DNA of 64,000 bases, taken from Eledone cirrhosa (taxonomy: Eukaryota). Location of the stretch: contig OZ024742.1 of NCBI GenBank assembly GCA_964016885.1, positions 267,902,001-267,966,000 on the forward strand, written 5' to 3'. Of this stretch, positions 1-64,000 are shown piece by piece (position 1 is the first letter of the stretch; every line of letters begins with the position of its first letter). The notes beneath the pieces are model-generated. The model had not been told where the DNA came from, ran no database searches, and worked only from the letters and a program-made list of their open reading frames with translations. Position numbers and translations under genes: made by a program.

Positions 1-556
1 ATATATATATAACTTATACAATCGATTTCATATGCAATAATTATAATGTAGCCTGCGTTGACTAGCACCACTATTGTTTCCATTGTCCTTCCTTGTATAA
101 TAATTATTATAGAAATTTTTCATCTTCGTGTTATTATTTTTCTCTTGAACAATCGTTGTTGTCATAGTTGGTATTTTACTCCTAATTCCCATTCTTACTA
201 TTCGTTTTAATTATTGATTTTTATATTAACTCTATTCAGTTGTAATATATTATATTATATTTATACACACACCCACACAAACCACACACAAACAGAAACA
301 CACACACATACCCCCCCCCCCACACACACACATATATATATATATAAATAATAAATATAATATATATTCATATTTATTTTCATTTTCTATAATTCGCTTT
401 CGTTTAATGTCAAATTTCCTTTGACAGGTTTTTATGAATACGATTTCTATTTAATACATCTGCACCTACACGCACACACCCATCCACACACGCACACCCA
501 CACACAGACCCACACACATTATATAAATATATATATATATGTATATAAATATATAT

Positions 557-766
<210 letters not shown>

Positions 767-1375
767 ATTTCCTTCATATTTATTATATTTCGAAGAGTTG
801 ATTTGTATTTCCGATATATTTGTTTCATTAAAAGGACGATGAAAATATTCTTTGTGTATTTATCTATTCGTGAGCTTGTATATTTGTATACTACCCACGA
901 CGTCAGCAGAACAATTGAAATACAAAAAGGAACAAATAGCATAGAAAATAATAGAAAGAGCGAGAGAACAAGAGAACGAGAAGAGAAAGAGAGAGAATAG
1001 AGAAACATATATATGTGTAAACATATATATATACAGAGAGAGAGGGAGAGAGAGAGGGGGGGATGGCGAGAAGGTAGGGGAAACAATGAATAACGTGTAA
1101 ATGACTTAACAGAAATAATGATTGCTATATACACGTTAGTTGTCGCTTCATAAATGGCAATTATGAAGATAAGTACAGTAATAGTGATTATGATAATGAA
1201 GATGAGGATGATGTTAATGATGATTTGATGGGCATCATCATGATATTGATGGTGATGACGATGATGGTGATGTTTATGTTACGCATAATTATGCTGATGA
1301 TGATGATGTCCGCAGCGTCATCCTCACAATCATCGTTTCAATCATAAATTTCATTTCGTTCAACAGAATCAACAA

Positions 1376-1445
<70 letters not shown>

Positions 1446-1490
1446 ACTACTACTATTACTACTACTCCTACTACTTTTATTATTATTACT
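1376..1490. repeat. (CTA)n/(CTG)n trinucleotide microsatellite
   Basis: Directly visible. Confidence 0.95.
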
Positions 1491-1514
1491 ATTGTCATTA
1501 ATATTATTGTTTCA

Positions 1515-1730
1515 ATTGGCGGTATCGGGAAAGAGTCGGACAACCTGCTTAGCGACATAGAGTTACCGTTCCTTACATTCTCAGTTTAAATCCCACCGAG
1601 GTTAGCTTTCCCTTTTATCCTTACAGGGACAATAAAATAAAGAACCAGCCATGCACTGGGCTTGATTGAATCGACTTTCCCCTCCCCCGAAATTGATGGC
1701 CTTGTGCCTAAATCAGAAACCATTATTATT
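1515..1730 (+). mobile_element. SINE family 1 (TTA-tailed), diverged copy
   Basis: B-box-like GTTTAAATCCC, body CCGAGGTTAGCTTTCCCTTTTATCC...GCACTGGG and tail GGCCTTGTGCCTAAATCAGAAACC+ATTATTATT. Homologous to copies at 18985, 43694 and 44955. Confidence 0.75.
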
Positions 1731-3029
1731 GTTATTTCCATAGTGACAACAAACACTACTATATTAACCACCGTCATCCTCTCCAACAACGTTGTGTTGG
1801 TGTTTATAATCTCCCGCATCACAAGTGACAGCAGCTGCAGAAGCTCGATCAACAATATCAATTTCATCATTAATACCATCACCCTCCTCACCATCATCGT
1901 TACCAACATATTCATCAAACTATCTTAATATCCTTTCATTTGCCGTCACGTATACTGACCAACATTCCGCTAATAACATATTTTGCGAGATTAGGCATTT
2001 TTTTGACAAGATGATAGATGTCCAAATTGTTGTACTCATTGTTTCCCAGATCAGATCTGGTAACAGCACCACATAAGCAAAAACGTTTGACTCGACACCA
2101 CAAAGATTAAATTGTCCAATAACTTATTTTTTGTTGTTAATTTTCTCAAGATTTTCTAAGTGTGTTGTAAAAATATAACGTTCTCTTCAACGTTAGCACC
2201 ATTGGTTAATATTAGAAATAAATATTGCTTCTAAATAATGAATGTTTAAGTTTTTCTGTGTCAACTTTCTACCTATAATATTTGTCGATCCCCTTCTCAT
2301 ACTTTCATCAAATTCATTGTCTCATAAAGTAATATGTTAATATATTTGTTATGAAGGGTGTATTTAAAAGAGATGTGTTAACAGCACAACATAACTTTTA
2401 AAATGTCGGATGACTTACCATTTGGATATTGCGGCTTCTCTATCATTGGTTGGGCATTGTTGTGTTTAGTGATTATGTTTGCAGGAAACCCGTAATAGAA
2501 ATTTAAGATTTGATGAATAACGAATTATATCAATAACAATATTATCATTAACATTACAAAAATTCCACATTGATTTAGCTTTCAGGCAGTATAAGGCTAA
2601 AACATGAATTTAGTATTTAAAGTAGTTAGGGAGTCGATAACAACACCACGTACACAGCAACAATCTACAACTTATTCTATGAGTATCCTTATTTCGACGA
2701 ATCTATATAGGAGCCAACTTATCTGAACTGAGTTGTACAGAACCGAATCTACCTCAACGACTATTTTGTCTTTTAGCAGTTTTAATGCATAAAATCAACA
2801 GCTAAGCTCTTCAGCCTGTCACCCTGTTATCGTATGAAGATTCAATAATGCTTCCTCATCATTCTCTGCTATCCTTGATTCTACATTCTACATTCAAATT
2901 TAACTTCAAAATATGGTGTGCTTCCATTCATAGAATGCATACACGAAATCACTTATCTCTCCAAACTAATATTTAGCAGCATTGGTCTCAAATTACTCGA
3001 ATTCATATTCCTCTCTTACTAATTTCCAT

Positions 3030-3300
<271 letters not shown>

Positions 3301-3431
3301 GATAAATCTACCAAGAGTTTACGGTAGTGTACAATCCGTATGAAGAACTCAATGTATTCCGGATATCATGGAAAGAAGAGATGTAATGAAAATCCACTTT
3401 CGGTGAAAGATAAACGGTATACAGAGTCAAG

Positions 3432-3719
<288 letters not shown>

Positions 3720-4075
3720 ATAAATATATATGTGTTTTGCAACGGGTCACTTTGTGGCTCAATGAAGAATTAATAAATTAAATAATCAGAGCTATATATC
3801 ATAAAACATGTATATAGAATCGCCAGATAAAATATATACCGTTTCCTCTCCCAATTAGTATAATTAACCATATAAAAAATCAATTAGACCAAACTATAAC
3901 AATAAAGGCTCCTATGAAGAAATCGCCGACAAATAACCGAAAGCAGCCCCTTCGCAGCGGTTACGACGGATTATTGATCGAATATTTCTACAGCATGTAT
4001 AAATCGACTAGATATACAGTCAACTAAACAGAATTAGGTGTAAAATAAACTAGAAGAAAGTATACATATTTAATT

Positions 4076-4153
4076 ACCTCTATCATGGTTTCATCCGCAT
4101 TTTAAGACATCCGATAACATTGGAAATCTAGAGCTTCGGATTCTTCAGGAAGT
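4076..4153 (-). ncRNA. Minimal type I hammerhead ribozyme-like motif (degenerate copy)
   Basis: Minus strand reads ACUUC-CUGAAGA-AUCCG...CGGAU-GAAAC-CAUG-AUA-GAGGU. Confidence 0.5.
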
Positions 4154-4582
4154 TAGCTCAAATTTAGACAATTAATTTTCCTAATTGATCACGCCAAGGA
4201 TACATTCAAAAATGGCTAAGAATCGTGACGTGGCAGCGGTCAAGTTAGAAAGGATGTGATTAGTTGCTTACGGCTGGTAGGCTTTTTGCTAGAAAGCGCA
4301 GCACAATACAGCCAAAATTGTATCTCAACCTAACGGGAGATTATTACATATAAAGGTTTACACATATATATATATATATATAAAGTCATAAATATATATG
4401 TGTTTTGCAACGGGTCACTTTGTGGCTCAATGAAGAATTAAATAATATATAGCTCTGATTATTTAATTTATTAATTCTTCATCCTTTCTAACTTGACCGC
4501 TGACACATCACGATTCTTAGCCATTTTTGAATGTATTCTTGGCGCGATCACTTTGGAAAATTAATTGTCTAAATTTAAGCTA

Positions 4583-4660
4583 ACTTCCTGAAGAATCCGA
4601 AGCTCTAGATTTCCAATGTTATCGGATGTCTTAAAATGCGGATGAAACCACGGTAGAGGT
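4583..4660 (+). ncRNA. Minimal type I hammerhead ribozyme-like motif
   Basis: Stem I ACUUC/GAGGU, core CUGAAGA, stem II AUCCG/CGGAU, GAAAC, short stem III ACC-ac-GGU, cleavage triplet GUA. Confidence 0.65.
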
Positions 4661-4934
4661 AATTAAATATGTACACTTTCTTCTAGTTTATTTTACACCT
4701 AATTCTGTTTAGTTGACTGTATATCTGGTCGATTTATACATGCTGTAGAAATATTCGATAAATAATCCGTCGTAACCGCCGCGTAGGTGATGCTTTCGGT
4801 TATTTGTCGGAGATTTCTTCATAGGAGCCTTTATTCTTATAGCTTGGTCTAATTGATTTTTTATATGGTTAATTATACTAATTGGGAGAGGAAACGGTAT
4901 ATATTTTATCTGGCGATTCTATAGACATGTGTTA

Positions 4935-4974
<40 letters not shown>

Positions 4975-4977
<3 letters not shown>

Positions 4978-5640
4978 TGTATATATAGTGTATTTTGCAA
5001 TGCACTGTATGCTTAATTAAAAGCATGTTGAAGACCTTACGCTATTGTTTTAACGTAGTGAGTATGTCACTTACTTCTTTTTTCAGCAAAAAAAGGGAGA
5101 TGAGCTGACAGATCTCTGTTTCGTACTGTTGGTACTCTTCAGAGCTTAGCACTCCCTTTGCCTGCTGCAAATTATGAATGTTGGATTCTTATAGAATTCC
5201 AGTAATAATCAGGAACCGATTATACAGAGCGGTTGCAGGTCCAGCATGAATTGGAAATTAAAATTGATGCTCTGAAATAGCGATATATATATGAATGTAT
5301 ATATAGTGTATTTTGCAATACACTGTATGTTTAATTAAAAGAATTTTGAAGATCTCGGGTTATGTCTTATATAGGGAGAAAACGGGATGATTTAATTGAA
5401 TTGCTTCAGTCATTCGAAGGGCTTTACAAACGGTTATATATATACATGGTGCTTGAACAGTATCTGAATATGTTTACTCGGTTATAATTTCTTCAATAAT
5501 TGCGGTGAACTCCTAAATTATTCTGTGTTTGTTCTTGAGGGATAAGGCAGTAAGTTTGCTATTCTGATACATAGGTTTGTTGGATAAGTTCGATACTCTT
5601 CGAGCTCAAACCTCCCGGGCTTATTCACTCTGAATGAAAA
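4975..5640 (-). mobile_element. Penelope-like element 3' remnant: partial tandem pLTR (period about 320 bp) with a hammerhead, plus a degenerate ORF end
   Basis: GAATGTATATATAGTGTATTTTGCAAT occurs at about 4975 and about 5293. Minus-strand KALRMTEAIQLNHP weakly resembles a GIY-YIG C-terminal motif. Homologous to 21450-21750. Confidence 0.5.
5103..5146 (-). ncRNA. Minimal type I hammerhead ribozyme
   Basis: Minus strand reads AGCU-CUGAAGA-GUAC-caaca-GUAC-GAAAC-AGA-ga-UCU-GUC-AGCU. All three stems pair and the cleavage triplet is GUC. Confidence 0.8.
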
Positions 5641-6545
5641 CATCTGGATGGAAGAAGGACTTATGACTTAAACAGCTATTGAAAGTTCCACACAAAACAT
5701 TGGTCAACCACAAACACACCTAGCAAAGGTTGCTATTGAAATTCCAGTATGGGCACCCAGGGTCGCAAGCATTTTCAGGCGCACTCTCGGAACTGCGAAT
5801 AACGCCACCTTACCCGGATATTACCGGGTATTGCAGCTAGTACCCCCCCCCCCCCCCCCCCCACACACACACACATAGATGTATATATGTGTGTGTGTTC
5901 GGAAAATATTTTTTTGGTAAGCAGGAGAAAGCTCTCAACAATCATTTTTTTAGTTACGATGGAGAATTTTATGAAATTAACAAAATAAGATGATGAGGTT
6001 ACATATATAGTTTAATCATTACGATTATTTCCACGGTTCTCCATGCAATCGAGATGTCCTTCGTGCATTTTTCTGTTGACTATGAGAACGGTATCGCTGA
6101 TATTTTTGATATGTCGCTGGCAGGAAAAAATACACGTCCTATTGCTTGTGTGCCCAGCAGACATATAAGTTCCTTGCAGGGTTTGCAAGCCGTCGTGTTT
6201 GCTAGAAAAAGCTATCAACGAAAAAAAAAACAAAGGAACGATGAACTAGTTTCAAGATTTCAAACGTTCAATCATCTGACAGGAAGGTATACGATGCTGG
6301 CGATAGCTAATAAGCTTGAAACTAGTTCATCGCTCCTTTGTTAGAGTTGAACAAAAGTGCGACATGGTTGCCGAACACTGTACGGCTTAATTCGGGCTGT
6401 TTGTTTACAGACAAACCGAACATTATAATAAATGATCGGTAAACCCATACGTACAGGATATATATATATATACATACTATATATATATATATGTATATAT
6501 AAGTATATAAATGGAAAGGAATGAAATTACATTTCATTTCACACT

Positions 6546-6581
<36 letters not shown>

Positions 6582-8719
6582 TGCCACTAGCATAAGGTTC
6601 AAGGGACCCCAGCTTTTTAATAAGTTACCAAATCATCTGTGAGATCTACATGCACACCATGTAGATGTTTTAAAGAGACATCTCGACTTCCCGCTGTTCA
6701 CGATCCCGGACGGACCCACAACATAAGGCGAAGCGCAAATAGCGGTGGCAGCAACAAACTCCCTTTTGCATCAATGGCCGACCAAGGAAAGCTGGCTTTA
6801 GAAAGTGCAGCACCATTACCCAGCATGGCCTAAGCATGACCTCCAGTCTGTTGGAACACATAATATTACAGTACAGTATTACATAAGTAAATTTGTCACG
6901 AATATTATACTATCTCAACAAAAAGGGATAGGTAAAATAATCTCATTCATAGAAGCAAATATATATAGAGCCTCTTATACAAAATCATTGAGAGATAAAT
7001 TACAGTAAAGTAATCTTAACGAACACTTCACAAGCATCTTTCCCTTTGGGTATATTCATAGTCAAGCAACCTAAAGCATGATGCGTTAATAAGTACCTTG
7101 ATTTTGTAGATGTTCTATATGTATTCGCTTCTTTGAATGAAATTATTTTAGCAATCTCATTGTTTGCATTGTAATGTTATGTATATTGGAGACAAATTTT
7201 CTCAAGTATAATATTTACTACTCCCTAAATGGTGAGCTGATAGACGGTTTCTATAGACTGCTATTTCTAGTGGCAGTTTAGATGCGTCACTTTGTCCGCA
7301 TATACACATATTTACTTTGCTAGTAGATCTACGCATGCGTGCGGGATTACTTTTTAACCATGTGGGTTCGATGTAAACGGACGCATTAGTATTAATGTGC
7401 CCCACAACAACAAGCATTTTACATGAATATTTCATAGTACTTTTTTGTTGGGTAGAACGTTATGCAAAATTGAGTGTAACTATATAATATACCGTTATAG
7501 AGGAAACCAGCGTAAGAGAAATGGCAGAAGAATGCGGGAAAGTTGGGGAATGGAAGTCCAGTTCTCAACAAACTATAAAAATAGTAAAAATTAATGTCCA
7601 TGTTTTAATTACCTCCGAAAATTTAGCAAAGCCATAATAGTTCTCCCTCGCTGAATGCGAAATAATATGTTTAATATTGTTGGGAAAGAAACCCAACAAT
7701 ATTAAACACACCATAAACCTTTCTACCCTATAGAAGGATAATAAATGATTCACGCATCTCTATATACCGCAACCGAAGCAATGTGAGTAAAATTATTCGG
7801 CAATGATAAATGGCAGGAACGCGGAAGCTACCGTTATAACAACGACTACAAAAAATCACGAAGGAGGCTGTGCCGGAGTACCCCTGAAACAAAAAATATT
7901 TACACAAAGACAGACACAAAAAATACAAATACACGTCCATACAAATAAAGTTATAATCGTAACATCTCCATGCATCATTAACGGAGACTATAAAAAGAAA
8001 TGCACTAAAGTGTCTAAGACATTACAGAAAATACAGAGATTATAAAACTGAAGGTGCGAGAAAGAATTATAAACCAATGCCTTACCAACAAATACGGAAT
8101 GTTTGGAAACTCACAAGGCCACAAACATTGTGGGGGTGAATGAAGCAAACTTTCTCAATCATGGGTTAATTTAGAAACTGAGACTTTCCGAAGATAATGC
8201 AACTGAATTCCCGTTGTCAAAATCTTACTGGGGGTGCTATCATATCATTGACAGGCATAATACAGTAACTACGACATGATATGAACTGCCGATGTCACGT
8301 TAGATTGATTGGAAAACTTCCCTCTAGATCACCAATATTCTGAATTCAACCAATCTCAGAATTCATTATAATTGGATGGTTCTCATTGAAACTGGTTGCA
8401 AGGACAAGAAAAGAAAATCGTGTTGAATGTCAATATAGGTTCTTGAAAACAACTAGATTTATAACAAATGTCAATTTTCTTGAAAGCTTTGTGGAGGATT
8501 TGGTTTGTATATGTCACTCGATGACTTATTTGTAAGGTCAGTCAATAACATTGTGTAGCATGATGACTCATATATATAAGTAAATTTCTGCTTGGCTGAG
8601 TATACATATACCCAAACTCACACATCCACGAAAACACTCACGCAGACGTACACAAACGCATCCAAACACACAAATATAATTATATACGTACGTAAAAAAC
8701 GTATATGTACATATACATA

Positions 8720-8761
8720 TATATATGTGCGCGTGTGTGTTTGTGTGTGTGTGTATGCGTA

Positions 8762-8794
<33 letters not shown>

Positions 8795-9220
8795 GTGTTT
8801 CTGTGTTTCTGTGTGTGTGCGTGCAGAACAAAATAAAGAAGGAAATAAATGAAGAGAGAGAGAGAGAGAAAATACATAGACGGACATGGAGAACGCGAGT
8901 GGAAATGAAGCGCAGGAAACAGACTTCACAAACATAACGTATTTGGACACGCGTATATATATTGAACGTATGTGTGTATGTGTGTATGTATGTATATGCA
9001 TATATATATATATATATATATATATGCATATACATACATACACACATACACACATACGTTCAATATATAGATGTAAATATATATATATATATACATATAT
9101 ATTTATATATATATATATATACATATTTAAACACACAGATGCACTCCCATCACACACACATATATATAAATATATATATATATATATTTGTGTGTGATGA
9201 GAGTGCATGTGTGTGTATAA

Positions 9221-9297
<77 letters not shown>

Positions 9298-9496
9298 CAT
9301 TCAAATACGCATGAGTAAAAAATCACATACGTACATAGATTATGTACATGCGTAAATCTATCATTTGGATAAGTATGCCGACATGGAGAATTATTTATAT
9401 ACACAGTGATGCAATGATACATACACATGTTTACATATACAAATATAGACACCCCCCTACGCACACACATGCATACTCACGCACATTCACACACAC

Positions 9497-9541
<45 letters not shown>
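8720..9541. repeat. Compound (GT)n/(TA)n/(CA)n microsatellite field
   Basis: Directly visible. Confidence 0.9.
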
Positions 9542-9544
<3 letters not shown>

Positions 9545-10529
9545 ATAGATATTTATACCTTCAAAACCGAAAATAACTGAAAACAGTCTCTATAATAACA
9601 TTAACAATCGCATAAATATCACTACATCAGTGTCAATAACATAATAATACATCTGCCATACTAACAATAGATGAACCGCAGCCACAAGAACGAGAAAAAT
9701 TGCAATATTAATCATTATAGTAAAAATAATAAAACATTAAACACCAGTAACAACGTTAACGATAATATACGAAACAAAGAACGAAAAGAAAGTTACAAAA
9801 TATAGATACACACTCCCATCGAATTACAACACAAGAGAAAAACGAAAAATGAAAAAAATATTATAAGGCAACAACATTACCATCCGCAGTATTAGAAGCA
9901 TCAGTATTATTGAAGAAGCAAGAAGATTGCGTGATATAAAAACCTTTGTGTTAGTATTGAAAAACGGCAAGAGAAAAAAATATAATAGAACTTCTTGTCT
10001 GCATCAGACCTTTTGTTTAAAACTTAGAGGAAGTGCATCTACAGAGAGGGGTAATAACGATATTAACAATCATAATCACCAAATAAAAGAAATTAATAAA
10101 TAATAATAATGGCTGTTTTATTTTTTAATCTTACATTTTCTTCATAATATATTATCATGTTTTCTTTCAACTTCTAAATCCTCGAATATGTTTTTTTGCT
10201 TCACTGTATTTTGTTTAACAAACATGTGTGTGCGTGTTTCTCTAATTTCTACTCATTTCTATTACATTCCTTTTAAATAATTTGTCCCTTTTTCGTTTCC
10301 CACACTCTCTATTCTCTTATTTTTGATCTCTATTGCTTTTAATTGTATTCCTCTGAAATTTATGTTCAGTTCGTCATTACAATTGACACTAGATTAATGA
10401 AACCTGTATAAAATCCTACAGGCATAGATGTCACTGATAAGAAACGTTCGCTAGTGCACATGAAGGAGTATATACTGATGGATATGTTTAATCCCGCCCT
10501 CGGTGACGAATGACCATGAGATTTGTACT

Positions 10530-10748
10530 TAAAGACGTTTGTGAAAGACCAGGCCCTCGATGTTGTTCAAGAGAAAGACAATAGCTGAGACAGCTTGGAG
10601 GACGTCGCAACTCATTTCTATAGCTGAGCAAACTGCTACAACGTGAAATAAAGTATCTTCCTCAAGGACACATCGCTCAGTCTGGGAATCGAACACACAA
10701 TCTCCCGATTGCAAGCACAAACCTCTAACCACTAAGCCATGCGCCTTC
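10530..10748 (-). mobile_element. tRNA-derived SINE family 2 (CORE/V-like central domain)
   Basis: Minus-strand head GGCGCATGGCTTAGTGGTTAGAG (A box) and GTTCGATTCC (B box), then GTGTCCTTGAGGAAGATACTT, which resembles CORE/V-SINE central motifs. The 3' boundary is approximate. Confidence 0.75.
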
Positions 10749-12209
10749 ATGGGTATGTACCTATCACTAATTATATGTGGAGAAAACAGATTTTTGAAGT
10801 ATCAAATCAAAATCTAATTACAAATAATTTAAAATCCCAAAACAACAGCTAACCGAACAGCCGTTTGGTCGCACTGCAACATGTATGATATAGTAGGTAG
10901 TATCCTTTTTAAATCTTGGATTTTCAAACAGTTCGAATTCGGCCCCAAGTTATAGATGGGACAAGACACGGGATCCATAAACATATATATTTCTTTCCCT
11001 ATTACATTCCAGCAGAGAGCACGGTAAGCACTGTCCTGATGAAGGGTATAGCCAGAAACGCGTTGGCAGTTGTCGCCCGCTACTTCTGCTGGAAAACACT
11101 AGAGGCCGTTAGCCGTCAGCTTTTCAATATTCATAGCTAGATGGCTTTACAAATATTTATTCGTAAACATAATGCATATCATTAGATATACGAAATTCAC
11201 ACACATACACATACACGCCCCCCCCCCATATATATAAATATATATATGTATATATACAGCTGCTTCGGAGTTAAAAGTTAATATATATATATATATGTGC
11301 GTTTGTGTGTTGTGCGTGTGTGTGCCCGTACGCGTGCCTTTTGGCGTAAATATGCATATATTTTCCCTCAAATGGCGTATTTTGGAAAGATCTACCGCCC
11401 ACGTAAACGGGTCGACATTTTGTCAGCTTTGTAATTCCGAAAAATGGTGTAAGCTCTCACAATTAGTTTTGGATATGCGCTGTCTCAACACACGACTCGA
11501 TGGCTTTGGCATTGTCCCTATGTGAAGAAATATATTTTGGATAAATGGCTTAGACCTGACTAATAGGTCCAGAAGTATCTTTCGAGTTACTGACTATATT
11601 GTATTTCAATGAAACGTGATCCCTAGAGTCAACTGGAAGAAATTATTGAGCTTTTATTTCCATTCTGAATTGAGTGTGGTCCCTCAAGGGTTACATCCCT
11701 AAGATCTTACACTATTTTTTTTAAATAACCACTTTTATCTATACTTTTTCTAAATTGCATGCCCCTGCGTGAACTCTCTTGTTATATCCGCATAGGGAAA
11801 GCACAACCAACCATAGGCGGCCATCTTTGTCTTTCACTTTTCTCATGACAGGCTGAAGAAATTGGGGCCCAGAACCCAATGAAACTTGAGTACCTGTTTA
11901 TGTCACTATTGTAAATATTTATGCTAGCAGAAACCCACCCGAAGGGTGGTTTTCTGTTAGCATGTGTAGTGTGTATATTTGTTAGTATACGCAAATATAT
12001 ATACGCAAATAAATATATGTCAAATAAAATCGCAATTGACAATATCCACAGAAATTGAAGAGAGTCTGCGTTAAACTATTTTCTGCAATCAGTAAAGTAA
12101 CCCGTGATACATTTGAAAAAGACGATATTATATATAAACTGCATTAGGAGAAAATTAGTGACGGAAATATATGCGACGTTTTTATAAGTGTTATAATATC
12201 ACGGGCGCT

Positions 12210-12361
12210 AACTGGAAATGTTGACATTTGATAATTTTAAAGAAGTGAATCTTTAAATAAGCAATAAAATTATTTATATTTAATCAACTGGAAATGTTGA
12301 CATTTGAAAATTTTAAAGAAGTGAATCTTTAAATAAGCAATAAAATTATTTATATTTAATC
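12210..12361. repeat. 76-bp tandem duplication (2 copies)
   Basis: AACTGGAAATGTTGACATTTGA...TATATTTAATC repeated with one mismatch. Confidence 0.9.
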
Positions 12362-12840
12362 AAGAGTTAGGAAATTTAGTACATAAATTATGGAATATTC
12401 ATTCATTATTTATTCAAAGTAATCCAACTTATTTTACAAACGGGATAAAATCATATTCTGGACGCAGTCCCGCACTTCTTTCTTTATTATAGTTAATACT
12501 AGCAGAATGGCCCGGCGTTGCTCAGGATTTGCTCTAGGGTTCTTATATATTTGATATATATTTATCCTTCTCGAGCCTCGTGAAGTAAATACGTTTGTTT
12601 ATATGTTGTTATTGTGTATGCAAAAATATCTGTACACGAATATATAAATAACAGTACAGAGAAGTACGGAATACCTCGGCCTCGAGTTGGTGTCTACATT
12701 TTGTGCTTATAAAAAAAGTTCGTCGTACATTACCAGGGTTTTTTTCCGTTCGAAGAAAATCAATACTTTATCGCGAAATAAATACTTTATTATATATGTG
12801 TATGCAAAACGAATATATAATTATATATATATATATATAT

Positions 12841-12956
12841 TAAAAGAACAGATTACAGTTTAACCAAAGAATCGCTGCTTTTACCTTTAACGGGATCTTC
12901 TGAAACTAAAATAATAAATATGTGAACGCAGAAGTAAATATTTCGAAAAACGTTAC
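12841..12956. repeat. Interspersed repeat abutting (TA)n, with a second copy at about 14476-14594
   Basis: ACAGATTA...AAAGAATCGCTGCTTT...TTAACGGGATCTTCTGAAACTAAAA...GCAGAAGTAAATATTTC is present in both places. Confidence 0.7.
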
Positions 12957-13367
12957 ACACTATATATATACACACACTATATATACATACACACATAGAC
13001 ACACACCGTGTCATAATGACGTAATGCAGACAGACAGGCATACATACAAATATTATAAGGGCGCAACGTAATATCTATCTAAACAGAGAAAGACAAAGAG
13101 AGACATAAAGAGATCGCTAAATAGGCTAATGCGGTCCATAGGGCATTGGAAATATGAAATTATGTTGATCAGACCACTCAATAGGACCATAAGTATTACA
13201 TGTCTCATGCATGGGTATATGATGTGTATGTTTGTGTATACCCAGTGAAGCATGGACAATTGGATGTAAAATATGATGATTATATATGTATCTACACACA
13301 TACATACATACACATACATATATATATACCCATATACACATACATACACACACACACACACACTCAT

Positions 13368-13445
<78 letters not shown>

Positions 13446-13628
13446 TTATACATATATATACATACATACATCATCATCATCGGAAGATGGAGGCTAAACG
13501 ATGATGATTATGTATGTATGTGTATATATATATATATATATAGGAACAAGTAAGACCCCGACGGCTGAGCTCAAGCCGTTTCGACGGCTAATTCTGGTCC
13601 ACCTGGTTCCTTACCACATTTCCTTCGT

Positions 13629-13661
<33 letters not shown>

Positions 13662-14396
13662 GTGTATGTATGTGTGTGTATATCTGTATATATATAAAGA
13701 CGAAGTTTTCTGTATATGTGTGTGTGGACAATTTTAAATGAGGGCTCATATATTCTAAACCATTCATGCGATTTCTTTGAAATTTTTTACAGAGCTTCTC
13801 CTTGCACATAACCTGTACATGATCTACAAAGGCTTTCAGAAATCGATATTGGAGCCTTTGGAGACATTAAAAAAGTTTCGGTTATTTGTGTGAATTTTCG
13901 TGATTAAGTAAGACAAGAGTTATCTTTAAGCAAGACAAGAGTTATCTTTCGTAATTAGGCTCATTTGGATTTTAATTTACTCTTTGTACTTGAAACGAAA
14001 GGTACGCTTCCTTGAGACTAACAATATCATTTTGTATATTTCACAACCAGCAATTTCTAACAGATTAGTAAGCTAAGTTATAGATTTGACATTGTATAAT
14101 TTATCGTTTCAATCTTGATGTTCATGCATGAAGTGATGTCATAACTTTTACTATATTATGCTTTGTACATAATAGTGTCTATTATTCACCTCACTTCTCT
14201 ATTTCATGATGCGCTTTTACTGTTGTCAAAAAAGACATCGAGCTCACATATTAATTATTTTTCTGGAATTGTGCCTAAGGTTTTCAAGTTTACATAAATT
14301 ACGTTTTTCTTCTATATATTCAAATTTACTTTGTTTAGTTTAATGAGCTACATCGAAAGCTACTTGAACCGTCCAAAGGACGAGTAGTTTAGCTAG

Positions 14397-14475
<79 letters not shown>

Positions 14476-14619
14476 TAAAATAACAGATTAAACTTTAAGT
14501 AAAGAATCGCTGCTTTCCCCCTTAACGGGATCTTCTGAAACTAAAAAAAATCAATCTGTAAAGGCAGAAGTAAATATTTCTAAAAACGTTGCAATCGAAG
14601 GAAGACGATATATTGGTTT

Positions 14620-14900
14620 GTGGAGACGTTCCCTGGCAAAGAACGGAAACAAATGAAGATAATACATCATTATTTGGATCGGTGAGAACAATTACACGCA
14701 AAGACAAAACCACGTTTATGGTATAAATGAAGTCGTAGACTAATATTCTATTAGGTGGTTCGTGGAGACATTCCAAGGCAAGGAATGGAAAAAAACGAAG
14801 ATAATACGTCATTATGTGGACCGTGGAGATCAATTACATGCACAGACAAAACCACGTTCATGGTATAACTGATGTCGTAGACTAAAATTCTATTTAGGAA
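14620..14900. repeat. Diverged tandem repeat of about 142 bp (2 copies)
   Basis: GTGGAGAC...GAAGATAATAC...CAATTACA...GACAAAACCACGTT...GTCGTAGACTAA occurs twice. Confidence 0.8.
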
Positions 14901-14989
14901 ACTGAAGGATTCTCTGCTTCAGAGTTAAGAATAATGTAAATAAATATATATATATATATATATATATACAGAGTGAAAAAAGTGTTGAC

Positions 14990-15850
14990 GATAGAAAATG
15001 TTCTATACAGAGCACGTTACATAAGGAAGATAAAGAAGGGTTTGAAAAGCGCACCAGATAGATGAGCAGACCTGAAGAGGAGGAACCACCGGAGTCGATA
15101 TGTTTGGAAAGTATGTCAGTTTCAAGTATTATGTCTCTTTTTTTATTATTATGTCTAAGAAAGGTAACTTTTCGTTGCTAAATTCCATAGTTAATTGGTT
15201 GTTAAAGTTCATATCATTAACGACAGTTTGAAAATTCCTTAGTTCATCAAGGTTTTACCTCCACAAAATAAAACAGTCATCTAGTTTTTCCAGATTTCTT
15301 TCATATACCAACTGAAGGTCTTTCGATATTTTTGTGAAGCGTTTTCGTAGATTTTTTAGAATAAGTTGGCATATGTTGGCACTACCTTGGTACGTACGTC
15401 GGTTCCTGGCTTCTGTCGGTAGGGTGTTTCGTCGGACATGAAGTAACTGTCTTTAGTATGAATTCAAGATTTTCTATGATAAAGCTTTTCTCAATATAGT
15501 GTGGTAGTTCATGAGGGAATGCATTTGGCTAGTATTGGATACCTTCGATTCCGTAGACGTGATGGATGTTAATACATAGGCTCACAACATCAAATGAAAC
15601 CATCTAAATAGTTTGTTTACTATATATGGTATATGCAAATGAAATTACTTAGGTGATGTGTCTCACAAATTTCACCTGCTATGATGGGTTTTAGTTTTAA
15701 ATCGATTGCTGTGGGTATATTTATATAGTTTGTTTACATCATATTGCATGTCTCATTAATTAGCTCGTTTTTATGCACTTTGAACAGTACAGAAAGATTG
15801 CTTGTTTTACCTCTAAAACATGTGAGACTACGGAATCGAGGAAATCCAAT
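14990..15850 (-). pseudogene. Degenerate Penelope-like reverse transcriptase
   Basis: Minus-strand motifs in the correct order: KVHK (about 15780), VSFDVVSLCINI (about 15590), GTDVRTKVVPTYANL (about 15400), LPFLDIIIK (about 15160), LETDI (about 15120). Many stops and frameshifts. Confidence 0.7.
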
Positions 15851-15899
15851 ACTGGCTAACAGCATTCCATCATGAGCTCACAGACCGTATAAAAACAAA

Positions 15900-16700
15900 C
15901 TTAATCATACAAAGCTTTGAAATCATCCCCATAAAAATAAGTATGTTAAAAATCATGGAGTTGCAATTATTCTGTCGTAATTGTGTACTATATAGCAGCT
16001 CGCCTATCGTCAAGTATGGATTGGGGATTTTTCTAGAAAGTAGATTTATAAAAATTAACATTTGTCCCTTAATATACCTATGACATCTACGTAGCGGGAG
16101 TACATATTCAGAGTTACAAAATTGTCCTCTAATTGTTCTTTAAGTCTTCTGTCCCACCATACCATAGAGAGTTTAGATATGCCACCTGCAATGCTAACGA
16201 AAATATCTGCCCCTCTTCTTGGGCATATGTTTCGCCATTAAAATTGAACATATGTTCCTTAAGGGTTAGTTTTATACATATTTAAATTTAACGAGAAAAT
16301 CTACACCCAGAATGAGGGAGCAGCCATTTGTATGAGCACAGGTGGCGATATTGCCAAACTATTTATGGTATTGTGGGAAAGAAGACTCAGAGAACTCTTA
16401 GAACAGAACTCCATATCCCTCGCTATTACATGGCGAGGGCTATATAGTAATAAAAACACCCTCACAAGAGAGCGCCAATAAATCCGAACTAGAAAATAAC
16501 ACAATGGAGAGCATCCGGCAGATAACTAACTCCATACAGTAATTATTGACTACCCTTCCAAACATCCTAACAATAGACTATCAATATTATACACTGAACT
16601 CTGGTTAAACAATATATATGAGAAAACACAACTTCTCGACTCACATTATGCTGAACCCATGACCTCTAAATATTATACTCAAAAACTCAGCAATGTCCAA
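15900..16700. pseudogene. Head-to-head pair of diverged Penelope-like RT fragments (second family)
   Basis: Minus strand: FNFNGETYAQEEG, IAGGISKLSMVWWDRRL and RYVDV (about 16090). Plus strand from about 16280: FKFNEKIYTQNEGAAICMSTGGDIAKLFMVLWERRL and HYAEPMTSK. Confidence 0.6.
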
Positions 16701-17869
16701 TAGTGCTAAGTTTAATATTCTGAAGATAAAATACAAAGATAGAATACAAGCACACATAGACTCAGACCCGTACACACACGCCAAACAGCGAATACACACG
16801 CAAACGCATGTGCAAACAGAGACACAGCCAAAGACAAAAGTAAATAAATAAAAATGGCGTAGACACTACAATTCAACGGGAGGAAACATAATAGTACCAC
16901 TGATAAAGTCACAGGAGTGTGACTTTATATATATCTATATATATATATATAAATATATATATATTTTTAACCGTTGGTCAATGATAAACATTGATTGCCA
17001 GATAAATTAACTATAGAGATATAAAAGATACAGAAGCGAAAGCCAATTCCCCAAAACAGTGAGTGTGTTTTCTAATTATTTCTGACAATATTATAAATAT
17101 ATGTCCCTCCTCAATATAACAATATTTGTTTCAACACACGATTTAATATAAAAAACCCTTCAAAATAAATAAATATACACACACTCCCCCCCACCCCACA
17201 CACGCGCGCGCGGATATATATTCAAGACGTAAACGGATAAATAACACTGGAAAATGACACAGTACAATCAAGATACGAGTTTAAGGCTTAAGATACGAAC
17301 GTCAGTCTTTAGTCAGATGATAAGATAAAACAAAAAACAGAAATTAAGACGGTCATAAGAAGAATCGGGAAAAAAATGTAAGGAAAGCACTTGTGCCTGC
17401 GTACAAGTGCTCGTGTGAACTAAGATTATGGTAGGCAGAAATAAGGTGGTGCTTCTGCGTAGTGGGATAATCAGCATTCCGTGGAAATAAGTGAAAACAT
17501 TGAAACATTGAAATTATATGTTTGTTATAAAGGAAAAAAACAACTAATTAATGAAAGACATATGTGAACCTAGAAAGAACCCTTAATACCAGGAACTGGA
17601 GAGCGCGAAACATTGAAGAGTGCGAGAGAGTGCGGGAGAGAAAGAAAGAGGGGTACATGGACAGATAGATAGACAAAGATCGAAACAGAAAGGAATCGAG
17701 AGACTATGTTGAGAAGGAACATAAAGGAGAGAGAAAATAATACGTCAGGATAGGATATAACTGCTAGATGCGGATATAGAATATATCAGACACAAGAGGA
17801 ATAAACTTCGTATAGTGATAAAGGGATACATATAATTAAACGATGAAGGAAGGGTGACTAAGAGAGGAG

Positions 17870-17993
<124 letters not shown>

Positions 17994-18984
17994 ATTGTAT
18001 GTAATCTAAACATTTTGCTATCCATAGTTATACATTTTGTCAAAACATATATAGTCTTGCCTCCGTAAATATTTCTTGATGTATATACCTCTGCAATATT
18101 CTACAGACAGGCAAGAAGATTGCATAATAATGACTTTGACAGATTCAGGCAATAGAATAAATCATCAGAAGTATTCCCCATCAATATTGTATTCTATTGT
18201 ATTGATTGCTAGATAACCACACCAAATAGCCTGTGCATATAGTAATGTCAGGTCCAACGGCAAATTAAATATAGTATTTGCAACAGAATTCGTCCATAAA
18301 CTTGGCGCCAAATTAGTCATATAGTATACAACTGAAATTTGGAAATATTTTCTCTGGATTCAGGCCAGCAACTTAGTTTATAGCTCGGCAGAATATTGTT
18401 ATGAAGAAATTATTGGTTTTCGTTATTGATTCGTAGCTAGGTCGTTTATCAAGAATTTTAACAGACGGAAAAGAAATATATTGCATCACTTATCTTCATG
18501 CATTTCCCACGAATTGCCCAATTTGACATTTCTCAATTATATACCATAGGGTTCATTGTGTTAGGTTTTGTTAAGTAACACTATTAATCTAGTCATAACT
18601 CGCTGACTATAGAAGGCCTCAGATTATTGAGCAAATGACCAAGGCTGTTTGCCCAACCATCTTCATCTTCAATCCTCCCATATTTAAGCTACTTATGTTA
18701 CCAGATTTTCAGAATATGATTAAAAGAAGCTCAAGGAGCGTGCAATTCATGTGTTTTATCAATTATAGTTATATGAACTTCCGAAAAAAATACGATTGAT
18801 TACTGAAAGTGTAGTGTAAAATTATATCCCAAATATTGAATGGGACTAATCTAGGAATACGTTCCCCTAAGGTCCGATCTATATCACCCACAGTTATACG
18901 TGCATTTGGACTCATGTGCAATGAACTGCTCGTCCAAAATATAACTTCCCGTTCACAGCCACAATACAACATGAGTTTAAAAGA

Positions 18985-19123
18985 TAATTGTTTCTACTTT
19001 TGGCACAAGGCCAGCAATTACCCAGTGCATTACTGGCACTTTATTTTATCGACCCCGTAAGGATGAAAGGCAAAGTTAACCTCGGCGGGATTTGAACTCA
19101 GAATGGCAAGGGCCGTAACTCTA
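18985..19123 (-). mobile_element. SINE family 1, 5'-truncated
   Basis: Nearly identical to 44955-45090. Confidence 0.85.
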
Positions 19124-20122
19124 TAATGAATTAGAGTGACTTGTAACATTAGGCAATGGGTTCGTGGATGTCTTTTTATTTAGACAACGTATTTCATAAT
19201 TTCCATCTCTCAGTTTCAAATATGAGTGTTCCAGACATTTCTTCAACTGAACGACTTGACTTACAGATTACATTAACGCATATATGAATCAGCATTCTTA
19301 AGACATGTGTAGCCTTAACGTAGTTCTCTGAGTGATTCAGTGACAAGGAATGTGGCTTTTTGAAACTTTCCATACGAAACTTGATCAAGAGGCCATGGAT
19401 TGTGTCCACAGATGGAATACCATGTTTTTGAAGCGAATTTCTTAACTATTTGATCATATCATTTATCTAACGCAATAAGAAGAAACAATTCAGCATTTAC
19501 TAGAGTTGATTTAATTATTTCCAATCTTTGGCTATGAGTAATCATAACAGCGGTAGAACCTATATAGTCAGAGTGACTTTTCGTGGAAATACCCATATCT
19601 TCCACAAATGAAAGTTTACTTTTATAATGACGAAACATCTACAATATAAGGTAGTTAAGGCATGAATTATTTATTGTAGAGTTTTAATATCATAATATTA
19701 TGAAAAGGCAGAATTGCTCGAACGTTGTTCAAAATACTTGTGGTGCTTACGTCATATATATTAGGATTTCAAATTCCACTGACGTCAGCAGGCCTTCATT
19801 TATGAATACGGGAATATATTTATAACTAGACGACGTTCGAACTGAGGCTAATCAATGCCGAAAATAACAGCAGGAACAACAAGAACATTTGTTGTTGCTG
19901 GAACATTCGAATTTTATCATGAGTGAAATGAATGTAAATAGCAATAAAGAAATTTCAATTTCTGTATTTAGTCTCATCTGAAATCCTAGACTAATCTCAT
20001 TCAAAAATCTGCAAAATGATGTTAATGGATTCTCAGAAATATTTTGGATTCACTTGCTATTAAGGAAATATATAAAGACAATTTCTGAAAACCGACACGT
20101 ACACATGCTCATAAAGATATTC

Positions 20123-20175
<53 letters not shown>

Positions 20176-20499
20176 ACATATATATATATATATATATATA
20201 TTAAGCTTTCCGTTACTTGTGGAAGTGTTTTAATGCCAATGTCTACATAGGAACTAACATGCATGTACTCATTTAACATAGACATAGAAACACATATGTG
20301 GGCCTAATGTTAGTATGCATTTGTTTAAAATTAATAATGTATCTTGCCCTGCATCTCTAAATTTCAGAGTCGCTGATACGAATCATATTTGAAGTATTTG
20401 TACAAACCCATACCAACACAAAGAGTCTCACATATACATAACTGCAAAGATAAAAATATGCATATTTTTTTCAGAATAATATCAAAACATTTATTTATA

Positions 20500-20945
20500 A
20501 AATGGGTATTTCCGCATTTAATAGTGGTACCGGCTTCAGCATTATAGGCGTTTTCAACGGCGGAAGTGCAGGGGCATTTAAGTTGCATATTTATACGAAT
20601 AAAAATAAAATGAGGAAGAAAATTATTAGTTTTTACATACATATTTAGAGAGAAAAGTTCATGTTTCTGTCCGAGGCTATCTTTCGTTCTCTGATAGTTG
20701 GCTTAGAGAGGTGGTAGTAGTTTCAGATCCAAGAATTTAACACTACTACTTCCTCTGTCAGTCAACTAACAGAGAACGAAGGGTAGCCTGCGACAGAAAC
20801 TATGTATGTAAAAATTAACAATTTTTCATCTTCATTTTATTATAGTTCGTATAAATATGCAACTTAACATACTCTTCACTTCCACCATTGGAAAAGCGTG
20901 TAATGCCTAAACCGGTACCACTATTAAATGAGGGAGAGCCAGTTT
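20500..20945. mobile_element. Fold-back MITE-like hairpin element (arms about 200 bp)
   Basis: CATTTAATAGTGGTACCGG pairs with CCGGTACCACTATTAAATG, and TTAAGTTGCATATTTATACGAA and TTCGTTCTCTG are also mirrored. Loop at about 20722-20740. No TSD resolved. Confidence 0.65.
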
Positions 20946-21131
20946 GAATATAATTATTTAGGTCAGTGTAATAACGGTGTCATACCGAATACGTAGGTTT
21001 CGTTGATTGTTAATGCTCACCTTCTTCAATATGTGAAAAGAGCCGGCTTTTTTTCGCCGGCACAGATTGAAAACGTTTATCATCAACAATCAACGAAACG
21101 TACGTATCTAGTACCATTGTCGTACTGACTA

Positions 21132-21193
<62 letters not shown>

Positions 21194-21201
<8 letters not shown>

Positions 21202-21376
21202 ATACTTTGGGAGGGTCATGTTGCCAATAAGAAACACACGCAGCAGTTGGAACCAACCAACCAACCGGAAATTTATAAATTCCTAAATTTATAAATTTAT
21301 TATAATAAATAGAAGTTATACACCTGGTGCGTGTGTTTCTTATTGGAAACATGACCCTCCCAAAGTATAACAATAT
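21194..21376. repeat. Inverted repeat pair with arms of about 52 bp next to (TA)n
   Basis: ATATTGTTATACTTTGGGAGGGTCATGTT.CCAATAAGAAACACACGCA is mirrored at 21328-21376. Confidence 0.85.
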
Positions 21377-21449
21377 CGGTTTCAACACACGTTTTCAGAT
21401 AAAGAATCTTGCTAAACAAATTCAGAAACGAAATATATATATATTAGGA

Positions 21450-21744
21450 TTGGTGCTCTGAAATAGCGATTTATACATGAATGTATGCATAGTATATTTG
21501 GAAATATACCGTATGTTTAATTAAAAACATTTTGAATATCTTACGCTAACATTTTTAAAGTAGTGACTATGTTTCGGCGAAAGAAGGCAGAGAAGCTAAA
21601 AGTCTGTTTCATGCTGTTTGGCAATCATCAGAGCTACCTATTGCCCTCTTCCGCCGAAAATTATAGAAGATGGATTCTTATAGAATTCCAGTAATAATCA
21701 GGCGCAGATTATACAGAACTATTGCCTCTCCAGCGAAAATTAAG

Positions 21745-21750
<6 letters not shown>
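21450..21750 (-). mobile_element. Diverged solo copy of the hammerhead-bearing pLTR-like unit at 4975-5350
   Basis: Shares TGCTCTGAAATAGCGAT and GGATTCTTATAGAATTCCAGTAATAATCAGG. Decayed CUGAUGA...GAAAC motif at about 21595-21636. Confidence 0.6.
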
Positions 21751-21794
<44 letters not shown>

Positions 21795-21796
<2 letters not shown>

Positions 21797-22345
21797 ACGA
21801 TGTCAACTCTGGATGCCGGTGAGCATGTCCAGCTAACCTCAGTCTCCTCTGCGTCACTTTTGAGCTGACTTTTGGGAGGTTCCCATACAGCTCTGAGTTT
21901 TTCATCCTCAGTGTATACTGATTCATGTTCAGAGCTATCCTCACCATTCTTGTGTAGCACCCATCCACCATCTGAGTGAGTTTCTTGGTCAGTGTCCAAT
22001 TCAGACCCGTACAGTAGCACAGACTCCACTTCACCAATGAAAAGGCGGATTTTGAGGTATTTACGAAGGTCCGACTTAAACACCGATCTCAAGCTGTGGC
22101 ACGCCGCCCAGGCTTTGCTCTTCCTCTCAACCACATCATCTTCCGTATTCCCAATCTTTGCTCCCAAATACAGGAAGTCCTCAACCAATTCTAGCGGAAG
22201 GGGAGGACCAAGGTTAACGTATGTTGATGCCCTAAGGACAGACACTGGTCTGTTGGAGACGCAGGACATGGCACCGATAATGAGGGACAGAGACCGCTGG
22301 AGAGAACTCGTCCATGGATCTCGGGAATTTTACCCGCCCTAGAAA
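21795..22345. mobile_element. RTE-type LINE 3' fragment with an inverted 5' part
   Basis: Minus 22190->21795 reads VEDFLYLG...SVLLYGSE/WTLT...RRLRLAGHAHRHPE. Plus 22192->22342 reads GRGGPRLTYVD...MRDRDRWR*. These are typical RTE/RTEX C-terminal motifs. Confidence 0.8.
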
Positions 22346-23487
22346 TATATGTTACATTACAATCTGATAAGTGAATCAATAGATATTTGCATCGTTATAG
22401 CAAGAATAACTAACAATACTGTGTTACTAGACACAGGAAAAGTAAAACAATAAGTGTCTCTTCTAACAAAGCAAGAGAAAAAGTGATGGAAAATAAGACA
22501 ATTTACAACAACGAGTGCCACATTTCTTCTTTCAAAATATGTAAACATAAAAACACACACGCAAACACGCACACACACGTACAGACACATACGCACAAAC
22601 ACACACACACACATACACACATATATATATATATAAATATATTTATACACAAATGCAACACACATAGATGCAGACATACAAACATACATACATACATAAT
22701 ACACACACACATACATACACACATACACATGTACTAACATATCGTCCTGAAATGATTACATTCAGCAAACACTGGTACCACCATCGGAAATCAAAGCAAA
22801 ATTCTCAATACGTATTCTTTGATTTAGTATTGCTCGTATTTACGTATTGTGTTACATGCCCTCATTCACACTTACATACTCACACACTCAGACACACACA
22901 CACTTGTATTCATATATACATAAATGTATATTGATATGTGTTAGTGTGAGTGTCTGTATGTACAAGTATATGTATTACGTAACGCGAATCTCAGCTATAT
23001 ATGTTTATATATAAGTGCACCTAGAGATATTCATATATATTATACACAGCGTGAGCAAACCACACAACGGGGAGACTTCGAATTCACTATGAGTAATTAG
23101 ATAGTACATAATATATCTGTGTTTCTGTTTGTCGAAAGCGTAGAAAATTGCAATCAGTGACTAGACTTTGTGAACTGTTATCAAGATGAAAGAAATTGAA
23201 TGATGAGTGTTATGAATAGTTAAAATGATACTCATTTTTACTCATTGAACCTAATTGGATTTTTGTATATGGCAGATATCGTTATTTTGTTTTTATTTTT
23301 AAATTACATAGTTTGCGTCTCTTTGTGTTATTTGTTGGTTTTGCACTCGTTTTCCCTTTCACCTCCATTAATATATAGCACTACTATATTTTTTTTATTC
23401 TTTATAAATAAAGCTTCATTACACTACGTGCACTAATTATGTTAGTTTTCATATTAATTAAATGTTTATCACGTAATTAACGTACAT

Positions 23488-23572
23488 CTTCTTCTTCTTC
23501 TTCTTCTTCTTCTTCTTCTTCTTCTTCTTCTTCTTCTTCTTCTTCTTCTTTTTATTATTATTGTTATTGTTA
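23488..23572. repeat. (CTT)n followed by (TTA/TTG)n; left boundary of the retrotransposon array
   Basis: Directly visible. Confidence 0.95.
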
Positions 23573-23987
23573 TTCCTTGAATCTCAGTCATTGATGTTGG
23601 TTAACTGGAAAGTCCGTTGGATTGAATATCAAGCCACTACCTGCAGCCTCAGATATTCAGGACGTATCGGAGGGTTCTTGCTGTTCCAAGCAAGCATGCC
23701 TTTTGAAGCGTTCCAAAAAGCGTGAAGGGGCCGATTTTCTTTAACCATCCCTGGAAACTTTTGGAGATAGTCCCCAGTGCGCCTATGACAATCGGGATCA
23801 CTTTGACTTCATGGCAGTTCCAAATCCTTTTCACCTCCCACTTTAGGTCCTGGTATCGGTTAATTTTCTCCCTCTCCTTCTCTTGCACTCTCGTGTCGAA
23901 CGGGCAGGCCACATCCACAATCAGGCACGATCTTTTTTCTTTGTCCACAACCACCAGGTCAGGTCTATTGTGTTCCAGTTTTTTGTC
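23572..23987 (-). mobile_element. R4/Dong-like element copy 1, 5'-truncated (RLE C-terminus and 3' UTR)
   Basis: RPDLVVVDK...DVACPFD...KINRYQDL...IVIGALG. Flanked by (TTA)n on both sides. Confidence 0.9.
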
Positions 23988-24042
<55 letters not shown>

Positions 24043-24251
24043 GGCGACCTACGTAGTAAATCGTATTATCGTGAGCTCCGCAAAGGTTTGTTATTTCCGT
24101 TTGTTAAAAATTGTCATTTATGGAAAATTTTATTGTTAACTGTTTATAAGCGCACATACATTGTTTTCCGAAAAGGACACCCAAAAAGATTGGGGCCTTG
24201 TGCCCAAAATTTAAACTTTTATTATTATCAAAAAAAATGTCTTTGAAAAAA

Positions 24252-26232
24252 ATGGCTAATTCACCTCTGCACGAAGCAGCTGAAAGCCTTCCTCACTAAT
24301 TAACACTTCACACCGACACCACCATTGTAAATGTTACTACGTTTGCCAACACAAAAAAAATATAAGCACTAGCAATATTTTAAATTTGTCTCAGGTAGAC
24401 ATTCATTTCCCGCCATTACCAATGACTGCAGGTGTTAAAGCCTCCACCACCACCACCACCGCGACAACCACCACCACCACCACCACCGCGACAACAGAAA
24501 CAAAAGAAGAAAAAAATAAATTAACTCGTGATGTCGAAATGAAATCAAGCAAAATGGACTCTTCCCCACCAAAGACGACTGATGTCACCACAACCACAAC
24601 TGAAACTAAAATTAATATTAACGATAGCAACAACAACAACAATGACATTATAACCCCCCCCCCCTCAGTTTCGCCAGAGTAGAAAAACAGTTCGAAGCAT
24701 TTACGGTAACTCAGGAGGATTTAGAAAATGCCAAACAAATGGTAAAGAAAGATGGGTACAGGGTCAGCCCCCCCCACCTAATAAAATGGAGCATCGGCGC
24801 CTATGCACCGTGTCGTATAGAACAATAAATGTAAAATCGCGCCGAGTGGAACGGGCACCCGAGTCCCAAATCCAAAAAGCTTTGGGACATGTGTGGGCAA
24901 GAAAAACACACATCAGACGTGGGCAAAAGTATGGAACCGTGGACGTGTTCTTTGAAACACCAGAGGAGGCTAGAGAACACTCCATGGCCCCATTAAGAAG
25001 TGACGACTTCACACTCGTCCCAAGCTATTGTGGCCAGAGACTCGTAAAGATCAGGGTGACCCACGTTCCACCGGCCATCGAAATTCCCTGGCTAATAGCG
25101 GATGTCCTCGCCGGCATCGAAACCAACACGAAAATAATAGCAATAGCAAAAGAAAAGCAGGAGAACTGGTCCGTATCTGGGATGGAGCTCCTGATCCAAG
25201 CGGACCAAAGAAGCATTGAGGAGATCCCAGAGGTAATAGACCTCACTGACGGCAGCCACCTCACGGTAATTGTCGAGGGCAGAAGACGTAGGTGTATCGT
25301 TTGTGGTGAAGGAACCCACCTAAGGGCTTTCTGCCCTCAGGCTAAAAGGTTGAGGCCACCTCTCCTACCCACCCCAGTGACACAACCATCAACACCACCA
25401 GTAGCAGATATGGCAGCAACAACTGTAGCAGCAACAACAGAAGCAACTATAACAGCAACAACCCCAGCAACAGTAGCAAAACCAACACCACCACCACCAC
25501 CAGCAAAACCAACACCACCACCACCCAACGCTTCAGAACTAGCACCAGCGCCTAAACCAACCACCACGCCACAACCAAAACTAACGGCTGTGGAGGATTA
25601 TCCACTCCCCGGCCTATCACAACTGGAGACAGATTGTGACGACGAGGAGTGGGAAACGATATCCGGAAAAATAAAATGAAACCAAAAAGAAAATATTCTC
25701 TTCCTTCCCCCTCCAAAAACAAAATACAGATGGAAACAAATAAATTAAGAAACAAAAAAGTTAGGACAGATATGCCACCATCCACACCAGCATCACCAAC
25801 CCCATCAACCCAAACACCAACACCATCACCATCATTAACCCCAACACCACCATCACCTACACCACAAAAGTCACCAAAATGCGAAACAGAAACAAATCCA
25901 CAACAAACGCAAACAAAACAAAACAACCAAAACGATACACACTACACAGCATTAAATTTGAGCAACAAGCAATTATTACACTACATCCAACACAACACCA
26001 GCATCACAGAAAAAGACTACACAACAACCCCAAAATTCACACCACCTCCACACATACAAATCACTCGCATCACACAGAAAACGTACATGACACTAAAACA
26101 AAAATTCCCCAAAGACATCGGAGACTTCCGACAAGCACTCTCCAGGAGGATTTAAAGGACATCCTTCCCGAGGAGGCCACAAGCAGTGAAAAGGATGGAA
26201 AAACCGTCCTTCCCCTACGAGAAGTAAGGTAA
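24252..26232 (+). pseudogene. Tx1-A ORF1 (RRM-like region, CCHC zinc knuckle, Pro/Thr-rich tracts), frameshifted
   Basis: CIVCGEGTHLRAFC knuckle and KYGTVDVFFETPEEA. Split over several frames. Confidence 0.8.
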
Positions 26233-26266
26233 GTGGTCTTTCCCATCTTTTCCACTCCTTTTCAAC

Positions 26267-29218
26267 ATGACCTCACTCAGAATAGGCAGCATAAATGCGC
26301 GTGGCTTGGGGTCGTCATGGAAGCAGGGCCACCTGCTCAACGACCTCAGGTCACTAAACATAGATGTAGTGGCCATCAGCGAGACCAGAATCTCCGAAGC
26401 ACAGGCGTTCGCACCGATCTTCGGCGGCTACGATGTGTACGCATCTCCCAGCCGTCCGGGATCGGGGGGGAGGAGTTGCTGTGCTTTTTCGGAGAGGTTT
26501 GGATCTTGCCATACGGGCCATCTTCCTGGACCCAGAAGGTAAGTTGGTGGTGCTGGACGTGACCAGCGGAGACGGCCAAGCTTTCAGGTTAGTGGCCGTC
26601 TATGCCCCGACAGGAGCAGGGCGGCCTGATTTCTTCCGGCGTCTGGAGACCTTTCTTGGAACGTCCCGCTCTTTAGTGTTAGTGGGCGACTGGAACGGGA
26701 TCTTAGATGCACGCTGGGATTGTGTGGGATTAGTGGATAGGGAAGGAGGGTGCAAGAGTCTCACCAACCTCCTCAGTCGTTTTGAACTGTCTGACAGGTA
26801 CCGAATGGATTTCCCGAATGTACCAATGTGGACTTGGACAAATCGCATATGGTCATCCAGATCATATCTAGATAGAGTATTTTGTAGGGAAATAGATAGG
26901 TCTAGCATAGGCTGTCCACAATTCAAGATAGTCAGCTACACGGACCACAAATTCGTGATCTGTGTGCTTGACTTAGATAGGCTTCATAGACGAGGACCCG
27001 GCTACTGGAAGCTAAACGCGTCCTTACCAGCGCGCAAGGCCTACAGAGACCGGATTAGCGAACTAGTTAAGCGGGCGTTGACGGGGGCCATCGTCAACAA
27101 CAAGTGGTGGTTTGCTCTGAAAAGAGCAATTAGAATAGAGTCCATTAGGTTCAGTAAGACTTTAGCAATAGAAAAAAATAGAGCAGAGGGAGAATTAGTT
27201 AGAAAATTAGATGAGGCGCTTAGCAAAGGCATCGCGACCGACGTACTTGCGGCGAAATTGGCCCTTGACCAATTCTTCAATGCAAAGCACGAAGGCTGCG
27301 TTGTCAGAGCTAGGGTGCGTGCTCTCAGACACGAGGGGACGAAAGCCGTTCAATGGGCCCGAGTGGCGGAGGCGCGTCGTGGCAACAAAGCCACGATCCG
27401 GTCTTTGGTGGACCACGACGGGCGCATGCTACTCGATCCCGGGCAAATGTGTGAAGCTTTTCAGCGACACTTCGCTCAACTGTTCGGGGGCAGTGGCGGG
27501 CCGGTCGAGGGATGGACTTTAGTGTCTACCTCAACGGACTGCCGCGGCTTTCGGCCACTGAGGCGGAGTGTTGCGAAAAGCCGATAACAACCGCTGAAGT
27601 ACGGGATGCAATGACTAGTTGCACAAGGGGTAAATCGCCTTGTTTAGATGGTCTGCCCTATGAACTTTACGTACAAATGCCAAACTTGTTCGGAGGCCTC
27701 TTGGCGGACGTCTACTTCAACTGGCAACAGAACGGGAGAATTCCCAGCTCTGTGAGCCGAGGAGCGGTGGCGCTGCTGAGAAAGGATCCGAACAAGGGGG
27801 ATAACATAGATAATTTTAGGCCCATAACTCTGCTAAACACAGGGTTAAAGATTTTGGCCAAGGTGCTAGCAAAGAGGTTGTCGTTGAGGTCTGGTGGGAG
27901 AGGCACAGACATGCGCCATTCCCGACAGATCCATTCACGACAACCTCCACCTCATGCGATACATCGTAGAGAGGGTAGCTAGGGAACCTGGCAGGGGTGG
28001 GTCTTTGATCAATTTAGATCAGTCGAAAGCCTTCGATAGGGTCGATCATCGTTACCTAGCGGCAATCCTGAGGGCGGCTGGCTTTGGGCCCGTCTTCAGA
28101 GGCTGGATCGCTGCCATGCACAGCGACATCTGCTCTGTAGTGAGAGTGAACGGTCACCTTTCGGAACCGTTCAACATCATGCGCTCGGTCCGCCAAGGAT
28201 GTCACATCTCGTCCCTATTGTACGTATTGACTCTCGAGCCATTACTGCACAAACTGGAGACTTTGAGGGGGGTCCCGCGCGAACTAGGATGCGGAAGATC
28301 CGTGTCAGCATATGCCGACGATGTCACCGTAGTGGTGTCGAACGCCAAACACATCGAGGCGATCGGCACTACACTAAGAGAATACGAAGCGGTGACAGGA
28401 GCAATGATCAACCAGGAAAAGTCAGTGGGCCTGCAGCTCGGCACCTGGAGAGGTAGGTCCATGCCGTCCAACAGCGTCGTCGGGCGCTGGACGGACGGAC
28501 CGGTTAAATTGCTAGGGGTCTGGTTCGGTCCAGACCTCCAAACAGCCCTCGACCAATCGGGCAATGTGATCGGTCGAAACTCCACCTTGGCGTTCTATAG
28601 GTGATTAGTGGAGGGGAAGAGCGACGACGTACTTGGAGAAACTCTAGGCGTCGACGAAAATCAACTAGCCAATCTCTTCGGAAGGACTTTCGGGCCGGGG
28701 CCTATGGACAACTTCCAGAAATCCCTGGCCTGGCAGTGCTACCGGGGTGCTTTGCCAGTTCGGGATAAACTTTACAGGCATGGAGGTGCCGTCAGCCGGG
28801 CATGTCCGAGATGCGCACAGGGCGACCAAACCGTCCTGCACGCACTCGTCCAGTGTCCGAGCATTGCTGACTTGTGGGTTTATGTCGAACACCTGCTGTC
28901 ACGTGTAGGACGGATCCAGCTATCAGCTGAGTCCATCGTGAGGATTACTCCGCCCTCTTCCTTTAGCCGGGAAGGGCAGGCAGTTTTATCTGTCTGGTGG
29001 CCATGGCGAAAGAGATAGTATGGTGGACACGTTTGAAAGGGCTGAAGACGAGCACTTACCTCTTCGGTGATGCCCTGATTGACTTTTTCAAATTTCATTT
29101 GAAAAGGAAAATCAGAGTAGAGAGGGAAGTGCTCTCTTCCCAGCATTTTGTTGAAAGATGGGTGAGAGAAGCAAGTATGGCCCGAATGAATGGGCCTTCT
29201 CTGAGTATGTGTCTGTAA
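26267..29218 (+). pseudogene. Tx1-A ORF2: AP endonuclease, reverse transcriptase and C-terminal zinc finger, disrupted
   Basis: SINARGL, SET, YAPT, GDWN, SYLDR, TDH (APE). FRPITLLN, LDQSKAFDRVDH, RQGC, YADD (RT). CPRC...HALVQC (zinc finger). Confidence 0.92.
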
Positions 29219-29461
29219 ATTAAAGGTGGAAAACTGGGAGAGGGCACTTGCCCTGGTGGTCAGGTCCACTGTGGTCTTTTAATGGGCTTTCTCCACAAAT
29301 GTCCCTCGGAAGTCTCCCCCCTATTGGCGAATTTTTCTGTGTTATTTTATTTCATCCTCTGTTTTTTTTACACGCAGAAATGCCCATTTGTACCGTCCCG
29401 TATTGTCCTGTACTGTCCTTAATGTCTACTTTATGTAAACCCTTGTGGTTAATAAAGAAAA

Positions 29462-29492
<31 letters not shown>

Positions 29493-29498
29493 GTTGTT

Positions 29499-29553
29499 AT
29501 TCCTTGAACCTCAGTCATTGATGTTGGTTAACTGGAAAGTCCGTTGGAATGAA
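29499..29553 (-). mobile_element. R4/Dong-like 3' UTR stub (about 55 bp)
   Basis: Matches the 3' end of the other R4-like copies and lies between two (TTA)n tracts. Confidence 0.85.
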
Positions 29554-29788
29554 TTATTATTATGGCCGCACATGTGTGAAGACAGACAAGTCTGTGGGGG
29601 AAAAGGTTCGTAGCTTTAAGCTATTTTAAAGTGTCTTTTTTTTGTATGTTCTTGTCATTAACGAAACTTAAGGTACACATCTTGATTTAAATAGAGGGAT
29701 ACCTCTCAATATTCGGGCTTTAAGCCCGAATATTCAGATTTATTTTTTAAAACTTCGAAAAAAATCGCTTCCCCACCAAAAGAAAATT

Positions 29789-31767
29789 ATGGAAATTTTC
29801 GACCTTGAAACGGTAAACAACGTTCAGGTCAAAAGTTTAAAGGCAGCCACTGCAGATTTCACCACGACTACGACGGCTACAGTCATGCCTGTCATCCACT
29901 CTACTGAATGTGAAGGCAAAACACAAAAGCTACCATCACAACCTTCTGGCATAGCAGCAGTATCATCTGAAAACGACATCACCACCACCGCCACCACCAC
30001 CACCACCACCACCACAACAACAACAACAACTCAGAGAAATAACGACAAAAACACCGACAGCTTCAATGTAAACAAGGATGGCGGTGGCAACAGCAAGAAT
30101 GACAACAACAACAATAAGAGCATCAGAAACACCACATTTGCTGCAGCAGCAGCAGCAAAAACAGAGCGCTTATTGAATATCGATATTGATATTAGCGATA
30201 AAGACGAACAGTTGGCCAAAGCGTGGAGGCTAATTACACGGGAGAAGTCCTGGGCAAACCTGACCATCCCGGACGAGGCAATAGCGGCCATGCAAAGGAG
30301 GACGGTGCTCTTTCGATGTATTTCGGTGCAGACACGAAAAGTGGAACTTGCGAGCCAAGCAGAGGTAGAGGCTGCTTTGGAGTACATCGGAAGTAACATA
30401 GAGTACAAAGCAAGAGGCAAACAGTTCGGTACCATCTCGGTACTGTTCAAATCCGAGGCCCTCGCTATTAAGCACTCGGTGATCCCCTGCAGAACGGAAC
30501 GCATTATCATGCATCCGTCCTATATGGGTAAAAGGTCAGTGAAGGTACGCATTCCCAGCATCCCACCAGGAATGAACATATGGTGGCTGCTGGGATGCGT
30601 AATCGAGGAGAGGACAGACACCACCCTCCTGGACATCAAAAGGACAGAGAGAGAAGACTGGTCCGGAATGGATTTGGAGATTCTTCTCCAAATGAAACCG
30701 GAGGATATAAATAACATCCCAGATTTTAGCCCGCCTGCAGGACGGGACAACAATCCAACTAATGATTGACGGAAGAAGGCCACGCTGCTTCGTTTGCGGG
30801 GAAGCCACGCATCTTCAAGCCTTCTGCCCTCAGCGCAAAAATGCAGGGGGTCGCAAACCTCCTTTGTTGCCAACGCCAGTGTCAGCACGGAAAGCTGCAC
30901 CACCACCACCACCAAAAACAACATCAACAAAAACACGGACACCAACATCAAAAGCAGCCGGATCACCACCAACACAAAAACCAATCCAAGGAGAAAACGG
31001 GGAAAGCTCCCCCCCCCCCAACTATATACATAGACAAAACAAATAAAATAAACGCACACACAGACACAGAGACACTCACAGACACAGACCCTTTGTCTTC
31101 CAGCAGCGAAGATGAAGGAAAACCCAAAAGTGCAAAAAAACAGAGAAGACTCATAAAAAAAAAGCCCCAACAAAACACAGAAACACACACAACAAAAAAT
31201 ACAGACACCACTAACGCAGACACTTCCCCAATAACATCAGCACCATCAGCAACATCGACACCACCTCCACAATCCCCGAAACGCAAACAACCTAAACAAA
31301 CACAAGTACAAATAAACACACAAATACCTGAAATTGCAGACACCACACCTACAACAAACATAGACATACCCGAAACAACACCACCAAAACCATCGCCACC
31401 ACCTTCACCAAAACGAAAACAAATAAAACCACGCCAACAAAATGTTAAAAACTTCGTGCTTGTCAGAAGGGCCAACGATAAACTGATGGCCCTCTTAGCG
31501 CGAAGCGAGGACGTTCAAACAGAGGGGGAGATTTTTGAAATGAGCACATTTTGCGTGCCAGAAGATTTGCTTCTGGTCCGAATGTCACTCAATTCTTTCA
31601 AAGAAATTCGAGAGAGCTTTCCTCAAGACGTGGGAAACCCGAATGTGAAACCCACATCAAGACTTTTAAAGGGGTTCCCAAAAGAAACCCCACCAACCAT
31701 GGAGGTCGAACCACCCGACCTTCACAAGACCCGGGAGGTAAGTAAACCTTCCCTCTCTCTCTCTTAG
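29789..31767 (+). pseudogene. Tx1-B ORF1 (CCHC knuckle), about two frameshifts
   Basis: KQFGTISVLFKSE and CFVCGEATHLQAFC. ORFs 29789-30769, 30762-31046 and the distal part of 30766-31767 join up. Confidence 0.82.
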
Positions 31768-31776
31768 CTTACCAAT

Positions 31777-34700
31777 ATGGCCATATTAAGAGTAGGAAGT
31801 TTAAATGTTCGCGGCCTGGGGTCACCCTGGAAGCAGGGTCGCCTGCTCAACGACCTCCGGTCGCTGGAAATGGATGTGATTGCCGTAAGCGAGACCAGAA
31901 TTTCCGACACGCGTGCACTGGCCCCCATTTTCGACGACTATCAGATCTTCGCATCTGTTAGCAGGCCGGGAATGGGGGGGGGGCAGTGCTGTTTAGGAAA
32001 GGACTGGATCTCGAGGTAAGGTCGATCTTCCGGGACCCGGACGGTAAGTTGGTGGTCTTGGATGTGAGCAGTAGCGAAGGTGGTGCCTTTAGACTGCTGG
32101 CCGTCTACGCCCCTACAGGGGCCGGACGACCTGACTTCTTTAGGCGCCTGGAGACCTTTCTGGGTACGTCTCGCCCTTTACTGTTAGCGAGGGACTGGAA
32201 TGGCATCTTAGACGCACGCTGGGATTGTGTGGGAGTAGCCGATAGGAGCGGGGTGTGCAAAAGCCTCAAGCACCTACTCAGCCAGTTCCAACTGTCTGAC
32301 AGGTATCGACTAGATTTCCCCAATGTGCCAGTATGGACATGGACCAACCGAATGGGGTCATCTAGATCGTATATAGACAGAATCTTCATTAGGAAAATAG
32401 ATAGAAATAGTGTGGGCTGTCCACTTTTTAAAACGGTCGCCTATTCAGATCACAAATTTGTGATCTGTACGGTCGACCTAAATAAAACGCGTAGGTTAGG
32501 ACCGGGTTACTGGAAGCTGAACATGTCATTTCCGGCACGTAAGGCTTACAGGGACCGAGTCAATAAGTTAGTTAAGCAAAAGTTGACAGGAGGGATCATC
32601 AACAACAGATGGTGGGGGGCTCTCAAAAGAGAGATTAGAGTAACTTCGATAGAGTTCAGCAAAGAACTAGCGTTAGAGAAAAATAGAAAGGAGGGGGAGC
32701 TGGTAGATAAGTTAGACGAGGCTATTTGTAGTGGCATCGCAACTGACGTGCTAGCGGCGAGAATGGCATTAGACCATTTCTTCAATGCCAAACACGAAGG
32801 TTGCATTGTCAGAGCTAAGGCGCGTGCGCTGAGAAACGAGGGAACTAAAGCTGTTCGATGGGCCCGCGTGGCGGAGGCGCAGCGTGGTAATAAAACCACA
32901 ATTGGGTCTTTGGCGGACCGAGACGGACACGAGATAAGCGATTCCAGGCGGATGTGTGAGGCCTTTCGCCAGCACTTTGCTCGGTTGTTCAGCGAGAGTG
33001 GCGAGTCAGAGAGAGTAGCGGATTTCAGTCCCTACCTTGACGGCTTGCCGCACATCTCGACGGTCGAGGCTGAGCGCTGCGAAAGGCCGATTACTTCAGC
33101 CGAAATTCAGGGCGCCCTTGTCGGCTGCATGAGGCGCAAGTCACCTGGTTTGGATGGCCTGCCCTACGAGCTTTACGTAAATATGCCAGACTTGTTCTCC
33201 GAACTCCTCGAAGCACTCTACTGTAACTGGCAGCAGAATGGGAGTATTCCCAGTTCTGTGAGCAGGGGAGTGGTGACGCTGATAAGGAAAGACGAGAACA
33301 AGAGGGATACATTAGACAACTTCAGGCCCATAACTCTGCTCAACACAGAGTTTAAGATTTTGGCCAAGGTGTTAGCAAAGAGATTGGCGCTTGTCGTCGA
33401 GGATTTGGTTGGGGAGGCGCAAACTTGCGCAATCCCAGCAGGTCCATACACGACAATCTCCACCTCATGCGATACATCATAGAGAGGGTAGGGTGTAAAC
33501 CTGGCTTCGGTGGGGCACTGATCAATTTAGATCAATCGAAAGCATTCGATAGGGTCGACCATCGGTATCTGGAGTTTGTCCTCAAAGCAGCTGGCTTCGG
33601 CCCTGTCTTTAGAAGCTGGATCGTTGCAATGCACAGCGGCACACGCTCGGTGGTCAAGGTTAATGGCCACCTCTCGGAACCATTTCGGCTCTCCCGATCG
33701 GTCCGTCAAGGGTGCCCTCTCTCTTCCCTTCTGTACGTATTGACTCTCGAGCCATTACTGCGGAAGCTGGAGCTGTTGCAGGGCATCCCGCTCGAAACGG
33801 GACGTGGAAAGGCGGTGTCGGCTTATGCGGACGACATCACCGTGATGGTGTCGAACACCTCAGAAATCGAGGTGGTCGGCACCTTATTGAAGGAATATGA
33901 AAGGTTGACAGGAGCCAAACTTAACCCGGAAAAGTCGGTGGGCTTGCAGCTCGGAACCTGGAGAGGCAAGCCCATGCCGTCCAACAGCGTCGTAGGGCGC
34001 TGGACGGACGGACCAGTAAAGTTGCTCGGGGTTTGGTTCGGACCAGACCTCCAGGTGGAAAAGAATTGGGACGAGGTAACGAGCAGAGTAGCCAGTCTCA
34101 CCCAAAAATGGGTTGGGAGGAAGCTATAACTGAAAGGTCGCGCGGAGGTGGCGAATGCGTACATCGCGTCCGTCATCTATTACCGCCTAACCGTCGTGCC
34201 TTGCCCCCGTCCGCGCCTCGTCAAGTTGGAACGGCTCCTCTTCAAATTCTTGTGGAGGGGACAAGTTCCGTTGGTGAGGCGGTCCATCTGCTGCCAGCAC
34301 CCTCTACACGGAGGGCTGGGCATGCCGTGGCTAATGATGCGCAGACATGCGTTGAGGCTGCGACATCTCCAGATATTCTGCCTCAATGGTGAACAGGTGT
34401 GGTCGCCGTTTATCAGACGGGCCTTTCCGCAGCTCATTTCTTTGACTGAGCTGCAGTCCTGGGTCAAGAAGAGACCGAGACTGGGTGACTGGCACCTGGA
34501 ATGTTGCCAGGCACTCACTGCCCTCTACCAAGCGGGCAATGCGATCAGTGGAACTTCCACTCTCGAGTTCTATAGAGGATTAGTGGTGGGCAAGTGCGAT
34601 GACGCACTTGGAGAAGCTTTGGGCCTCGACGAAGTCGAACTGACCAGTCTGTACCGGAGGACTTTTGAGCCGGGGACGATGGACAATTTCCAGAAATCCC

Positions 34701-35204
34701 TCGCTTGGCAGTGCTACCGGGGGGGGGGGGGGGGACACTGCCGGTTCGGGATAAACTCAACAGGCACGAAAGTGCTGTCAGACGGATCTGCCCAAGATGC
34801 GCACAGAACGACGAAACCGTTCTGCACGCACTTGTCCAATGTCCGTGCATTACTGACTTGTGGAGTTATGTCGAACAGCTACTGTCGCGTGTGGAAAGAA
34901 TCCGGTTATCGGCCGAGTCCATAGTGAAGATCGAGCCGCCAGCTTCCTTAGGTCAGGAAGAGCAGGACATTTTCCTCTGTCTGGTGGCAGTTGCGAAAGA
35001 GATTATATGGTGGACAAGGTTGAAAGGACTAAAGACAGACACTTTACTCTTCGGCCAATCACTCATCAACTTCTTCAAGTTTCACCTGGAAAGGAGGGTG
35101 AGGGTGGAGAGAGAAGTGCTGCCCCCAGTACATTTGCTAAAAGGTGGGTGAATGTGGCGAGAATGGCTCGTGTGAATGGGCCTACTCTGACCATGCGCCT
35201 ATAG
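31777..35204 (+). pseudogene. Tx1-B ORF2 APE-RT-zinc finger, few lesions
   Basis: SLNVRGL, YAPT, SYIDR, SDH, FRPITLLN, AFDRVDH, RQGCPLS, YADD, CPRC...ETVLHALVQC. Frameshifts lie partly at G/T homopolymers. Stop codon at 34127. Confidence 0.92.
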
Positions 35205-35505
35205 GCTGGCTAACTTGAGGAGAGGGGTGCTCTCCTGGGTGCCCTAGAAGCGCAGGATGGATCAGGATTGGTGGGGTACCCGAATCACCACAGGGTCGTC
35301 CACCCCCTATCGGGGAATTTATTTTGTTATATTTTGCATAGTTTATTTTATATTTTTATATTTTCATTGTTAAATTAGTTTTGCCATTGTGCACTTTTAC
35401 TCGACCTTATTGTAAACCCCCACTGTCCCTGTCTTTGTATTGTCCCCTACATGTCTGCCCTTGTGGCTAATAAATGAAATCATTATTATTATTATTATTA
35501 TTATT

Positions 35506-38500
35506 ATTCCTTGAATCTCAGTCATTGATGTTAGTTAACTGGAAAGTCCGTTGGAATGAATATCAAGCCACTACCTGCAGCCTCAGATATTCAGGACGTA
35601 TCGGAGGGTTCTTGCTGTTCCCATCAAGCATGCCTTTTGAAGCATTCCAAAAAGCGTGAAGGGGCCGATTTTCTTTAACCATCCCTGGAAACTTTTGGAG
35701 ATAGTCCCCAGTGCGCCTATGACAATCAGGATCACTTTGACTTCATGGCAGTTCCAAATCGTGTTTACCTGCCACTTTAACTCCTGGTATCGGTTAATTC
35801 TGTCCCTCTCCTTCTCTTGCACTCTCGTGTCGAATGGGCAGGCCACATCCATAATCAGACACGATCTTTTTTCTTTGTCCACAACCACCAGGTCAGGTCT
35901 ATTGTGTTCCAGTTTCTTGTCCGTCTGTATCCTAAAATCCCACAGAACCTTCACCTGATCGTTCTCCATCACCGCCTCTGGCCTATGCTCATACCATTTC
36001 TCAGAATCTGGTAAATTCTTTACTTTGCACAGGTGCCGGTGGATCACCCTGTCCATCACATCATGTCTCCAGCCCTTATAGTGGGTCTGGGCTAGGTGTT
36101 TACACTCGGATACAATGTGAGCCATAGTCTCCTCTCTCTCTCTCCACAGATCCTGCACAGTGGGCTAGCCTCCTCCTTGTAAATATGGTGTTTCAACCAC
36201 TTCGTTTTGAGGGCCTGCTCCTGCGCAGCCATTAACATTCCTTCTGTAGCCTTTTTAAGGTCTCCTCTTCTCAACCAGTTCCATGTCAGTGGATCTCTAA
36301 ATTCAGTTTTCTCAAAGAAGGTACTATGAAGGGATTTTTCCTGAAGGCTGCTCTTTGTCCTTGATGTTATTTCCTCCTTGGACATCCCCTGGCCTATTGT
36401 CCCCTCCTTCAGTACAGTTCTGAGCATTGGCTCCTTTCTATCAGTCACGTATTTGTGTAGGTTGTTTTTCTCCATCTGAACACAGTCCTCTATGCTGATA
36501 AGACCTCTTCCACCCTCAGGTCTCCTTAGGTAGATTCTATCGACATCACTCCTCTTGTGGAACATGTTGTAGATAGTCAATAGCTTCCTAGTCTTCCTAT
36601 CCATTTCTTTTTGTTCAGCAACATTCCATCTCAGAATTCCCGCACTGTACCTAATAATTGACACAGCTCGTTAATTTACTGCGCTTATGGCATTTCTGCT
36701 GTTCAGATGTGACTTCAATACGCTCCTTACTCTCCGAATGTATTCAGTTCTTAACAATTCCTTCATTTTTTTGTTCTTTATGCCATCAGCCTCCAGAACG
36801 CCCAAATACTTGTATCCTTCCTCAGAGTCACTTTCCTTTATCATCTCACCTGTTGGTATCTGGATTCCGTTACTTCTGCTCAACATACCCCTCCTCATCA
36901 CAATGACTCCACACTTACTAATACCAAACTGCATACATATATCACTGCTGAAAATACGGACAGTGTCAACAAGCACATCCAACTCCTTCTCACTCTTCCC
37001 GAAGAGCTTAAGATCGTCCATGAAGAGGAGGAGATTGATGGTAAGCCCTCCCTTTCCCAACCCGTATCCTGCTCTCACTTTTCGCAGTACACTGGTCAGG
37101 GGCATCAGGGCAAGGACAAACAACAGAGGGGACAGGCTATCTCCCTGGAAGATACCTCTCTTGATCTTCACGCTTCCCAAGGATTCTCCAGTTGATGTCA
37201 ACTCTGTTTCCCAGGACCTCATACTCCTGCCCAGCAACTGTCTGATGTTATCTTCCACCTTGAAGATCTGCAGGCTTTTGGTGATCCAAGAATGAGGCAC
37301 CATGTCAAATGCCTTGCTGTAGTCTATCCATCCCATGGCAAGATCAGTGTGTCTCCTCCTGCAATTCCCCATTACCATCTTATCAATAAGTAACTGGTCC
37401 TTTGTACCACGTGACGTCTTTCGGTATCCATTCTGTTCGTCCGGTAACAAGTTGTTTGTGTGTAGGTGATGGTAGATTTGCTCAGACACAATGCTCGTCA
37501 ACAGTTTCCACATTATGGACAGACATGTGATAGGTCTATAGTTGGTAACATCATTACCCTTGATTCGGTCTTTCATTATCAGAACTGTGGTACCTTTTGT
37601 CAACCACTCTGGTACCTCACCTGACATCAAGCAGTCATTGAACATGGTTGTCAGTTTCGGGTGGAGGGATGTGATATTTTTAATCCAATACCCCTGCACA
37701 CCATCTGGGCCTGATGATTTCCAGTTGGTTAGCTTTTTGGCCTGCCCCTTAAGAGTTTCAACTGTGATACTCAAATCAGTTTGTTGGTGTGCCTGCTCAC
37801 CGATCTCCCTCTGTACTGTCTCAATCCACCCTGCTTGGTCATTATGTCTAACATCCTGCTCCCATATTCCTCTCCAGAATGTTTTAGTCTGTTCCGCCTC
37901 AGGGATCAAGTCGTTGCCTCTTTCTTTCCCCTCAAGCTGTCCAAACAGCATCTTCTGGTTGTTGTCGAACATGCGGTTCTGTTTATACTGACTGACTCTG
38001 TTCTCGTATCGCCTGATTTTTGCACTCTTTGCTACAATGCGTTGCTTCAGTTCCTCTATGATAATATTTAGCTTTTTCCTCCTAGTTTTGTACTTTATTT
38101 TCAGTCTATTTTTAGAGCCTATGTTTTTAGTGTCCCATTCAGTAGTGACTCAAGCTTTCCAATGTCATTTCTCATTTCCCTGATTTGACCACTCAGTCGT
38201 TTCTTCCACCAAGGCTCTGCTCTTTCTTGTCTGTTGTTTTCTCTCGATTTTATACCAAGTAGTTTCCTCACCGTATTTGCTGTTGCTTTGAGGATATTGT
38301 TGCACTGGTGAAGGCTCCTCGCCTCAAGGTATGGGATGACTTTCTTTACCTTAGCTGTTGTTTCTTTTAACTTTTTCCTGTCTACAAATCTTAGGTTCAT
38401 AGGTCTCCCAATATCATTGTTCAATTCATCTACCACTAAATTTAGGATGTCAACCGAATCTTGTCCTAGCCCGTCAGCATTCATCTCTTCAGTGGCCGTA

Positions 38501-38846
38501 TCTCTGTTCCAGGTATTATTAATCTCAGTATTCAGATCATTGTCTGCTTCGGGTGGTTCCTCCGTTCTCTCGACCTCTTCACCTTCATTTCCCACTGGCT
38601 CGTTTGCCTGGCATACTCCATCCTCCATCTCCAAGCTAATCTCTCTGCTCAGTTCCTCCAGTTCCAGCTCGCTTAACCACCCATTAGTTCTTATTACCTG
38701 AGCCTGCCCGGCCAATATTTGTTCATCTAATTTAAATAGACCAATCTCGTTCCAGATGTTATGCATCCGTCTCCTATAGCCCCTCTCCTTGGGGTTACTT
38801 TTCGGGTAACATTGCATAACAGTTCAATTCAATTTTTTCGTCCAGA
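35506..38846 (-). mobile_element. R4/Dong-like element copy 2, near-complete ORF but missing the 5' end
   Basis: N-terminal MQCY..SNPKERGYRRRM..W..EQILAGQ domain. RT motifs YRPITCL, DYSKAFD, GIFQGDSLSP, FMDD. CCHC CRIC..ETMAHIVSEC. RLE RPD..D..K..Y. (TAA)n tail. Confidence 0.92.
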
Positions 38847-38891
<45 letters not shown>

Positions 38892-38899
38892 ATGTTGTT

Positions 38900-41718
38900 A
38901 TTCCTTGAATCTCAGTCATTGATGTTGGTTAAATGGAAAGTCCGTTGGAATGAATATCAAGCCACTACCTGCAGCCTCAGATATTCAGGACGTATCGGAG
39001 GGTTCTTGCTGTTCCCAGCAAGCATGCCTTTTGAAGCGTTCCAAAAAGCGTGAAGTGGCCGATTTTCTTTAACCATCCCTGGAAACTTTTGGAGATAGTC
39101 CCCAGTGCGCCTATGACAATCGGGATCACTTTGACTTCATGGCAGTTCCAGATCCTTTTCACCTCCCACTTTAGTTCCTGGTATCGGTTAATTTTCTCCC
39201 TCTCCTTCTCTTGCACTCTCGTGTCGAAAGGGCAGGCCACATCCACAATCAGACACGATCTTTTTTCTTTGTCCACAACCACCAGGTCAGGTCTATTGTG
39301 TTCCAGTTTTTTGTCCGTCTGTATCCTAAAATCCCACAGCACCTTCACCTGATTGTTCTCCATCACCGCCTCTGGCCTATGCTCATACCATTTCTCAGAA
39401 TGTGGTAAATTGTTTACTTTGCACAGGTGCCAGTGGATCACCCTGTCCATCACATCGTGTCTCCAGCCCTTATAGTGGGTCTGGGCTAGGTGTTTACACT
39501 CGGACACAATGTGAGCCACAGTCTCCTCTTTCTCTCCACAGATCCTGCACAGTGGGCTAGCCTCCTCCTTCTAAATATGGTGCTTCAACCACTTCGTTTT
39601 GAGGGCCTGCTCCTGCGCAGCCATTAGCATTCCTTCTGTAGCCTTTTTGAGGTCTCCTCTTCTCAACCAGTTACATGTCTGTGGATCTCTAAATTCAGTT
39701 TTCTCAAAGAAGGTACTATGAAGGGATTTTCCCTTAAGGCTGCTCTTCCTCCTTGATGTTATTTCCTCCTTGGACATCCCCTGGCCTACTGTCCCCTCCT
39801 TCAGTACAGTTCTGAGCATTGGCTCCTTACTATAGGTTACGTATTTGTATAGGTTGTTTTTCTCCATCTGAACACAGTCCTCTATGCTGATAAGACCTCT
39901 TCCACCCTCAGATCTCCTTAGGTAGAGTCTATCGACATCACTCCTCTTGTGGAACATGTTGTAGATAGTCAATAGCTTCCTAGTCTTCCTATCCATTTCT
40001 TTTTGTTCAGCAACATTCCATCTCAGATTCCCGCACTGTACCTAATAATAGACACAGCTCGGGAATTTACTGCGCTTATGGCATTTCTGCTGTTCAGATG
40101 TGACTTCAATACGCTCCTTACTCTCCGAACGTATTCAGTTCTTAACAATTCCTTCATTTTTTTTTGTTCTTTATGCCATCAGCCTCCAGAACGCCCAAAT
40201 ACTTGTATCCTTCCTCAGAGTCAATTTCCTTTATCATCTCACCTGTTGGTATCTGGATCCCGTTACTTCTGCTCAACCTACCCCTCCTCATCACAATGAC
40301 TCCACATTTACTAATACCAAACTGCATACATATATCACTGCTGAAAATACGGACAGTGTCAACAAGCACATCCAACTCCTTCTCACTTTTCCCGAAGAGC
40401 TTAAGATCGTCCATGAAGAGGAGGTGATTGATGGTAAGCTCTCCCTTTCCCAACTTGTATCCTACTCTCACTTTTCGCAGCATAATGGTCAAGGGCATCA
40501 GGGCAAGGACAAACAACAGAGGGGACAGGTTATCTCCCTGGAAGATACCTCTCTTGATCTTCACGCTTCCCAAGGATACTCCAGTTGATGTCAACTCTGT
40601 CTCCCAGGACCCCATACTCCTGCCCAGCAACTGTCTGATGTTATCTGCCACCCTGAAGATCTCCAGGCTTTTGGTGATCCAAGAATGAGGCACCATGTCA
40701 AATGCCTTTCTGTAGTCTATCCATCCCATGGCAAGATCAGTGTGTCTCCTCCTGCAATTCCCAATTACCATCTTATCAATAAGTAACTGGTCCTTTGTAC
40801 CACGTGACTTCTTTCGGCATCCTTTCTGTTCGTCCGGTAACAAGTTGTTTGTGTGGAGGTGATGGTAGATTTCCTCAGACACAATGCTCGTCAACAGTTT
40901 CCACATTACGGACAGACATGTGATAGGTCTATAGTTGGTAACATCATTACCCTTGATTCGGTCTTTCATTATCAGAACTGTGGTACCTTTTGTCAACCAC
41001 TCTGGCACCTCACCCGACACCAAGCAGTCATTGAACATGGCCGTCAGCTTCGGGTGGAGGGATGTTAAATTTTAATCCAATACCCCTGCACACCATCTGG
41101 GCCTGGTGATTTCCAGTTGGTTAGTTTTTTGGCCTGCCCCTTAAGAGTTTCAACTGTGATACTCAAATCAGTTTGTTGGTATGCCTGCTCACCGATCTCC
41201 CTCTGTACTGTCTCAATCCACCCTGCCTGGACATTATGTATAACATCCTGCTCCCATATTCCTCTCCAGAATGTTTTAGTTTGCTCCGCCCCAGGGATCA
41301 AGTCGTTGCCTCTTTCTTTCCCCTCAAGCTGTCCAAACAGCATCTTCTGGTTGTTGTCGAACATGCGGTTCTGTTTATACTGACTGACTCTGTTCTCGTA
41401 TCGCCTGATTTTTGCACTCTTTGCTACAATGCGTTGCTTCAGTTCCTCTATGATAATATTTAGCTTTTTCCTCCTAGTTTTGTACTTTATTTCCAGTCTA
41501 TTTTTAGTGCCTATGTTTTTTAGTGTCCCATTCAGTAGTGACTCAAGCTTTCCTATGTCATTTCTCATTTCCCCGATTTGACCACTCAGTCGTTTCTTCC
41601 ACCACGGCTCTGCTCTTTCTTGTCTGTTGTTTCCTCTCGCTTTTATACCAAGTAGTTTCCTCACCGTATTTGCTGTTGCTTTGAGGATATTGTTGCACTG
41701 GTGAAGGCTCCTCGCCTC
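38900..41718 (-). mobile_element. R4/Dong-like element copy 3, 5'-truncated
   Basis: Same RT, CCHC and RLE motifs and highly similar to copy 2. (TTA)n on both sides. Confidence 0.92.
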
Positions 41719-41785
<67 letters not shown>

Positions 41786-44324
41786 GGCGACCTGCGTAGT
41801 AAATCGTATCATCGTGGGCTCCGCAAAGGTTTGTTATTTCCGTTTGTTAAAAATTGCCATTTGTGGAAAGTTTTTATTGTTAACTATATATAAGCGCACA
41901 TACATTGCTTTCCGAAAAGGACACCCAAAAAGATTGGGGCCTTGTGCCCAAAATTTAAACTTTTATGATTATCAAAAAGTTTCTTTGAAGAAGAAATGGC
42001 TAATTCACCTTTGCACCAAGCAGCTGAAGGCCTTCCTCGCAAATTAACACCTCACACCGACACCACCATTGTAAATGATACTACGTTTGCCAACACAAAC
42101 AATTTAAGCACTAGCAATGTTTTAAATTTGTCTCAGGCAGACATTCATTTCCCGCCATTACTGATGACTGCAGGTGTTAGAGCCGCCACCCCACCACACA
42201 CGCGGCAACCACCACCCCACCACCACCGCGACAACAGAAACAAAAGGAAAAAATAAATCAACTCGTGATGTCGAAATATTTGCAACCAAAATGGTCTCTT
42301 CCAAACCGAACTCCACTGACGTCACCATCACCACAACTGAAACTAAAATTAATAATAACAAAAATAACGATAGCAACAACAACAACAACAATGACTTTAA
42401 AAAAACCACCCTGAGTTTTGCCAGAGTAGCAAAACTGTGCGAAGCATTTACGGTAACTCAGGAGGAATTAGAAAATGCCAAAAAAATGGTAAAGAAAGAT
42501 GGGTACAGGGTCAGCCCCCCCTCCCCCACCTAATAAAATGGAGCATCGGCGCCTATGCACCGTGTCGTATCGAACAATAAATGTAAAATCGCGCCGAGGG
42601 GACGGGCATCCGAGTCCCAAATCCAAAAAGCTTTGGGACATGTCTGGGCAAGAAAAACCCACATCAGACGTGGGCAGAAGTATGGAACTCTGGACGTGTT
42701 CTTTGAAACACCAGAGGAGGCTAGAGAACACTCCATGGCCCCATTAAGAAGTGACGACTTCACACTCGTCCCAAGCTATTGTGGCCAGAGACTCGTAAAG
42801 ATCAGGGTGACCCACGTTCCACCGTCCATCGAAATTCCCTGGCTAATAGCGGCCGTCCTCGCCAGCATCGAAGCCAACACAAAGATAATAGCAATAGCAA
42901 AAGAAAAGCAGGAGTACTGGTCCGGATCTGGGATGGAGCTCCTGATCCAAGCCGACCAAAAAAGCATTGAGGAGATCCCAGAGGTAATAGACCTCACTGA
43001 CGGCAGCCACCTCACCGTAATTGGCGAGGGCAGAAGGCCTAGGTGTATCGTTTGTGGTGAAGGAACCCACCTAAGGGCTTTCTGCCCTCAGGCTAAAAGG
43101 TTGAGGCCACCTCTCCTACCCAGCCCAGTGACTCAACCATCAACACCACCAGTAGCAGAGATGGCAGCAACAACAGAAGCAACTATAAAAGCAACAACAC
43201 CAGCAAGAGTAGCAAAAGCAACACCACCACCACCAGCAAAACCAACACCACCACCACCCAACGCTTCAGAACTAGCACCAGCGCCTACACCATCCAACAC
43301 GCCACAACCAGAACTAACGCCTGTGGAGGATTTTACACTCCCCGGCCTATCACAACTGTAGACAGATTGTGACGACGAAGAGTGGGAAACGGTATCAGGA
43401 AAAAAGAAATGAAACCAAAAAAGAAAAAAAATCTCTTCCTTCCCCCTCCAAAAACAAAAGGCAGAGGGAAACAAATAAATTAAGAAACAAAAAGGTTAGG
43501 ACAGATATGCCACCATACACACCAGCATCACCAATCCCATCACCCCAAACACCAACACCATCACCATCAATAACCCCAACACCACCATCACCTACACCAC
43601 AAAAGTCACCAAAATGCGAAACAGAAACAAATCCACAACAAATGCAAACAAAACAAAACAACCAAAACGATACACACTACACAGCATTAAATTCCCGCCG
43701 AGGTTGACTTTGCCTTTCATCCTTACGGGCTCCATAAAATAAAGTACCAGTAATGCACTGGGTAATTGCTGGCCTTGTGCCAAAAGTAGAAACAATTAAA
43801 TTTGAACACCAAGCAATTATTACACTACATCCAACACAACACCAGCATCACAGAAAAAGACTACACAACAACCCAAAAATTCACACCCCCTCCACACATA
43901 CAAATCACTCGCATCACACAGAAAACGTACATAACACTAAAACAAAAATTCCCCAAAGACATCGGAAACTTCTGACAAGCACTCTCCAGGAGAATTTATA
44001 AGGACATCCTTCCTGAGGAGGCTACAAGCAGTGAAAAGGATGGAAAAACCGTCCTTCCTCTACGAGAAGTAAGGTAAGTGGCCTTTCCCATCTTTTCCAC
44101 TCTTTTTCAACATGACCTCACTCAGAATAGGCAGCATAAATGCGCGTGGCTTGGGGTCGTCATGGAAGCAGGGCCACCTGCTCAACGACCTCAGGTCACT
44201 AAACATAGATGTAGTGGCCATCATCGAGACCAGAATCTCCGAAGCACGGACCTTCGCACCGATCTTCGGCGGCTACGATGTGTACGCATCTCCCAGCCGT
44301 CCGGGATCGGGGGGTGGAGATGCT
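41786..44324 (+). mobile_element. Tx1-A copy 2: 5' UTR, ORF1 and start of APE; broken at about 44324
   Basis: Highly similar to 24043-26480. ORF1 ATG at 41996, ORF2 ATG at 44112. Confidence 0.9.
43694..43794 (+). mobile_element. SINE family 1, 5'-truncated, inserted in Tx1-A ORF1 with 8-bp TSD ATTAAATT
   Basis: TSD at 43686-43693 and 43795-43802. The empty site ACAGC-ATTAAATT-TGAG is seen in copy 1 at about 25951. Confidence 0.88.
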
Positions 44325-44861
44325 CATATTGTATCTGAGTGCAAACACCCAGCCCAGGCTCACTATAAAGGCTGGGGACACGATGTGATAGGCAGGGTAA
44401 TCCACTGGCATCTATGCAAAGTAAACAATTTACCAAATTCTGAGAAGTGGTATGAGCATAAGCCAGAGTCGGTGATAGAAAACGATCAGGTGAAGGTGCT
44501 ATGGGATTTTAGGATACAGACGGACAAGAAATTAAAACACAATAGGCCTGACCTGGTGGTTTTGCACAAGGTAAAAAGATCGTGCCTGATTGTAGAAGTA
44601 GCCTATCCATTTGACACGAGAGTGCAACAGAAGGAAAGGGAGAGAATTAACCGATACCAGGATTTAAAGTGGGAGTTAAAAACGATTTGGAACTGCCATG
44701 AAATCAAGATCGTCCCGATTGTCATAGACGCACTAGGTACTATCTCAAAGAGTTTCCAAGGATGGTTAAAGAAGATTAATCCAGCCCCGCTTTTTGGAAT
44801 ACTTCAAAATGCATGCTTGCTGGGAACAGCAAGAACCCTCCGATACGCCCTGAATGTCTGA
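44112..44861 (+). CDS. Chimeric 249-aa ORF: Tx1 APE N-terminus fused in frame to an R4-type RLE domain
   Basis: MTSLRIGSINARGL...PSRPGSGGG followed by AHIVSEC...RPDLVV...EVAYPFD...RYQDL. Expression is unknown. Confidence 0.45.
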   Translation: MTSLRIGSINARGLGSSWKQGHLLNDLRSLNIDVVAIIETRISEARTFAPIFGGYDVYASPSRPGSGGGDAHIVSECKHPAQAHYKGWGHDVIGRVIHWHLCKVNNLPNSEKWYEHKPESVIENDQVKVLWDFRIQTDKKLKHNRPDLVVLHKVKRSCLIVEVAYPFDTRVQQKERERINRYQDLKWELKTIWNCHEIKIVPIVIDALGTISKSFQGWLKKINPAPLFGILQNACLLGTARTLRYALNV

Positions 44862-44940
44862 GGCTTCAGGTAGCGACTTGATATTCATTTCAACAAACTT
44901 TCCAGTTAAATAAGATCAATGACTGTGACTCAAAGAACAA
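44322..44940 (+). mobile_element. R4/Dong-like 3' fragment (more diverged), oriented opposite to the other young copies
   Basis: RLE motifs, 3' UTR and (TAA)n tail on the + strand. Confidence 0.88.
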
Positions 44941-44954
44941 TAATAATAATAATA

Positions 44955-45143
44955 ATTGTTTCTACTTTTAGCACAAGGCCAGCAATTACCCAGTGCATGA
45001 CTGGTATTTTATTTTATCGACCCCGTACGGATGAAAGGCAAAGTTAACCTCGGCGGGATTTGAACTCAGATCATAAAGGGACGTAACTCTATGCTTCAAA
45101 TCATGGTGTCCGACTCTCTACCGCTACTGCCAATCCACCATCA
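44955..45143 (-). mobile_element. SINE family 1, apparently full length
   Basis: Minus-strand head GGTGGATTGGCAGTAGCGGTAGAGAG (A-box-like) and GAGTTCAAATCCC (B box). Tail GGCCTTGTGCTAAAAGTAGAAACA+(ATT)n, tail-to-tail with the R4 fragment. Confidence 0.85.
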
Positions 45144-45144
45144 G

Positions 45145-47380
45145 CAATGGACGTCGGATGTGGAGTTAAACAAGTAAATTATGTGGTCATAGAGTGTTAA
45201 TATTTGAGCAATCCTATAGATTAAAATGGGGTCCCTATCAAAGCATACCAACAACGAATGCATAAAAAAATGGAGAGAAAAAAGCTTGTTTCAACTCACA
45301 GAGCAGATGTTATATGACCTAACTAAGCAATGAGAAAAAATCACTGGTTAACAAAAGTGGAATTTGAAGCTGTCAAAAGACGGGTATCAGGAAACGGCAG
45401 TGAAAGAAATGATGCTGATGAAGGTCTTACTGATGAAGGTCTTGCTGATGAAGGTCTTACTACAGCGGAGGAAAAGGTTGGATAGATTTTTGGTAACCCA
45501 TAGAAACATGGTTGAGATAGTCTGTCTGGTGAGAAAAAGGTATGGAACAGAATAAAATTATTGAAAACCTAACAGGTGAACAGAAGACAATGGACGACAG
45601 AATAAAGGAAATGTTACAGGAGGACAATATAAATCTTATTTGCAACTTAAAGAGGGTTAACCAATGCAAGTTAAACCAAGAAAAATATAAAGTGCATGAA
45701 GTTATGAAATAAATCAAAACAGATAACATTATAGAAACAAATGACCTGTAAATTCAACAAGCATTGTTGTAGTAGAAAATATGTGTGTAAATATCAAGGC
45801 AAAGAAAAAGACTAACGGAGATCAAAACGAAAGCCATGGTGGAAAAAGTGGATTCAGGCCAGTCTGTGTTAGTCCGAAAAGAGTAGGGGAGCTAAAAACT
45901 GAAATAAAAATAGAGTAAGTATGGTAAGAAAGTATGACGTTGAAAAAAAGATCAATAAAAATATTAATGGAGGAACTCAAGCAAATTCTCATAGCAAACA
46001 GAAGCAAAAATAGCTAGATACGAACAAAGAATTAAGCAATATCATCAAAATAGACTATTCAGTCTAGACCAACAGAGATTTTACCGAGAAATAAATGGAG
46101 AGTGAATAGAAAAATTGATCATACCGAATAATACTGAAAGTCAAAAGTTTTGGTGCGATATTTGGAGCAATGGGAAGGAGCACAAGAAGATCGCTGTATA
46201 GTTAGAATTTAAACAAACAACAATTTACCTACAACAGACATAACAAGTAATTTCAGCTAGGAGCATGAAAGAAACCAGAAAGAAATATGAGGGCAGGACA
46301 GCTTTGTGCTTAAAATATATCACCAAAATGAATTCGATAGGCAAATACAGACCGATAACATGCCTACCACTTATCTGCAAATTATTGACTGGAATAATCA
46401 CAGAATCTATGTACCGGCATCTTGAAGAAAATGGAGTTCTACCAGATGAGGAGAAATGGGGCAAGCGTAAGTGCAGAATTACAAAGGACCGGTTTTTTAT
46501 AGACAAAACTATATTTAACGATAGCAAGAGGAGGAAAACCTATTAGATCGTGGCGTTTATCGATTACCGCAAAGCTTATGACATGATTTCGCAGTTTTGG
46601 ATTATGGATTGCATTAACTTATATGGTATTGCATCAAATGCTGAGCGATTCTTAAGGAAATGTATGAAAGAATGGTGACGGCCTATAGACGATATGGAGA
46701 TTTAGGAACAATAGAAACCAAGAGAGGTATACACCAAGGGGACATAATGTCACCACTGATGTTTGTACTGTGCATAATAGTGCTGATACAGATTCTGAGA
46801 AAAATTAAGGCTCAGTAGGACTTCAAAGATTTCCAACAAAAAACAACCATTTATTATTCATCGACGACCTCAAGCTTTATGGTTAGAACGAATCCTAGCT
46901 TGGTTCCCTCATTGATACTCATTTGGTGCTGATACCACAATGAAGTTCGACTTAAAAAGGTGTGATGCGTTAATCTTGAACAGAGGCAAAATTAGAAGCA
47001 TTGAAGTGATGGTGCTGTCGTTTTGAAAGGTTATGAAGCAAAAAGAAAAGTAAGGTTATAAGTATTTAAGTAAATTGGAGGTTGACAAGATAATGCAGGA
47101 GGTAATGAAGGAAACATTTAAGGTGGAATGCATGCGGAGACTCAGTCTTATTCTAAAGTCGAAACTGAATGAACGGACTAAGATGGAAGCTATGAATACA
47201 TCGGCAATTTGTGACAAATATGCACTTGACAGAGCTGAAAAGTGGTACGAACATAAACTTCAGGGCATTATCGAAAATGATGAGGCCATGACATTGAACA
47301 TATATTTATAAGATATGACAGTTTAGCTTGGAAGATTAAGCAGTTGTGGTCACTGAAGAAGGTGGTCGTAATAATAGTTT
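45145..47380 (+). pseudogene. Old, heavily degraded R4/Dong-like element (different family)
   Basis: VIEC*YLSNP N-terminal motif, EPWWK, YRPITCLP, IDYRKAYD, QGD, LLFIDDLKL, EKWYEH. Many stops and deletions. Confidence 0.8.
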
Positions 47381-47382
47381 TA

Positions 47383-47472
47383 GCAGAAATGCCCATTTGT
47401 GCCGTCCTCTATTTTCCTGTATTGTCCTTAATGTTTTACTTTGTGTCAACCCTTGTGGTTAATAAAGAAAGC
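47383..47472 (+). mobile_element. Tx1-A 3' UTR stub (about 90 bp)
   Basis: GCAGAAATGCCCATTTGT...CCCTTGTGGTTAATAAAGAAAGC+(ATT)n matches 29374-29462. Confidence 0.85.
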
Positions 47473-47506
47473 ATTATTATTATTATTATTATTATTATTG
47501 TTGTTA

Positions 47507-48059
47507 TTCCTTGAACCTCAGTCATTGATGTTGGTTAACTGGAAAGTCCGTTGGAATGAATATCAAGCCACTACCTGCAGCCTCAGATATTCAGGACGTA
47601 TCGGAGGGTTCTTGCTGTTCCCAGAAAGCATGCCTTTTGAAGCGTTCCAAAGAGCGTGACGGGGCCGATTTTCTTTAACCATCCCTGGAAACTTTTGGAG
47701 ATAGTCCCCAGTTCGCCTATGACAATCGGGATCACTTTGACTTCATGGCAATTCCAAATCCTTTTTACCTCCCACTTTAAGTCCTGGTATCGGTTAATTT
47801 TCTCCCTCTCCTTCTCTTGCACTCTCGTGTCGAATGGGTAGGCCACATCCACAATCAGACACGATCTTTTTTCTTTGTCCACAACCACCAGGTCAGGTCT
47901 ATTGTGTTCCAGTTTCTTGTCCGTCTGTATCCTAAAATCCCACAGCACCTTCACCTGATTGTTCTCCATCACCGCCTCTGGCCTATGCTCATACCATTTC
48001 TCAGAATGTGGTAAATTGTTTACTTTGCACAGGTGCCAGTGGATCACCCTGCCCATCAC
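47507..48059 (-). mobile_element. R4/Dong-like copy, 5'-truncated (RLE domain)
   Basis: ORF 47583-48059 with KWYEH and RPD. (TTA)n on both sides. Confidence 0.9.
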
Positions 48060-48123
<64 letters not shown>

Positions 48124-50237
48124 GAATGCCATGGTTGACGGAGGCTCAGTTCTGTAAGGTATTGTAAATTTTGTCCGCTATAACAATTGTAAATTGATTA
48201 AAATTTTAACGAAATTGTAGATAAAAACACCCTCCTCCTCGCGAGAGGGTTCTTTCTGCCCGTTATTTGGCCCTTCGGGGTTAAATAACCGCTTACTGGG
48301 GTTTTGTGCCCAATATTTATTTTAAACCAAAAAAAAACATGGTTACAAAAAAGAATGTTCTGAAGTCACTCCCACTCATTCCGTCTTCTTCTTCCTCAAT
48401 CGTCACTACAGCAGAGAGAAGATTGTCTCTCTCACTCCCTTCTCTAAATGTGTCTCTCTCCCTCCCTTAACTTTCGCAAGCGACGCCAGTAAAGAAAATA
48501 GTTTCCAAAATCACGTGCAAAACATGGAACATTTCTCCACGACGACGACAACGACGAAAACGGTGTGCGGTAAATACGAAAACCCATTTCATTCGTCTGA
48601 CGTCATGAATAATAGCAGTAGCAGCCGTAATAACAGCAGCAGCAGCAACAGTGAGAAAGAAAACAACATTAGCAGCCGCAGCAGCATCAGCAGCAGCATA
48701 AACAACAACAGCATTAGCAGCAACAGCAACAACAACAGCAGCAGCAGCGGCGGCGACAGTAGTCGTAGTACATGCAGCAACAACAAAAGTAACAGCAGCT
48801 CTGACAACAACAACAACAACAAAAGCAGCAAAGAAAAACTATCTCGTTTGCAGGTATCGCAAAGAACCTGGAAACCATCCTCATAACAAATGAGGTATTA
48901 CAGGAAGCAAAGAAGATGGTGACGAAAACCGGACACCGAGCAATCTGCAAGGCAGCCGAAACAATTTTCGAAACCCAACAGCAATGTACGGTCACGTACC
49001 GTACAGTAAGCACAAAATCCCGTAGGGTTGAAAGAGCCACAGAGGCTCAAATACAAAAATCTTAGGGTCTGTGTGGCAGCGGAAAACGCACATCACCCGA
49101 GGCAAGAAATATGCCACCGTAGACGTACTTTTTGCCACACTCCAGGAGGCAAAGGCTCAATCCTTAGTGACCCTAAGGAGCGAGGAAATGGTGTTGGTGC
49201 CCTCCTACTGCGGGCAAAAAATTGTGAGGGTCAAACTGACCCACGTGCCCCCCGGGATGGCCCCTTCTTGGCTGGCCGCGTCTGTCCTCGTCGGAATCTA
49301 GGACAAAACAACTGTACTGCAAGTACAGAAAAAAGTAAGAGAAGATTGGGTCGGCACATCCATTGAGATGTTAATCCAAACTAACCAGGAGTGCATCGAA
49401 GCAATCCCGCATGTGATAGACTTCGATAACGGCACTCAACTGCCCATAAGTGTTGAGGGCAAACGCCCGAAATGCTTTCGCTGTCGATCGAAGATTCACC
49501 TCAGGGCTTTCTGCAATGAGAAGACCTTAAGAAAGGAGAAAACCCCCTCCTTCCGAAACCGGCTCCACGGCTACCAGCAACAGGACAAACGGCAACCAGG
49601 AACGATAGGTCCGTGGCACCCATACCCACGACACGGAAATCAAGAACAGCAGCAGCAGTGGAAGTATTAACAATAACAACAGTAATACCAACTGCAGCTG
49701 CAACAGAGACTCCACTGCAAACATCACCAACAACAACAAGTGAAAGAGTGGAGCTGGTACCCCTCCCCGACCTCACAGAATCAGACATGGAGTATGAGGT
49801 GGGAGAGGGATGGCAAAAAGTCGCAAGAAGGCACAAACGCAGAAGCAGCGCATCGTCGCCTTCGAAAATGGAGGAAAGAAATGAAAAAAGGGTAAAGGCT
49901 ACTGCAAGGAGACTCACAGCAGCAACACCACCAACACCATCACCACTCACACTAGCACCACCATCACCACCGGCGACAACCCCACCGCCAACAACAACAA
50001 CACCTTCAATACGACCACCACAAGCACCAACGTCGCAAACACAACAAGACCGGATCGTGGCTTTGTTGCCACGACGCGCCCCCGCCACTCAGCAACAACG
50101 ACAAGAAAATAGCAGAACCACAGCCCACCCCCCAGAAAAACAAATGCACAGCAATAAATACACACAAGAAGAAACTAATGACTTACATAATTGAACACAT
50201 ACATTTCACAGTACGACTACATAATACCACCACCAGG
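48124..50237 (+). mobile_element. Tx1 subfamily C 5' UTR and ORF1 (degraded, 3'-truncated)
   Basis: RKTHITRGKKYATVDVLF and CFRCRSKIHLRAFC. Ser/Asn and Pro/Thr tracts. Confidence 0.8.
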
Positions 50238-53200
50238 TACGATGTGTACGCATCTTCCAGCCGTTTGGATTTCGGAGAGGTTTGGATTTCGCAATACGGG
50301 CCATCTTCCTGGACCTAGAAGGTAAGTTGGTGGTGCTGGACATGACCAGCGGAGACGGGCAAGCTTTCAGGCTAGTGGTTGTCTCTGCCCCGACAGGAGC
50401 AGTCGGCCTGATTTCTTCCGCCGTATGGAGACCTTTCTTGGAACGTCCCGCTCTTTAGTGTTAGTGGGCGACTGGAACGGGATTTTAGATGCACGCTGGG
50501 ACTGTGTGGGATTAGCGGATAGGGGAGGAGGATGCAAGCGCCTCACCAACCTGCTCAAGCGCTTTGAACTGTCTGACAGGTACCGATTGGATTTCCCGTA
50601 TGTGCCAATGTGTACTTGGACAAATCGCATAGGGTCATCCAGATCATATCTAGATAGAGTATTTTGTAAGGAAATAGATAGGTCTAGCATAGGCTGTCCA
50701 CAATTCAAGATAGTCAGCTACACAGACCACAAATTCCTGATCTGTATGCTTGACTTAGATAGGCTTCATAGACGAGGACCCGGCTACTGGAAACTAAACG
50801 CGTCCTTACCAGCGCGGAATGCCTACAGAGCCGGATTAGCGAACTAGTTAAGCGGGCGTTGACGGGGGCCATCGTCAACAACAAATGGTGGTTTGCTCTG
50901 AAAAGAGCGATTAGAATAGAGTCCATTAGGTTTAGGAAGGCTTTAGCAATAGAGAAAAATAGAGCAGAGGGAGAACTAGTTAGAAAATTAGACGAGGTGC
51001 TTAGCACAGGCATCGCGACCGACGTACTTGCGGCGAAATTGGCCCATGACCAATTCTTCAATGCAAAGCACGAAGGCTGCGTTGTCAGAGCTAGGGTGCG
51101 TGCTCTCAGACACGATGGGACGAAAGCCATTCAATGGGCCCGAGTGGCGGGGGCGCGTCGTGGCAACAAAGACACGATCCGGTCTTTGGTGGACCACGAC
51201 GGGCGCAGATTTTTCAGCGACACTTCGCTCAGCTATTCGGGGGCAGCGGTGGGCCGGATCGAGGGATGGACTTTAGTGTCTGCCTCGTCGGACTGCCGCG
51301 GCTCTCGGCCACTGAGGCGGAGTGTTGCGAAAAGCCGATAACAGCAGCTGTAGTACTGGAGGAAATGACTGGCTGCACAAGGGGTAAATCGCCTGGTTTG
51401 GATGGTTTGCCCTATGAACTTTACGTACAGATACCAGATTTGTTCGGAGGCCTCTTGGCGGACGTCTACTGCAACTGGCAACAGAACGGAAAAATTCCCA
51501 GCTCTGTGAGCCGAGGAGCTGTGGAACTGCTCAGAAAGGATCCGAACAAGCGGGATAACATAGATAGTTTTAGGCTCATAACTCTGCTAAACATAGAGTT
51601 CAAGATTTTGGCCAAGGTGCTAGCAAAGAGGTTGGCGCTTGTCGTTGGTGGTCTGGTGGGAGAGGCGCAGACATGCGCCATTCCCGACAGATCCATCCAC
51701 GACAACCTCTACCTAATGCGATAATCGTAGAGAGGGTAGCTAGGGAACATGGCACGGGTGAGTCCTTGATCAGTTTAGATCAGTCGAAAGCTTTCGATAG
51801 GGTCGACCATCGTTACCTAGTGGCAGTCCTGAGGGCGGCTGGCTTTGGGCCCGTCTTCAGAGGCTGGATGGCTGCCATGCACAGCGACATCTGCTCTGTG
51901 GTAGAGTGAACGGTCACCTTTCGGAACCGCTCAACATCATGCGCTCGGTCCGCCAAGGATGTCCCCTCTCGTCCCTATTGTACGTATTGACTCTCGAGCC
52001 ATTGCTGCACAAACTGGAGACGTTGAGGGGGCTTCTGCGCGAACTAGGATGCGGAATATCCGTGTCAGCATATGCGGACGATGTCACCGTAGTGGTGTCG
52101 AACGCCAAACACATCGAGGCGATCGGCATTACACTAAGAGAATACGAAACGGTGACAGGAGCAATGATCAACCAAGAAAAGTCAGTGGGCCTGCAGCTCG
52201 GCACCTGGAGAGGCAGGTCCATGCCGTCCAACAGCGTCGTCGGGCGCTGGACGGACGGACCGGTTAAATTGCTAGGGGGCTGGTTCGGTCCAGACCTCCA
52301 GACGGACAAAAACTGGGACGAGGGGACGAGCAGGGTGGCTTCTCTCACCCAGAAATGGGCCGAGAGGAAGCTATCCCTGAAAGGTCGAGCGGAGTTGGCT
52401 AACGCGTACATCGCGTCCGTCATCTACTACCGCCTGACCGTCGTACCTTGTCCTAAGCCCCGCCTGACTGCGCTGGAGTGTTTGCTCTATCGACTTTTGT
52501 GGAAGGGACGCGCTCCGATGGTCAGGCAGGCCATCTGCTGTTAACACCCGCTACGTGGAAGGCTGGGCATGCCGTGGCTGATGATGCGCAGACACGCGCT
52601 CAGGCTACAACATCTCCACCTCTTCCTCGACGGTGATCAGGTGTAGTCGCCGTTTGCTAGACACGTCTTTCCCCAGCTCATCTCCTTGACGGAGCTGCAG
52701 TCCTGGGTCAAGCGAAGACCGAGAGGGAGCGCTTGGAGACTGAAACGTTTTCAGGCGCTCACCGCCCTCGACCAATCCGGCAATGTGATCGGTGGAAACT
52801 CCACCTTGGCGTTCTATATGGGATTAGTGGAGGGGAAGAGCGACGACGTACTTGGAGAAACTCTAGGCGTCGACGAAAATCAACTAGCCAATCTCTTCGG
52901 AAGGACTTTCGGGCCGGGGCCTATGGACAACTTCCAGAAATCCCTGGCCTGGCAGTGCTACCGGGGAGCTTTGCCAGTTCGGGATAAACTCTACAGGCAT
53001 GGAGGTGCCGTCAGCCGGGCATGTCCGAGATGCGCGCAGGGCGACCAAACCTTCCTGCACGCAATCGTGCAGTGTCCGAGCATTGCTGACTTGTGGGTTT
53101 ATGTCGAACACCTGCTGTCACGTGTAGGACGGATCCAGCTATCAGCTGAGTCCATCGTGAGGATTTCCCCGCCCTCTTCCTTTAGCCGGGAAGGGCAGGC

Positions 53201-53690
53201 AGTTTTTATCTGTCTGGTGGCCATGGCGAAAGAGATAGTATGGTGGACACGTTTGAAAGGGCTGAAGACGAGCACTTACCTCTTCGGTGATGCCCTGATT
53301 GACTTTTTCAAATTTCATTTGAAAAGGAAAATCAGAGTAGAGAGGGAAGTGCTCTCTTCCCAGCATTTTGTTGAAAGATGGGTGAGTGAAGCAAGAATGG
53401 CCCGAGTGAATGGGCCTACTCTGAGTATATATTTGTAAATTAAAGGTGGAAAACTTGGAGAGGGCACTTGCCTTGGTGGTCAGGGTCACTGTGGCCTTTT
53501 ACTGGGATTTCTTCACAAATGTCCCTCCGATGTCTCCCCCCTATTGGGGAATTTTTCATTGTTATTTTTTTGTTACATCCTCTGTTTTTTGTTTTTTACA
53601 CGCAGAAATGCCCATTTGTACCGTACTGTATTGCTCTGCACTGTCCTTAATGTCTACTTTATGTAAACCCTTGTGGTTAATAAAGAAATC
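50238..53690 (+). mobile_element. Tx1-A ORF2 and 3' UTR (5' part missing), joined to the subfamily C ORF1
   Basis: Very similar to 26430-29462 and includes the segment deleted in copy 1. YADD at about 52071. Stop codon at 53438. Confidence 0.9.
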
Positions 53691-53698
53691 ATTATTTC

Positions 53699-56600
53699 GG
53701 CCTGTTCGGACGCCTTTTGCTCGCGGTAAGTCGCTTTATTTGTCTGTTAAAATTTGTTGTTGTTAAATATTTATTGTTGTATAAGCCCTTAGACTTTGCC
53801 CTGTGAAGGGGAAAGTAAAATATTTATGCCTGTTGCCCCAAATATTTGAACATTTTACTTTAAAAAAAATAAATTGTTTTAAAAAAAACATGGCGAGCCA
53901 CTCCCCACCCCAGCAATATGTCTGCTGTTATCTGACAACGGCGTAAAAGTTGGGTGGAGAGTTACACACATTGTTACAACAGACACCACCACAAACAACG
54001 TGAACAAAGACAACACTGAGAACACTAATTTCGAAAGATTTACCACACAAACTACAACAATAACAGCGTCAACAGAAATACAGACAACAGAAAAAATGAC
54101 AACAAATGCAACAACGATATTAACACCACTAACAAGAACATAAACAACGACAACACCAACAGCAACAATAAGAATTGCACCGAAAACAACAACAACGGTG
54201 GCACCAAAAACACAACCATCTACAACAGAGATTAAAGCAACAACACTGTTCGTAGCAGTAGCAACAGCAACAACACCAACAGGAAGACCAGTAGCGGCAG
54301 CAATAATGGTACCGCTGAAAAAGGGGCCACTTCTTTCGCAGGTAGAAACAGTGCTAGTCACGGAGGAGGAGAAGGTAGTCGCAAGAGCCATGGTGTCGAG
54401 AAACGACAACAGAGTTTCTCTGAAATTTCCACCCGATTTATTCAAAGACCAGAAACTGCGCACAGTGATTTACCGCACCGTAAGCGAAATGTCGCATCGG
54501 GTGGAGAGAGCCACGGAGGCTCAAATGCAAAAGGCCTTGGGGTGCGTATGGGCGCGCAAAACCCACATTACCCGAGGCAAAAAGTACGGCACAGTAGACG
54601 TGCTTTTCGCCACCCACCAAAGAGGCTAATTCTCACACTTTGGAAACTCTAAACAGTGAGGAGATAGTCTTGGTGCCCTCCTACTGCGGGCAGAAAATTG
54701 TGAGGGGGAAAGTGACCCATGTCCCGCCCGACGTGCCCATACCTTGACTGGCCGCGTCTGTACTGGCTAGAATCGAGGAGAAGACCACCATACTGCAAAT
54801 ACAGAGAATGGGAAGAGAGAACTGGTCAGGAATAGCCATGAAAATGCTAATACAGACTGACCAGGAGTGCATAGACGCCATCCCAGACCTCATAGACCTC
54901 GAGGAAGGTCTCCATCTCCCTATAAGCGTGGAAGGAAGTCGCCTAACATGCTATCTCTGTGGGCAGAAGGGTCAATTCAGGGCCTTCTGCCCGCAGAAGA
55001 CATCCAAGAAGAGCCCCCTCCTTCCGACGCCTGATCCGCTGCTACCAAGAGCAAAGCAGGGAACAGAGGCAGAAGACCTCTTCATGGTGAGTAAGATGGC
55101 AACGTCCGTGGCACCCGTACCAAGGCCACGGACAACTAAAGCAGCGGCAGCAATGGCGGCAACACCAACTGTCGCAGTAGCTACACCGGCGGTAAAATCG
55201 CCGGAGCGTACTCCACTATCACCACCAACAGCTGTGGAGCTCATGCCCCTCCCGGACGCCACATGGTCCGACATGGAGTGTGAGGCGGGAGGGAGGTGGC
55301 AAACGGTCTGCCACAAACAATAAATCAGAAAAAAAACCCTTAGCTTCACCCTACAAAAAGCAGACAAAGAGGGTAAATGTTACAAAGGGACTTGCAGCAT
55401 ACCACCACCATTAATATCACCACCACAAGCATCACCGCCAACAACAATCACACCACCACCAGCATCACCAAAAATACCAACATCGCAAACACAACAAAAC
55501 ACACACACCCAACAGCAACAACAAGAAAACAGCAACAAAATCGCCCCTTCCCCCGAAAAGTACACAGCCATAAACATGGCAAATAAAGAACTCCTAAAAC
55601 ACATGAAGCAGCACGCAGACATCACAGAAATAATACTACTACACCACACCAACACCAATAACTCTCCCGACAAACATAAGCATCATTGAAATCTCAATAG
55701 AACATTACAAACTTTTAAAGCAAAAATTCCCCAACGCAGTTGGAGATTTCAGAGGGTCGGTTACCAAGAGGATATACATCGACATCCTCTTGGAAACACC
55801 CATGGCCAGCCAAACGGACGGTTCTACTGTCCTTCTACCACACGATCAAGGTAAGTGATCCTTACTCACTTAAGCCGTTTCTCATCCAACATGGCCGTAC
55901 TTAGAATAAGCAGTATAAATGTACGTGGCCTGGGGTCATCCTGGAAGCAGGGTCACCTGCTCAACGACAACAGGTCACTAAACATAGATGTGGTGGCCAT
56001 CAGCGAGACCAGAATCTCCGAAGCACGAGCCTTCGCACATATCTTCGGGGGCTACGATGTATACGCATCTCCCAGGCGTCAAGGATCGGGGGGGGGGGGG
56101 TTGTCGTGCTTTTTTGGAGAGGCTTGGATCTTACCATACGGGCCATCTTCCCTCACCCAGAATGTAAGTCGGTGCTGCTGGACGTGTCCGGCAGCGAAGG
56201 CAATGCTTTCAAGCTAGTAGCCGTCTACGCCCCAACAGGGGCAGGACGGCCAGATTTCTTCAGGCGTCTAGAGAACTTTCTTGGAACGTCCCGCTCTTTA
56301 GTGTTAGTGAGCGACTGGAACGGTATTTTATATGCACGCTGGGATTATGTGGGGCAAATAGACAGGGCAGGAGAGTGTAAAAGCCTCGCAAAACTGCTCA
56401 GACGTTTGAACTGTCTGAGAGGTATAGACTGGATTATCTGAATGTGCTAATGTGGACATGGGCAAACCACATCGAGTCATCCAGATCGTATTTAGATAGG
56501 GTATTATGCAGGGAAACAGATAAGGCTAATGTAGGTTGTCCACAAGTCAAAGTAGTCGATTACACGGACGACACATTTGTGATGTGTGAAGTTGACTTAG

Positions 56601-59552
56601 ATAGACTCCATAGGCAAGGGCGCGGCTACTGGAAGATGAATGCGCGCTTCCCGGAGTGCAAAGCTTACAGACACCGGATTAGCGAAATAGTTAAGCGTGC
56701 GTTGACGGGTGGGATCGTCAAAAACAGGTGGTGGTTTACCCTGAAAAGGGCTATTAGTGCAGAATCGATAATGTTTAGCAAAGGAATGGTGATAGAAGAA
56801 AATAGAGTAGAGGGAGAGTTAGTTAAAAATCTAGAAGAGGCGTTTAGGACAGGCATTGCAACCGACATGCTTGCGGCGAGATTGGCACTCGACCAATTCT
56901 TCAACGCAAAGCATGAAGGCTGCGTTGTTAGAGCTAGAGCGCGTGCTCTAGGACACGAGGGGACGAAAGCCATTCAATGGGCCTGGCTGTTGGAGGCGCG
57001 ACGTGGCAACAAGTCCGCAATTCGGTCTTTGCCTGATCAAAACGGGCGCATGTTGCTCGAACCCGAGCAGATGTGTCCGGCTTTTCAACAACCCTTTGCT
57101 CAATTGTTCGGGAGCGGCGGCGGGCCGGATCGGAGTATGGACTTCTGTACATACCTAGACAGATTCCCGCGGCTCTCGACGACAGCAGCTCAGTGCTGCG
57201 AAAAGCCGATAGCAGTAGGGGAAATACAGGGCGCGATGTCTGACTGCACGAGGGGTAAATCGCCATGTTTGGATGGTCTGCCCTACGAGCTTGATGCGTA
57301 TATTCCAGACTTGTTCGGCGACCTCTTGGCAGATGTCTACTGCAACTGGCAGCAAAAAGGGAGCATTCCCAGTTTTGTGAGCCGGGGAGCGGAGGCGCTG
57401 CTGAGAAAAGACCCGTACAAGGGATGCGTTATAAGGGACCCGTACATAACTCTGCTAAACGCAGAGTTTAAGATTTTGGCCAAGGTGTTAGCAAAGAGAC
57501 TGGCGCTTGTCGGTGATCTGGCGGGAGAGAGGCAGACATGCACCATCCCGGACAGATTCATCCACGACAACCTCCATCTCATGCGATACATCATAATTAG
57601 AGTGGTTAAGGAACCTGGCACGGGTGGGGCCCTGATCAACTTGGATCAATCTAAAGCATTTGATAGATTCGACCATCGGTACCTGGTTGCAGTCCTCGAG
57701 GCGGCTGGATTCGGCACTGTTTTTAGGGGCTGGATCGCTGCGATGCATAGCGACATCTGCTCGATTGTGAGGGAGAATGGTCACCTGTCGCAGCCTTTCA
57801 GCATCATGCGCTCGGTCGCCAGGGTTGCCGCCTCTCGTATCTCTTATACGTACTGGCCCCCGAGCCGTTACTGCACAAATTGGAGTCGATGAGGGGGTCC
57901 CACGCGAAATGGGATGCGGGAGATCCGTGTCAGCTTACGCCGACGACGTCACCAAACACGTCCAGATGCTCGGCACCGCTCTCAACGAATACGAAGCGGT
58001 GATAGGAGCAAAGATAAACCAGGAAAAGTCCCTGGGCTTGCATCTCGGCATCTGGAAAATCAAGTCCATGCCGTCCGACAGCGTCGTGGGGCGCTGGACG
58101 GACGGACTGGTTAAATTTTTCGGGGTCTGGTTCGGTCCGGACCTCCAGATGGAGAAATACTGGAGCGAGGTGACGAGCAGGGTGGCCTCTCTAACCCAGA
58201 TATGGGCCGAGAGGAGGCTGTCTCTGAAATGTCGGCGGAGGTGGCGAATGCGTACATAGCGTCCGTCATCTGCTACCGCCTGACCATCTTACCTTGCCCC
58301 CGCCCAACTCTGACCAATATGGAGAACCTTCTCTTCCGCTTTTTGTGGAAGCGACGTGCTTCCATGGTCAGACGATCCATTTGCTGTCAACACCCGTTGG
58401 GTGGAGGACTAGTCATATCGTGGCTGATGATGCGACAACATGCGCTGAGGCTGCGACATCTCTGGTGCTTCTTTGACGGTGAACAGGTGTGGTCGCCGTT
58501 CACCAGACGCCCTCTTCAACAGCTCGTCTCCTTGACGGAGCTGCAGTCTTGGATCAGGAAAAGACCGAGGGATAGCGCTTGGAAGCTGGAATGTTTCCAA
58601 GCGCTCACCGCCCTCTACCGGCTGGGCACTAGTATCGGTGGAACATCCACCTCGGCGTTCTATAGAGTACTACTTGAGCGAAAGTGTGACGACGTTCTTG
58701 GAGAGACCCCGGGCGTTGAAGACGATCAGCTGTTCGCTCTCTTCAAGAGAACTTCAGACCGAGGCCTATGGATGAATTCCAGAAATCCTTGGCCTGGCAC
58801 TGCTAACGGGTAGCGTTGCCGATTCAGGATAAGCTCTACAGGCACGGAGGTGTTGTCAGCGGAGCCTCTCCGAGATGCGCACAGAGCGACGAAACTGTTG
58901 TGCACGCACTCGTTCCGTGTCCGAGCATTGCTGACTTGTGGAGCTATGTTGAACATTTGCTGTCACGTGTAGGACGGATCCGGTTATCGACTGAGTCTAT
59001 TGTGCAGATAGACCCGCCATCCTCCTTTATAGAGGATGAAGGGCAGGCAGTTTTCATCTGCCTGTTGACCATGGCGAAAGCGATTGTGTGGTGGACAAGG
59101 TTGAAAAGGTTGAAGACGGACACTTTCCTCTTCGGCCAATCCTAGATTAACTTTTTTAAGTTTCACTTGAAGAGGAAAATCAGGGTGGAGAGGCAAGTGC
59201 TGTCTTCTAGTAAGTTTTTTGAAAGGTGAGTGAAAGTGGCGAGCCTGGTCCGAGTGATCGGGCCCGCTCTGAGTATGCGCCTGTAGACTGAGGAGTGGGA
59301 AAAGTGAGAGAGGGAGCTTGCCCTGGTCGTCAGGGTGGCCGTGGTCTTTTATGTGGTTTTCACCACGAGTGACCCTCGGAGGTTTCCCCCCTTCTTGGTG
59401 AATTTTTGTTGTTTAGATTTTTTTTGGATTTCTAGCCCGATTTTGTTATAACCTGTTTACACGACCAAAACCCACTTTCTATCGTCCTGTACTGTTCTGT
59501 GCTGTCTCTATTGTTTTTCTTCGTGTCAGCTTTTGTGGCCAATAAAGAAACC
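53699..59552 (+). mobile_element. Tx1 subfamily D, full length, degraded
   Basis: ORF1 from ATG 53890 (CYLCGQKGQFRAFC). ORF2 55891-59286 (SINVRGL, AFDRFDH, YADD). Ends TTGTGGCCAATAAAGAAACC+(ATT)n. Confidence 0.9.
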
Positions 59553-59576
59553 ATTATTATTATTATTATTATTATT

Positions 59577-62500
59577 GGCTGTCACTCTGTGAATTCGTGC
59601 TTTTGGAGCGCCGCAAAATTAGGATATTTTCTGTTTATTTTCTTTGATAATGATTGTTGCATTCTTTGAAAATGGTTATAATACTTCCCTCTTTGCCCTA
59701 TGAAAGAGTAACTGTGTAATAGTTGGGCCTTTTGGCCCAAGTATTTGAAATTAGAAAAAAAATAACATCGCTGAGCCACGTCCAAATTTGACAAAAAATA
59801 AACATGGCTGAGTCATCCATAAACCACCACCACCCACCCCAAACTTTGTGTCTGCTGCCGTGTGACATCGACCTAAACGTTGAGAGGAAGAAATCGGCAA
59901 ACACATTGATTAACACTACAAACAAATATACCAGCACCACCACAAACAGCATGAACAACTGCAGCAGTAACATCAATAGTGAGAACAATAACCTTAAAAA
60001 AGACGATAACACCAACCACAGCAGTAATAGCGACAACCAAAGACAGACAACATAAATAATAACAACAAAAACAACAACGCAATTAACACCACTAACAAGA
60101 ACTTAGAAAGAGACAGCACCAACACAACAATACCAACTGCATCGAGAATAACAACAGCGGCACCAAAATTATAACCAACTGCAACGGTGATAACAGCAAC
60201 AACTCCAACAAGAACAACGACAACAACAACAACTACAACACCAACAACACCACCAACACCACCAACTACAAGAACACTTTCGCTGCGGCAGCAACCAAAA
60301 AGAAGCCATGCTTCACTTTGGAACTTCTCGAATAAAGATGAAAAGTTGGCCCAGGCCTGGAAGCTCATCAAGCAAGAGGAGACCTGGGCCAATTTAACTG
60401 TCCCAGTAGAAGCTATTGAACAGTGCATTACAGTTGCATCTCAGCAGAAACAATGAGTGCAGCTTTAATTGCACAGGCAGATGTCGAAGCCGCGCTGAGG
60501 TGCATCAGAGATGACACTGAATAAATAGCGAGGGGCAGACAATACGGCACCATTTCGGTGCTGTTTAAGTCAGAAGCCCTCGCTATGAGATATGCAATAA
60601 CCCCTTGCAAAACCAGCAAGATTATAATGTAGACCTCCCACATGGGAAAAAGAACAGGTCGTCTCCGCATTCCCAGGATCCGAACAGTACTTGACATGTG
60701 GTGGCTCCTGGGATGTATGATTGAGGAGGGGACGGATACCGTCCCGATAGAGATTACAAGGACAGCTAGAGAGGACAGGTCCGGGGTTGACCTGGAGATA
60801 ATTCTCCAGATCAGGCCGCAGAATGTAAAAAAATATCCCGGACCACATCCGTCTTCAGAACAGGACGGTTATTCACATCATGACTGAGAGGAAAAGGTCG
60901 CATTGTTTCGTTTGCGGTCAACACACTGATTTGCGAGCCTTCTGCCCGCAACTGCTGAAATATGCAAGGGGTCGTAGGAATCCACCACTTCCGACGCCGG
61001 GGCGAGGACCACCACCAACATCAGCACCGACAAAACACCAGCAACAACACCAATAGAAGTACCACCACCAATATTGAACACCCAGGGTGGAAATGAGGAA
61101 AGTTTTCAAATTCACCCTCCCCCCAACATACACACATGAATAAAAACATAAATACACACACAGATACAGACACATTTACAGACACAGGCACCTCATCTTC
61201 CAGTAGAGATGATTAGGGAAAAACCAAATCATCAAAAATACACAAAAGAAAACTCACAAAGCACAAAAACACCCACAATAATAAATGCAGACACCACCCA
61301 AGAAAACATCTCCTCAACAACACCAACATCAACACAACCAACACCATCACCATCAACAGAATTCCAAAAACTTAAACAATCTAAACAGACGCAATAACAA
61401 ATACACACACAAACATCTGAAACCACAGACACCGCGCTCACAACAGAAACAGACACAACCGAAACAACACCATGAAATGCATAACACCACATCCACGCAA
61501 ACAAATAAAATCGCTCCAACAATACAGAAAACTTCGTGCTTGTCAGGAGAGCCAACAAATAATTGATGGCTCTCGTAGCACGAAGTAAAGAAATACAAAC
61601 AAAGGTGGACATTTTTAAATCGAGCATATTTCGCGTGCCGGAATTATTTCTGGTGCGAATGTCGCTTGATTTTTATAAAGGGATTCGAGACAGCTTTCCT
61701 CGGGACGTGGAATCACCGAACGTAAAACCCACATCAAGACTTTTAAAGGTGTTTCAAAAAGAAACCCCACCAACAAGTGCCCGGGAGGTAAATAAACCTT
61801 TCCTCCCTCATTTAGCCTGCCAACATGGTCATATTAAGAGTAGGAAGTTTAAATGTTCGGGGGCTGGGATCATCCTGGAAGCAGGCTCACCTGCTCAACG
61901 ACCTCAGGTCTCTAGAAATGGATGTAATTGTCGTCAGTGAGACCATGATTTCCGACAGGCACGCACTAGCCCCCATTTTCGACGACTATCAGATCTTCGC
62001 ATCTGATAGTCAGCCGAGAATGGTGGATGGGATGGCAGTGCTGTTTAGGAAAGGCCTGGATCTCGAGGTAAGGTCGATCTTCCGGCACCAGGACGGTAAG
62101 TTGGTGGTCCTGGACGTGATCAATAGCGAAGCTGGCGTCTTTAGACAAGTGGCCGTCTACGCCCCTACAGGGCCAGGACGACCGGACATCGTTAGACGCC
62201 TGGAAGCTTTTCTGGGTACTTCTCGCCATTTACTGTTATTGGGTGACTGGAACAGCATCTTAGAGGCAGGCTGTGAGTGTGTGGGGCTCCGCATTAGGAG
62301 CGGGGGTGCAAAAGCCTCAAGTGCCTGATCAGGCAGTTCCAACTGTCTGACAGGTACCAACTAGATTTCCCTAATGCGCCAGTGTGGACCTGGACAAACC
62401 GTTTAGATCGTATTTAGATATATTTCTAAATAGATTAGTGGATAAGGATAGTGTAGGGTGTCCACAATTATATACGGTCGCCTATTGAGACCACAAGTTT

Positions 62501-64000
62501 CTGATCTGTATGGTCGATCTAGATAAGATGCGTAGGTGAGGACCTGGTTAGTGGAAGCTGAACATGTCATTTCCAGCACGTAAGGCTTACAGGGACTGGG
62601 TCAACAATTTAGTTTTGCAAAAGTTGACAGCGGGGGTTGTCAACAACCGATGGTGTGCGGGCTCTCTCGAGAGAGATTAGAGTAATGTCGATAGGGTTTA
62701 GCAAAGAGGTAGGGTTAGAGAAAAATAGAAAGGAGTTGGAGCTGTTAGATAGGTTAGACGATGCTATTTGTAGTGGCATTACAACTGACATGTTAGCGGC
62801 GAGAATGGCATTAGATCATTTCTTCAATGCGAAACACGAAGGTTGCATTGTCAGAGCTAAGGCGCGTGCCTGAGAAATGAGGGAACCAAAGCTGTTCGAT
62901 GCGCCCGCGTGGCGGAGGCACAGAGTAGTGACAAAAACACAATTCAGTCTTTGACGGGCCGAGATGTACACGAGCTCAATGATTCCACCCTGATGTGTGA
63001 GGCCTTTCGCCAGCATTTTGCTCGGTTGTTCGGGGGAGGAAGTGGTGGGTCAGAGATGGTGGCGTACCTCGATGGCTTGCCGCAACTCTCGACGACCGAC
63101 GTTCAGCGCTGCGAAAGGCCGATAACTTCAGCCGAAATTCAGGATGCCTTGTCGGCTACACGATGCGCATTTCACCCGATTTGGATGGTCTGCCCTACGA
63201 GCTTTACGTAAATATGCCAGACTTGTTCTCCGATCTCCTCGAAGCGCTCTACTGCAACTGGCACCAGAACGGGAGTATTCCCAGTACTGTGAGCCGGGGA
63301 GTAGTGACGAGAAGAAGAGGGACACATTAGATAATTTCAGGGCCATAATTCTGCTCAACACAGAGGTTAAGATGTTGGCCAAGGTGTTAGCGAAGAGCTT
63401 CGCGCTTGTTGTCGAGAATGTGGTTGGTGAGGCTCAAACTTGCGCAATCCCGACCAGGTTCATACACGACAATCTCCTCCTCATGCGATACATCATAGAG
63501 AGAGTACGGTGTAAAGCTGGCTTCGGTGGGGATCTGATCAATTTAGATTAATCGAAAGCATTCGATAGGGTCGACCATCGGTACCTGGAGGTTGTCCTCA
63601 AGGCAACTGTCTTCGGCCCGTCTTCAGAAGCTGGATCGCTGCAATGCACAGCGGCATCTACTCGGTGGTCAAAGTTAATAGCCACCTCTAGGAACCGTTT
63701 CAGATCTCCCGATCAGTCCGTCAAGGGTGCCCTCTCACCCCCCTTCTGTATGTATTGATTCTCGAGCCTTTACTGCGGAAGATGGAGCTGTTGCAGGACA
63801 TCCTGCTCGAATCGGGACGCGGAAAGGCTGTTACGGATTATGCGGAGGACATCACCGTGAAGGTGACGGACAACTCGGAAATCGAGGTGGTCGGTAACTT
63901 ATTGGAGGAATACGAAAGGATGACGGGAGCAAAACTTAACTGGGAAAAGTCGGTGGGATTGCAACTCGGCACATGGAAAGGCAAGTCCATGCCGTCCAAC
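59577..64000 (+). mobile_element. Tx1 subfamily E (B-like), degraded, runs off the window
   Basis: Starts GGCTGTC after (TTA)n. ORF1 ATG 59804 (KDEKLAQAWKLI, like B). ORF2 ATG 61825 (SLNVRGL). RT motifs continue to the end of the window. Confidence 0.88.

Follow-up and report, generated by a model that had tools for sequence, protein, structure and literature searches.

Tx1-like and R4/Dong-like LINEs occupy (TTA)n tracts in opposing orientations in many mixed arrays of the Eledone cirrhosa genome

The 64-kb stretch of Eledone cirrhosa DNA analyzed here (OZ024742.1, 267,902,001-267,966,000, forward strand; positions 1-64,000, hereafter the window) carries one of many arrays that probably arose by independent insertion of Tx1-like (Tx) and R4/Dong-like (R4) LINEs in opposite directions into (TTA)n, with the two clades likely nicking opposite strands and each insertion likely turning one tract into two. 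The elements keep a strict polarity, have tracts at both ends, occur also as dispersed copies and are of mixed ages. Mixed arrays of 10-40 kb occur at many places in the genome, and the window holds one of them; within its genome this locus is ordinary.

Results

Layout of the array

The TTA-linked array starts at 23552, not at 23488 as the initial annotation had it (23488-23549 is (TCT)n), and ends beyond the window at ~65,396. Where about 14 LINE pieces had been described as nearly back to back, we count 13 LINE pieces, two SINEs and one old relic. Ten of eleven previously listed TTA junctions do hold ATT/TTA runs (23552, 23988, 29463, 29553, 35482, 38847, 41719, 47473, 48060 and 59553), and the other, at 53691, has merely two units. 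The array is not continuous over 40 kb: two same-polarity runs of 20.8 and 18.0 kb flank a 3.1-kb block of older DNA. Within this block (44322-47382) an R4 piece, a tract and a SINE are reversed in polarity, and a further 2.25 kb is old R4-like DNA that is single-copy and lacks a tract. Neither of the block's two junctions, at 44322 and 47383, carries a tract. The features are as follows.

23487-23549, no strand: (TCT)n microsatellite at the left edge, which likely belonged to the original compound repeat
23552-23572, +: degenerate (TTA)n tract, the tail of R4 copy 1
23573-23987, -: R4/Dong-like LINE, 5'-truncated, 415 bp
23988-24041, +: (TTA)18 tract
24042-29462, +: TxA, Tx1-like LINE, ends intact, ~460-bp internal deletion, APE and RT domains
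29463-29492, +: (ATT)10 tract at a tail-to-tail meeting of Tx and R4
29500-29554, -: R4 3' tip, 55 bp
29563-35481, +: TxB, full-length Tx1-like LINE, frames broken
35482-35508, +: (ATT)9 tract
35507-38846, -: R4/Dong-like LINE, 5'-truncated, 3.3 kb, RT domain
38847-38888, +: (ATT)14 tract
38901-41718, -: R4/Dong-like LINE, 5'-truncated, 2.8 kb, RLE motifs CCHC, RHD, PD-X12-D and K..Y
41719-41784, +: (TAT)22 tract
41785-44324, +: second TxA copy without its 3' part, break inside the APE coding region
43687-43794, +: 5'-truncated SINE inside TxA, 8-nt target duplication starting ATT
44322-44938, +: 3' end of an R4 subfamily (86% to the main family) in reversed polarity, joined to TxA without a tract
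44939-44956, -: (AAT)6 tract common to the + R4 piece and the - SINE
44957-45134, -: SINE, Tx-like 3' stem-loop, ATT tail
45135-47382, +: old single-copy R4-like relic without tract, 32% amino acid identity to young R4; spacer between the runs
47383-47472, +: Tx 3' tip, 90 bp, left junction bridged by short-read contigs
47473-47499, +: (ATT)9 tract
47507-48059, -: R4/Dong-like LINE, 5'-truncated, 553 bp
48060-48122, +: (TAT)21 tract
48123-53690, +: TxC, Tx1-like LINE, own 5' UTR/ORF1, TxA-type ORF2, ~500-bp internal deletion
53698-59552, +: TxD, older full-length Tx1-like LINE, just two ATT units upstream
59553-59576, +: (ATT)8 tract
59577-64000, +: TxE, oldest Tx1-like LINE, running on to ~65,396 and ending in a decayed ATT/ACT tract

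As the initial annotation had it, every Tx-type piece is on the + strand and every R4-type piece outside 44.3-47.4 kb on the - strand. The five minus-strand R4 copies have five distinct 5' ends (415, 55, 3340, 2818 and 553 bp), and the window's R4 copies are no more alike (95.6-98%) than dispersed R4 copies are (95.4-98%). The closest dispersed relatives of the five Tx families in the window are 98, 98, 95, 87 and 85% identical. These differences in truncation and age argue for independent insertions, which bears out the earlier view that the R4 copies did not arise in tandem. Insertion of the whole 44.3-50.3 kb block as one unit into a single TxA was rejected, as the two TxA-type ends overlap and do not abut. 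A subtelomeric location was likewise rejected: the locus is interstitial, at 267.9 Mb on a 378.9-Mb contig, and the window plus 10 kb contains no (TTAGGG)3, TTAGGG being presumably the telomeric repeat unit. Rfam gave no match at gathering score over 18000-64000, and no RNA dataset was among the matches listed in a sequencing-run search with the left flank.

Tx1-like families and their target

The two clades first recognized stand as an APE and an RLE clade, the Tx side being five families. Most pairs of these are 68-79% identical in DNA, and the ORF2 of TxA and TxC is 96% identical. Tx1 elements have two ORFs, the first with a CCHC knuckle and the second with APE, RT and a C-terminal zinc motif. 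The Tx elements have this architecture, with CX2CX4HX4C in ORF1 and Exo_endo_phos, RVT_1 and zf-RVT in ORF2. By score comparison only, ORF2 is nearer Tx1 than L1 (310 bits to Xenopus TX1 ORF2 versus 158 bits to human L1 ORF2), and in a quick RT tree with one named Tx1, no L1 outgroup and no named R4, TxA groups with an Argonauta protein.

Genome-wide, TTATTATT precedes 1,584 of the 1,687 copies of the TxA 5' motif (94%). At least two TTA units are present in 30/30 TxA, 24/25 TxB, 25/25 TxC, 22/25 TxD and 22/25 TxE 5' flanks, each set including the window's own copy, compared with 2% of random 33-nt windows (400/20,000); TTA units at the junctions are far beyond chance. In the available text of PMC4494074, a Tx1 family counts as target-specific when more than 20% of its flanks fall in one sequence type; here the share is 94% genome-wide for TxA and 88-100% in samples of the four other families. 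The target is not the (TC)n/(TTC)n of Kibi and Koshi: the immediate Tx flank is TTA, and TTC runs lie only further out, at some loci. Another element's tract adjoins 95 of 128 full-length Tx 5' ends.

Copies with truncated 5' ends likewise begin in tracts (7/12 for Tx and 30/44 for R4, background 2%), so the upstream tract is target and not element. The expected tract is missing in 5/12 truncated Tx copies and 14/44 truncated R4 copies, 4 of those 14 being a library artefact. The idea that (TTA)n belongs to the Tx 5' end was rejected on the same observation, together with the varying tract lengths.

R4/Dong-like families and their target

The R4 side consists of two deeply diverged RLE families with no blastn match between them. 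Both the domain order and the content are those of the R4/Dong clade: a single ORF with RT followed by CCHC, RHD and a PD-(D/E)xK endonuclease, and no APE. The RLE motifs are found in the window copy at 38977-39570 and, in the second family, in an uninterrupted ORF of 1,216 aa. In a structure search the best matches were R2 proteins (Z 31.6, rmsd 4.1, 505 aligned). Unlike R2, the R4/Dong clade is not known to have N-terminal C2H2 zinc fingers; neither family here has any, and nor do 57 long homologues. The clade has an N-terminal Myb-like domain; here a four-helix domain is confidently predicted at residues 58-128, and a structure search with that domain alone (poor fold, pLDDT 57) gave no telling match and no Myb protein among the matches listed. 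Protein homologue searches gave no named R4 or Dong protein among their matches, and those in the ESM Atlas were unnamed RT clusters only.

All 30 R4 3' tails examined lie in TAA. In 64 of the first 100 full-length R4 5' ends on contig C1, AATAAT is no more than 4 nt away, which is less clean than for Tx. The copies thus share the TAA microsatellite target under which Dong is listed in the available part of PMC3812793. Dong is placed in the R4 lineage, with a 5' self-cleaving HDV-like ribozyme, in the text seen of PMC3774820; one full-length R4 5' end gave no Rfam match to such a ribozyme.

A SINE partner

The SINE and Tx 3' ends have a common CUUGU stem-loop with stem pairs swapped, and the SINE likely borrows the Tx enzyme. 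Target duplications flank 32 of 75 SINEs (2.1 in shuffles); they are 8-19 nt long, and 22 of the 32 start with ATTA. These duplications suggest how tracts are duplicated and seeded. The SINE lands at bare ATTA, so long tracts may not be a requirement of the APE by itself.

Polarity and clustering across the genome

In counts that come mostly from regions seeded on these elements rather than from random sampling, 5'-facing ends at tracts obeyed the polarity in 149/149 Tx, 102/103 R4 and 46/46 SINE cases. Where a Tx and an R4 share a tract, they face opposite ways in all 83 pairs, the figure for tail-to-tail junctions resting on samples rather than a genome-wide count. This supports the proposal that the APE and RLE clades share opposite strands of (TTA)n, as they would by nicking one strand each.

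TxA copies cluster: 14 of 99 gaps are shorter than 20 kb against 2.3 expected, with 12 of the 14 pairs on the same strand; at spacings above 20 kb the same holds for 55 of 85. Of 21 R4 5' ends, 5 have a TxA no more than 15 kb away (1.05 expected, p 0.003), in every case opposite. Median tract length is 3, 8 and 12 units with 0, 1 and 2 LINE neighbours. A random sample of 410 kb contains 18 tracts of at least 4 units, of which 11 are empty on both sides; long tracts are estimated at roughly 20,000 in the genome, and the first seven examined on C1, from ~14 first listed, each adjoin a Tx or R4 LINE. Copies that stand alone in ordinary DNA also sit in tracts, and 4 of 10 other seeds lie in arrays of 26-32 kb.

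The arrays are many and dispersed, graded in size from solitary copies upward with a rough geometric fit, and element order varies between them, TxA then TxC recurring in two other arrays. The initial annotation had named random flanks or orientation as an outcome that would count against it, and had proposed counting similar arrays and checking their position. Neither flanks nor orientation proved random, similar arrays are many, and the window's is interstitial. Self-seeding gains genome-wide support, as do independent insertion and the shared use of opposite strands, whereas the idea of a special locus finds none, since comparable or longer same-polarity arrays are common.

Discussion

The opposite directions of Tx and R4 likely arise because two different endonucleases nick opposite strands, as the sequences lead us to infer. 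The Tx APE would nick the TAA strand, and a 3' end ending in TAAT would prime on the (AUU)n tail of the RNA; the second nick would fall 8-19 nt away, a spacing taken from the SINE duplications. Target duplications of the LINEs themselves are unreadable inside a pure tract. The RLE would nick the TTA strand and prime on an (AAU)n tail. Tail plus target duplication would leave a tract on each side of the insertion, making two tracts of one, so that targets would multiply at existing insertions and, over long times, arrays would enlarge by preferential attachment. The SINE would drop new ATT tails across the genome and so seed new sites. No empty allele of the insertions was seen.

Several known systems resemble parts of this one. 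Dong elements (Bombyx Dong, DongAg and snail DongBg), in the descriptions available, are RLE-type LINEs in TAA microsatellites, and here sense-strand (TAA)n stands at both ends; Eledone differs in that its RLE side comprises two families, deeply diverged from each other, and that these are interleaved with APE elements. The excerpts of PMC4494074 describe Kibi in (TC)n, Koshi in (TTC)n and crocodilian Tx1 groups in (TTCC)n/(TTTC)n, all two-ORF APE LINEs in a microsatellite, and Tx1-Mar/SINEU, in which a partner SINE accompanies a Tx1 LINE. By contrast, (TTA)n was not found among the targets of the microsatellite groups in those excerpts, and here at least five families share it in an invertebrate host. 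TRAS and SART are likewise two families forming arrays in opposite orientations in one short repeat, that of Bombyx telomeres (available text of PMC10088271), but both are R1-clade and telomeric; here the endonucleases are unrelated, the arrays are interstitial and numerous, and the window locus has neither telomeric target nor terminal position. Keno (Tx1, APE) and Utopia (RLE) also bring the two lineages to one target class, U2 snRNA genes (parts of PMC4494074 and PMC4640811), but destroy the target gene, whereas each insertion here likely regenerates its target. In Octopus vulgaris, recent activity of Dong-R4 and L1-Tx1 LINEs is reported, along with 288 TE hotspots; the accessible portion of PMC13282606 gave no target-site, orientation or nesting analysis.

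A different account, which we consider rather unlikely, grants the endonucleases a weak A/T preference and derives polarity and tract use from pairing of the RNA tail with the nicked strand, arrays persisting through purging elsewhere or in permissive regions. It would fit the landing of the SINE, likely moved by the Tx enzyme, at bare ATTA sites, the many short tracts that stay empty and the hotspots in the accessible part of PMC13282606, and the strand bias of TxA neighbours more than 20 kb apart is regional and unexplained by self-seeding. Yet 94% of TxA 5' ends after TTATTATT is too tight for purging alone, the first seven long tracts examined on C1 each adjoin a Tx or R4 LINE, and solitary copies in ordinary DNA still sit in tracts. 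Tail pairing is compatible with insertion guided by two nicking specificities and may do a share of the work. We give much less credence to the view that the arrays are retained for a function, such as piRNA source or safe harbour, with either clade serving as the other's antisense template. Any read-through transcript would indeed run sense to one clade and antisense to the other, and repeat targeting is regarded as a low-harm strategy in the text available of PMC4640811; against this, the size gradation and dispersal of the many arrays are as expected from a neutral birth process, and nothing sets the window locus apart.

That tandem duplication or co-retrotransposition of multi-element blocks made the array is already largely refuted and extremely improbable: neighbour pairs such as TxA then TxC do recur, but R4 is truncated at five different points, the five Tx families differ in age, element order varies between arrays, and the R4 copies are no more alike than dispersed ones. 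There is equally little chance that an assembler joined the array at TTA tracts. The junctions are simple repeats between high-copy elements; over 41790-54100 no short-read contig or RAD read spans the stretch and the joints are noisy, and the short-read pieces listed neither bridge nor contradict the 44,322 junction. But the spacer is covered at single-copy depth, two short-read contigs cross the 47,383 junction (from a single sample, which may be the one assembled), the copies have private differences, the same rule appears at hundreds of loci with unique flanks, and clade-specific polarity would not come from an assembler.

Independent insertion into opposite strands of (TTA)n thus remains the preferred reading. 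Neither a TTA-targeting Tx1 lineage nor APE and RLE clades splitting the strands of one microsatellite was found in the literature searched, which did not cover Repbase. A bolder extension, doubtful as a whole, is a self-propagating system of three partners in which a TTA-specific Tx1 and two Dong-like RLE lineages split the strands and the SINE seeds tracts, with fixed-polarity arrays acting as small-RNA sources and giving mutual antisense, coupled expansions and octopod TE hotspots. The pattern gives a concrete rule, open to test, for the insertion sites of two major active LINE classes in a large genome of cephalopod type, and target regeneration is a mechanism offered for TE hotspots. It adds to the Tx1 clade a (TTA)n specificity that we did not find in print, and provides a natural pair of unrelated endonucleases on opposite strands of one 3-nt repeat, useful for separating the shares of nuclease and RNA-tail pairing in targeting.

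Structure of the array

The initial annotation described an array from 23488 to 64000 in which two retrotransposon clades use opposite strands of one (TTA)n microsatellite. We delimited its elements against natural full-length copies from other places in the genome, and the observation is real. The LINEs are linked by TTA tracts that lie where they had been placed, except that 53691 has no more than two units and that the repeat at 23488-23549 is (TCT)n. The array is, however, not continuous: a 3.1-kb block divides it into two runs of uniform polarity, 20.8 and 18.0 kb long, and the end is at about 65,396.

Elements of the array, in order (TxA to TxE, Tx1-like families; R4, R4/Dong-like elements; SINE, a 178-bp element)
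Left run: R4 (-), TxA (+), R4 tip (-), TxB (+), R4 (-), R4 (-), TxA (+)
Second TxA of left run (+): SINE inside, 3' part missing
Middle block between the runs, 3.1 kb: R4 3' end (+), (AAT)6, SINE (-), old R4-like DNA
Right run, ending at about 65,396: Tx tip (+), R4 (-), TxC (+), TxD (+), TxE (+)

Lying at 267,902,001-267,966,000 on a contig of 378.9 Mb (C3; assembly 3.0 Gb), the locus is interstitial. The old R4-like DNA of the block (2.25 kb) holds no tract and is single-copy by contig depth. Complete ORF2 is absent from every copy in the window, the longest stop-free stretch being 506 aa. Age increases from left to right in the right-hand run (47383-65396; TxC, TxD, TxE), which suggests layered growth towards the 5' side. 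The breakpoint of the second TxA (44324) and the ends of a TxC deletion (50235-50270) fall near a shared G-rich position in the APE-coding region, at most a few dozen bases from it. Elsewhere in the window, a 464-bp inverted repeat (3793-4256 and 4480-4943, 95% identical, spacer 223 bp) is possibly a MITE or foldback element.

The R4 copies had been read as independent insertions rather than tandem duplications, and this reading holds: they have five truncation points and are 95.6-98% alike, the same as their likeness to dispersed copies. Identity of the Tx families to their closest dispersed relatives runs from 98% down to 85%. The junction at 47,383 is bridged by short-read contigs from two runs of a single sample, which may have been the source of the assembly; none of its contigs spans the whole stretch.

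Identity of the elements

Elements on the + strand carry APE, RT and zf-RVT domains, and a near-intact TxA copy has an ORF1 frame of 530 aa with a CCHC knuckle. TxA ORF2 scores 310 bits against Xenopus TX1 ORF2 versus 158 bits against human L1 ORF2, and the nearest named match of Tx ORF2 is an Argonauta hians protein (69% identical). DNA identity between the five families is 68-79%, apart from TxA and TxC, which have ORF2 in common: TxA (24042-29462) and TxC (48123-53690) are 96% identical in ORF2 and unrelated in 5' UTR and ORF1, a pattern that, judged from the sequences, is a 5' module swap. The endonuclease hairpin loop is almost identical across TxA-TxD. In the 5' UTR, a nucleic-acid hairpin about 150-180 nt in is common to TxA (24186-24222), TxB, TxD and TxE; in TxA its loop is CTTGT, like that of the 3' stem-loop, and it looks similar to the 3' end of the SINE.

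Elements on the - strand carry RT followed by CCHC, RHD and PD-X12-D motifs. R2 proteins align with them by sequence and fold, and no N-terminal zinc fingers were found in them. Domains, motifs, scores and fold, rather than a tree with named references, are the basis for calling the elements Tx1-like and R4/Dong-like. Several full-length R4 copies (loci L026, L085, L115, L116) have a short tandem duplication of the 5' tip, and at L120/L143 a mirrored (TAA)n(TTA)n tract precedes the 5' end. A second RLE family, absent from the window (L266:2085-6190, -, contig C2), has a stop-free ORF of 1,216 aa, is unrelated to R4 at the DNA level and shows the same TAA polarity.

Genome-wide polarity

Tails of TxA are ATT-type units and those of R4 are (AAT)n, each in 30/30 loci; because a 3' tail is part of the element itself, the target is judged from the 5' flank. 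Among the best matches of each family, the window's own copy included, at least two TTA units lie directly upstream in 30/30 (TxA), 24/25 (TxB), 25/25 (TxC), 22/25 (TxD) and 22/25 (TxE) loci. Across the whole genome, 1,584 of 1,687 exact TxA 5' motifs follow TTATTATT, on both strands equally. Full-length R4 5' motifs number 466, and among the first 100 on contig C1, counted by hand, 64 have AATAAT within 4 nt; some of the others are likely 5'-tip duplications. The flanks and orientation of genomic copies, which the initial annotation had proposed to tabulate, are thus not random.

We then surveyed 551 distinct tracts of at least 3 units in 824 kb of seeded, 410 kb of random and 735 kb of search loci. 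Ends facing a tract with their 5' side have the expected polarity (Tx in TTA sense, R4 in TAA sense) in 149/149 Tx, 102/103 R4 and 46/46 SINE cases. Across one tract, Tx-R4 neighbours are opposite (83/83), and Tx-Tx (37/37) and R4-R4 (37/38) neighbours point the same way, bearing out the use of opposite strands. With all sides of tracts of at least 4 units counted, polarity is as expected for 235/235 Tx, 217/221 R4 and 75/77 SINE. Copies truncated at the 5' end begin in the expected tract in 30/44 (R4) and 7/12 (Tx) cases against a background of 2%; four of the 14 R4 misses reflect a deletion in the library reference copy. Unselected samples, though small, are in agreement: 1 of 41 random 10-kb regions has both clades at tracts, with the expected polarity, and all seven long tracts in loci from a pure-repeat search adjoin a Tx or R4 LINE. 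Eleven of 18 tracts in random regions are empty. (TTA)12 has 141,743 overlapping matches, or about 20,000 long tracts if the first listed matches are typical.

Similar arrays exist elsewhere. Eight of the ten best non-self TxA 5' matches lie in arrays, four of about 30, 32, 27 and 26 kb and four of 8-18 kb; two are solitary LINEs. A geometric model fitted to ten hand-counted array sizes gives, roughly, a mean of about 3 elements, with at least 7 in about 1 array in 8. On C1, 14/99 gaps between TxA copies are below 20 kb (2.3 expected), 12 of them between same-strand copies, and 5/21 R4 5' ends lie within 15 kb of TxA (1.05 expected), all opposite; widening to 25 kb adds a sixth, on the same strand. 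A 35-kb array at C3:268201400-268236800, about 235 kb past the end of the window's array, switches polarity midway, resembling the window's reversed block.

SINE insertions and a proposed mechanism

The SINE ends as the Tx families do, with a CTTGT loop and stem, then ATT. Stem pairs are swapped (AACC/GGTT or GCC/GGC in Tx, GGC/GCC in the SINE), and the three inner pairs are intact in 69-71/72 Tx and 120-122/128 SINE-like ends. As a rule, a SINE is mobilised by the protein of a LINE with the same 3' end; because the stem-loop is common to both, Tx protein is the likely mover. Duplications are readable where copies lie outside tracts: 32/75 show one that is not simple sequence (8-19 nt, median 14; 2.1 in shuffles), and 22 of the 32 begin with ATTA. 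Two copies (window 43687-43794; C2:119880868-119880937) occupy the same TxA ORF1 nucleotide with different 5' truncations and duplications of 8 versus 13-14 nt, a repeated ATTA hotspot.

In a target-primed model, such duplications would place the first Tx/SINE nick on the TAA strand, with priming on (AUU)n, and R4, whose tail is (AAT)n, would have to prime from the TTA strand. The same nick geometry within a tract would leave repeat on either side, so that every insertion would turn one tract into two. Both strand assignment and nick position are what we infer, as is the self-seeding step proposed initially. Of 128 full-length Tx 5' ends, 95 adjoin a neighbouring element: 31 lie at Tx tails, 23 at SINE tails and 41 at R4 5' sides. 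Median tract length rises with LINE neighbours (3, 8 and 12 units), a trend in which cause and effect are not separated. Two findings speak against targeting by the endonuclease alone: ATTA suffices for the SINE, and neighbouring TxA copies separated by over 20 kb on C1:1-94 Mb share a strand in 55/85 cases, an unexplained hint of a long-range orientation bias.

Comparison with known systems

In the available parts of the cited sources, TAA is given as the Dong target in silkworm, mosquito and snail (PMC3812793), the same microsatellite as that of the R4/Dong-like LINEs here; Dong is classed as APE-type there but in the R4 lineage elsewhere (PMC3774820). For Tx1 families, the microsatellites described as targets are (TC)n, (TTC)n, (TTCC)n and (TTTC)n (PMC4494074), whereas the window's Tx elements sit in (TTA)n. 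TRAS and SART insert in opposite orientations (PMC10088271), as here, but are of one clade (R1) and telomeric, whereas this array has two clades and is interstitial. U2 genes are targeted by both Keno (Tx1) and Utopia (RLE) (PMC4494074, PMC4640811). In octopus, both Dong-R4 and L1-Tx1 have been reported as active or expanded, with no target-site analysis of them in the available text (PMC13282606, PMC8967140); that of PMC8869645 and PMC4758252 adds nothing further on these comparisons. We found neither a TTA-specific Tx1 nor a two-clade microsatellite array in the literature, Repbase Reports lying outside the search, and an earlier description of either is possible. The targeting and self-seeding model proposed initially is well supported as a process acting across the genome of Eledone cirrhosa, in which the window's locus, whose suggested safe-harbour or piRNA-source role is hypothetical, is not special.
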